Below the pieces are notes generated by a model. The model did not search any database. It had not been told where the DNA came from and saw only the letters and a list, made by a program, of their open reading frames with translations. 64,000 nt of DNA, from the NCBI GenBank assembly GCA_044892505.1, contig CM097883.1, positions 424,328,001 through 424,392,000 on the forward strand. Direction: 5' to 3'. Shown one piece after another: positions 1-64,000 of this stretch. The DNA comes from Schmidtea nova. Its lineage: Eukaryota. Every line of letters starts with the position of its first letter. Position 1 is the stretch's first letter. The position numbers and the translations under genes are program-made.

Positions 1-2915
1 TTTTAAAAAAATTAATCCAAAATTTTCTTTAAAATCAAATCAACTTGAAAATAAATGATTTACTTTCTTTAGCGAATATAATAATCCAGTTTTTTTATAG
101 AAATATTTTCCAAATGATTTTTCATTTTAATCTTTTGTAAACTAAATGAAATACTTAAAGTAGTAAAAGAATTAAATTATATTCCATTCAAAAATTTTGT
201 TTAACGTACGGTGATAAAATTTTGTGTGAAATAAGAAAGAAATGAAAAATTAATCAAATTAATTAGAATTAAAAAAACAGACAAAATGAGTTGGTGAGCT
301 AATTAATTCTCCTCATTAAATAATGGTTACAAAAAATTTCAGCTAAAATTTTTCTTAAAAAAATTTAATAATTTATTTGTAAACCATGAATTTAATTTTT
401 TTTCTATAATTAACAGAGATTTTATGCATCAATTAATTTTAATTTTAATTTATTATAATTAATTGTACTTATATCATTTAGGACACAATTCTAAATTTGT
501 ATTTGGTAAATAAAATTGGTCTCAAAACTAAACGTTATTTTTAAAATATTTCCTTATTAGATTTAATTTAGTGGTTGTAAGCAAATTAGAATCGCTAATT
601 CACTGGTTTCCAAACCTTTTTAGTATGATGGCAACCTTATACAAAAATATACATTTCACAGCACTTGCATTATCATTTACATAATTAATTTTTATCGCCT
701 TTAGTCTCTATTTTAGAAACCGTCATTTTTAATATATAGATACACTTGAAAAATGCTGTCAGAAATTCGCGTCCTTATATAAAAAATGAAAAATTCCATT
801 ATAAAATTTAATTTTTACATAGTTTTTATCGACATCATTGGTCGAAAAAAATGCGTATTACTTATGTTTAATTGTTAAATTTTAAAATAATGATGATAAT
901 TAAATATTTACTTAGAATATCCATAATATTAAAAAATCATAAGTTGGCCTTGAAAATGAAACATTAATTAAAATATATTGTATGTATATTGAAAATTCGC
1001 TTTTAATAGTCGCCATAAGCGTGACAAAGTTACATTGTTACAAAGTTACAAGTTAGTTTATAAATACAGTTTAATGTTAACCAGACATCATCTTTATGTC
1101 TTAGAGGGCCCACGATACACCTTAAATATACTTAAGACAAAATGGCTGAGAAACACTGTGCTAATCAATCAGTTGATAAATGAGTTCATGGTGAAAAATC
1201 GATGGATTTATATTATCAATATCTAAAAAAATCCAATCTGTTGATATAAAAATTAAATAAAAATGTCCTAAAATTGAAAATTATGGAACTAAATTATAAA
1301 CGCCTACAATTTTGACAATATATTTAAACTATTATTAGTAAATAATAGTGAAGTTATTAACCTGAAAACTATTACCAATGTTTACCGTTAATTTGATATT
1401 ATTTTTTCATCGTATAGCACATATAAATATTCTAAAATTAAATAGCACTCTTTGACCTCGTTTAAACTCATTTGCGTTTTTCTATTTGTGTTTTATCGAA
1501 AAGTACTCAACTGTCCATGTGCTGATGGTATAGAATGAATTGTATTTATAGATTAATACATACACACACGCGCGCATAAACTCCGGTTTTCATTTTGGTT
1601 TGTTGACTTATGCATGTGTGTGTCTGAAAATATGTGCATATGTCTGAGTGTGTGTTGGACTGGGTTTCGTGTATATGTGCACTTTGAAGTACATCGATTT
1701 ATTAATAGATTGAAACTTATAATTAGAGGTCAATGTTGTGGTTTTTATTGCAATTTGTTTTAATCGATTGATGTGCTCGTTTAGATTTTGACTGTCAAAT
1801 AAGGTCGACTTTTTCTCTGATAATTGTTTTTTATAAATTGATTTTTTTATAGATAATGTTATAATATGAGTTGTTATATGACAATTTTAAACTTTGTTAA
1901 ATAAAAACCAATGAAAAAAATTCCAGAAATTTAAATTTTAGAGTAATCAAGTATTTAAAATTCATTTTTTTAGATAATTGGTCAAAGTTATTTTTAACCC
2001 CTATTCACCAGAAATTGTCGAAACTGGCTTTTTCAAAAGCTGAAAATTTGTGGTTAATAGGTGAAAAAAATAATTGAGATCAATTGTCTGAAAGATTTGG
2101 AAAAAATGAAATTAAAAAAGTTCATAGGTAATTTAATATTCAGATACAGTCAAACTCGGTTATAACGAACTTCATGGGACCAGGATATTTTGTATAATAA
2201 TAATAACCGGGAAATAGGCTAAACTAAAGGAAAAACTCAAAAAATAATAAAGACAGATGTGATCATTTACTAACAAAACTTAAAATACATAGATATTCAT
2301 AAAATTCATAGATATCAGCTTAAAGCTTCTTATATTTCTTCTGATAACGGAGATTGCCGTAAAAACAGATGCGGGTGTGTTGTTACTCTCTGAAAATTGA
2401 GTTATAATTTCCAAAGCTGCTTGAGCCTGTGAATACGAAACTGGTATTATTTCTGTCAGCTTCGTCTTCACTGTCTTCTTTATGAAGAATTGATTGAAAG
2501 ATATCTTCCTCTGGTGGGATTCCAGATGTTACTAAATCATCATCAGCATGAACAAAGTTATTCAAGTCTTTAACATGAGAAAAATTGCTAATTATTTTGA
2601 ATTTTAACCACAGTGACAAAGGAAGTTTTTCCGCATCCAAATCTTCCTCAACAAAACCCTCATTTGCTGAAACTGTCTCTATATTTAAACCAGATTTCTT
2701 GAAACAATTTGAAATTGTCAGAGGTTTTACACTGTCCAAGCGTCCTTTATCATGCGATTTGCATCCAGGACAGTTATTTAATCATCTTTTCCAGTCTCCC
2801 TTCTTTCAATCAATAGCAATACAAGTCTGAATCTTTAAACTTAGACCATTATTTGGGTATTCAGCATCTCTGCACTTAAAACCATTGAACCAATGCTTGA
2901 CCAACATCTCTTTTT

Positions 2916-3458
2916 GGATACTTTCCGGTTATCTCGATCTCATCAAAAAAGAAACAATTTCAATTTTAAAAATCTTTTTAAACCAATTTAAGCANNNNNN
3001 NNNNNNNNNNNNNNNNNNNNNNNNNNNNNNNNNNNNNNNNNNNNNNNNNNNNNNNNNNNNNNNNNNNNNNNNNNNNNNNNNNNNNNNNNNNNNNNNNNNN
3101 NNNNNNNNNNNNNNNNNNNNNNNNNNNNNNNNNNNNNNNNNNNNNNNNNNNNNNNNNNNNNNNNNNNNNNNNNNNNNNNNNNNNNNNNNNNNNNNNNNNN
3201 NNNNNNNNNNNNNNNNNNNNNNNNNNNNNNNNNNNNNNNNNNNNNNNNNNNNNNNNNNNNNNNNNNNNNNNNNNNNNNATGATGACTATAGATCAAAATT
3301 TTTTTTATAAACAATAACACAATATTTTGGCACAGCCTTTATCAAGTGTGTAAATAAATACACACGTGATAAAGGCTGTGCCGAAATATTGTGTTATTGT
3401 TTATAAAAAAAATTTTGATCTATAGTCATCATTGTTGGAATTATTGATAATATTATTA

Positions 3459-3490
<32 letters not shown>

Positions 3491-4294
3491 GGGGATTCGC
3501 ACTGTATCACAAAAAATCACAATCTTTTCTTGTTAAAAACAAATAAGTCATCCGACAAATGTTTTTTCAAAAGATATTTCAAGTAATTGAAATAATGAAG
3601 CTAAGGCAGTCGTGTGCGCTTGCAAACAGTTTCTGTTGAACACTTAGTGCACAGAGGCGAAAATGAAATTCATACGCCATGTTTGCAAGTTACAGATTAT
3701 CTGTAAGACCTTGCATATTCAAGTGATGTTTTATCCAGTGTATCAGGTATAGTATATAACTAAAATCTTTCGACTTTGTTTTATACTTACCTGGTGCGTA
3801 GAAAAATTTTCGCGTCTCCTGCATAGCACTGGTGAGAGCAAAAAGCTCGAAACTAGTCTGCTATTGGGGATTTGCACTGGGTATCACAAAAAATCACAAG
3901 CTTTTCTTATTCTTATTCTTATTTTATTATTATTAACGTTATTGTCATTATTATTATAATTATTTTAACCGGAAAGTACCATAAATAATTATAAAAAATA
4001 AAAAATAATGGAAACATTAATGAATAATAATAATAAANNNNNNNNNNNNNNNNNNNNNNNNNNNNNNNNNNNNNNNNNNNNNNNNNNNNNNNNNNNNNNN
4101 NNNNNNNNNNNNNNNNNNNNNNNNNNNNNNNNNNNNNNNNNNNNNNNNNNNNNNNNNNNNNNNNNNNNNNNNNNNNNNNNNNNNNNNNNNNNNNNNNNNN
4201 NNNNNNNNNNNNNNNNNNNGTCTTAATTGGTTTAAAAAGATTTTTAAAATTGAAATTGTTATTTATTGATGATGTCGAGATGGGGACAGTATCC
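2916..4294. mobile_element. Foldback-like non-autonomous TIR element (GGATAC...GTATCC) containing hairpins, (ATT)n and assembly gaps
   Basis: ~75-bp imperfect inverted repeats at 2916-2993 and 4220-4294, in a T-run target. Removing the element plus 5 T restores the Tigger frame TCEKRDVGQALVQWF. Confidence 0.7.
3279..3432. repeat. Near-perfect DNA palindrome/hairpin (~65-bp arms)
   Basis: ATGATGACTATAGATCAAAA...GGCACAGCCTTTATCA pairs with TGATAAAGGCTGTGCC...TTTTGATCTATAGTCATCAT with 1 mismatch. The spacer also self-pairs (GTGTGTA/TACACAC). Confidence 0.93.
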
Positions 4295-5301
4295 TTTTTT
4301 CACAGGTTTTTATTTTTTTGCAGTTTGCAGCATTGCTATCTAATGCTGATAGAATCAATTCTTTGTTCTTCCAAAATATTGAAACTGTTGACTTTGAGAG
4401 ATTTTATTTCTTACAAACCTGTGGATTTGTATCTCTTCTTTCCGATTCACGGATAATTTCAACTTTTTCACAAATTGAGATGATCTTCATATTGTTTGTT
4501 CCCATTTTAACAAGACTTTATTTGAGAAGGACAGAAAAATTATTTAATTTAATTTTAATAATTATACTTTGTGCGTATTTAATTAATTTGAGTTGAAATT
4601 AAAATTATTATTAATCAAAATTGAAAAAAAAATCTTAAATTAAAAAAAATTTTCGTTATAACCGAGTTTATGTTCTCTATAACTTGAAAAAAGTATCTCT
4701 AAAATAACTCAAACCGAACCAAAGCTGCTATCAGTTCGTTACAAGCGAAATTTCGTTATAACCGAGTTTGGCTGTAAGTCCATCAAATGTTATTTACGTA
4801 TTTTTTGATTTCAAAAATCAATAAGATTTCAATCTAACGAAAAAGAATGCGGTTTTTCTTTAGAATATTTAACTTTAATCTAGATAATGGTTGGTTTGTT
4901 GGAATATGTTTTATCTAAATCTTTAAAAAGATTATGATCCACTTGATTGATTACGAGTCTGTAACAAATATATAAAATATGATCCGATTTGTAAGTGATG
5001 ATATTGATTATCGAATAAAAGTGTGTAAATTTAGCAAATAGTCATTATTTGTTTTGTGGACATGTCTTGAATCCGTTGCGAAATTTTGTTACTAGACAAG
5101 GATCTTTTTGCATTTGTATTTGGAATTCAAACAGCTGGCATAATCACATTTTCAGCTTCCATGTGAGCTATCTTTTTTTGCACAAAAGTTCGTATGATTC
5201 GAATCAATTTTGCAATTTTGTTACAGACTAAGCTAAAAAGACTCTCCAACTGCAGAGCGAAAAATCCTATTTGGACGTTATAATTGTTGTATTTTTGTTT
5301 C

Positions 5302-5729
5302 CAGGGCCGGCTCAAAGGTCGGGACTTTGGGAATTTTTTCCCGAGGTCCCGCGCTTTCATATTCTAACAATTATTAGTACAATTATTAGTAGTTAAGCAA
5401 ATTTTTCCAAATTAAAGTTAATTAAAAATTATCTAAGATCAACCATGCAACAAGATAGGTTAGAGGGGGGCTATTTTGTCAATAGAACAGGAGGTAACAA
5501 AACAGATAAATTTTGATAATAGTATTGAGGAATTAGCAGTTAAAGAGTCTACGAAATAGGAATAAAAAACTATTATGTTTATGTATTTATATTATTGTAT
5601 ATATTGAAGAAATAAATATTTCATTAAATGAATTGATAAAATTATGTTCATGTATCATTTTTTCTGTTTTTGGAAGTGGCCCGCATATAATATTTTCCCG
5701 AGGCCCCGCAAAACCCACTGCTGGCCCTG
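5302..5729. mobile_element. hAT-type MITE
   Basis: TIR CAGGGCCGGC / GCTGGCCCTG. Flanking 8-mers TTTGTTTC / TTCGTTAC (6/8 match) are consistent with a decayed 8-bp TSD. Confidence 0.6.
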
Positions 5730-6978
5730 TTCGTTACTTTTTGACAGACGCTAGAGTGGTCAGTTTGATTCATGTATTCTTTGAATTTATCAGCCATTTA
5801 TCCATTTCTATCATTTGAATTTTATTTGTTGAAAAAGAATTTTTAGTTATGTTGTACTATTGGGAGGAGGGGGCGCAAATAACTTTTTAATTGAATTTTT
5901 AATTTTATATAAGTGATATAAAAATAGAATTATTAATTATGCTTTAATTTGAAATAAAATGTTATAATTTAAAATTCAATTAAATTAGAAAATAAAATAA
6001 AATAAATATAATTAATATAGATGATAATAAACAGAAACCAAACTCACAATTCAATTTATCCAAAATGAAAACCGCGTATCATATTAACAACTACATCAAC
6101 TTTCTCATTTAATATTCTCATTAATTATTATCGAAATCAGCGATTTCATGGAATTAGAAAATAGCAATTTGATTTAAACAAATTTAGAACGCCCTCTAAA
6201 AAATTTCAGTGAGGCGTCTAATAAAAATACCAAAAATTAATATTAATTACATTTATCAAGAAATAAATAAAATAATTATTAGAAATATAATAACAAGTAA
6301 TACATAGAAAAATTTAATATTTCTCAAATAAATCCTTTAATTTAAATTGTTATTATTGCTTTATTCACTTGGTCTTACACTTGGAAGGTTGAGACTTTGT
6401 CTAGTAGTTCTACTTCTCGCTATATTTTGACCTCTATTCGAGGCCAAATGAACTTCTTCTACACAATTTGTCTTTCTTGATTCATTGTAAAATTCAATAT
6501 AATCCAACAAATTNNNNNNNNNNNNNNNNNNNNNNNNNNNNNNNNNNNNNNNNNNNNNNNNNNNNNNNNNNNNNNNNNNNNNNNNNNNNNNNNNNNNNNN
6601 NNNNNNNNNNNNNNNNNNNNNNNNNNNNNNNNNNNNNNNNNNNNNNNTTTTAGTTACCGTCTTGATCTTTTATTTAAAATTCTGTTTGTTTTCATTCTTT
6701 CAGACAAAAGATAAAAATATTTTCAATTTAACACTTTTTCAACTTTATAATTGAATAACTAAATGCAAGTTAACCCATTCGCTAAGCCAATCCCAAAATG
6801 GGGATTGGATTTTTTTTACTTACAATAGAATTATATTAAATAAAATTTATATTCGTTAAAAAACATACTTCTAGTTTTCAAAATTATTTTTTGTCTCAAT
6901 GTTGCCCAACTTGCAAAAGTATTTAACATATAAATTTATAACCTATGTGGTTATCAAAAATAAAAATTTAGCAGTTAA

Positions 6979-7668
6979 TCTAATATATGAAGGGCAATGT
7001 TTGTGGGTTCTCTTTAGACATCCAAACCGCTGGACCGATCTCGATGAAATTTGACAAGGTGGTAGTCTTCGAGAGGAGAAAGTTATTAGCTGGGTTTCGA
7101 CTCCTACCTCCGGAGTCAGGAGAGTCAAAAATTTGGTCTAGGGTGGCTCCGCAGCATCAACCGTGCGATTTGGTGAAAACTTTATAAAACAAAAGTTATA
7201 GTGCACCCCTGTTTTATTATGGGTGGATCACGTTTCCGGACCAGAGTCTCATATACTTCTAAATTCATTTTCAACTTAAAATAAAACAATAATAATCAAA
7301 TTTGAAGAAATTACTCACGATTTAACTTTTTGTAACATGTTTAAGTTTTCTTTTTTCAGTGCGCAAGAACAATTTCATTGAAAAGTTTGAGTAAATGTTT
7401 TTTTGGAAATTCTTTGTTTGTTGTTTTTAAGAGGAAAATAAACAAAACTTATTACTTACTTAATGTCTTACAGTTATTTCATAGCTTTAACCAACAGTGT
7501 CACATTTTGTGGCATTATTGTGTAACACTAAAAATATTGCGATGTCTTAATGTGCATTACCCAGAATCGGTATAACAAAGTTCCAGATGGACATCAAGTT
7601 TTGATTGAGTGATATGCTTTGCTTACTTTTAAATATTGACCCGGGTAACGGTGGGTAACCCCAGCTAG
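6979..7668 (+). mobile_element. Non-autonomous Helitron-type element
   Basis: Inserted A|TC...CTAG|T. The 3' end has the GC-rich subterminal stretch CCCGGGTAACGGTGGGTAACCCC just before CTAG. No TSD, as expected for rolling-circle elements. Confidence 0.55.
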
Positions 7669-8195
7669 TAGGTTTTAAAAATAAATTTTTCTCCTTCTTC
7701 ATACATTATATTATGACCGTTGTTGAGGAGACATAGACAGTGGAATAATATGAGATTGTTATTTATATTTGTTATTATTATTAAAGACCTTATAATTTTC
7801 TACTATAAAGTAGAAATTAATATAATATGTTTAGGATGCGACACGAGCCTTTATATAAATGACACATATGAATAAAATCTTTAACGGTGTGAAGTAATAT
7901 TGATATAAAGGATGCTAAGACTATTTTTGCTGGACTGTTCGGATTTTGAGCACAATATCTCATTGTCTCTTTTATCAAAATTTTAAGAAATGCACAATAA
8001 TATTTCTTCCATTTTATTCTTTTATTGTTTAAATTACGTGGTCTCACTTTATACTGTAATAATATCGCAGCATGTCTTTTAATAAAAAATGTAATTTGAA
8101 AAGGGTTTATTTATGAATGAAAAACTAGTTTTGGCCAACTAGAGTATTTGTTTGAATTTATTAGAAATTTTTTTTAACAGATAATTATTTTTCAG

Positions 8196-9287
8196 GAATA
8201 CCCTAATACTACTGCAATTGTTTATGATGTCGGAATGCTTAGTCATAGATGTTTGTGTGGCAATGAAGATATTCATCCAGAATCTTCAAGACGTTTAGCC
8301 ATGGTTTGGGAAAGACTTAAAGAATCACAAATCGTGCTACGATGTCACGTTATTCCTGGGAAAAAAGCATCAATGGATGATTTGCAATTGTGTCATGAAG
8401 ACACCTATTCAGTTCTTTTTGGAACCAATCCGGCTAATAGATTGAAAATTAATCCACAACTATTAATGTCCGTCGAGTTCTGTCGGTTGCCGTGCGGTGG
8501 TATTGGTGTTGACAGTGATACGATTTGGAATAACGCTCACACGGCCAATGCTGCTCGATTAGCCGTTGGCTGCGTTGTTGAATTAACGTTGAAAATTGTT
8601 AGAGGTGAATTGAGGAATGGATTTGCTTTAGTAAGGCCTCCTGGTCACCATGCAGAATTTAGTCAAGCCATGGGGTTTGGTTATTTTAATTCAGTCGCTA
8701 TAGCGGCCAAGAAGATTACAATGCAAACAGCCGTGAAACGAGTGTTAATAATTGATTGGGATATACATCACGGCAATGGCACTCAACAAATATTCTATAA
8801 TGATCCATCAGTTCTTTATATATCTCTACACAGGCACGATAATGGGCATTTTTTTCCGGGTACCGGATTGATTGAAGAAATTGGTGAAGGTGCTGGTACT
8901 AATTATAATATAAATATCGCTTGGAAAAGTCCACCAGATGGTTCTTTCTTGTCTATGTCTGATGCTGAATACATAGCGGCATTTGTTCATATCGTTCTGC
9001 CAGTTGCTAAAGAATTCAATCCGGACTTGATTATCGTTTCGGCGGGATTTGATGCGACTAAAATGCATTCTTCGAGTCTCGGAGGGTACAGTGTTTCTCC
9101 TGCATGCTTTGGGTGGATGACACAGAAATTGGTCATGTCTGGATTAGCCGAAGGTCGAGTTGTGATGGCTCTTGAAGGTGGCTATGATATTCCATCATTG
9201 TGTGACTGTGTTGAAGTGTGTATGCGAGCTTTGATTAAGCCAGATGTGCTCAATTTCACTGAGTCTGGTACTAGACCTCTTAAAGAA
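8196..9287 (+). CDS. HDAC4: Class IIa histone deacetylase (HDAC4/5/7/9 family), catalytic-domain exon of a gene whose 5' exons were not located
   Basis: Acceptor TTTTTCAG ends at 8195, donor GTTAGT at 9288, 364 codons, phase 0/0. Motifs: TTAIVYD..M..HRCLCG....HPE and LPCGGIGVDSDTIWN (class IIa structural Zn site), RPPGHHAE, IDWDIHHGNGTQ, SLHRHDNGHFFPGTG, SAGFDA, LEGGY. Confidence 0.93.
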
Positions 9288-10771
9288 GTTAGTATATTTA
9301 GTATATTTGTTAAAATTCATATTCCAGGCTTTACTTGTGATGTTTTACTTATTAATTATAAGTACTATATTGATTGTAATTTATACTTACAAATAATTAT
9401 TTTAACAATTATTTTTGTCATTGTCTTTAGTTTTATATTAGTTTTAAAAAATATGTTATAAACCAGAAAATGAAAGCAAAAATAAACAAGTCAGCATTTG
9501 AAAGAGTTGTTGAGATTTTATGAATTTTATTTTGTAAAACTCTTCAATGGGATGAATAACCTTGAATATTGTTAGTTCTTCTTAATAACATCTTCAATCA
9601 CGTCACTTGATTTTTTATCGATATCATTTATTTTTATTGTTTAGACCAGAGATTTCCAAATATTTTGGAGCTAATGCCACTTTATTCCAAAAATTTTTCT
9701 TCAATGCATTCCACGGCATACTCAGAATGACGGACTGTATGACCCAGTTATAACTATAAAAAATATTTAAAAACAATAACCTGAATTAAGTTTATTTATA
9801 AAAGTATTAGAGTGATTTTTTAACATTATTTAATCTTTTACCGTATACAGTAGCACGTCAGCTACATCCTTTAAAATGCAACTAAAATTATGTTGGTACT
9901 AAAAACCAGTTGTCAAATACTGGTATACATTACTACCAACATCTAACTGATACAATCTTGTTTTAATTAAAATTTAATTACTAATTTTTTTTGGTCACAA
10001 AAAAGTCATGCAGTAAGGGGTTAAATTAATCTTCCAGAAAAAAATTAGTGGCTTTATCATCTACTTTTCATTCGTCAATATTACCCTTCTTTTTTCTCTT
10101 ATGAATTTGTGTCGAGCCAAGCACTGTTAGGGAGTTTACGATTGAGGAAAATTACATGTGTTACAACATAAGTCTAAATGACGTATAAAAATTGGTTTAT
10201 TGCTCCTAACACCTAAATTGTCTGGCCTAACACCCACAAGAAGTTGGTATCGCCGACTTTGGGAATAACTGTTTTAGATAATTAATCAAAAAAATTTTAA
10301 TTAAAATAAATTTTCAGTCTTTTTCTTGATAATAAAAATTATTTTTTTTCGACAAAAACAACTCCGAAACTTTTTTAAATATTCATTGGCTCTTGATGTG
10401 AAAGCCTTAGAATTTTAAGTAAAAATTCGCTAAATAAACCTAAAATATAATAAAATTTGAACGTAAAAAAATTTATGGTTTTTATTTTTTAAATTCAAAT
10501 CATTATCAGCTAAAATGAACCTAGTTTTAAACATGCAGAGTTCTTTAAACAAATTCTAACTGGCAAATATAAATAAAAAATCACATTCATAAACAACGTA
10601 CGATTCCAATCAGTCAATCGTAAACACAATGGTAAATAAATATACACACCGATTTGATATGTTACAATAAAACAAACAAATGACGATGATAAGCCCATGT
10701 GTCTAAAAATAAATTATTTTCTCCAATTAATAAAAAATTCAGAATTTATTTGAAAATTTTATGGAATATTT

Positions 10772-10774
<3 letters not shown>

Positions 10775-10836
<62 letters not shown>
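10775..10836. repeat. (AT)n microsatellite
   Basis: ~60-bp AT dinucleotide run. Confidence 0.95.
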
Positions 10837-10840
<4 letters not shown>

Positions 10841-11894
10841 CATACATTGAGTTGAAAATAAAATTTTGTTTGAGAGGTTGAAATTAAAAGATTGGAAAGC
10901 AGTCATCCTCCTTCTGTTGTCTAGATTTGTGAAAATTCATACATTTGTTCTGAAATTTAATTGTTTTGTGAATAATTTAGACATGCACTTTTAGTCCCTG
11001 GATTTATATGACTTACAAAATTTACTTGTTACATCAAAGCGCATTAATTAGGAGCAAGATAGACAAAAATTAAGGTTACCTATAAGAAATAATTAAATTA
11101 AATTATATGTAGAAAAAAATACTCACTTGAAATAAGGACAAAAATTGAGGACAGTCATAAATAAAGTGCATTAACCATTGGTATTTAACCGGAGGGGGAG
11201 AACTCTATAGAAAAAATTCAACAAATTTACTTTACATTAAATTTATTTATTCCTTACTATGTTTCGTATTATTTTAAAAAATACACTGATTACTTTGAGT
11301 AATGTTTTTAAAAAAACAATTCTTTATGTCTCATTGATTGTTTTTTTTAATAATTGAGTTAATAAAAATTTAAGACGCCTCGAAAATTTTATAATTAATA
11401 TTGTGGTGTTGTGATCTTAAAATGTTGAGAACCACTGGTATATAAATAATTTTTGTCAGAAAAATAAATTACTAACACACATACTCATTAAACAACAATA
11501 CTATAATAAGATAATACATAATAAAATTAAATGTAAAGTCATGCTTTAAAATTTAATAAAAATGGTTTATGGAAATATTACGAATGCTTCGAATTGAAAT
11601 AACGATTCTGTGTTTAAGAATATCATTGAAAGACGTTAATTATCATTTAAAAAATTTAGACTTAAAATATTACATTTTTAAAATATTACAAATAATTTTT
11701 AAAAAATCCTCAAATTTGTATTTAATGTCATAATTATGTTTAATTTCTAAATTAAAATACTATTATAGAAGCATATTAAAAAAATAAAACTATTAAAAAC
11801 ATTTCTAAATTATTATCAACTATCCTTAATGTGTATTATTTCTACTTAATAAATGACAGCTGGTGCATCATTTGTTTGAAATTTTTGTTAATTT

Positions 11895-11896
<2 letters not shown>

Positions 11897-11976
<80 letters not shown>
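11897..11976. repeat. (AT)n microsatellite
   Basis: ~80-bp AT dinucleotide run. Confidence 0.95.
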
Positions 11977-11984
<8 letters not shown>

Positions 11985-12871
11985 GTTGGTATGAAAACTC
12001 TGACTCCACGTCTTCTCTTTTATAATAATAATGATGATACCCAACACAGATACATTCTTTTATTTAGATTTCAATCACAAAGAATTTATCAAAAATGTTT
12101 CAGATTTTTTCATCTGCACTTTTTTTGCGCCAGGGGTAATTCTTCTAAAGTGAAATCGCCCTTTCTGGTGCAAAATTGATTTAATTTAGTTACTATTATT
12201 CTCTTTATTCATTAAACTAACTTAATTTGCTTCAAGATTTTCGATATTTTGAATCGCCCAAAAATATTTGTCTTCGACCACTTGCGGCTTTTGAGGAATT
12301 GCCTTCTCTTTTATGGTGATTTTTTAATTGCATCATTCTTCAATTTTAATTTTATTGGTGACAGGTGCCTCTTATGGGTTATCAATACTAATTAGAGTTT
12401 TTCACATTTCTCTGGTTTCTTATTTTCAGCTAATTTATTTAAAATAAATTAATTAATTGACAATTCGGGTTACCCCTACAACTTTGATTTTCTTTCTACT
12501 TCGGGTTTTCCATACAAATAATTTGTTCGGGATGATTGAATTATTTTGTTGACAAATCGGGTTTCTCGTTGGTTGTCTAATTTTCTAAGGTAATTTAATA
12601 ATTTTTTTCGGTTTTTCCATTGGCTTGGTTTTCTTTAATTAGTTTGTACTTTCTTAGTATTTATTTATTTCCCTTTATTTTTTATCATTATATTTGAATT
12701 TGTCTCATTATTTGGTATCCGCCTATACCTATTTCATCCGCAAAGTATTTATTTTTAATTTATTGTGCACTTTATTTGTTTTTTTTGAATTTTGATGTTT
12801 TTATTGATTTATGCTCAGTGTTTTCGTGCATTTTATTCTATTTCGTGTCTGTTCAGACGAACTACAACACG

Positions 12872-12922
<51 letters not shown>

Positions 12923-13074
12923 TCATAAAGTCCATGCGTTATCAAAATTACAAATACTTTTGACTTTTTGAGTATATTTCATAGAAAGAATCTATTGAAA
13001 ACCAAAGAAAGAAGAAACACTTAAGTTTCCTAGTGTTTATTAAAATTTTTTACATGTAAATTCTCATTACTACT

Positions 13075-13600
13075 AAAAAGGGAATAGGATTCTGTAGTTC
13101 GCTATAAACAATTTCGAGTTGACTTTCAGTAGTACCATGAATTATATCAGTGATCCTAACTTGCAATTATTCTTAAGATTGAGGTCTTGTTGAATGAACA
13201 TTGGTCTTCACATGTCCCCATAAAAAGAACTCCAATTGAGTCAAATCTGACAAACTTGGATGCTAGGAATGCGATCCATTGCTTCCAATTGATCTGTTAA
13301 GGAATTTCTCATTTAGAGACCTTCTAACTTACATAGCAAAGTGACTAGGACTTCTCAGCTTTTGTGAGTTAGGACTTCCTTAAAGGCTTCTACTTCAAAT
13401 GCTACAGTTCCTGTACTAACACGTGGTTTACTGTACCGTTGTTTATGACTGACAGAACCAGTTTCTTTAAATTTTTACATTCGCTAAGATTTTCTTTCTT
13501 ATACTTGATTCTAAACCTTATTTTGAACCGCTGCGGTAGATTTTAGTTCAGTCAGCCAATGCACACAGTTTACTTTCTCTTCTAGTGAGGCTATTGGTCA
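13075..13600 (-). pseudogene. Degenerate Tc1/mariner-superfamily transposase (DUF4817-type HTH plus DDE C-terminus), internally deleted
   Basis: Minus-strand fragments ELKSTAAVQ...KFKETGSVSHKQRYSKPRVS and HPSLSDLTQLEFFLWGHVK (cf. WPPRSPDLTPLDFFLWGYVK), with many stops. Boundaries are approximate. Confidence 0.65.
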
Positions 13601-13937
13601 ACAGTAATTCTAAAAAATTAATAATTTTAAAAATACTGAGTAAAACAAATACTAAATAAAATTTTAAAACTGCCAAAAAATTAAATACATCAATCTTTCT
13701 ATTCCTATTTTACAGATTCTTTCTATCAGACATTCTTACAAAGTCACAAGTATTTTTTTTAATTGTACTCTGGCGTAATGGATCTTTCTGTATCATTCAC
13801 AAAATATTTAGTTTTTGATTTTGTGAGCTCATTTGAAAATTATTGAAAAATAAGATTCTCAATATATCCCAACAATTTTGAAAAAACTATATAGTGAAAA
13901 ATATTTTTTGGATGACTGTTTGTTTTCAAGCAAGTAA

Positions 13938-14125
13938 TAAAAGGTAAAGCTTTGTGATACCGAGTCCAAAACCCTAATAGCCGACTAGTTTTGAGCTTTT
14001 GGCTCTCATCAGTGTTATGCAGGAGACGCGAAATGAGAGCCAATTGAGAGCACTGATGAGCCAAAAGCTCGAAACTAGTGTGCTATTGCGGTTTTGCACT
14101 GGTTTTCACAAAGCTTTACCTTTTA
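13938..14125. repeat. Imperfect long hairpin related to the 2916-4294 foldback family
   Basis: AAAAGGTAAAGCTTTGTGA...ACTAGTTTTGAGCTTTTGGCTC pairs with GAGCCAAAAGCTCGAAACTAGT...TCACAAAGCTTTACCTTTT. It shares AAAAGCTCGAAACTAGT...GCTATTG...TTTGCACTGG with 3840-3890. Confidence 0.8.
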
Positions 14126-14467
14126 TAGCTATATAGTCATCATGAATTATATTTCTTATAATTAATAATTAAAATAAAAATTGATAAAAAGAGAAGTGCA
14201 GCTCTGAAATATAGTAGCATGTGAATTGTTTTAATTGTTGACAAATCTTATAAATGTTGACAATAATTAATTATCGTGAAGTTTCAGAATATAAATTAAA
14301 TAAAGAATTAGTTTGTATTAATTATAATGCAATACTTTATTTATCGAAATTTGTTTATTATAATTATAATTATTAAATACTAACTTTCTCTACAAACCAT
14401 ATGAAATATTTTTTGATTAATTTTATTTAAATATTTTGTTTGTATGGGGACATTTGATAAGTATTAA

Positions 14468-14698
14468 CCCTTTCCTATCCTGTGTCTATAAAAATATGAC
14501 AAAAAAAATTAACCATTCTATCCTCTGTCTGTAAAAAATGACATTATTTTTGAATAGTTTATTTCCAATGCACTGTCGATTATATTATGACCAACTGTTT
14601 ATAGAGCGATTATGACATTAAATTGTTTTGAACTTTTTTTGAAATTTTATTAGGATTGGAACGGGCGGGACACATAAAATAAAGAAGATAGGAAAGGG
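14468..14698. mobile_element. piggyBac-type MITE
   Basis: TTAA|CCCTTTCCTATC ... GATAGGAAAGGG|TTAA. Confidence 0.85.
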
Positions 14699-16842
14699 TT
14701 AACGATTTGGCAATCTTACAATTTAATTTTTAAAACTTTTAATGTTTGTTTTCCTTAAATTTAATATGATATGATTGATAGATCATTTTTGTTTTATAAT
14801 TAATAATTATTTATTTCTTTGAAGTACATATAGAACGTTACAACATTTATTTTTTGGTAGGTTTCTGGACCGGATTTAAGGTGAGGCTTATGATCAGGTT
14901 CTTATGCAAAGCCTTCCTAAGCTCCTCCCCAATCTTGCATACGTATGAGTAATGTAAATAAAATTTCATTGTTTTGAGTAAAAACATTGTTTATTATTGA
15001 AAAATCTGTCACTACTGTTGAGGTTCGTCTAAAATGGTTCATCATGAGATGAAAGTGCGCGGAGATTGAGGTCAAATTAATAAAAAGGCTGAAAATGTAA
15101 AATTTACAATTGATAAATAAGTACAAAAAGTAGGATAAAAATTTTAAAAAATTAAAAATTGACATATCGGGGGGGGGGGGGGAATCGGTATGTACGGACG
15201 GTAAATGGAGAGACGAGTACAAGTACGAATATGATAATAAAATATCAAATAACCCAATACTACTTTCAGAAAGTTGAACAAATAAATTAAAATAAAAAAA
15301 TTACGTTAGTATTGACGAAACGGTTTCTTAGATTTGGAATGGAAAAGATATCTGTCGAGAAACATAACAAATATCTAGCATCCAATACACAAATATTGTT
15401 ATTCTAACAGTGCCATTTATATAAACAAACCATAATTTCGGTAGTTTAGTCAGCAATTGTAACGTAATTTATCTATAAACATAATTAACATGTTGAAAAT
15501 AAATATTTTTTTTCGGTAAAAGATATTTTATATTTTTTTAAATTTCAAATGAATCTCTTAAAACGTACAGCCCTTAAACTGTAACTTATTTAGGTTATGT
15601 GTAAAACTTGCCCTAATTAGATATAAAAGGACATGGTTTTTTGAAGTGAAATACTACTGTATTATAATCTAAATTTTGCACAAACTACCACTTTTGTGTG
15701 TTTTTTAAAACTTTATTTTACAACCGTTAAACAGAGAAAAATATATACAATAGTTATTACATTAAAATTAAGTGAAAACATTCAATTTAAATTTAATATA
15801 TTTATAAAAATCCTAATGGGGTTTTCAAATGTCCAAAATTTATCTTTTGGCTCTTTTGAATCAAATTCTTTGATTTCATTGGAAAAATTATTTCAAAAAC
15901 ATTTTCAATAATTTCAGAAATTTTCACTTTTTTATAAAGACTATGATAAAAATATTTTTAAGTTACACAAATTTTCGGCACAGCATTTTTCCAACATGTA
16001 TTTACAAACTTGAAAAAGGTTGTGTCGAAAATTCGTATAACTTTCAAAAGTTTTTTTTATCTAGTCTTTATAAAATAATGAAACTGATTATTATCGAAGA
16101 TTTAATATATAATACAGAGAAATTCTCTAACTCAATAGGTATTTTGCTGAATAAATAAAGCACTCAAAAAATAAAAAAAAATTGATTAATTAAAATTCCA
16201 TAGCTGTCACTCTTTATTATTTGTCACTTTAATCCTGAATTAATTTTTTTTAATTTATTTTGTATAAAGCTATTATGTTGTTGTTTTTTAAGATTATTTT
16301 AAATATATATTATAAAAAATTAATCAAAGTTACGAGATAATCCGTGTTACCCTATGGCTACGCTAAGAAGTTATACTGCTATTAGGGTGTCATTTGTTAA
16401 CATGATTAACATGTATAAAGATTCAATGCGCTGTGGTGCCAAATGGCTTCACTAAGTTAATAAGGGACAAGTAATAAAGAGTGATAGTTATGGAATTTTA
16501 ATGAATCAATTTTTTTATTTTTTGTGTACTTTTTTTTATCCAGCAAATACCTATTAAGTTTGAGAATTTCACTGTATTATATATTAAATATATTAAATTT
16601 ACTGTATTAAAATTAACAACTTCACTTTCATTAAATAAATAAATTCATGAATAAATTAACTTCATTTAATTATTTTTTTATATAAATTGCTTATTATTTA
16701 TATATTAATAAATAAGTTGATTTTTTAAAATACAGTAGTGATAATATTTTTATTTACATAAAATTTGAAAAAGTTTGTAAAATTTATTAGTTTTATTTCT
16801 TCGCGTTATCTGACACATTTTCCTATCTTATTGTGTTTCTAG

Positions 16843-17178
16843 GCAGAAGGAAAAATGACTATACCAAGCTCAGAATTGAATAGAGTCCCATGTGATATTG
16901 CTGTTGAAACATTGTTTGCTGTTGCGCAAACCCATAAAAAGAAATGGCAATGTTTCCGGTTTTTAACGATAGATTCAATAAAGTATTCCTACAATGATTT
17001 GGTTAAGAAATTGTTGGGGAGTAAAAGTTACGATAGTATTCCTTTGCTTGCCATGTCAGAATTGACTGTTCAACATGAACATTCAAAGCATGAACCGAAA
17101 CAAGTGATTGATTATGAGATGATCTGTGTCAAATCTCCAATAATCCATTCGGAACCAATGGAACAAGAAAGTAACTAA
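16843..17178 (+). CDS. HDAC4: Class IIa HDAC terminal exon
   Basis: AEGKMTIPSSELNRVPCDIAVETLFAVAQTHKKKWQCF matches the HDAC4 post-catalytic helix (…[25 protein letters not shown]). LLAMSELTV resembles the class IIa C-terminal AMASLSV motif. It ends EPMEQESN* (cf. EEPMEEEPPL). Phase-0 acceptor. Confidence 0.85.
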   Translation, partial: AEGKMTIPSSELNRVPCDIAVETLFAVAQTHKKKWQCFRFLTIDSIKYSYNDLVKKLLGSKSYDSIPLLAMSELTVQHEHSKHEPKQVIDYEMICVKSPIIHSEPMEQESN

Positions 17179-17264
17179 CAAAAGTTTACAAATAATAATT
17201 TAATGTGAGTATGTGTTTGTGTTAATTTTTTGAAAATTTTTTTAAGCTTTGAATAATATTAATA

Positions 17265-17288
17265 ATGTAATTATTAATATTATTATTA

Positions 17289-17364
<76 letters not shown>
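17265..17364. repeat. (ATT)n microsatellite
   Basis: ~100-bp ATT trinucleotide run. Confidence 0.95.
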
Positions 17365-17520
17365 CAATAATTCTCATAATGACTATAGATCAAATTTTTT
17401 TATAAACAATAACACAATATTTCGGCACAGCCTTTATCAAGCTGTGCCGAAATATTGTGTTATTGTTTATAAAAAAATTTGATCTATAGTCATTATGAGA
17501 ATTATTGATAATAATAATAA
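17352..17520. repeat. Perfect ~80-bp-arm hairpin (same family as 3279-3432)
   Basis: 17352-17431 is the reverse complement of 17441-17520, with a 9-nt loop CTTTATCAA. Confidence 0.93.
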
Positions 17521-19299
17521 AAAAAGATCAAAGGTNNNNNNNNNNNNNNNNNNNNNNNNNNNNNNNNNNNNNNNNNNNNNNNNNNNNNNNNNNNNNNNNN
17601 NNNNNNNNNNNNNNNNNNNNNNNNNNNNNNNNNNNNNNNNNNNNNNNNNNNNNNNNNNNNNNNNNNNNNNNNNNNNNNNNNNNNNNNNNNNNNNNNNNNN
17701 NNNNNNNNNNNNNNNNNNNNNNNNNNNNNNNNNNNNNNNNNNNNNNNNNNNNNNNTCTTGGTAGCAGCATTATTTAAATATTAAATAATTAACAAGTAAC
17801 AGAATAAAACTTTGCTGCAAAATTTTATTAGGTGAAATTTTGCAACAAAGGCTTTTTTTGTTCTTGTTAATTATTATTATTATAAATTAATAATTTTATT
17901 TGTGTAATAAATTTAAAATTAAGTTATTAACTAATATTTTTTCAATTAATTTTTTGAAAATCGAAAAATTGATATTACTGGAAAGAACAAATTTTATTAA
18001 TTTTATTTAATTTTAATTTTATTTTATTACAATCAAATCGGCAGATTTTGTAATTTTAATGTTTAACATTACAATTTTATAAATAATTTTTTTCACTTTT
18101 TTCACGCGAGTTAATAACATGATAGAATTATAAATATCAGTCATTTGATTGCAATGATTTTGTTCAATTTTTTCTATTCGGTTCTTGTACAGGTTTCGGT
18201 TTTTACATTTATTTGATTTTGTTTGATGTTTCTTTTTCTTGGNNNNNNNNNNNNNNNNNNNNNNNNNNNNNNNNNNNNNNNNNNNNNNNNNNNNNNNNNN
18301 NNNNNNNNNNNNNNNNNNNNNNNNNNNNNNNNNNNNNNNNNNNNNNNNNNNNNNNNNNNNNNNNNNNNNNNNNNNNNNNNNNNNNNNNNNNNNNNNNNNN
18401 NNNNNNNNNNNNNNNNNNNNNNNNNNNNNNNNNNNNNNNNNNNNNNNNNNNNNNNNNNNNNNNNNNNNNNNNNNNNNNNNNNNNNNNNNNNNNNNNNNNN
18501 NNNNNNNNNNNNNNNNNNNNNNNNNNNNNNNNNNNNNNNNNNNNNNNNNNNNNNNNNNNNNNNNNNNNNNNNNNNNNNNNNNNNNNNNNNNNNNNNNNNN
18601 NNNNNNNNNNNNNNNNNNNNNNNNNNNGATTTTGTAATTTTAATATTTAACATTACAATTTTATAAATAATTTTTTTCACTTTTTTCACGCGAGTTAATA
18701 ACATGATAGAATTATAAATATCAGTCATTTGATTGCAATGATTTTGTTCAATTTTTTCTATTCGGTTCTTGTACAGATTTCGGTTTTTACATTTATTTAA
18801 TTTCGTTTGATGTTTCTTTTTATTGGAAAATTTTCTGAAAAGAGATGTTTCAAATTTATCATAACACATTCAATGTCATGAGAATCACAGGTGATATTTA
18901 GTAAAAGGCTTTTCCGTTTATGGTGGCACTGGACTTGTCAATCACATGTCCTTTTTTGCATTTTATTTTGTTATATACTTTTATTTTTAATGAGAAATAT
19001 GATCGTAATGTGATCTAGATAATTCAAGGAGATCAAATTATTACTCATTTGTGAAATTGCATTTTTAAGAATTTATTAAGAATACAAAACTAACAAATTC
19101 AAAAATATTTATTACCTTTATTTATCTTTTTGTTTGGATATTATTCGTTTTGGTATCTGCATAATAAATGAATTTTATATTTTAAATTTTGATAATTCTC
19201 GGAAGTTTTGCGGTAAAATAAATTTCTAAAAACTCCCTTTTAGCTTATTTTATACGATATATTGTTTTTTTCTAAGTTTTATATTTTGATTGATAAAAT

Positions 19300-21500
19300 T
19301 GTTTTAACCTTATACTAGTCACTTTCTAAATTAATTTTACCTTCACTTGTTTGTACAACATCAAATTTGTACACTTTTTTTCGGTGTCCACGTCTAGGTG
19401 GGAATTATTAAAAAAGGAGATAGGACCAAAAGGCCTTGTTCCAAAAAGAATATGTGATACTCGGTGGTCTGCTAGAGCAGATGCAGTTAAAGCACTTAAA
19501 TTAGGATATGAGTCTTTTAAAAAGGCACTACAAAACATTATTAAAGATATAACGAAAAAACCAGTTGAAAAAATAGAAGCCCAGGGACTATTAAAACAAT
19601 TAAATTTTCTTGAAACCGGTATAATACTATCATTTTGGTTCGATATATTAAATGCAATTAATGGGGCAAGTAAAACACTTCAAAAATTTGAAATAAACAT
19701 TGAAGTAGGTGTTAAAATATATAATAGTTTATATGTATTTCTGCAGAGCAAACGAGAGTTAGAGTCTTTCAATTTTTATAAAAAAGAAGGAATTTTAATA
19801 ACTGGGTGCCAAGATTTTAAAACAACTAGGCAACATAAAAGAAAAAAACAATTCGACGAAAGTAGTACACCAGATCATTTGTTTTGTAGTGATACGAATT
19901 TTCGTATAAATTCATATTACGTAATTCTTGATAAACTTCTCCTAGAAATAAATAAAAAAAAATGTAGTTATGATGAAATATATTTAAAATTCGGATTTAT
20001 TTTCGATTTAAAAATTTAGATGATACTGAAATCAGGGAGAAAGCCTCAAAATTATGTGAAATATACACAGTGGCGGAACTTCAAAATTTGGGCCCCCCCG
20101 CAAAAGAATGTTTTTTTTAAAAAAATAAAGCTTTGCATATTAAATAGATATTTATTTCATATATCATATATCATATTTAAAAACAAAAAATTAAATAAAG
20201 ATAAAGATAACTTAAAAACGAAAATGAGAACATACATTTAAAAGTTAATTTGTATATGCAACGACATAACAAATAATATTGTTTATATTTTAAAAATATT
20301 GAATATGCAACTAAGAACTTATAAATTGAAGAACTTCTTACAGTTTAAAAAAATTTATACGCAACAAATTATTACTTTTACCGAATTCAGTCTAATTGTC
20401 TAATTCATACACAAACACAACATAACGGTATAAAAATTAACTATACAATAAAATCTGGCAGTTCGCAGCTGATAATCGTACTTTATTTCTCAATTGCGTA
20501 TGCAATTTTAAAAAGGTTAAAACTTTTCGTTTAAATGTAAACTACGCACTCCAATACAAAAATAAATTTTTGAACAATATATTTTAATACGATGGATGAC
20601 ATTTTTTTATCCAAGTTTTATATTTTAGGGCCCACTATACCTGCGGAAAAGAGTTTTATAGTATAAATATTATTGAGAGTATAATTTTTTTTATATGAGG
20701 GCCCCCTATAGCTGGTAGCCCCCCCCCCCCGCAACGCAGGGTCCTGCGTCCAGTAGTTCCGCCGCTGAATATACACGAACGATCTAGATAAAAGTTTAAT
20801 TGAAGAATGCCTATATTTTAAAAATTTTACTGTCCATAACAAAACTGGTACTGAAAATTCACAATCAGAAATTCTTTTAAAAACAATAATTGAGTCTGAT
20901 ATCGGATCCACTTTTCCAAACATAGAAATTACGTTAAGAATATTTATGAGTATAGGATTAACTAACTGTTCAGGTGAAAGATCTTTTTCGCTTCTAAAAA
21001 GATTAAAAAATCATCTTCGTTCTTCCTTGCGACAAGAAAAATTTAATAATTTAAGTATATTAGCCATTGAGTCTGAATTTTTTGAAAGTATTGACTGTGA
21101 AGAAATAGTTGATAGTTTTGCAAGACATAAATCTAGAAAGAAAAAAATATTGTAATCGTTTTTCTTCATTATACATATTAATTCTATTTAATGTTATATT
21201 TTGATATTTATGTTTGAAAGAAATTTATTTTTTTCTTAATTTTTTTGTTTAAAGAAAACATTAGACTGTTGAATTTTTGTAAGCTAATGTTAATTTAATA
21301 TTATTTTTTTATTGTTTTTTTTTGTTCGTTTGTTAACCTAGTCATTGAAATAAAATGATGTAATATATAATATTAATATATGTATATGCAATAATGTGTA
21401 ATATTATTAATAAACATAATATATTTTTGTAAAAATTGTTTTTTTAGGGGCGCATTATAGTTTATAGCACAGAGGCGACAAATTTCTAAAGACGCCTTTG
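19300..21500 (+). mobile_element. hAT transposon remnant (ZMYM1-like transposase C-terminal half) split by a MITE
   Basis: RICDTRWSARADAV (19351-20019), one frameshift near 20015, then after removing the MITE: …KLCEIYTNDLDKSLIEE…FPNIEITLRIFMSIGLTNCSGERSFSLLKRLKNHLRS (hATC dimerisation domain) ending at 21155. Right TIR-like CTAAAGACGCCTTTG ends at 21500. The left end was not found. Confidence 0.85.
20068..20767. mobile_element. hAT-type MITE with perfect TSD
   Basis: TIR CAGTGGCGGAACT / AGTTCCGCCGCTG. 8-bp TSD AATATACA at 20060-20067 and 20768-20775. Confidence 0.92.
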
Positions 21501-23607
21501 ACAACATGTATCGTACTTTGGGTTATTTTTTACAAAGTAAATGTTATCCTTAAAAATTAAGGTATTTTTTTCAGATTTTTAAGTGTTTATGTTATTTTTG
21601 TAAGGATTTTAAGGGCTTCAGGCCTTATAAATTCTTTCAACTTGTGCTCAATTCAACAGAAAATATTACCGTTCTATAATAATAAGTAATATAAGTAAAT
21701 ATTTTTAAAAAATTCCTGGTTGTTATCTTAACACAAAATAGAACATAAGTTAGGATTTAAGAGTGAGTTAGTTTATAATTGCAGCGGGGAAACGTTTCCT
21801 ATATAAAGTCATTTCTTGTAACTAAGGGCTAAGGGCCGAAATAAAATTAAAATTTAATTATTATTACTGTTTCGATTATTATAAATAAATTATTATGGCA
21901 TATGTGCCAACTTTCTCACGCCGGTGATAGAAATGGTTTTTTGTACACTATTTTTAACAGCGATTTTTAAACAAAAAATGCAAATTAGGTCGTATGAAAA
22001 ACAGGCCTTTATACGAACAAACTCAAAGATGCATTGACAAATTTGCGCTATTTTATATTTTTCTGTATATAACAAAGGCCGTTGTTGTAAATAAATTTAT
22101 TACTTCAACTTTAACTCCATGTTACGTGACAGATGAAATATGTATAAAAAACCTTTCTTTTTCTGTATGATTGGATTATCTTCTTAATTTTTTTCGGTGC
22201 CCGAAAATGCATCTGTATCGTTCCAATCCAAAGTAAAGGCGGTTAAGTAAAGACCTTCTTTAAGAGCCACTGATTTAAACAAAAAATTTGAATTTTCACA
22301 TCTTGATGAAAATTAAATTTCTTTAATTGTATTAGTCAAGACAAAAATAATAAATTAAAGTTTTAATTTGATATTCATTGCGATTTCTAATGGTAGACGC
22401 GTGTTGAGCTCATTTGACTTGTATAATTACTATATTAGAAACTCTTCTGTCGTTAGAAATCGTATTGAATATCATGTTAAACTTAATTTTAATCAATAAC
22501 TCATCAAAAACTAATAACGATGTAAAATATTAAATGTATAATTATTAATAAAAATTAAAAAACTTTTGTGTTTATCTAAGTTGTTCTTTTCAATCATACG
22601 TCATTTGTTGTTGATTCAATGTCGATGTTTGTTAAATTTTCCCCAGGAAATATTTTTACAAAACCAATTTTAAGGATTTATAATTTAAAAAAATTTTAAG
22701 TTAATTTGTATTTAAAATTAATAAAATGTTATGAAAATAGTTATAGAATTTTGATGGAAAATCATATTCAAATACAGTGATGCCTCACATAACGAACTCT
22801 GTGCACAACGAACTATCTATTCGTATATTACGTGACCCACACAACGGGCTGCTTCGCATTTCATCTTGCTGCTCAAATGCACCTGTGTATCACGAAGTAG
22901 CGCGTAGCCGATGCTAAAACTTCCACGAACATGCTTATTTCACGCACGTGTTTGTTTTAATAAATGTATTTTGTGTTAAAAAAAATTTTTTTAATAGAAT
23001 TGATTCGTTTGTATATTTAACCAGTCAAAGTGACTAATCATATAGTTTTAGTTTTAATTACTCATAAATAGTTAAATCAACAATCCACTTAATCGCTTAT
23101 TTCTTGTTTAAAAGAAAAATTTTAAAAGAAACAAAAATAGACATGTCTGAAATTCAATAAATAATACAGGGGAAAATAGACTATTGAAATAAATTTTAGT
23201 ACTAGCCAACTAAATTAATGGCTATCAAAAAAAAATCATTTGTTGTTACTTGATATACGCGTAGTATTGTGATTGCATAATGAAACGGAAATCTCGGATC
23301 TCACCTGTTTCGGAAAAATATTAATTTGCTTCATATTCGAGGACAACACAGTTCTAAATTTTTAGAAACATTTATGGTAAATAATTAGTTAATTATGAAA
23401 TTTAAAATAAATTAAAATTATATTAGTATTTATTTTAAAACTAAAAAAATGGTAACATAAAATTCCATTTTTTAAAATATATTAATGCAATATATTTCAA
23501 CAGCTTAGCTGTCATCATCAGGCTTTCCACAATCTCAATAAAATAAAAATTGATATTATTTATACGCTTAATATTGATTACATAATTACATGTGCATAAT
23601 CCAAAAA

Positions 23608-23846
23608 AACTTTTATTTACCCTAGTAAAATTAATTAAACACTCTCAAAATGCATGTATATATTGCATTTTGTATGTTTATTTTAGGATTAAATGATTTT
23701 ATCATCAAAGCCTCACAATTCACACGTTCATAATAATTTTTAAAACCCCTAGAAAGTCATTTAATCCTAAAATAAACATACAAAATGCAATATCTACATG
23801 CATTTTGAGAGTTTTTAATTAATTTTACTAGGGTAAATAAAAATTT
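23608..23846. repeat. Long inverted repeat (~93-bp arms, ~52-bp spacer), probable palindromic MITE
   Basis: TTTATTTACCCTAGTAAAATTAATTAAA...TTTTAGGATTAAATGA vs TCATTTAATCCTAAAA...TTAATTAATTTTACTAGGGTAAATAAA, with few mismatches. Confidence 0.85.
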
Positions 23847-24227
23847 TATTATATTGTGCACGTGTGATTATGTAATCACTATTAAGCGTATAAATAAGAT
23901 CAATTTTTATTTTATTGAGATTGTGGAAAGCCTGATGATGACAGATAAGCTATTGAAATATATTGCATTAATATATTTAAAAAATGGTGTTCTTTTATTT
24001 ATTTTAATAAATTGCCATTTTTATTTTATAGTTTACACATAAAATTAATTAAAAAATTTAATTTTTAAATATTTTTTATAGTAAAATTTATAATAAAAAG
24101 TAGATTACGAAATTCTGGCCAGGAACTAATGAGTTTATATTGTAGAAATTACAGAAACTAATAATTTTGAATATTATTATTATCAAATAAAATTGCAGGG
24201 TTTTAAATTACGAAATATGTCACTTAA

Positions 24228-24416
24228 CCACTTAACGTACGTGTCTGTGACATAGACGGGCGAACATTATATTTACTTACGTGGTTTTACATGCTAGTTC
24301 AAGACGCGGGCGAGTTCTAATATTTGTATAAACACCTGTACTAAATATTTGCGATCAACTAAAACATTCGATCATTTTTTGATCAAAAATTCAAATTAAA
24401 TGTGTACATTAAGTGG
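24228..24416. mobile_element. piggyBac-type MITE
   Basis: TTAA|CCACTTAACGTAC ... GTACATTAAGTGG|TTAA (1 mismatch). Confidence 0.8.
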
Positions 24417-24572
24417 TTAAAAATATAAAATTTGTACAGTATATTTCGACGGATCTACTGTCATTCTAATGTGTAGGGTTTTTAACCATTTTTTACGGTA
24501 CACTTGAAACTAAGTAAATTTTTGAGACACTTAAATTATAAGAGTGACAATAAAGATTTTATTTTTCATAAT

Positions 24573-25530
24573 TTATTTATTGACACAAAGCAATTGATTA
24601 TAATTTCTTGTCACAGAAGTCTTTAATTCATCAGTGTCAATCATTAGCTTACCTTTCAGATGTTTTTTAAGATAGCCAAACGAGAAAAAGTCGCCCGGGG
24701 CCAAATCCGGACTGTATGGCGGATGCTGGAGCTCCACGAAGCCACTTTCCTGAATTGCAGACAATCCCAATGCACGTTTGTGAATTGGAGCGTTATCATG
24801 CAAAAGAAACAATGTTTGTCCATGGGACTTTTGTCTCTTCTTTCTTTGCGACTTCAATGATATCAGCGTAATACTTTCGTTTAGTTCCCCTAACCGACAA
24901 ATCTTTATGGATGATAACATGTGAATCCAAGAAAATTGTCATCATGAAATCTCAAAGATGAGATGTTGTACTTTTAAATTTTCTTGAACTTGACTCCGAG
25001 GTAATTTCCATTCTTTAGATGATCGTCTGTCCTCAGGAATGTATAAATACGATGACGTTTCCTCTTCAGTCACAATATTCATCTAACATTCTGTCAATAA
25101 TTTCAGCAAACAGTTGAAGGTTCTCAACGCAGTATTGAAAACGTCTTTCACACAATTAAGAGCTAAACAATATGAACAAATCTCGAACATAATTTTTTAA
25201 TTCCCAATGACTTCAGCATGTTATTAATAGTACCATAACTAACAATAATTCGGAGCTAGGTTTTGTTTCATTGATTTACGAGCCTTGGAGACCAAATTCT
25301 TCAATTCCACAAATTTTTCTTCTGCAATTTCTAGAGGCTTTCTTGATTTTTCATTAGCTTTAAAGAAATTTCTTTCATTCTTAAATTGTTTAATCCACTT
25401 GTAATTCATAGATCGTGATGGGGCTTGTTCACCATCTGCTTCTTGTAGTTGTTACATTATTTCATTGGGCTCAATTTTTCTAAAAATCAGAAACCGGATC
25501 ACGCTGCTCTTTTTTATTAATTACCAGTAA
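24573..25530 (-). pseudogene. Degenerate mariner transposase
   Basis: LLHDNAPIHK and QHPPYSPDLAPGDFFSFGYLKKHLKG (24573-24920). N-terminal HTH remnant KKEQRDP…QEADGEQAPSRSMNYKWIKQFK near 25380-25520. Confidence 0.85.
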
Positions 25531-27056
25531 GTATTTGTAGCTTAAATTGCATTATTGTGTCAGATTTTTTAATAGAGTATTCTACGGACTTTTAGACGTC
25601 ACCACTATGGGTTTTTTAATCGATTGTTCATGAATCAATGCTAATTAGCAAACGAATATACAGCCATACCTCGGTTAGCGTTGCCCCAAACAACGTTGTT
25701 TTGCTGTAATGTTGATCCACCATTATAATCACATAGCACTATTACGCGGCCTAGCTTCGCTGTAGCGTTTTTTTAATATAATTATTTTTTCAAATTCTAA
25801 GCAAGCGTTTTATTATTATCATAATAGATGTATTTTTATACTAAGATATTTAATTGCCTCGTATAACGTTGTTTCGGTTAACGTCGCCTTTTCTGGAACC
25901 ATTTAACAGCGTTAACTGGGGTAAATTTTTATGAAACTATATATCCGTGATGGCACTCGACGACGCGTTTATGGCGTCTGGTTTAAATAAAATATTGAGC
26001 AACATTAGCCTAAATAATTCCATATAATTTTGAAATTTTATCAAAAAGCTTAGCAACTTAGCGATTTGTGAGACATTGATCAATGGGGTCTTAAGATCCT
26101 AAAATTTATTTATTCTTCTGATTTTTATTTATTTTTGATTGACAGTTTTCAATGGACGCGCAGGTTTATTTATTTGTTAAAATAAAGCACCGAAAGTTTA
26201 AAATTTTTTTTTATTGTTTTCATTTAGAATTATTGTGTATAATGGTCAATTGAATGGTTCGGAGAAACTATTTGTATTTATACTTGCTAAAAGCATATTG
26301 GGATTTTAATCTATTAGTATGACCTTGAAATTTAATATTGTTAGTTTTTCATTTACTTTTGTTAGTTTTAAAATTTCATATTTTCTTGGCTGTTATTTTA
26401 CTTTTTCAATAATGTGGTTCTGAAAACCTTAAAAACAATTAATTGATATCAAAATTTATACAAAATAACCAATAATAATTAAAATACGGAACTAATATCG
26501 TCAAATTTAAATAAAACATGATTAAATTAGAAACTAACACTCATAAATTTCAAGGTCACACTAATAGTTGAAAAACCAAATGACTAATATTGTCAATAGA
26601 TTTTCATCATTTTCATTTGAAAATTATTTTCATTAAAAATATTGATTAAAATGTTTATGGAGTTCAGTAATTAATTTTAAATCGTTAATATTATTATTAA
26701 AATTGATTCGAAGTCTTTATTTTCAGACTGGTAATTCATCTCAGTTTTTGTCTTCTCATTGGTCCAAAGCATCTGCCTCGTCTAAGATTTTATTAAATTT
26801 TTGAATCATTCGTTACTATCCGTTGTTGGTCATGGATGATTTAAGAATTTGTAAATTATCGAAACAGAAAATCATTCTGTTTTTCTGTTGTATTTTTTGG
26901 AATTTTAATGAACAGTTGTTTATAATATTTTTAGCTAAAGAACTTATTTTTCGTCGTTGTGCTTCAAATGATGTTAAAACGCACAACAAAGTTGGTATGG
27001 CACAAATCTACATTAACACTTGATTGTATTTGTAATTTTACTATTATTGTATGTAT

Positions 27057-27057
<1 letters not shown>

Positions 27058-27104
<47 letters not shown>

Positions 27105-27150
27105 TATTATTATTACTGTTATTATTATTACTGTTATTATTTTTATTATT
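27058..27150. repeat. (ATT)n microsatellite
   Basis: Long ATT/ACT trinucleotide run. Confidence 0.9.
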
Positions 27151-27782
27151 AATATTATTAGTAATAATAAAATACTATTTGATTTTACCAGCTTATCTAG
27201 TGGTAATGGTCCGTTGTTTTTATGGACATGTAAGATGTTATTTGATCGTATATTGTTGTAAATAATTTTGTGAATTTTTTTACCAAGAAAAATGTTTGTC
27301 ATTTGATGTGTTTATTTTTAAAATTTCACACAATATGAGGAAAATTGAGATGTGATTAATATTTTTAATATTGCAATTTTATTGTTATTACTGAACTCTT
27401 TGTTTCGGCATCAATTCGCTGTCAACATAATAAACATAAAATTATTATTTTTGCTTATGTATATTTATTACGTTATAAACATAAACGTAAAGATTTCAAA
27501 TTTGAGTTTAAATGGATGAACTAGAAATAGTTATTATTGTTATTTTAGGTATTTTAATTACGAGGGTTATTATTATATTTGACAATTAAGAAAAATACGA
27601 TTTTGCAGTTTTTTATTAATCAAATATTTCGATAGGAAAGTTATTATTCACAAAATAAGAAATTTAACTAATGTTCCGATATTTCTTATTGACTCTTTAC
27701 TTCTTTTTTTTATTTCACATAGTTTAATTATTTCAAAAAATAATTTTTAAAAATATTTCCTACATTTATTTTGACTTGTATA

Positions 27783-28694
27783 CAGATAAACCAATAAGTT
27801 TTGTCCGGTGAAACATGTATAAATTTCAAAACATCAAAAATGTCAATTATCTGTGTCAGAGAGATGTTCAAAATACGTACCATTATGAAGGACACATCGG
27901 CGCCATCAATCAGGCAGTTTCCTGATTCCATCGGCGAAGAAGTTGCGTGGTTTACTGTCCAACCAAGCGTCCAGAACCACTTGAATTTCATCAACTCCGT
28001 TGAAATCTCTTCCACGAATCGCTGATTTCAAAGAGGAAAACAAATAAAAATAGGATGGTGCGAGGTCTGGGGAGAAAGGGGGATGTGGCAGAACAGTAAA
28101 ATCAATGTCAGTAAGTTTTTGCACAGATTTAGCTACCCTATGGGGTCGTGCATTGTCTTGCAGATAGTGAATTTGATGAAACCCATCACCAAGAAGACGG
28201 CGTCGTTTTTGTTCTATTGCTGTCACCAGATGGCACAGCTGTTCGCAGTAAAAATCGGTAGTGATTGTAATCACACCTTTACAATCCCAAAAGACGGACA
28301 TGAGATGTTTCCTAGGTGAGAGTGTGCGGCAAAATTCCACATCAGGGGCATCACTTGCGCCTCTCCACGAACGGTGGTGATAGGTTTCGTCGTTGTTTCC
28401 AATTGTAGTAGATTAACTCGCGGATATCATCGTGTGCGAAATTCATTTCAAATCGACGTATTCTAATGAAAACAAAGTATTTCAGTAAAACAAGAAATTT
28501 ATTAAAAGTGCTTAATCCATGTAAGACATATCAAAGTTAATAGCAATGTTAAAAATTATTAATAAGTGATTTTTTTTAATTTTACAAATCTACAACATAT
28601 ATAGCATAGACACACAAAGTTGCAGACCTATACACTCATTACAGCATTGGAAAGCTGAGTATGAGCACCGGACAAAACTTATTGGTTTATTCTG
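27783..28694 (-). mobile_element. Internally deleted mariner element
   Basis: ~28-bp TIRs CAGATAAACCAATAAGTTTTGTCCGGTG / CACCGGACAAAACTTATTGGTTTATTCTG with TA flanks. ORF 27906-28340 has SVFWDCKGVI, LQDNARPH and HPPFSPDLAPS. Confidence 0.9.
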
Positions 28695-30199
28695 TACTTC
28701 CAATATGCGTGTGTGTGTTGAGCCCGTACCCTAATGGCTTTGTTTTAACAAAGTGATAACTGAAAATAAATGGCCAAAGGTTATTCGAAAATGTCACAAT
28801 AAGAACCAAAATAGAAAAAGCAATTAATAATAAAAAGAAATTAGAAAATATTTAATAATCAATTGAAATATAGGGGAAATCATAAATAATAATAATCCAG
28901 AAAAATAATTTAATAAATCGGACGAGAACGGCCAAAATAAACAAAAATGAATTTAAATCCTTTAAAGCAACCGAGATGGAGAATAAAATTAATTAAGAAC
29001 AAACAAAGAAAATTTAATTTGACAAATCAAAGCTAAGAAGTCAAATAGAACAAATTAAAAAGAAAATGATAGGCCCAATAAACAAAGAAAGATGACGAAA
29101 TTCGTGGCTGGCAATTCTGATTGGTTGAAAAGCCTTCTCTCGTGCATAAAAACAACAATATAAAAGGGTTTAACAGTCATTCAATGTTTCTTTTAGTTTA
29201 GATCAGAGATGGCAAAACTATGGCACGTATGAAAATTTCGATGGAACTTATCAGCCACGAAAAAATTAAGTAAAACCTCAATATTATGTGTATTCATAAA
29301 TATTTTTTTAATTTTTGAAAAGAAAATGATTGGTACAGAAATTACTTAGGTCTGTCTACAAGTAAAATTGAAAACATAAAAAATTTCAAAAAACAATTTT
29401 TTTAAATTCACACGAAGTGCGTAGTCCGTAGTAATTTAATAAGAATTTTTTGTGCACAATTTTTGTATTTGCAATTTTTTCATTTTTGAATTGTTTCAAA
29501 AGAATTGTAAGTGTTTTTCAAAAATTTTCGGGACTTTACTTATTTGTAATTTAGAAATAATTTATTTCTACAGTAAATACCTCAAATAATATTGATAGTT
29601 AAGTTCGGAAATTATAAAACAGGAATTTTATTTTATTGAAAAATTTGCAGTTAATATGGCTAATGAAAATAAAAAGCAAAAATTATCAGAATCAAACAGG
29701 AGAGAATTTCAAAGTTGATGAAATGAAAAGAATAGAATGATTAATAAGAGCGATAAATCAGTTTGAATTTTATGTTCCGGTACAGTAGTGCGTAGAACGT
29801 CTTCAGTAAAATGTCATTATGAGAGAGTGCATAAATCACTTTCTGAGAAAAGCCGAACCGAACAAAAAGAAATAATTTCTCAAACAATTAAAAATAGAAA
29901 TAATTAGTTATCTTTAATGAAATTTTTCAGTAGTCATTCAAATATAACTGCTACTAGCTTTTTTGCCTCAAGCGCAATTGTCAAGTGTGGTAAATCTTTT
30001 AGTGATGAAGAATATATGAAACAATCATGGTTGAATTGTGCATCAGCTCTATTTGAAAATTTTGAAAATAAAGAAAAAATTATCCAAAGAATAAAAGATG
30101 CCTCTGTCCAGAAACACAGTGAAAGATAGAATTTTACAAATGGCTAAAAAATATAACTCATCGACAAAAATATAAATAAAATCTTGCTATTTAATATCT

Positions 30200-30745
30200 T
30201 TTTTAACTCTTTCTATTAACTTCTAATTTCTGTTTGTTTTCTTGTCAAACTTTGGATCGATTTTTAACCCACTTCCCGATATCCAATCGATCTGAAAATT
30301 TGCGAGCAGACTCGTGATGGCCCACAAATTATTCCATTGAAAAATTTTGAAAAATTTTGAAACAATGTGATTTTTCAATTTACTGTTGCCAAGAAACTAC
30401 CAAACAATGAAACAACAATAAAATTAACCGAGAACATGAGAAAAAGAAAGAGTTACATTAAAAACTTGTTTATATGGGTTCCTTTTTTAATTATTTCTAT
30501 TAACTTCCAATTTCTGTTTGTTTTCTTGTCAAACTTTGGATCGTTTTTTAACCCACTTCCCGATATTCAATCGATCTGAAAATTTGCGAGCAGGCTCGTG
30601 GTGGCCCACAAATTATTCCATTGAAAAATTTTGAAACAATGTGATTTTTTACTTTACTGTTGCCAAGAAACTACCAAACAGTGAAACAACAATAAAATTA
30701 ACCGAGAACATGAGAAAAAGAAAGAGTTACATTAAAAACTTGTTT
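30200..30745. repeat. Tandem dimer of a ~284-bp repeat inserted in a T-run of the hAT (possible Helentron/DINE-1-like non-autonomous element)
   Basis: Near-identical units start at 30211 and 30495. Short subterminal IR TAACTCTTTC / GAAAGAGTTA. The superfamily assignment is inference. Confidence 0.6.
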
Positions 30746-31126
30746 TTTGTATTGATGAAAGTACTGATGAAAGTACTGACATAACAGGATCAGCTCGCTT
30801 AGGAATTTTTTCTCCTTATTATGTTGCAAATAAAATTAAGGAAAAATTGATCAGTTTAACATTGTTAGCCACAACCGCAAAAGGAACAGATATTTTCCAA
30901 GCAGTAGTAAATGGACTCGCTCAAAAAAAAATAGATATACACAAAATTGTATCAGTAACTACTGATGGTTCTGGCAATGTGATTGGAGAACACAATGGTT
31001 TTATTAAATTATTCACTGAATGTGTTGACATCCGATTCTTGGGTTTAATTGCATTATACACCAACAAGTTTGATGTGCAAAGGCTGGTTTTAAGTCACTG
31101 GTAAATATTTTGGATCTTGTAGTGAA

Positions 31127-31900
31127 ACTAGTGTTAGGTGGTATGGGTGTTGTTAAAAAAATTATTAACGATTTCTAAAATAAATAAATAAATAACGATT
31201 TCTAATACAACCCATACCGCAACACAAATATCAATCTAGCACATCCGTATACCCCAAGTAACTATGTTGGTACTGTACACGGTGGCGAGAATCTAGTGAG
31301 CAAGTGAGCTCCGTTGCCCAAACTACTTTTCACTATATTCTCTCTTTCGCGTTCTTGCTCCAGATAGAAGGACATACGCATCTGCTTACTTTTCGGTCCT
31401 ATCGCATGATTACCTCTTAACTTTCTATTACCTCCTGCTGTAAATATATACCTTTATTCATCCTCAAAAAACGTTATATATCAATTCAAAAACTGTTCCT
31501 ATCACTTTTTATTCATCCTCAAAACATTATATACCAATTCAAAAAATATTTCTATCAACTTTTATTCATCCAAATATTATTCACCAAAAGCATGAATACT
31601 CTTTGCAATCCTCTTTTCTCCCACCAAATTTGGTTCACAGTTCGCCGCATCGCCCACCTCCCAAAGGAGTTTGTCGTGAAAGACCACTTAGCGCCCATCT
31701 TGTTTCAAGACTATCAGGACGTGTCCTTATGAATTTTACCCCGGATGTTATGAGGGTTTACCCATAAATAAATAAACCAAAACAAATGAATATAAAATTT
31801 AAAACATTTATTAAATACCATTAAAATTCATATAAACTTACAAAATACCATCAAACTATGAATAAACCTAACTAAATCAAATATCTTTTACAAATTAGCA
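31127..31900 (+). mobile_element. Unclassified LTR-like repeat, copy A (contains conserved structured motif at 31266-31370)
   Basis: Interrupts the hAT frame between VVKL and NFISARALNK. Head ACTAGTGTTAGG. Homologous to 47576-47900 and to 51560-51900 (reverse complement). No clear TSD. Confidence 0.65.
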
Positions 31901-32648
31901 ATTAACTTTATATCTGCTCGAGCTTTAAATAAAGGAAAATTTCTTGAATTATTAAAAGAGGTAAGCTCAGTGAACAACGGTTTGCTCGTGTCAACCACAT
32001 TAGATGGTTAAGTCGCTGAAAATTACATAATGATCAGATTATTGAGAAACAAAATCAATTGAAAGACGATGAATGGCTTTCAAAATTAATGTTTTTCACA
32101 GATTTGTGTCTACATTTAAATGAATTAAATGTTAAACTACAAGGCTTCAACAAAATAATAATTGAGATTTTTGATTTAATAAAGGCATTCGAAGCCAAAT
32201 TACAAATCTTCAATCGTGATGTCGTTTCCTAGACCTTTAAAAAGTATTCAACACGTAAAGAATTCTTTTCAGATTTAGATTCAAATGAAAAGCTACATCA
32301 AGCCAATTTTAAACAGAAACTTTCTACAGTTATTCAGTCAATAAGTAATGAATTTTCTCTAAGGTTTCAACAGTTTCGACAATTGGCAGGAACAACAAAA
32401 TTTATTTTATATCCAGGCACAATATCAGCAGAAAAATTTAATTTGGATATTTTCTAGTGGTTGAATTTAGAAAAAATAGAGATGCAATTAATTGATTTTC
32501 AAAAAAGTTCTATTTGGAAGCAAAGGTTTGTCGAATTGAGAAACAACTTGAAAAAAATTGAAAAGGATCGATTACTGGTCGTAATAACAATAAGCACAGA
32601 AGATGAAATAGTGCAAACTTGGAATTCTAATCCCGAAACTTTCAGCTG

Positions 32649-35307
32649 TGTTGGGCCAGCCAAATAGGGTCTGAAAAGAAATAATTGAAAAAAATATAAA
32701 TAGAAAATAATAATTAAAAATAAATTACCTACGAAGACAATAGACAATATCTGGAATAAAAGAGAAATATCAATAAAACCAATGAAAATAAGATAGATTA
32801 CTAGATAAATCACCGGCGAATGTGGAAAGAGTTGGGGATACCTGAAAAATATAAAATTAGTAAAATATATTGAAAATTACAGCGATGAATGAAAATCACG
32901 GTTAAATCTGTCAGAGATTTTCTTTCGAGGTATGTCATTCTATCAGTGGACAGAGTTATTGACGACGATGACAAAAATAAACAACCGTCAGGTCAACTGG
33001 GAGAATTCGGAAATAGTCCCCGGCAGCCGGCGTGAATTCGAATATTTATCAGTGCATTAAATATTGTTTATGTTAGTAATGACGTGATTATCTGTTCGGT
33101 TGACTTGATAAGCGATATATATATATACCCGGCCTACCAAATGTCTTCAGTCAGACAGTTATTTACATATTGCAGTTTATAATGAACAGTTTATAATGAA
33201 CAGCGATGGGAACAAATGTCACAAACACGCACGCATACTGAATTCCTATAGTGCTGAGAGAGTTAGTACTTCGTTATATTACCTTTCATCTGGATAACAA
33301 GGCGCACTCGTTGAGGCATTGTATCTACCATTTTTGCCAGGAAATCAGGGGAGATGTGTGACCATTCCTCATGCAAATGCGTTTCCAGTTCGGAGACGTT
33401 ACGGGCAATGAGAATTTTTTTGCGAACTCGTTTATTAACGACGTCCCACAGAAACTCAACAGGACTCATATCAGGGCTTTGTGGAATCCAATCCAAAACG
33501 TTGATGCTGTGCTGCAGAAAGAATTCCTTCATAATGTGCAAAGTATGAATTGGTGCATTATCCTATTGGAAAATGAGCCCCTCAATTTCTGGGAGAAAGG
33601 GAAAAAGCTCATTTTCCAGAATGGCATGGTATTCCACTGACGTCATGTGATTTCTGCATTTGACTAGAGGGCCAGTTCCACGAGCTGAGAAAAGACTCCA
33701 AAACATGATGGAGCCTCCTACCTCAAGGTGAAATCGTTCTGCTACACGACGCCAGCAGAATTGTTGTCCATCAGATTTGAAAAGAGTGAAACGTGATTCA
33801 TCACTCCAAATGACTGACCACCATTGTTCTGCTTTCAAACTCCTTCTAATCCCAGCACCACTTCAAGCGATGACGACGAATTGTTTCTGTAAGGCTTCCT
33901 TGCGCAGTATCTGCTATAGAAACCATGAAAATTTAAAGCACGACGAATAGTGGACATGCTGGCATGCATAGGGCTAGTGTTTAATGTAGACACTAACTTG
34001 GACAGGGGGAACTGACGATGAACCATCACAAGTCGTTTCAGCTGCCGTTGTGTACGGATGCTCAGAAGTTTAGGGCGGTCTGAAAGTTGATTAATGACAT
34101 ATGTCTGCTCCTGGCGGTACTTCCTCATGAAGTAGTTAATAGTTTCTTTGGGATGGCCAGTCAATGTAGCAGTTTCACTCTGACTTTTTCCACAAAGATA
34201 ACATCCGTAAATAATGACTTTCTGACAGTCTGTGGGCTTTCTTCGAGTAGCCATATTCTAAGAAAATGACAATCCTTCATTAACATGATTCACTGTTATC
34301 ACTGTTGTGTGTCTGGTGTCAGTAGTCATATACTGTGCGTGTCTGTGTGTGAGAGTGTGTGTGTGCGCATGCGTGCGTGCGTGTGTATATGCATTATGTT
34401 GAAGGTGTTAGTGACCTTTGTTCCCATTACTGTTCATATTTGCATTGCCGATGTTCATTATAAACTGCAATATGTGAATAACTGTCTGACTGGATACTTT
34501 TGGTAGACTGGGGTATCTAAGTAAATGAATGAGGGTTGTAGTTGTACGGTGAATAATAACCGAAGTAATATTAATTTTTTAGGTAAGGAGAAAATAGACT
34601 TAAATTGATTATTATCGTTAACTATCGAATTAGGGGAGATTCGAGTTTTTCGATAAGTTAAATAAGATCCCGGTAGTTTTTCACGTAGACAGAATCAGTA
34701 GTTAAGTCAATAGAGAAAGGGGATCAGGACCCTTTGGATCCGGGTAGATCTAAATTTTTGAGGGCGATTGATAGAACAAAGTACATGGATGTTTTACTTG
34801 CAGATGCAGGAACAACTAGATGATCCTAAAGAAGCTCGACGACTGATCTCCAAACTGAGAAACAGGAACTAATCGCGGATTAAAGGAGCAACAATTGTTG
34901 GACATAATTTATCCTACTGTACTTACATGAATAAATGTATTATTTTGTGATTTAGTTTTGTGGTTGATTTTAATTAAGTTTTGGGCATGACCGAGAGTAC
35001 TTTGTTTGATAAAGTAGTTTAATTAAATTGAATTTTGGGAAAAGTAGTTTAGGTTATATAAAGAGACCAAGTCTACGACAAGATGAAGGTCTTCTATTGA
35101 CCGAATGAACCCGTATGGACAAGAAGGAAATAGTAACCGCCTAGGTTGCTCACCTGCTCTCTTGACATACACATGGTGGGGCAGTACCAACGTGAGGTGC
35201 AATTAGGGGTATCTATTGGGCACCATCGCGGGGTTTAAGATATTTTGTTGGTGGATTTGCCTTAATAAAAACACCAATAAAACTCATTCAATCCATCACA
35301 CACCAGT
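32649..35307 (-). mobile_element. Unclassified LTR-like repeat, copy C (~1.27 kb without the nested Tc1), solo-LTR-like
   Basis: Bounded by direct AGCTG (32644-48 / 35308-12). Removal restores hAT FSCLKK. Ends are TGTTGGG… and …CACACCAGT. Structured motif at 35095-35191 (minus strand). Confidence 0.7.
33128..34513 (-). mobile_element. Tc1-family (DD34E-type) transposon with ~110-bp TIRs; transposase disrupted
   Basis: TA-flanked TIRs (CTACCAAA..CAGTCAGACAGTTATT.ACATATTGCAGTTTATAATGAACA). Transposase 34254->33263: paired-like HTH, VIWSDESRF, GGSIMFWSLFS, FQ*DNAPIH (stop), WIPQSPDMSPVEFLW. Confidence 0.92.
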
Positions 35308-37801
35308 AGCTGTTTAAAAAAAAATTGGAAGGCTTCATTATCAATTATTTCATCAACATATGCTTGTAAATCCTTATTTTCGGTAAAAAATATTATAAAT
35401 AACAAATTCAGAAAAAGATTGAAAGATGAAACTAGTGCAGATTGCCTGTTATTAAAAGTGACAAAATATGAGCCGTATAAAAAGCTTTTGGCATCTAATA
35501 TACAACAGTATCCATCAAATTAATAAAAAATAAATTTAATTTGTATGGTTCTTGTTTTTATTTTTAAATATTTTCTTATTATTTATATATTTTGGAAATA
35601 CTAATGTTATTTGTATATTGTGGAATATGTTACTTTTTATTTTTTTTAATTAAAATGAATAATAAACCATGTTAATTTTGATTAATTTATAAGTTTACTT
35701 TTTCTTATAAACATTATGTGGCACGCTTGCAACGCTGTTACAAATATTTTTGAAGTTTTGACACGCGAAAAAAAAGTTTCGCCATCCCTGGTTTAGATCA
35801 TTTCGTTAAACTTTTCAGTAATTTTTTAACTCATTTTGCAAAGTCAATTGTAGAAGGAAATTTAATCGTTCAATAAGCTTTGAGTAATAGTTCATTTTTC
35901 ATCTTGTTCATGCTTTCCATCAAACTTATACTACCCGTTAAATGGAAAAAAACTGGGACTAACTGGCTCCATTTCTCCTTTTCGAGGTTCTTTGGAGATA
36001 ACTAGGCTCCGTTTGCGGTCAACCACGGTTCAACAAAGGTTCGACAAAAATAAATTCCGATATGGATTATAGGTTAAATTAAATATCTAAAACATATACA
36101 AATCGTAGCGGAAATGTCAACATCACATCTACGTGGAAATATAGGCATAGGAAATGGAAATTTTCAATAGTTAGAATATAACACCGATATAAGCGATTGA
36201 AATATAAAACATATGATCTAGAATTAAATCATAATATTAAGTCATTGAATTAACAAAGATTGGTTTGTTTGTAGTAGTACACTTGTCAGTATATTTGTGT
36301 ATTTTTGCATATATATTGGTAGTGTATTTGTGTTGATATACTTGTTAGCAGATTTGTAAGAGCCCGAAAGAGTCACCAATTGATGTAGGGACAATCGGGA
36401 TGCTTGATGTATGTATCTTGTGATGCGTGTGTTTATGAGTTAGTATTATGAGTTAGTACACGATAACAGTAAAGAACAAAACTAATCAGATTACAAATTG
36501 TATTAAAAAACAAATCAACAATTACTCACAGTATTTAGCTTAGGTTGGTTTAATTGTACGGTTTAGTTTGTTGGATAATATTTCGAATATAATTTTTTGT
36601 ATTTTCTTTGGTTAACTTTTCTATTTCTTTTGGATAATTAACACGGGATTATAATTTTTACTTTGTTGAATTTTCTTAATCAAGTACTAAAAGAATTATA
36701 AAAAATAAATCTTCTAAAAATAGGTTTTGTCTTCTTCAGTACTGGTTTCTCGGCAATTTGAAATATTTATCTTTTTTAATTTATTTCTTGAATTTGTCAG
36801 CTTTTAGGTTAGCCTTGGCAATTTCTTTGGTTTTAGTTTGGATTCCTTTTACTATTTTTTAGTTTTCCAATTTACTTGATTAAATATTAAGTCTTCTAAA
36901 TAGTTGTGTCTTCAAGTTAAATAACAAATCTTCTAGATATTAAATCTCCTAAATTGTCAAATTTTATTTTCCATCGATTTATTTATTTTGTGATTTGGCT
37001 TACTATAGTTATTTACTATGGTAAGCCAAATTCAAATTCATAATTTGAATTTTAATAACTATACGTCTAATTACAAAAATTAAAAAAATTAAAATTAACC
37101 ACGAAGGGGGGAAACATAACCACACAAAATCATGAACATTACACATGATCTAGAATTACATCATAATATTAAGTCATTGAATTAACAAAGGAAAGTTTAG
37201 CAGAGTATGACTCAAAAATATTTGAAATGTAACAAAATAGAAAATTCGTCCATCTGGTAACTGTTTATCAATAAATAAAATCTAATTTAACTTCTCAAAC
37301 AGTTTATATTTACCTGATTCAGCTGACTAAATGAATTCACGGGATAATCAGGCGTAAGAAATCTTCAGTCGTTTGTCTACAAAATTTTTACCTTTTATGT
37401 AGTTCCAGAAAAGCAAACTGGATAAACCTACACTTTCGTAGGAAAGTTCAAGAAAATTTACCAACGTCTCAGTCACCCATCAGCAAGCCATTCCAGAGAA
37501 TTGGATACAGAGAGGATTCCAGCGGATCCGAAATGGGGATCAGCTGCAAAAAACGGATACCAAGGGACTCCTAGCCACCACATCCATATTGGAACACAAA
37601 CTTATTGTGTATATACATTCAAATAAAAATCGAACTAATCCAGATTCTAGCGAAACTTCATCACGGATTAAGCTCCCTACTAGAACCCATCTCAAGGAAC
37701 AAATCCGATACATCATCCAATACAATACAAACAATTGTAATAAGATAAGTTAAAGAAATTCAAGCTTCCATAATTAACAAATTTGAAACCCTTAAAATAT
37801 A

Positions 37802-38001
37802 AAAGATGAACGTTTTTCGTTAGCATTAGTTGAATGGACACGAAATAGGTGATGTCTAAATGTAAGTGTTCTCTCGAAAAATCATGTTTGGAACATAGGC
37901 TTTGTTAGAAAAAATGGATCACTGCCAGCCAAAAAGTGTGTAGAATTTCCTGTTATTACAATGGAAACAAATAATTTATGTCTAGAGAAGGATATAGTTT
38001 C
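37802..38001 (+). pseudogene. hAT (Ac/ZBED-like) transposase fragment, part upstream of the Gypsy insertion
   Basis: RFSLALVEWTRNR*CLNVSV…WNIGFVRKNGSLPAKKCVE…LCLEKDIVS reads on in frame across the empty site into 42555-42762. Confidence 0.7.
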
Positions 38002-38132
38002 AGTAACTATCTTAATATCTGACATCAAAAATAAACAATTTAACAATTGAAAAACTTAATATTTATTTTTAAAAACAACTCCTTCTTGTTGATTATTTAA
38101 ACAACTTGTTTTTTAATAATCATTACATTACT
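38002..38132 (-). repeat. 3' LTR (131 bp, AGT…ACT)
   Basis: Identical to 42419-42549 by direct comparison. Confidence 0.96.
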
Positions 38133-38143
38133 TTCCCCTCCTC
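38133..38143 (-). promoter_or_regulatory. Polypurine tract GAGGAGGGGAA
   Basis: Immediately 5' of the 3' LTR on the minus strand, overlapping the integrase stop codon. Confidence 0.85.
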
Positions 38144-38699
38144 AACTTTGATGCCATCTCTTCAGCCATTCTATCCGTCTCGGTCGTCTAGCATCCGGAA
38201 ATTGTAGCTCGACCTGGTGTTCCGACAAAAATCTAACAATCTTATATGGTCCATCGTATTGTATGTCATTCTTATTCCTTCTGTGTGGCTCCCGTCGAAC
38301 CAATACTTCCTCCCCCACTTCAAAAGAACGTTTACCTCTTCGATCTTTTTCTAAAATTCTCATTCTATCTGCCGCTAGCTTAGCATTCTGAACCACTTTT
38401 TCGTCAACTCTTTGGCCTTTGATCTCCGATCCTTGTCCATTGGCATGAAGTGACACTTTCCGTCCATACACAATCTCAAATGGAGAATATTTAGTTGCGC
38501 TTTGGAACGTCGCATTGATGCTGAATTCCACCCTTGGAAGTATCTCGCACCATTCATATCGCCTGTTGTTACTAAGAATTGAAGTCACCAGTAGATCTCT
38601 CATCGTGCGAATTACTCTTTCTACCAATCCATTTGATTGATGTTGATATGGTGCTGAGAATTCTTGACGAATCCCTAAAACTTCGAATTTCTCTTTCAT
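38142..38699 (-). CDS. Gypsy integrase C-terminal part (catalytic E, GPY motif), separated from pol by a 1-nt frameshift
   Basis: SAPYQHQSNGLVERVIRTMR, SPFEIVYG, YDGPYKIV. Confidence 0.9.
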   Translation of the reverse strand: MKEKFEVLGIRQEFSAPYQHQSNGLVERVIRTMRDLLVTSILSNNRRYEWCEILPRVEFSINATFQSATKYSPFEIVYGRKVSLHANGQGSEIKGQRVDEKVVQNAKLAADRMRILEKDRRGKRSFEVGEEVLVRREPHRRNKNDIQYDGPYKIVRFLSEHQVELQFPDARRPRRIEWLKRWHQS

Positions 38700-41215
38700 A
38701 TATCTGCCTTCAAAATTTTTCCTCTGTCTGAAAGAATACTTTCTGGCTTTCCATATTTATAAATCCAATTATGAAGTATAATCCGGAATATCGTCATTTC
38801 GTCTTGCTTCTCTGTCGCAGTTAGGCATACTAATTTACTGAACCGATCTATTATGACAATCACATATCTCTTTCCGGACCTTGTCTTTTCCATGTGTGCT
38901 ACATCAACTACGATTTGTTCCAGAAACCCGTTACTTCCGCGTGGAATAAAAAGTTCTTTCGTTCTTCCTTGATCTATTTTCCTTCTCGCACATATACTAC
39001 ATTCTTTTACAACGTGTCTTACTGTTTCACACATCTTTGGCCAGAAAAAACTATTTTCCATGTAATGAAAGACTTTTTTTCCCCCCACATGACATAATTC
39101 TTCATGAATCTTCTTAACCAGTTGTTTTTGATGGCTCTCTGGAACTGCTACTAAATCATTGGATTCTCTCTCTACGGTAATTAAGTCATCGTTGATCTTC
39201 AATCTGTCTTTGTGAGCATATAGGAAAGATTTCTTGAAAAAATCTTCTTCCTCATTCAAAAATTCATTGATATAATTCCATGCTCCTTGAAACCCTTTGT
39301 CCTTCTTTTGTTCTTCCATAATTTTCATCATGGTGCCAGTTTTTTGTATCGAATTAATATATCGTACCCTAGCTCTCTCCTTCTTCGGCTCTTCGTGTTG
39401 TGTTTGACATTGTGCGCACAACATTCCTCCAATTCTCGACAATCCATCGGCATTCCCATGTTCTACTCCTTTCCGATACTGCAATTTAAAATTATATTCT
39501 GATAAGTTCACCATCCATGTTTGGAATTGTGGACTTATCGCTTTCTTTGTCGTATTCATAAATACCAGCGCCTTGTGGTCGGTTCTCGCTATGAACTCCT
39601 TCCCATATAAGTATTGACGAAAATAAGTAACAAACTCATGTAATGCCAGCAATTCCTTTCTGGTCACACAATACCCTTTTTCGTGTGCTGTGAGATGTCT
39701 CGACCCATACGCAATTACTACTTCTTTACCTTCCTCTGTGATTTGACTCAGAACGGCACCTACCGCTTCAAAACAAGCATCCGTATCTAAGACAAATACC
39801 CTGTCCATCCTAGGATAATCCAGTACAGGTGTTTTCATCAGGGCTTCTTTTAAATTCTCGAAACTTGTTTCACATTTTTGAGACCATTGTAAGGTCTTAT
39901 CACACCCCGTTGTTGCTGCATATAGTGGTGCTGCCAAACGCGCATAATCTTTGACAAATCTTCGATAGTAATTCGTCAGTCCCAAAAATGAGCGCAGTTG
40001 TTTCGCACATTTTGGTCTTGTAGCCTCCCTAATCACCCGTATCTTTTCTTCGTTAGTTTGAATCCCGAACTCACTCACGGTATGCCCTAAAAATATTAAC
40101 TTATCTTTGTAGATCTTACATTTCTCCGAATTTATCTTCACGCCAGTACTTCTGATTCTTTCAAAAACTTCTTTTAGCCGGCTGTCATGTTCCGATTTAT
40201 CCTTCCCGTATATGAGGATGTCATCTAAATATACCACCGCCCCATTAAAAAGAATACCTTCTAACATAGTGTTCATGAATCTCCGAAATGTAGCTGGAGC
40301 TGTTGTCAATCCGAACGGTAATCGCTCAAAACAAAACTGCCCGCTTTTCGTACTAAACGCGGTTTTCTCCTGTGACTCTGCTGCCAATGCCACTTGATAA
40401 TATGCTTGACCCAGATCCAATGATGAGAAAAACTTCGCTCCGGCCAAGCAATCCAGTAGCTGTGTGATATTCGGCATCGGAAAAGATTCCTTCTCTGTCA
40501 GACTATTTAGACTCCGATAATCCGCACACATTCTGATCGATCCGTCTTTCTTTCCTACTATGACTAATGGTGCGTTCCATGGGCTCTGACATCGCCTGAT
40601 CACCCTTGCTTCTACTAACTTTTGTATTAAGTCATCTACCTTCCGTTCCAGATGCATCGGTTGTCGTCGTGGATATTGCATCACAGGATTACCAGTCGTT
40701 TTAATTTTATGTACTACCGTCGTGGTATATCCTAAATCGAATTTGGTTGCCATAAATATTGAAGCAAAATCCGTGATTAATTTCTCGAGCTCGATATTTT
40801 CCTCTTTCAGCAAGTCTGTTTTCGCTTTTAATAGTCGGTCTTTGTCGTTGATGTTTGTCTTGATCTCATTGTCTTCAATACTTTTCACTTCCACCAGTTG
40901 TATGCCGAACGCTTTCATTGTATCTACTCCACCAATAAATCCTGGTCGAATATCCCTCATAACAACAATACATATGTTCCTCTGTTTTTGGTTCCATTTC
41001 GCCTCTACCATAGTACGTCCCAGTGGTCTTTTACTTCCTGGAAAAACGCCACAAATCGTCAAATCGCTTGCATCTAACCTCGGTTTTCCGATGTTTATCC
41101 ATGTTTCTTCATTCATCACTGATATTGATGCCCCCGAATCCCATAACATTTCTACTTCAACCGTATTAATAACCATCTTACTCCATTCTCTTCCATCGCT
41201 CGTCTGATACTTCAT
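38696..41215 (-). CDS. pol: Gypsy Pol (aspartic protease, RT, RNase H, integrase N-terminus and core); likely expressed by -1 frameshift from gag
   Basis: LWDSGASISVM, SPWNAPLVIV, RMCADYRSLN, PFGLTTAPATF, VYLDDILI, LDTDAC, IARTDHKAL, HEELCH…CSIC, VVDVAH, ILSDRG. Confidence 0.95.
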   Translation of the reverse strand: MKYQTSDGREWSKMVINTVEVEMLWDSGASISVMNEETWINIGKPRLDASDLTICGVFPGSKRPLGRTMVEAKWNQKQRNICIVVMRDIRPGFIGGVDTMKAFGIQLVEVKSIEDNEIKTNINDKDRLLKAKTDLLKEENIELEKLITDFASIFMATKFDLGYTTTVVHKIKTTGNPVMQYPRRQPMHLERKVDDLIQKLVEARVIRRCQSPWNAPLVIVGKKDGSIRMCADYRSLNSLTEKESFPMPNITQLLDCLAGAKFFSSLDLGQAYYQVALAAESQEKTAFSTKSGQFCFERLPFGLTTAPATFRRFMNTMLEGILFNGAVVYLDDILIYGKDKSEHDSRLKEVFERIRSTGVKINSEKCKIYKDKLIFLGHTVSEFGIQTNEEKIRVIREATRPKCAKQLRSFLGLTNYYRRFVKDYARLAAPLYAATTGCDKTLQWSQKCETSFENLKEALMKTPVLDYPRMDRVFVLDTDACFEAVGAVLSQITEEGKEVVIAYGSRHLTAHEKGYCVTRKELLALHEFVTYFRQYLYGKEFIARTDHKALVFMNTTKKAISPQFQTWMVNLSEYNFKLQYRKGVEHGNADGLSRIGGMLCAQCQTQHEEPKKERARVRYINSIQKTGTMMKIMEEQKKDKGFQGAWNYINEFLNEEEDFFKKSFLYAHKDRLKINDDLITVERESNDLVAVPESHQKQLVKKIHEELCHVGGKKVFHYMENSFFWPKMCETVRHVVKECSICARRKIDQGRTKELFIPRGSNGFLEQIVVDVAHMEKTRSGKRYVIVIIDRFSKLVCLTATEKQDEMTIFRIILHNWIYKYGKPESILSDRGKILKADI

Positions 41216-41229
41216 GCTTCTTCTCCTGT

Positions 41230-41302
41230 CATTTCGATTTTCTTCATTTATATCTGCGATCCCATTGACGAAATGTGTGCGATGGGATCGTTGGCATTTT
41301 TT
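41230..41302 (-). promoter_or_regulatory. Predicted -1 programmed ribosomal frameshift signal (A AAA AAU plus H-type pseudoknot)
   Basis: Slippery heptamer at 41302-41296 in the gag frame, 5-nt spacer, 9-bp stem CGAUCCCAU/AUGGGAUCG, and loop CAUUUCG complementary to downstream CGAAAUG. The pol frame is -1 and open across the site. Confidence 0.75.
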
Positions 41303-41967
41303 CTTACTTCTACTTCATGTGGTTGACACTCACTTCCGTATTCATCTCTAAAATCATAAATATTTATCTGCTGATCCTCCATTTCTTCGTGTATACATGA
41401 TATCTTCTTGACGTTGGTGTTGTAACCTCGTCGTTCATTCAGAAGGTTACAATTTCTAAAATTGTGTCCGTTCTTCCCGCAAATCAAACATTTATCCTTT
41501 AAAGGGCATTCAAAACGCCTATGTCCTTCTTCTCCGCAACAAAAACATTGACCTGATTTGAGTTCGCATGGCCTTGGTTCTGGTAACCCCATATGTCTGT
41601 TGTATAACCGTTTGGCTATATGTTTCAGAGATACAGTTGGCATCTTCTTTTCACCCGTCTGCTGTCCTTTCCATCTTTGGGACTCTGGTTGTTCATATCT
41701 TCCGTATTCCACTTTGTTTTCGAAACTTCTGGGTTCTTTCCGTATATATGGTCTTTGCTTTCCTCTCTCCGATTCCTCTCGATTTCTTAGACCCTCTTTG
41801 AATTTTTCCGCATATGACATTGGTTTCACTGCCAAAATTTCTTCAGATCTGTCCTCTGTTTTCTCATAAATTTTTGCTAAATCATTTCTCTCTTTGTGAT
41901 CCATCTTAGGTTTCGTCGTAAGTACCTCTTTTAATCTTTTATCTCTCACTGTGCATAATAATCTCAC
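41248..41967 (-). CDS. gag: Gypsy Gag C-terminal part with two CCHC zinc knuckles
   Basis: CFCCGEEGHRRFEC and CLICGKNGHNFRNC. Confidence 0.9.
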   Translation of the reverse strand: MRLLCTVRDKRLKEVLTTKPKMDHKERNDLAKIYEKTEDRSEEILAVKPMSYAEKFKEGLRNREESERGKQRPYIRKEPRSFENKVEYGRYEQPESQRWKGQQTGEKKMPTVSLKHIAKRLYNRHMGLPEPRPCELKSGQCFCCGEEGHRRFECPLKDKCLICGKNGHNFRNCNLLNERRGYNTNVKKISCIHEEMEDQQINIYDFRDEYGSECQPHEVEVRKNANDPIAHISSMGSQI

Positions 41968-42442
41968 TTACGATTTCTTCCTTTGACAATCCTGAATATA
42001 AAACTTCTTCCACGATTTTGAGAACTCGAATCTCGAAAGTAGCAAAACGTTCGTTGTCATCTTGTCTGATAGTTGAAAGATCCTTGATTTTATCTAATAT
42101 TGACTTTTTTATAGTGAATGTTTCTATAAACCATTCTCTAGCATCATCCTCTGATGTGTCTTCGGTTTTGAAATTCTTCCACAAGATTGACGCTTCTTCC
42201 GATAACAACAAATCAAAAGCTTCCGTCCGTTTTAGATCATTTCTTATAATCCACTCATCGATCGCTTTAATCCATTTTTCTGCTTCCTTAGCGCATCTTC
42301 CATCGTATCTACGAATTTCAACGTCTAAGATTTCTTGAGCCTTCTTTGGTAAAACATCTCTTGCTGATTTCTTATCTTGGCTACGTGTTTTAACTGCGTT
42401 AATTTCGGCGTGGTCGCCAGTAACTATCTTAATATCTGACAT
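41939..42442 (-). CDS. gag: Gypsy Gag N-terminal part (start codon inside the 5' LTR)
   Basis: Open frame MSDIKIVTGDHAEIN…RYDGRCAKEAEKWIKAID…RQDDNERFATFEIRV. It overlaps the C-terminal gag ORF in a different frame. Confidence 0.75.
   Translation of the reverse strand: MSDIKIVTGDHAEINAVKTRSQDKKSARDVLPKKAQEILDVEIRRYDGRCAKEAEKWIKAIDEWIIRNDLKRTEAFDLLLSEEASILWKNFKTEDTSEDDAREWFIETFTIKKSILDKIKDLSTIRQDDNERFATFEIRVLKIVEEVLYSGLSKEEIVSEIIMHSER
42409..42419 (-). promoter_or_regulatory. Primer-binding site TGGCGACCACG (tRNA-Arg-like), overlapping the LTR by 1 nt
   Basis: TGG-starting sequence directly at the 5' LTR end, complementary to a tRNA 3' end …CGUGGUCGCCA. The Arg(UCG) assignment is from recollection of that acceptor stem and was not verified. 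Confidence 0.75.
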
Positions 42443-42549
42443 CAAAAATAAACAATTTAACAATTGAAAAACTTAATATTTATTTTTAAAAACAACTCCT
42501 TCTTGTTGATTATTTAAACAACTTGTTTTTTAATAATCATTACATTACT
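42419..42549 (-). repeat. 5' LTR (131 bp)
   Basis: Identical to 38002-38132. Confidence 0.96.
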
Positions 42550-42554
42550 GTTTC

Positions 42555-42762
42555 AATTACTAAAAATGGGGCCGCAGTCATGAAAAACATTGTAAGAATT
42601 TCTATTAGTGAACAGCAGTTGGTTTTTGCTTATGGTATTCGTCTTGATGTGTCGGATGTTCTTTATGAGAAATGTGTACAGAAAATCAAAGCCAAAGTTG
42701 ATATTTCCGTCATCCAGATTAATGGCTTGAATAATGTCAATATGAATGCATTTGAAAGTTAA
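42555..42762 (+). pseudogene. hAT transposase fragment, part downstream of the Gypsy insertion
   Basis: ITKNGAAVMKNIVRISISEQQLVFAYGIRLDVSDVLY resembles hAT TTDGASVMKK…QQLCYAHGIHLAVCDVLY. Confidence 0.7.
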
Positions 42763-45268
42763 GGTGATGAAAAAGATGATTGCAATGAATCTGAATGAAG
42801 ATTTAGAATCGATATAATTTTGTTGGGAATAATTGCATTAAGCGCTGCTCACCCGGGCTTATTCTACATCATTCAATTTCTTCTAGTAATTTAATAATTT
42901 TGTTGACGACTCTGGTTTCCCATTAGCTCAGGATTTTTATTAGATAATTTATTAATTTAATTAATTTGTTTTTTCTTAATATTTTTTTCTTGGGACCCCT
43001 TTTGATTTTATATCGCTACATATGAATTCATCTCATCATTTGGCATCCTCCCATACCAGTTTCACCCACCAATTCTTTATTTTTAATTCTCAAAATTTTA
43101 ATTTATTTTTGTACTTTAATAATCATTGTTGTATTTTTATTGATTTGCAAATAACTTTTTGTGCTTTTTATTTTATTTTGTGCCTGTTCAGACAAACCCC
43201 AACAATTTTGAATTGCCACTCACACATTCTACTGTTGGATTATATATGCGGTGTTAGGAATTTATCTCTCAGGCATTGTAAGTCATCCGCAGAGAGATTC
43301 ATAGAATTTTATAATTGGTAGTACACATCTACAGATAAATTGGTTTCTTTGGTTTTTAGAAATAATTAGATTAATTTTAATATTAATTCAATTTTATTTA
43401 TTTTGAAATATTTTTTTATTTAATCGGGATAACACAATGTGTGTAATAAACACTCTGTCATATTAGTTGTTATCGCGCATTATATTAGTTTTTTTAAATA
43501 ATCGATTTTAATTTTAATTCTTTTGTTAGTTTTACAATATTTCGACGATGAATTTTTCTATAATTTTTATTGAATGATTTTCTTTATTTTATTATTATTT
43601 TTATAACTTGATAATATCTCAAAAGCGATCACACTATTTGGTTACATGTCGAATTTACATACGAAGGATCAAAAGCAAATTGATGGGGAAAGATCATAGC
43701 TCATATTAAAATACTCTAGTATATCTAATATTGATCATACATAAATCCATATAGAAGTTATAATAATTAGAGCCCTCGTAGTATTTTTGATAGAAGATGA
43801 ACCTTGACATGACGTGTTTGACACGCCACAGAACAAAGACCATGAGTCATAACAAAATACGTGTCGCATTACCTTGTGGCCTGATCTGATCAATAAGTCA
43901 TCGTGATGACTCATGGATTCTCCGACTAGTCATTCCTTTGTGAGCCAGTGCAAACACATCTTACTATTTAAGTTACATGGATTGTAAGTAGTAAACTTAC
44001 GTACATATTAACTGAAATTATATACACATTTTCAAATATTCTCACGTGACATTTTATAGTTTGTTAGAAAATCACCAACGATCGACCAATTTAAAATTGT
44101 GTGATAAATTGTAAATTTCATTGGTGTGGAAAAATTCGGATGTATTTCCTAACAGTCCCATTGTTTTGAAAGTGTGTGTATGTTTGTAAACAATACAACA
44201 ACATATCTGTTTATAGCTAATTGTATTTGGAATTTGTGCATTTTTCAATTTTATTGCACCTCTATCGTACTTTTGTATTCTTGTATGTTTTACAAATATT
44301 AAAACATGTATATATTATGCGTAAAATAAAAATACGCATCACTTTTTAAAGATAGTCAGCCAAATCAATCAATAAATAACTGGTGAATATTTATACTGTT
44401 TAAAAATAATATCATATTAATGGTAGTCCGGCTTACGAATAGACGGAACCGATTATGGTCACTCACCGAACAATGTTTATATCACAAAGATTTTTATGTG
44501 TGAATTTTTAAAAATGATTTAAATTTTTTATAAAAACGTTATTTTAAATTACAACCAATTATGGTGTTGTCTTAAAATAAAACCAATTACAGAATAAATT
44601 TAGACATTCAGATATAATGTGTATGTAACTTTTGAAGGTCAAATTAATATAGAATAGTGACGTACAGCATTGACGATTGAATAAATTAATATCGAGTGTC
44701 TCTTCATTTGAAAGGTCAAACAATGTCAAATATTTTTTTTTGTTATTTATTTATAAAAATAGCCTATTTTAATCATTGAAATATTAATGAACTTTTCGAA
44801 ATTCAATTAGTCTACATAAGTTAAATTATTTAGAAAATATTATGTTAGTTTATATTAAAATTAATTTAAGTTGGAATTAATGATTTTTAGATGTAATTTT
44901 ATTTTTTAAATTAAGGTTAAGAAACGATCGAATCCATAATAATCATGGTGTTGTATAAACAATGAAGTTGGCAATATTAACAAACAATTCTAAAAAATAT
45001 ACTCGTTACATAATATTGGATTAGATTCTAGTATTCGAACGCAATACGAACGCAATAAATAATTAATTTAATCTTAAAGTTAATTTTTTATTTTGATTTT
45101 TTAAAATCATAAAATTAATTAATTATAAAGTCTGAAATTCAAAATTTTTTTGAGTAAGTTTAAACAAGTAGAAAATTAAAAGATTAAAATGAATATGAAC
45201 ATTGATGGTAGTTTTGACCCATATTAATTTAGAATTTAAAATCTTATACATAGTTATACAGGGTATTG

Positions 45269-47158
45269 CAGAGGCGTAGCTAGGGGGTTGCGGGGGTGCG
45301 GGCCGCACCGGGTGACCACATCACAGGGGTGACACCAAAATGAAAAAAAAATTTTAATTTTAAATTCAGAGCCGACAGAGCTGCTCAGAATCTCGGAATA
45401 AAATCTTGAGTTATTTGCAAACGCGCCAACTAATGACGCGTGGCAGCTGCCTAGTTTGCCAAACAGACCAGCCAGCCCTGCTTGCGATTCAATACACCTG
45501 TTTTCGTTTGATAAAAGTATCTATAATATAAAAAATTATTTCCATTATTTCCTAGAAAGTATTTAAAAATTAAAAAAAATAAGTGAAGAACAAATAAATG
45601 GAATTTGATTAATAAACCTTGTTAAAAAATAATTTTGCTTACGTTTAATGTGAAATACTTCCAAAAGCTTTCATAAAAATAATTTTTTCCTAAAAATCTA
45701 ATACATATAAAATAAAAATAATTTTGAAGAATATAGATAAACTTTCAAAGCTTCTATAGTTATCTTATATCATTGAAAAATCAAAATAGAAGCCTTAAAA
45801 GATATCTAGATAAATAAAATTACCTGATAGCCATTTAAAAAAAAATTGCTAAATGAAAAATAAATGGCTAAATAAAAATGTACAGTACACAAAAATTAAC
45901 AAAGTAACTATGAGTAACAAGTAGATGCACACGCCTGCACATCATGCTGCTGTTAAACCGATGAAAGATAAGTTTGACGAATGTGTGGAGGCGATTTAAG
46001 CTCTCTGTGATCCACGTGAAAATGTGGACACAAGAGGTTCAGCACAAGGTCTTTTACATGCTGTCTGTGATTTCACGTTTCTCTGCTACCTTTACTTTTG
46101 GGCTGCTGTACTTGAGGAAGTTAAACTTACACAGCAGTATCTGCAGACTAAAGGTTTAACTCTTGACAAAGTGGTGACCAAGCTAGAGGCATTGAGACTT
46201 TTTCTGTAGGAGCAACGCTGGCACTTAGTGGAGCATGCAATTGAACAAGCACTTTTAAAATCAGATCATTATGGAATTTCAATAGAGAGAAGATTACGGT
46301 TCAAAAAGAAAATGGCAAAGGAACAACTCAGGGATGCTGGACTCAATATGCAAGAAGAGAACAAAAGGGCGATGCTAGAGTGTATTGATCGTTTTCATTC
46401 TGAACTTCAGACCAGATCAAAAGCGTTCAAGGAAGTAGCTGATAAGTTTGAGGCTGTTCAAACCAAGAGTCTTCTATCAGCATCTGAAGAAAAGTTGCAC
46501 GTGTCAGTTCCAAAATTTACCGCGTTCTACGATGAGCTATCTGAAGTTGATCTTTTAAAAGAAATACCAAGACTGAGAAGGCACCTGAAGGCAGCAGATA
46601 TTGATTTCCACAAAGCCAAAGACTGGTCAATATTTGATTTTTCGAACTTTATAGCTGAATGGGACTTCAATGAATCTCTCCCTATACTTTCGCTAAGCCT
46701 ACAAATGTTCCTCACTATATGTGTGTCTGTAGCTTCATGTGAGAGGAGCTTTTCCAAACTGAAACTTATAAAGAGTTATTTTCGATCAACCATGGGACAG
46801 TCAAGGCTTTCTGATCTGGCTATACTATCAATTAAATGTGATATAGTGAAAGATATAGATTTTGATGATGTGATTGATAAGTTTGCAGCTTTGAAGATCA
46901 GGAAGAGAAACTTTTAAATAAAATAAAGATAAATGTTACTGTTAAATAAAAATAAGTGATTTCGTTCGTTCGTTTTTTCTTATATCCTTAATAATTTCTG
47001 GACTTATTTTACAAAGATTACTATAGCGATTATGTATTATGTGTGGTCGAATACAAGAACAGTGAAACACTCTGAAGATTCCATGGTCAAAGTTTATAGA
47101 GAGGGGTGACACCATGGGTTTACCGCACCGGGTGAGACCAACCCTAGCTACTTCACTG
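45269..47158 (+). mobile_element. Internally deleted hAT transposon (ZMYM1-like transposase C-terminus)
   Basis: TIR CAGAGGCGTAGCTAGGG / CCCTAGCTACTTCACTG and perfect 8-bp TSD GGGTATTG. Coding remnant 46024-46917 has one internal TAG and hATC motif LTICVSVASCERSFSKLKLIKSYFRSTMGQSRLSDLAILSI. Subterminal GCACCGGGTGA repeats. Confidence 0.93.
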
Positions 47159-47575
47159 GGGTATTGCTATAATTACTTAGTTTATTAGTTTTTATTGTTA
47201 TTATTAAAATATCAAAGTTTTATTAATTATCTGCAATTTGTGAATAATAAAACTTTTTTAGTACTTCATAACAATGTCCAGTAGATTCTCGCTTATTCGT
47301 GAGAATCTGAAACTAAATATACATTCAATTTTAAATAAACCCTTGAATAATCAAAGTTTATGTCCTAATGTTTAGCGTCGTCTGATATTCCTCTTCAAAA
47401 ACATCTTTCTAAAAGGCCGACATCTTAGTTGTTTTCTCCAGAATAATCAAGCTGGTGATGTAATCATACGAGAAAATTCCTTTTGATTCCACCACAACAT
47501 TTAAATCAAAAACTTTTCAAGTTATTGGTATTCCTTTCAGTGTCTTAGCCACTTTGGATAGTGAATTACTAACAA

Positions 47576-48030
47576 ACTGGTGTTTAGGAGTATGGGAAGC
47601 TACGAAATTATTATTGATCTCCAGGGATTACAACACCCAACACCCAATCATAAATATTAACTGACTCACTCGTGTACCCTTAATTACACCTTGATACTAA
47701 GTTGGTAATGTACACGGTGGTGAGAATCTAGTGACCAGGTGATCTTCGTTTCCAAAACTACTCATCACTATATTCATTCTTTCGGGTTCCTGTTGCCGAT
47801 AAAAGGACTTACGCACATATCTATTTTATGGTCCTTTCGCGTGATTAATTCCTATCTTTCTATCTCTTTATCCTATTTCAGATCCCTCTTATTTATTCCC
47901 CAAAAACACCTAAATAACTCCCCTTCATTCCCTCTTTCCCTCGCTACTCTATATAATTTAATAATACGATGGTACGAAGACTCTAACCTATTAATCGATA
48001 AAGTAAACTCACTAGAGTTTACTGATTAAA
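47576..48030 (+). repeat. Unclassified LTR-like repeat, copy B (structured motif at 47701-47805)
   Basis: Head ACTGGTGTTTAGG and ~200 bp of clear similarity to copy A. The right end is approximate. Confidence 0.6.
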
Positions 48031-49164
48031 TATATGTATTTTATCTCGTCTTATCGTTTTTTATTTAAGATATAAAATTTTGGATAAATAATTAAATGTT
48101 TTTATATTGATTTGCAAAAATTAAATCTTTAAGGTAACATGTAAGATAAATAATAATATTATTTATTGTTAAACTTTAAAAAATATATTTGACTTTTAAT
48201 CAACACAATATTATAGAAAAATTTCTTCTAGAACAATTTGTTTTACTGCATCAACGAAAATAACAGTCTGAAACAACTATATATACCACCATCAAAATAG
48301 AAATCGCCAGAATTTGCTTAATATTTTCAAGAAAACTTTACACAGAATGTGCAACTACCAAACGGGAGCTCCTATCAAAGGCGGATCTCTACAAAGTTTT
48401 TACAGAGAATTTGCCGAAATCTTTGAAGAATTTGTGAAAAATTTCCAGAATAAAAGCTCTACCAGAATTTATATTCTACTTACTGGAAAAGAGAGCTCCA
48501 TACTATGAACCTAACTCAACTCACCCCGAAAGAACCAAAAGTTTCAGAACATCAACTGCTTACAGAGATTAAGGACCTCGAAGAGAAAAGTTTTCATTTT
48601 TGAGAAAAACCTCCTTTGATTGTAACAATTTCCACTCTCAGAGAACCAGCGAATATTCAATATGTAAGGATTATTCCTGTAAAATGGCAGGAAACCATCG
48701 AGATCATGCCCATCGACTGTCTCTTGCTTAGTATTTTAATTATCATTTATCTTTATTTTGGGATTTGGTTACATTGTTATTAATAATTTTACTTTTTAAC
48801 TTTTATGATGAAAAATTTTGGTATGATTTTTATGTTTTATTCTAATAATTATATATTTCATCTATCATATGGTGTTCTCATTTTATAAACTAAACTAAAG
48901 CGATTTGTCATAAGAACTACTCTAATTAATAAGTTCAAGATTTGTCACATTTTACCCTCCTCAATATCATTGAACATAAATCTTAAACATTAATATCATT
49001 TATTACGATATATTCATAAATTAAGGGCCAGACAGGCAACAATTAAGGATAACAACAAATTAAATTATATATAGAAAAAATATACATACCTACTGCATAT
49101 TAGGACAAAGATGAAATAAACGTGAGAAAATATTACTAATAGAAGTAATAAACGGGGTGAAACA

Positions 49165-49350
49165 GTATAAAATGCTTGTCGTCATATAGTTCCTTTCTAA
49201 ACCCCATAGAAAGTTTATTTAGTAAATTAAAAGGCGCTATCAGACAAGATGTTGCGGCAACCAAAGGATGGAGTACCATTGATTACAAAATTTGAATGGA
49301 ATCAGTCAAAAGGTTTGTGGAGGAAGAATAAGAAAAAGGATCTTCCCAAA
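49165..49350 (+). pseudogene. Tc1/IS630-like transposase C-terminal fragment
   Basis: CLSSYSSFLNPIESLFSKLKGAIR resembles LPPYSPFLNPIE..FSK.K. Confidence 0.6.
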
Positions 49351-50223
49351 GTCTTCATTCAAAGAGGAAATCTTGGGGGACATATAAATAAGCAGATGTA
49401 ATTTAATTGCCGAATAAAAATTATAATAACTTACCTTTTCAATAATTCATAAATATCTAATAAATATATTTATAAAATAAATAGATACTTAACTTAAAAT
49501 ATTAAATAAAATATGTAATTAAATTAAAATATGTTAAAACAGCTTTAAAAAATGAATAACAAAACATAATAAATAATAATTACTCACCAATTACCTGTAA
49601 TAAGTGTCTTTGTGGCCCTTAATTAAATACTGTTGGTGTATAAGAACTCACTTACGATAATAATAAGCAACCAATCGGTACGTCTTTACTTTTAAAATCT
49701 GTTTGAGATGAGAATATAGTTTTTATATAATTTTCTTCTAATTATTTGATTAAAAAGGGGGTGCCATCAACGATCTAATTCTTAATACAATATTTAAAGT
49801 AGAAAATTTCTATATATTTAAATAATAGGAAACTTGAATGTTTTAGAAATTTTAGATTTGTTGTAACAATCGTTGCAGTTGTCAAGGCCTCGGCAAAAGA
49901 TTTAAAATTCAACTGTGAAATTTTTTGTAAAAATGTTAAAATAATTTACAATACAAGATAGACATTAAGTTTAATATATAAATAGAGTTTTAATTAAATT
50001 TTTAACATAAAATTCCAGAAATTGAATTATCATGGAAATAATAGTTAATTCGGATAAAATAATAGCAATCAAATATCCCCGAATGTATACGATTTTACGG
50101 AGGACTAATCCTGAATTGAGTAGTGATGTTGAATAAATATTTAATAATTGATAATATGAATATGCATGACTGTAGGAGTTGGATGGATAATTATTATTAA
50201 ATTGTATATGTTTGTTTAGTAAA

Positions 50224-50777
50224 ATGGAATACAAGATAGACCAGATGATGACACAATTGACTGAAATGCACAGAAGCATGCGGCATCTGACAGCCCGCGA
50301 AGCAGAGATGGAAGAGGAAAATAATCTCCCTATGTAGAACTCCGACTGATAACGAAGCGGATGGAGAAATTTCGCTCTTGGTTCCAGAAAGTGAATTCTA
50401 CTTGGACAAATGTGGAGGGCATCGAGAAGATGCGAAAGCAGAATAGAATATTACAGGAGCAAGCTTCAGAAGACGCGTTCCAACTGCACGCGGTATAAAT
50501 GACCGTGAAACAACGGGACGCGGAGATTGCCTAATTTAAAATCGACACCGGAATTGTCTTGGCACTGCAATCCAAGATGAAATTTCCCACTCTGGAGTTG
50601 TTTCCAGTACGGGCTGGAGAAGCGGTACTTGCGCAAAGGCCAGTTGTCGATCGCCCAAAGAAATGGTTACCCAGCAAAGGAGTTCGTGCCCGACGAAAAC
50701 GACGCCAGGAAGCTCGACTCCTAAGGCAGTTCTGTAAAGTGTCGGTTGAGACGATCGACCTGTCTATCACTGATTGA
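50224..50777 (+). pseudogene. Disrupted orphan ORF (~185 codons; coiled-coil-like N-terminus, Arg-rich C-terminus) in a GC-richer island
   Basis: MEYKIDQMMTQLTEMHRSMRHL…(frameshift)…KRMEKFRSWFQKVN…(2 TAA)…GVRARRKRRQEARLLRQFC. The family was not recognised. Confidence 0.45.
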
Positions 50778-51097
50778 CAACGAACTATTTATGTACATAT
50801 CTTGTCTATATAATTATAAATATTGTCTTTATCAAACCATTTTTAAGATTGAATGAATGGATTGATTGATGTCATGTTTGTTTGAATAATGCCTAACAAA
50901 AATCAATAAACAACGAATTTTTAGTAAATGCCTAAGACATATTTCTTCGTTATTTTTAATTAAATCGCCTGATAACAAATCGTCATAGATCTTGAGACAA
51001 ATTACCATGACATGATTTTCTTTCTGGTAATCATCGTTTAAACTTCAGCAGCAGATCATAAGGTTAATCTTAAGTAGGAGACAAAATGGGCGCGAAA

Positions 51098-51313
51098 CCT
51101 TCTATCTGTAGCCCTTGAACTCATGAGATGTTCGGTCAATCATAGTTTAGAATTTTCGACGCTCACTGATTACGAATATCCACCCATTTGTTGCATTACC
51201 AACATTACATTGTGACGGGCAACCAGATGGTTAAACTAATGTTTTGTATGTTGAATTGTTGATGTAAGCCATAGCAACGTCAAGGTCATATTGACGAATA
51301 ACAACCCACCAGT
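51098..51313 (-). repeat. Unclassified LTR-like repeat, copy F (structured motif at 51098-51203)
   Basis: Head ACTGGTG at 51313. The motif is closest to copy E (56882-56990). Confidence 0.6.
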
Positions 51314-51559
51314 AGTCATTTAGAAATTGTTATGTAATGCTTAATAAATATTTTGAATTTGGTTGTTGGTTAAAGCTCAGTCTCATTTGATTGTCCCAAT
51401 ATACCTGATTCATGAGTAGCTCTGTCATCCCAACAGCCACTATTTTCGATTTGGTTAGAGAATCTTGAACCAAATAGTCGAGGTGAGTCTTCTGACCATC
51501 GTGTTAGTAATTATATAGACTGGTTGGGGTAAGAGAACAAATGAATGTTATTTAAGATA

Positions 51560-51900
51560 TTTGGGGGAATTAATATGCATACAGGTTAAGTATCATAAAA
51601 TTGCGATATAGGAATTCAGGACCCGATATATTCAAGAGAACCTTTGAAAGATAGAGTAATTACAATTGTAAAACCTTCTATCAGCAGCAGGAACCCAAAA
51701 GAGAGAATACAATGAGTAGTTTTGGTGACAAAACTAACCTGCTTATTGAATTCTCGCACCACTGTGTACGTTACCAACATAGTTTACCAAGAAGAATCTA
51801 TGGGTACATAAATGAGGAGTTCAACATTTTCGTGATTGTACGTGGGTTACAGTAATCCTTAGAAAAACAGCTTTTAACAACCTATACACCAACACAAGGT
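51560..51900 (-). repeat. Unclassified LTR-like repeat, copy D (structured motif at 51675-51778)
   Basis: Reverse complement reads ACTATGTTGGTAACGTACACAGTGG…GAGAAT…CCAAAACTAC…ATTCTC…GGGTTC…GATAGAAGG, like copies A and B. Confidence 0.65.
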
Positions 51901-52591
51901 TCACTTTTTGGGAGTATCAACCAAATAGTTAAGATTACCAACGTTGCTTTGCGGCGGGTAACTACTGGTTATATAATAATTACGAAGTTACTATAGCAAT
52001 GATCACCTATAGAGACCGATAATTATCATTGATTGTTGAGTAAAGGGTATCGTGAAAAATAAAGCATAATAAAGTTAAGTCTCTAATAAAATATTTGATT
52101 TTGAAAAATAAAATAATTGTTTGATATACGTTAGGGTTGAACTATTACCGATTATATATTATACGATAAAGCTTTAATCAAAATTTTCACCGATCATTTA
52201 CTAATAATGAAATATAAAAATTAGCAAAATTAATTTAAAACAAAGAATTATTAGATTATAAATTAACACTATTAAATTTCATTGTTATATTTATAATTAT
52301 AACTTTTTTAATGTTTAATTAGTTTTAAAAAAATAAAGTAAATTTTAAAATTAAAAACTTATTAATACTTCAAAAATGAGAACCTTGGTTTTCAAAGTTA
52401 AATGAAATAAATTATTTTGAACAAAGTTGTTTAAATAAATAAATTAATTGAATATTTTTTGTCTATTTATTTTACAGTATGTTAATTAATAATAATTCAT
52501 TTCAATTAAAATTTAAAGTTTAAATTTTTATTTTATAATAAAGCTGTGAATTAATTTCTGATTTCTGATATGAATTTTAGGTTAATTTGAA

Positions 52592-53203
52592 ATGAAATCA
52601 CATAAATTATTGAGCTATTGTGAAAATAATACAGATTCCGATTTTGAAGAATATTTACCTCCGATGAAAATAAAGAAAAAAAATCATGAAAAACGAAAAG
52701 AATCGTCTGAAGATACTGACCCATCATATATAAATACAGATGAGTTTAATATAAAAATAAAATCCAAATCAAATAATCAATCGACTGATAAAGTGAAACC
52801 AAAAGAAAGTAAATTAGAAAAAGTCAAAACTAAAAAGAATTTAAAAAGTGATCCAAACACAAATAAAGAAAATGTAGATAAGTTATCTAAAAATTATGAT
52901 ATTACTTCTCGCGTGACGAAACAAATCAATAATAAATCAAAAGAAATATCCAAAATGGAAAATACCGCAAAACCTCTAGAAATATGTGGGGAAACTGAAT
53001 TTTTTACTGGTATTCCTTTATTCAAACCTTCAGTTTCAAAAGAATCTGATAATCATCCGATAAATCCAATAATTTCTCAAAATACGTCGAATTTAAACAA
53101 TAATACAATATCGACTGCAAAATGTAAACTTATCACAACACATTTGAGAGTCGGTTTGTCTCGTAAGCAGCGAATTTCTAAACCACTTCATTCTAAATTT
53201 TAA
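52592..53203 (+). CDS. RAD51AP1-like protein (203 aa, Lys-rich and disordered, with C-terminal RAD51-interacting-type motif)
   Basis: Intact ORF with an upstream in-frame stop. C-terminal HLRVGLSRKQRISKPLH resembles RAD51AP1 LRLGLSRLARVKPLH. N-terminal KSHKLLSYCENNTDSDF resembles RAD51AP1 RHKKPVNYSQFDHSDSDDDF. A splice-acceptor-like TTTTAG lies 11 nt upstream. Confidence 0.6.
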   Translation: MKSHKLLSYCENNTDSDFEEYLPPMKIKKKNHEKRKESSEDTDPSYINTDEFNIKIKSKSNNQSTDKVKPKESKLEKVKTKKNLKSDPNTNKENVDKLSKNYDITSRVTKQINNKSKEISKMENTAKPLEICGETEFFTGIPLFKPSVSKESDNHPINPIISQNTSNLNNNTISTAKCKLITTHLRVGLSRKQRISKPLHSKF

Positions 53204-53902
53204 GCAATTTTATTGTATAATGTTTAATAGATGTTTAATAATTGCTTTATTAAGTTAAGAAATTTGACATAAAAAGCTCATTTTTTAATGCATGTTTAAT
53301 TGAATAAATTAACAATCAACTACAGAAAAATTTGCTGTTTAAATGTATTGGAAATATTTGATTTCTGCCATCTGAATTTTTACCAGATTTTATCATTCAT
53401 ATTTGTTTTCTATTTTCGAGCTTTGTTTTTTCTACTACATTTTTATTCTCAATTTTTCTTTTGTTAATTATCTTTATTGTTTTTTCTTTTCAATTGATTT
53501 TGGTAGCAAATTTTATTAATTTTTCTATATTTCTTCGAATGATTTTTTTGTTCTGAATATATTTCTTCGATTTCAAAAAGAAATTTATCTTTTTTTTACA
53601 TTTTGTCATATTCTTTTGAAAAAAATTAAAATTTCCAATATTTATCGAAGGTTTATGATATTCTTTTAATGATTCTCTCGTTTCGTATTTCACGTAGTTT
53701 GTAAATATTTCTGCTATGCATCGTGCTTATTTCACTGAATAAATTATGTTTTTTTCGGAAAGTTCCACAAAGTAACAATGACAATCGGGCTGATTATCGG
53801 GATAATTGCTAATCAACCGGTGCCGGTTATTAAAGATCAATAATTCAGAATACTATCTAATTCAGCATTTATTTTGACGACAATAAATATAAATTTAGTG
53901 TA

Positions 53903-55805
53903 CCATATTTTCACGCATATAACCCGCGGGTTATACAAGTTTTTACAAACAAATGGTCGCTGTGCGGGGTATACAAAAATAATTTTACTCATAAAACTTT
54001 TACCTTCAATAGAGGTTCACGCATTTATCCACTGTGTTAAAATCTGTAGTTTCGCTGTGTGGTTCTCAAATGTAAAACGAATAACTTTATGAACATCTCA
54101 TTAGAAGTAAATTTACAAATAATACACGTTTAGAAAACAAGTAATACGGATGCGGCAGAGAACATTTAATATAATTAATTGCCATAAGTAAGCAAGTAAA
54201 CCAATACGCCAGTAATGTCTAAACCTATAGTCCACATTTCATGCAATACATCCATAATCAATCACCATTACTATCACTGTCCTCGCTACAGTTAGTGAAG
54301 CCATCGAAACTTGTATCTTATTCACTGTCGTCATCAAGGAAGCGAAGCATGTTGGCAGCAGTAGTTGGGACATAAATTCACTCTTCATCACTATCATCAT
54401 CGTCAGCTGAATCGAAACATTCCTCTGCTGCTGGCTCTGCATTAACTTCACTACCGGTTACCATTAGCAGGCCAGCCTTAATGAAACCGTTGCGAATAAT
54501 TTCTGTGCTGATTTGCTGCCAGAACCCATTTGCATACTTCAACGTACGTAGCACGTCTCTGCTTTCCAGCTAGTGTGAATTTGTGTTCGCCTTCACTCAT
54601 CCATTTTTCCCATTCATTGCGGACAAAACACTTGAATGGATGATTAACAGCAATATCAAGTGGCTGAAGCTTACATGTTAAACCGCAGGGAATGACAGCA
54701 ATGTGAGCACCAGTCTTATTGATCTGTTTGTGAACAGATGTCTCCTTGTGTGCAGCCATTGCATCAAAAATTAACAACGATTTTGGCATCAAGAATCCAC
54801 CCTATCTAACACGATAGCATCTTTCAGTCCACTCTTTCATCACATCAGTGTTCATCCATCCTTTTTTGTTACACACAACAATCACTCCTTGTGGCAGATT
54901 CTCAAGTGGCATTGTCACTCGTTTGAATATAACCATTGGTTTCAACTTCTCACCAGCAGCTGAGCATGCCAGGGCAACTGTGAAACATGTGCGCTCATGT
55001 CCAGTTGTGGTAATAGGAACCGTTTTAGAACCAGTATCTGCGACAGTGCGAGTTGCTGGAATATCAAAAGACATAAGCACCTCATCCATGTTAATAACAT
55101 CGCAAGGATTTAAGTTCTGTTCTGCTATATCTCTTCTTACAAATTCCTGAAAGTCGTCTACTTTCTTCTCCCAATTCTCTGGCAGTTTCTGCCCAATCGT
55201 TGTGCGTGCACGAACGGAAAGTTGATTAGGTTTCATGAATATAAAAACCAAGTTGATGCCACCAGTGAAATTATCTATCTTCATTTCAGCAGTCATTATT
55301 TTCGCTTTCAATTTAATACCAACTGTTGACACTGCCTTGTTGTTCTCATGCAGAGAGCGAACCCATACTGAAAGGTTTGTCTCAAGCTGCTACCATCTAA
55401 CCTTTTCCCCTCGACGAGCTCTTTTGCGTGGATTAATCTGCTCTAAACTTTTAATGTCTTTTTGCCATTCACGAAGAGATTATTCACCAACATCATGCTG
55501 TCTCCCAGCGGCTCTATTGCCCATTGTAGCAGCAAGCGCACAAACCTGTAGCTTAAAATCAGCGGTATAAGTCTTGCGCTTTGGCATTTTTAGGCTTAAT
55601 AAACACTACTGAATACCTATAATGAATGTTAATGATTATTTAATGATTAATGATTAGTTAACCTTGTACATATGCGGGGTATACATGGGTGCGGGTTATA
55701 CTATTTTCTTTTTACTTATTATGTAATTTGTGCGGGTTATACGTAGTGCGGGTTATACGCGTATGCGGTTATACGCGTATGCGGGTTATATGCGCGAAAA
55801 TACGG
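53903..55805 (-). mobile_element. pogo-family (POGK-like) DNA transposon with a disrupted transposase
   Basis: TA-flanked 25-bp TIRs CCATATTTTCACGCATATAACCCGC / GCGGGTTATATGCGCGAAAATACGG. Transposase starts at 55587: MPKRKTYTADFKLQV…GNRAAGR (Brinker-like DBD), NMDEV, IFDAMAAH…LQPLD (35 residues between the last two Asp). Two stops and at least one frameshift. Confidence 0.92.
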
Positions 55806-55892
55806 TAATTATTTATTGATGGTACCATAGCAAGATCAAATCCTGTGGTGACCAAGTAACTGGTTTTAACCAGTAGTTACTCGTCGTAAGCA

Positions 55893-55996
55893 ATGGTAAT
55901 GTAACTATTGGAGAAAATACTTGCAGTGTTAATCCTGTTACCAGAACTATAATTGATCGATTAATTTCTACGGGTTCAAGAGCTATCCGTAGAAGA
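55893..55996 (+). repeat. Structured motif, copy G
   Basis: ATGGTAATG…GAACTATAATTGA…GGGTTC…CGTAGAAG, with the same spacing as the other copies. Confidence 0.5.
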
Positions 55997-56756
55997 TATG
56001 TGCTCATTCTGATGTTTGGTCCCTTTCTTTCATATTAACGCTTAAAACCCTTCTTAACTCATTCTTTAACTTTTAATGATTACGTTATTCTTTTTATCCG
56101 AGAAAATCAAACTATATTATATCTAAAGATTAACGGTTTCATTATCTAGTTATAGGATTATTGTTGTATGGGAATTTTATAACTTTATGTGTCTAATGAA
56201 TAAGGCTAAGATAATGACGAATTTCTAATTTTCATCCTAAAATAAAAAGATACCTGAAAAATGTGGCAAGATTAGGTAAATCCTGCTACTAAAGACAAAT
56301 TAAGAGCAAAAGAAAATCAATAATAATGTTGTTACTGTTAACTAAAAGTAGGTTGATCAGATTCACAATTTAGGTTATCCTGCATGGGCGAGTTATCAAT
56401 ATTATAGCTTAATGCATTTTATTTATTTTAGAAGTTTACCCTCGTTTTCTCTCGGATTTCGTAATTTTTCGACCTCTCATAGATAGTTGGAAAATTTTCT
56501 ATCGCTGAAGGATTTTTACACGAAGTTACATTTGTGAGTTTTGATTAAAATATATGTTTTAGACTTATTTTATTGTTTTATTTGAATAATTAAATTAAAT
56601 AAGAATTTATATCTCCTAAAGATGTTTGATAAATTCATTTCTTTGCTAATGTAAATGTTGAATTGTGACTAATTATTTGTTGGATTCGTAGTAATTTTAT
56701 CATAAAATATTCACTAAGAAATATCAAACTATTTATAATTTTTGATTTTAGATTTC

Positions 56757-57100
56757 ACTTGTGATCACAAAACTTGCATTCCATCTAGTGAGAATACGCG
56801 AAAGCTCATTACCGTGGTTCCATCCAATAACCTTGCATATAAACCTTGACCAAACCAAATTGTTATTCGTTACAGTGTAAAGTTGGTACTGCAACAAATG
56901 GGTGGACATTCGCAAAAGGTGACTGATGAATCAATCGAAACTATAATTGACCGAATGTCGCGGGTGGGTTCAAAGGTGACCGATAGACCGTACTTTGCCA
57001 AGTTTCGTCCCTTTATGTACCATAAGTATGACTACGACTGAATTTCTCGAGTAAATCGACTTTAACTCATTTATTAACTCAGGTGTTAATTACTGTGTAA
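56757..57100 (+). repeat. Unclassified LTR-like repeat, copy E (structured motif at 56882-56990)
   Basis: Head ACTTGTG, then GTTGGTACTG…GACATTCG/CGAATGTC stem…GGGTTC…GATAGA. Confidence 0.6.
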
Positions 57101-57165
57101 TTTTGTATTTCCTCTTCACACGTACTGCTTGTATATAAAAATTAATAAATTTATGGATATAACTA

Positions 57166-57950
57166 TTGTTGGGCAAAAACTAGGAGTTGTTGGAATGAAG
57201 CGGTAACACAGCAAGTAGAGAGCGCACAAGAAGTTTATTTAAAATTCTATGAGCTACAACATCAAGTAAAACACAATAAGCACAAAACACCGAAATAATT
57301 AAATCAAACACGTCTAAAAATTAAAATGAACAAAAGCGCATTAAGTATACACGTGAAAAACACATATATAACTTAAAAACATCAATTATGTAACAAAATT
57401 ACAAATTAAAATATTTTTAGATTTTTATCTTTAAAATTCAATAAAACATGAAATAAAATTATTTTAGTTAAAAATTTAACAAATTAAATTAGGAAAAACT
57501 TTGATTCAAAAGAAAAATTTTGAATTAAAAATAAATTATTTAAAGTTTTATTAAAATTTTATGCAAAAAAATTAATTTGGTTTTGCGTGAAATTGTTAAA
57601 TTTAATTTTGAAAGAATCGAAAATTCCTTCTGGAACAATTTGTTTTAATACATCAATGGAAATAACATGCAGAAAATTATATAAATACCGCCATCAAAAT
57701 GGAAGTTATCAGAATTTTAGAATCTGTTGCAGAATTTTCGTCGGAATTTTGTTGCTAAAAATTTTGAGGTTTTTAGCGGAGAAATTTTAACAGAGAATCT
57801 CTTACTGCCAACTGGTGTACCAGTTTAACTCAATAGAACTCTACCCAAAACTCTACCGAGAAGAAGGTTACTTGCAGCCGTTGATCAAATCATTTCGTAA
57901 GAAACTTGATTTTGTTTCCTAATTGCAAAGGCCCGTGAAATCATTCCCTC
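57166..57950 (+). repeat. Dispersed LTR-like repeat starting TGTTGGGCAAAAAC (related copy at ~62526-63000)
   Basis: Both loci start TGTTGGGCAAAAACTA and share A-rich segments such as AAACACGT.TAAAAATTAAAATGAA. The right end is approximate. Confidence 0.5.
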
Positions 57951-58872
57951 GCTACCCGGCCTTAGGTATTTTGATTTATTTTAACCTTCATCTAGGTATT
58001 ATTATATGATTTAATATGATATGTATTCTTTTATGAAAATTATAATTTTCTAGTCAAATTTGCATTTTAATTTTTGTCACATTTTCTCATAAACTGAAAT
58101 CATTTTATTGTTATTTATTTATTTATCATATGTATATCTAGATATTTTTTATATTAAAACCACTTCCATACCTTCTGACATCAGTCCGGTTTCGCGCTGT
58201 ACTGATGGAAATAGCCTAAGGGGATCGCTGTTCAGTTAGTAACTGGCCAGCCCATATTTCCGCCGTAGGTTAGGCCCACGCATACATGATCACTTCATCT
58301 CATATTGAGGAACAGTGGCTTGGCCAAGGACAAGGATTTTTTCAAATTAATTTAACGTCTAGAATCCTATTACATTTTTATTAAAGTGCGATATGATATT
58401 CAAAGATGCAAATGAATATTTTATTTATAATATTGTAGTTATTTTTATTTATATTAAATCGCCTTCGCTCAATGAATGTCGTCTTTACGTCACTATGAAA
58501 GAATTCGCAAAGTCGATTAGAAAGTCAAAGATATGAAAAGCTCGTAAATGACCACTTGAAGGGTAGTATAAATGCTGTGTCGAATTATGCCTACAGATTA
58601 AACTCGATTATCTTCCGTTGAATTTATATTCTAAATCGCAAGCATTATTGATAGAAACTTCTAAAAATTGGATCTAGAATTTTGAGTACTCAAGATCGCC
58701 AAAAGAATCGTCTTGAAATTTTATACATACATTATTTTTAGAAATTCATATATGAATGGGATTAATTTTTTTAAAAAATTATAATTTACTTTTAAAGATA
58801 ATTTAATATATAAAAATTATTTTTGATTGAATTATTAGATTGAGAAATTTGTGAATGAAATTTTTTTTTGTA

Positions 58873-58875
<3 letters not shown>

Positions 58876-58912
<37 letters not shown>
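58876..58912. repeat. (AT)n microsatellite
   Basis: AT dinucleotide run. Confidence 0.9.
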
Positions 58913-58916
<4 letters not shown>

Positions 58917-59056
58917 CTCACGATATATCACGGAAATAATTTTAGATCCATGTTTGCAATATATTACATCCATACCATTCATTAACACCATCCTTATCTA
59001 ATACCATACAAAAATTTATTTACCTAAAAATACTCAAAGTGCTGAATAAGGTATAC

Positions 59057-59506
59057 CAGTAGTTCTCAACTCGTGTTCCGCGGAACATCAGTATTCCGCG
59101 AATCCGCTTTCAGAATTCCGCGAAAAAATCTACATTTTATCTTTAAATTTGCATTTAAGATACATATCATCAAAAACCTCAATTAATTTTTTTATAAGAT
59201 GATTCAATAAGAAACACGTTACACAGATAAATAAACATACAAAAATAAAAGTATTTTTATTGCTTGTTATTGTTGCGCGTGTAAGTATTTCTTTGTTGAA
59301 TAAATTTGTTTTTTGGTAATGTGCGTTTATATTTAATATCTTCAAGACAATTTATTAATAGATGATGGTTCAAAAGTCGTTTCATTATTCAAAAATGAAA
59401 TAATATGTTCGTTTGTGAATTTATTTATGAATTTTTTTGTCAGTGTTCCGCGTAAAAAAATCATGTGAATGGTGTTTTGCACTTTTAAATTAATTGAGAA
59501 CCACTG
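59057..59506. mobile_element. hAT-type MITE with perfect TSD
   Basis: TIR CAGTAGTTCTCAA / TTGAGAACCACTG. 8-bp TSD AGGTATAC on both sides. Confidence 0.9.
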
Positions 59507-61203
59507 AGGTATACAATCAACAAGTGATTTGAATGTAAACGTTTCTGTTTCTCTAACCTCTTTATCGGAAAATAAAGAAAGCTTCGCAAATATGATCCTT
59601 CATACTTATTATTTGGATTCACAAATATTGACGATTGTTCACAATGTGTTGTTTGGTCAGAGGATTTAGCTAATAGTGCTATGGCTCCGACAAAATTTAA
59701 AAGACTTTTGGAAACAAAACTGTTGAACGAACTGAACTTATTACTACAAGGAACATACAAAACAATATTTGATATTTATAATAAAATAGAAGGACAAAAG
59801 AAAAAATAATTAAATTATGGATACAGAGTTGAAAACAATTAAGTCGAGTAAAAACATGGCTTAGATCTACAATGTTCTAAAAACGTAGAAAGGTGATAGG
59901 CCACTTTTCTACGTTTTTAGAATTATTTCCCTTTTTTATTTCTATAAATATGGTGAAAATTGGAAAAATAAGTAGAAATGAAAATGTTTATAAAATATGA
60001 AAATGTAGTTATCGTGTAGACTATCAGATATCCTACTTCAAACAAAATGATGTTAACCAACTGAGGACAATATTCAATATCAATTTAGTTCCCATTTGAC
60101 TATCAAAGAAATTAATTTGTTTTGATAGACTATTTGGTTACTTGCTATGAATAAAGTAATTAAAATTTTTTTATTTCAAAAATATTGATACAAAATTATT
60201 TTTTTAAAAACGGAAATTAAGAATAATTCATTAACATTTATTAAAATATTTTCGCATATGATAATTAATACAACAATTAATGGAGAAAATTATTAACTTA
60301 ATTGAATTTTAATTTTAATAATATTAACTGAATTTTTCTAGAACCATCTTCAGTATTCAAACAAAATTAAGAAACAATAACTAAAATAAAATATTATTTA
60401 TCTTCATTTCTTTTCAGACAATAAATGAATATTCCGTTTTTGTTATGGTCAATATAGATTTTGAAGTTTTATTGGTTCTGAATTGGTCGATTAATGGATG
60501 TATGAATCCAATGATTTAAGTGTGTTTAGTATTTTATTTTGGTGTTATTCAATTTGGAATTTTCTAAAAATGAACTTGAAATAGTTATTTGGATTTTTGA
60601 AAATGAATTGAATTTAGTTTTTTTGATTTCGAAAATAAAGTCTTATCAGTTAAATGGGTATTTGATTTCCATTAAAAGTTTCCTTACTATTTTAAAGCCA
60701 TTGATAATTTTTTTTAAACAAAAACCTTATTTTTAGGATTGGTCGTCTTTATTTATTTATTTAACTTTATTTATAAATTATATATTTTCAAAAAAAAACT
60801 AATTATTAGTGTTTTAAAATAAAGTAACTTTGCGTCAGTCTGATAAATTTATTCAGAGTTACTAATTGGAAAAAGTATGTGTCTTAAATACTGTCAGTAT
60901 TTAGAGATGTATGAAATTATCAATTAATTAATAAGAAAAAAGATCAGTAAAACTATTTCCATATTGAAAAATACATTGTATTTTAGTCTGCTTTAGAGTC
61001 TAGACTAAATCACAAATTTTCCAACTTTATCTAAATTACAAATAAATTTTTTTTCAAAATAGTATTGATTTTGTTTCTAATATGTGTCGAATATTTACAA
61101 AATAATTACTAAAAAATATTTTGTCATTTAGTCTTCAAATCAAATTAAAAATTATTGTATAATAATAATAATAAATATAAAAAACAACTGTCCTTCTATC
61201 CTA

Positions 61204-61941
61204 CGGTGACCAGATTTCTTGATAGTGAATGTGGTACAGAGGGGTGGTTTTTCCAAAAATAAAAAAAATATATTAATTTATATATGACACATATTTATTG
61301 TATCACAAATTTATTTAAATTTAATAAAAATTAAGTAATTGTCAACAATTCATTCAATTAAGTAGAAGTAGAAAATAACATAAATTAAATGTTATACTGT
61401 TACAGTACAGTATTTTAAATTCAAAATAATATAATTAAATAACAAAAATAAATAAAATAACATGTTTAACAACATTGCAATTCACAGATATTTTTCGGCA
61501 GAATTTATCTTTTTCAAAATAAATAATAATAAAGCTGATATTTAAAAAATCGCATCCGAATTTTTAATTACATTTTTTTTCACGTTAAAACACAGCCACA
61601 CAGCCTACTTATCAAGTGCATTTAAATTAAAATATTAAACTGTCAAAGATGTCATAGTGATGCGAATTGACAAACAGGGTTTTGTAAGAAATTTATTTGT
61701 CGTTCCTTCCGGCGATATAAATTAAAATCGATATATTTGTTATTAATATATCGACTCCTAAAACAACCCAGTAAACTTAAAACTTTTACAAAAAATGATT
61801 GATAATTTTTTAAATCGATATATTAATGAAATGACTTAAATGTGGTACAAAATGTGGTACAAAATGTGGTGCAGTTGACAATGTTGGACGCCTGTTCAAA
61901 ATGTTGTACTGTACCACACAATGTGGTACGTATGGTCACCG
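61204..61941. mobile_element. TA-flanked MITE with subterminal ATGTGGTACA repeats
   Basis: TA|CGGTGACCA … TGGTCACCG|TA, with several ATGTGGTAC copies near both ends. Confidence 0.55.
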
Positions 61942-64000
61942 TATTCTATCCCAATGTATGTAATAGACGCCATAAACTTAAACAAGGTTAAATTCAATAT
62001 TTTAATTTTAATTTCAATTATTAATATAAGAAACCCTTTCTATTTATATTTCACACATATAGCTGGATTAACACAGTTGAAGTTTTCTGATCGTTTAAAT
62101 GCAACCAAAACACACATGCAACCACAAGAAGTAATTTTAAATTAACGATAACACATCAAGTAATAAAGGATTCATTCTGAGGATAATTTTCAAAAATATG
62201 GGTATAAGTTTGGCAGGAAGGCACGACATAAAACTAATGACCAAAAATAAGTTCACAACCTAATATAAAATTCCTATTAATAAAAAATGTAATAATAAGT
62301 ATACTATACTGTATAAATGGTAAGAAAGGGTCATGTAGAAAATCTTTGAATAAATTCTCTCTATAGTCACACTTTTAAGTGAGTCCCCTGAGTGTGACTA
62401 TATGGAGGTTCCACTGTATTAAAACATTTTAAAGTAAAATCGATGAAAGTAAAAAATGATAAGTATCTACACAATTTATTGAAAATGACTAATAAATAAA
62501 ATAAAGCATTGCAAAGTTCATTGTATTGTTGGGCAAAAACTAAATCCAACCAAGTCTTGTATAATGTAGAGATCGCGTAAGAAGTAAACTCAAAATATTA
62601 ACCGATAACACCAAATAAATAAAATTAACCATAGAGACACATTACAATTTAATTAAAACACGTTAAAAAATTAAAATGAATACAATGCAATAAGTAAGCA
62701 TGTGAAAACATAAAAATAACATGAAAACATTAATTACAGAAAATTACTACAAATTACCAAAAATTCAAAAATATAAAAGAATAATGCTTTGTTAAATTAG
62801 TAAAAATTTTGATTAAAATTGAAATTTTTAGATGAAAAATAAATTTATTTAAAACTTTTATAAAATTTTATGCATAAATATTAATTTAATTTTTGAACAA
62901 ATCAAAAGACTTTATTTCGAAAAATCAAAAAATTTGACCATGATAAATATTTTACTGCATCAATAAAGAAGTCTAGCTAAAAGTGATACAAGAACTGAAA
63001 TAAAAATTATCCGAAAACACTTGCTTGCAAAAAATAAAAAGACTTTTTTAATTAAGACTTTTTCAGACAAAGAATTTTAAAAACTATTTATTGCGAAGAC
63101 TTTGTAACTTTTTCCAGAAGACTGTTTTCAAAATTTAAACACTTCTTTCGAAACATTTACTTAGTTTTAAACAATATACTTTTTATTTATTTAACACTCG
63201 TTTTTTGAAGACACCTAGGAACTCATGATCAATTTCCGGAACCACAGAAGATGTTCCATCCGAAATTTATAATTGATAATCTGATGCACCAAGGTATTTT
63301 TATTTAACTTTATTCATATTCCACTATTGTTATTTATTGTTATATTCATTAAACGTTTTCTATTCATTATTTTTATGAATTTATTGTTTCGATAATTTTT
63401 TTCAATTCTCGTTAAAATTTCATATTACATGCAATAAAATCTCATGAATATTTTTATTAATCATTCTTTTTATTTTAATATTGTTCCATACATTCCAATT
63501 CGCATAGCATGCCTAGTATCGACTAAGTAGCCATTGCAGCTAGCCGGAGAAAAGCGCGATAATCTCATTTATACGAATTACTGAGTCCAATTCCACATAA
63601 TTAAATATATAATTAAAGACTTTTCTAAATACACCAGGTTTCAAAAATCTAGGTACATCAGACTGTGTAAGTAGGAGGGAAGTGAGCGATCTAGGAAAAG
63701 CTATTTATCCCTAAGCTGTATAAGTTACATAACAATTTTACAGTGACCAACCTAAAATTATTTGGGGTTTACACAAATTACATAACACTATACAATTACA
63801 TAATCACTTTACACATGTTAAATAATACCAAACAAAAATATTCTAATCGTGAAATCGATGACGTAATACTGTTTTTTTAATATTGTTTTTTCAAAAAATA
63901 TAAAGTTTACTATTTTTTCGAGATTTTTTACAAAAACATGGAGAAATTGAAGTCTGCATTCAATTTACACGTAAAAAGGCTTGACTCCCACAATTTCAAA

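Follow-up and report, generated by a model that had tools for sequence, protein, structure and literature searches.

A motif of about 105 nt is a real, conserved folded domain that lies a short way in from the fixed end of several divergent repeat families in Schmidtea nova. Seven copies had been proposed by a sequence-only reading of a 64,000-nucleotide stretch of this genome (hereafter the window), and all seven were found at their proposed positions and strands by their own profile (E 1e-17 to 1e-27, next match E 6.9). Leave-one-out profile searches regained six of the seven at E ≤ 5e-6, with the copy at 35191(-) reaching E 0.96, and pairwise identity among the copies is 43-81%. The three-box pattern, which was derived from these same copies, occurs 7 times, whereas 200 block shuffles gave 0.005 occurrences on average. 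The copies fall into four lineages: 31266, 47701 and 51778 (lineage A), 51203 and 56882 (lineage B), 35191, and 55893. The possible decayed eighth copy at about 11986 has no more than the first heptamer in common with the others, and neither profile matches it; an eighth copy that had been missed, x, was instead detected at 51834-51971(+) (E 3e-4) by a model trained without it.

Table 1. Repeat elements, motif copies and an in-window reference element. A slash within a sequence marks an element boundary.
Feature	Position	Strand	Remarks
c1, whole element, lineage A	31128..31893	-	in hAT transposase gene; 3' end CACTAG/T; 5' boundary +/- about 5 nt
c1 motif	31266..31371	-	CTTCTATC box, GAAC(G)C box, P2 at 31287-31341, TACCAAC box
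c2, composite of ~1.25 kb plus nested Tc1-like element (33114-34526)	32650..35307	+	3' end CACCAGT
c2 motif, most diverged lineage	35086..35191	+	
c3, lineage A, ~420 bp	47577..47998	-	A/TC at 47998, CACCAG/T at 47577; motif 47701-47806
c4, 3' part, lineage B (high-copy family)	51072..51312	+	motif 51098-51203
c5, lineage A	51478..51898	+	TC at 51478; end CACAAG; motif 51675-51778
x, truncated eighth copy	51899..51968	+	TTACCAAC box, 6-bp hairpin, GGGTAAC, CTGG/T (Helitron-type end)
c6	55870..55998	-	motif then directly CTGG/T at 55870; weak stem
c7, 3' part, lineage B	56758..56990	-	motif 56882-56990; end CACAAG/T at 56758
Canonical non-autonomous Helitron, no motif	6979..7668	+	A/TC ... hairpin, GGGTAAC, CTAG/T; reference for ends

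The strand on which the motif was first described is probably the wrong one, and the opposite strand the functional orientation. The opposite strand folds better in 5/7 copies and carries 13 consensus pairs compared with 0 on the other; the neutral count of G.T versus A.C (21:15) is not significant (P 0.41). In this orientation the order is the CTTCTATC box, a GAACCC box, the long stem P2 and a TACCAAC box, followed by a short hairpin with a GGG(T/C)A box. Beyond the hairpin the element either ends directly in CTGG/T (x and c6) or continues for about 90 more bases to CAC(C/T/A)AG/T (six copies). The carrier families have this 3' region in common and differ in their upstream parts. The ACT(G/A/T)GTG-like 'heads' reported near six copies were confirmed at 108-137 nt upstream on the strand read earlier, and with the orientation reversed they become the 3' terminus.

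The boxes had been described as present in every copy. The three-box pattern does recur seven times, but several copies deviate: the GGGTTC box reads GCGTTC at 31266 and GAGTTC at 51203, the first box reads ATGGTA at 55893, the AAACTA-like box is absent at 35191, and GTGA is absent at 55893 and 51778. Spacing from the first box to GGGTTC measures 79-84 nt, a slight shift from the 78-83 nt given before. All six long stems listed earlier (A-F) are likewise present in the sequence, but the effect is modest and the copy at 55893 is not significant (p 0.18); as there are only four lineages, the six stems do not amount to seven independent cases. Pairing between a copy's own arms exceeds that in shuffles in 5/7 copies, and compensatory stem changes are seen inside lineages. 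A P4 hairpin upstream of the CTTCTATC box is significant in none of the seven. Pair counts from alignment A3 were excluded, 12 of its 20 rows being chance matches fitted to the model.

The two main boxes resemble tRNA D- and T-loop sequence, which would suit a tRNA-derived Pol III unit, and c7 carries on its plus strand CTGATGA, 7 nt and GAAAC, a hammerhead-like arrangement with a chance of about 1.5% over seven copies. The B box has the consensus GWTCRANNC and lies downstream of the A box. No B box was found in any of the seven motifs, ARAGORN returned 0, and the Rfam 15 covariance models gave 0 matches at gathering score and none on any copy up to E 10, so that the earlier suggestion of a Pol III-like RNA did not hold. 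The suggested ribozyme fared no better, its core occurring in 1/7 copies and 1/14 strands. Hammerheads have CUGAnGA and GAAA adjacent to stems I-III and an NUH site (PMC10085705); in c7 the stems and the NUH site fail: neither the U that should precede the cleavage site nor the closing pair of stem II is present, and stem I lies 10 nt from the core. We regard a degenerate hammerhead or tRNA-derived unit as extremely unlikely. Separately, visual inspection spoke against a SECIS element, since RTGA has no GA 3' of it, and a sigma-70 scan was at chance and irrelevant.

The surroundings of the copies support the proposal that a non-coding mobile family carries a structured cis element, through a sharp common terminus, very high read depth, insertions into hAT sequence and the compensatory stem. 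Reads place the lineage B terminus at 51311, with loose ends in 155, 127 and 112 contigs, an agreement of 0.41 and unrelated flanks, and read depth puts one lineage at about 4-6 x 10^4 copies. Both c1 and c2, which provide the two mapped insertion sites, are inserted in the same hAT gene. Element c1 interrupts a K-x-x-N hAT segment that leaves room for a duplication of 0-1 bp (4/4 homologues), and one copy of a 6-bp direct repeat lies on each side of c2 (32644-32649 and 35308-35313), whose hAT break was verified by protein comparison. An exact scan for 6-9 bp duplications (3.2 kb) found none for c4, c5 and c7, and for c1 and c3 only matches away from their boundaries; none was seen at c3. Element c5 lies inside or against x, with an 11-bp direct repeat at 51468 and 51919. 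The part upstream of c4 has a lower copy number and a broken open frame and extends to about 49900.

The reading we favour, at roughly even chances, is that the motif is a subterminal domain of non-autonomous rolling-circle (Helitron-type) elements that acts in the displaced single strand. It is suggested by the sharp terminus with unrelated flanks, the 3' region common to families that differ upstream, the persistence of the stem, the T that follows the 3' end in 7/8 window copies, the ends of x and c6, the TC starts of c3 (A/TC) and c5 (G/TC), the minimal duplication at c1, and the lack of any poly(A) or microsatellite tail at the copies; the c3 and c5 boundaries are inferred from where their homology stops. 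The terminal hairpin of x is clear (6 bp). A string of hairpin, GGGTAAC and CTGG/T type, chosen afterwards, has two matches, x and the Helitron end at 7668 (shuffle mean 0.23), and the c6 end aligns to the latter at p 0.007, as one of 32 comparisons; c6 has a second possible end, CCAG/T, 10 nt further on. As far as the available Helitron1 (HLE1) literature goes (Helraiser-type ends, lepidopteran Hel-2), the likeness includes a short, non-coding, high-copy element, the T after the end, a hairpin 9 nt before CTGG in x, the start of c3, the missing duplication at c1 and the existence of bypass-made ends. Indeed, the available text of PMC4778049 reports that end bypass in Helraiser yields new ends, non-CTRR ones included.

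Several observations count against this Helitron-type reading: the 6-bp duplication at c2, the hAT-mapped 5' ends of c1 and c2 that do not start with TC, and 3' ends of which only three of eight are strict CTRR (CTAG in c1; CTGG in x and c6; CCAG in c2, c3 and c4; CAAG in c5 and c7). These are also the points at which the copies differ from HLE1. Of the terminal hairpins predicted for the long ends only 1/6 scores above composition shuffles, the base after CACCA in reads is often other than G, no RepHel remnant was found in the 14 ORFs or 26 frames scanned in the window, and the strand asymmetry of folding is greater with RNA than with DNA energies. The available HLE1 literature names a 3' hairpin, a 5' inverted repeat and subterminal inverted repeats, and in it no 105-nt boxed stem inside the 3' end.

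The c2 duplication, the TC-less 5' ends and the 5/8 non-CTRR ends keep a second, less probable reading under consideration: the repeats were retroposed by target-primed reverse transcription, as Penelope-like or LINE-dependent elements that are non-autonomous or 5'-truncated, the fold being the RNA 3' end to which the reverse transcriptase binds and from which it begins to copy. Duplications that vary from 0-1 bp in c1 to 6 bp in c2, and perhaps 10-11 bp in c5, are as expected of that process. The same holds for one fixed end opposite dissimilar ones, for remnants of open frames together with AATAAA on the motif's strand and upstream of it (in c2, short frames and AATAAA precede the motif), and for the stronger asymmetry under RNA energies. 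Like these copies, Penelope-like elements (Naiad and canonical) keep their 3' end fixed while 5' ends and duplications vary, and have structured RNA near the 3' end. The copies, however, have no tail of any kind and no RT, GIY-YIG or other EN remnant; self-comparison of them gave no pseudo-LTR and no tandem or inverted truncated partner; the hammerhead core occurs in 1/7, as a core-like string on the other strand of c7; and the Helitron-like ends of x and c6 and the TC-starting boundary common to c3 and c5 fit poorly. Across 26 frames, Pfam gave nothing above cut-off, with no RT, GIY-YIG, TnpB or Rep remnant. The c4 frame has no homologue found and no Pfam match above cut-off, and no Atlas match to a 48-aa c2 frame exceeded 0.78. 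The phmmer match of the latter was rejected, as it covers 15 residues and adds up the repeats of a DEAD-box protein that seems to be misassembled.

Another HUH or recombinase element (Replitron-like, Helentron/HLE2, or IS605/Fanzor-type with a right-end guide-RNA scaffold) is a doubtful carrier of the motif. Omega-RNA is a structured domain at one element end, which the motif resembles. The available text of PMC10288648 describes Replitron-1 as joining a right-end hairpin with fuzzy right ends and variable duplications; these features would reconcile c1, c2 and c5, the last of which may have a fuzzy end. Unlike Replitron-1/N1, the motif copies have no terminal direct repeats (c2 among them), the ORFs and frames scanned gave no TnpB or Rep remnant, and in that text Replitrons are reported from algae, plants and protists, not from animals. 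DINE-1/HINE elements, which are non-autonomous Helentrons (HLE2), share the very high copy number, and in the available text of PMC4067079 DINE-1 too has a core conserved across diverged families; in contrast, the motif copies have neither the 11-18 bp (sub)terminal inverted repeat pair (absent at c2, with a partial 9-nt match only at c1) nor a T-run at both ends, and they have no TT target and no central tandem repeats or microsatellite in common.

A reading of the copies as solo LTRs or TRIM-like units, in which the motif would serve to package or prime LTR RNA, is very improbable. Both strands of c1 and c2 allow TG/CA-like ends to be read, c3 and c5 have a TATA-like box followed by a TGG-starting, PBS-like string, and a c2 duplication of 5-6 bp suits integrase; yet two extra bases separate CA from that duplication, c1 has no 4-6 bp duplication, lengths range from 420 to 1250 bp with unrelated distal parts, and there are no paired LTRs or internal domain.

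Returning to the Helitron-type reading, a RepHel transposase supplied in trans would peel the motif strand 5' to 3'. The short hairpin may be the original terminator, the longer ends having arisen through bypass, and the motif, exposed last beside the terminator, would fold in single-stranded DNA. Its fold would present the two fixed boxes where a stem free in sequence begins, as a candidate loading site that would most likely prime the second strand of the circle or otherwise pause the transposase. Among the roles suggested earlier, a replication or priming signal would thereby be the best candidate. Single-strand origins of bacterial rolling-circle plasmids are folded, strand-specific and located in the last part of the displaced strand to be exposed, and the motif would be like them in all three respects while its host is no bacterium. 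More specifically, the motif might be a dedicated single-strand origin to which host primase or a primer RNA is drawn, turning the single-stranded circle into a double-stranded one, a proposal we consider improbable; in the primer-RNA version, the two boxes would be complementary to tRNA D- and T-loop-like sequence. The available text of PMC5876387 names no single-strand origin for Helitrons, and states that Helraiser requires only its ends and terminator hairpin and that lagging-strand synthesis coupled to the fork could do without a dedicated origin, both of which we count against a dedicated priming role.

Outside the window, motif pattern scans gave 12 (loose) and 0 (strict) matches in viral contigs, 1 in metagenomes and 1 in prokaryote genomes. 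The profile did not match 13 loci from these scans (best E 0.36), nor did the covariance model match loci L013 and L014. As the scanned collections are poor in animal DNA, absence there says little. Five 9-10-mers had 0 matches in the supplement of PMC8557442, which seems poor in DNA text.

According to the available text of PMC5876387, Helraiser circles must be double-stranded to act and transfected single-stranded circles are not converted; how the displaced strand becomes double-stranded is an open question for which the paper puts forward two models, both untested. A 105-nt domain that is natural, portable and adjacent to the terminator would make this question testable, and the folded domain, which likely works in the displaced strand, would be an undescribed signal in rolling-circle copying. 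If it is a single-strand origin, selection would explain why it survives across families less than 50% identical and why its carriers reach such an extreme copy number. In the case of retroposed elements the motif is a 3' RNA structure that lacks a tail and is recognised by an unknown reverse transcriptase, and if it is merely inherited terminal sequence, an ordinary new repeat family is at hand. On either the rolling-circle or the retroposed reading, the motif identifies a repeat group that is among the most abundant in the Schmidtea nova genome.

Profile matching found all seven motif copies proposed by the sequence-only reading (c1 to c7) and nothing else below E 6.9. When each copy was left out of the profile in turn, six of the seven were still recovered, c2 giving a marginal match only. 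Identities of 43-81% separate them into four lineages, namely A (c1, c3 and c5), B (c4 and c7), c2 and c6. A covariance model adds an eighth, truncated copy (x; E 3e-4); the site at 11986, put forward as a decayed eighth, is not a copy. Rfam and ARAGORN gave zero matches on any motif copy. The surrounding window is animal-like DNA of 29% G+C, containing a histone deacetylase exon and remains of hAT, Tc1/pogo and LTR-retrotransposon elements.

Motif copies and other features of the window (window coordinates)
Feature	Coordinates	Strand	Remarks
Motif copy c1	31266		
Motif copy c2	35191		
Motif copy c3	47701		
Motif copy c4	51203		
Motif copy c5	51778		
Motif copy c6	55893		
Motif copy c7	56882		
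Truncated copy x	51834-51971		
Lone hairpin	9892-9940		the motif's first heptamer stands at the start of the arms, its complement at their end; no profile match
Non-autonomous canonical Helitron	6979-7668	+	A|TC ... hairpin, GGGTAAC ... CTAG|T; ~500 bp upstream of histone deacetylase exon
Histone deacetylase exon	8178-9290	+	single exon, 370 codons, nearly entire class II domain
hAT transposase gene	~30000-35520	+	GTF2IRD2/SPIN-like, decayed
Young LTR retrotransposon	38001-42549	-	two identical 132-bp LTRs; RT, RNase H and integrase domains; frames shift-broken
AT-rich hairpin	45741-45802		mir-753 match below threshold (33 bits; gathering 62)
Conserved 36-nt block	47948-47984, 51485-51520		distal end of c3 and c5; TATA-like box, then TGG-starting string
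Third dispersed repeat	57164-57700, 62524-63007, 48063-48315		directly distal to c3 and c7
Further high-copy repeat	49020-49620		short inverted ends; summed depth <=160,000 in run X1
Broken frame	~49900-50780	+	upstream of c4; ~190 codons, coiled-coil-like start, basic end

Structure-level selection, as had been claimed, is modestly supported for the long stem, with weaker support for the flanking hairpins. Pairing of the 5' arm with the 3' arm of the same copy exceeds that with shuffled arms in five of seven copies (p 0.001-0.022), the exceptions being c2 (p 0.076) and c6 (p 0.18), and the mean arm-pairing score is 20.8 for own arms versus 13.8 between lineages. In the stem, c5 differs from c1/c3 by two double changes and c4 from c7 by one. 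On a sequence-only alignment the c1 stem has 12 double-change cells (shuffles 5.7; 0/500) and 67% pairing against at most 44% in slid registers, a test biased to c1 as the source of the structure; a formal test would need more than four lineages. Compared with shuffles, the terminal hairpin is significant in one of six copies and the upstream hairpin in none of seven.

The folded strand is probably the top strand, opposite to that first proposed, judging from folding z-scores and predicted pairs; it could be RNA or single-stranded DNA. Top-strand z-scores are lower in five of seven copies for the motif alone (c1 -2.85, c5 -3.02), and likewise in five of seven for the 290-nt end region, whether RNA or DNA energies are used. 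In RNAalifold the top strand has 13 predicted pairs and the other 0, and G.T versus A.C mismatches number 21:15 (P 0.41, a neutral count). The ribozyme and Pol III-like candidates of the earlier reading both fell away: hammerhead core strings occur in c7 only, on the other strand, where a valid cleavage triplet, stem II closure and an adjacent stem I are absent (criteria as given in the accessible text of PMC10085705), and a B box is present in 0/7 motifs.

Reads from three public runs, covering region 47300-52200, reveal a sharply ending repeat: loose ends at 51311 occur in 155, 127 and 112 contigs, and their agreement of 0.41 indicates unrelated flanks. For the loose ends at 51127 and 51153 the agreement is 0.68-0.86, so the family runs on there and c4 has drifted. 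The 'head', an ACT(G/A/T)GTG-like string described ~100-140 bp from the motif, is this sharp terminus. On the top strand six copies end in CAC(C/T/A)AG, while x and c6 end ~90 nt earlier at CTGG; T directly follows the end in 7/8 copies. At the distal side, homology between c3 and c5 ceases at TCGA, preceded by A in c3; beside the 36-nt block, c5 carries a perfect splice-donor-like GGTGAGT on the opposite strand. By peak summed depth over locus-specific contig depth, lineage B stands at ~4-6 x 10^4, lineage A at 1.2-1.9 x 10^3 and x at 50-90, orders of magnitude only, since such ratios measure no true copy number. In some contigs a lineage B end is also closely followed by part of a further, equally oriented copy (of lineage A, of B or of x), which may reflect chance at such copy number or a nesting preference.

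The end of x, where a 6-bp hairpin lies 9 nt before CTGG, closely resembles that of the canonical Helitron. A decayed short end is retained internally in c4 and c7, the pattern expected from end bypass; for Helraiser, the accessible text of PMC4778049 documents bypass as well as new ends that are not CTRR. Conserved cores and secondary structures are already known from Helitron-like repeats. We give a rolling-circle carrier about an even chance. Three defining features had a mixed outcome, and the carriers are therefore not filed as Helitron. Helentrons were rejected, terminal inverted repeats and a TT target both being absent, as was an LTR origin, the duplication length not being constant.

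Insertion sites bear on a rival explanation, that the carriers moved by target-primed reverse transcription. One hAT gene is interrupted twice, by c1 and, oriented the other way, by the c2 composite. At c1, K and N are two residues apart in all four hAT homologues, leaving space for a 0-1 bp duplication; a 7-bp duplication (one mismatch) is readable only given an extra codon in this hAT. At c2, the hAT halts and restarts at one and the same serine. The intervening composite of 2.66 kb finishes with the c2 end and is flanked by a 6-bp duplication. A TC start is absent at both mapped 5' ends (c1, c2). Copy c5 is flanked by an 11-bp direct repeat; this may represent a duplication plus an extension of 20 nt, or sequence belonging to x. 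These empty-site data, with the 5' ends lacking TC, are the main evidence for reverse transcription and against a plain Helitron; PMC10288648, in the part available, reports duplications of variable length for Replitron-1 and for some Helitrons of Chlamydomonas. Upstream of c2 and c4, open-frame remnants lie on the top strand; homologue and domain searches gave no match to them, and they could be captured sequence or the element's own gene. The broken frame upstream of c4 has a read depth ~50-90x single copy, and its homologue search was without match.

A description of the motif was not found by full-text literature searches or in the available parts of the papers compared (PMC4067079, PMC5876387, PMC10288648, PMC10085705, PMC6765202, PMC11417382, PMC4778049, PMC9977147, PMC4344730 and PMC8557442); Repbase, Dfam and supplementary repeat libraries may already include these families. 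In the accessible text of PMC5876387, Helraiser circles need double-strandedness, free single-stranded circles stayed unconverted, and either fork-coupled synthesis or a circovirus-like primer is proposed. Fork-coupled synthesis would make a dedicated second-strand origin unnecessary. The motif's position, box order, stem and fixed end can be read directly from the copies. We propose that the domain would fold in the displaced strand, adjoining the terminator, presumably much as plasmid single-strand origins do; once folded, it may serve as a putative loading site, either for second-strand priming or for transposase pausing.
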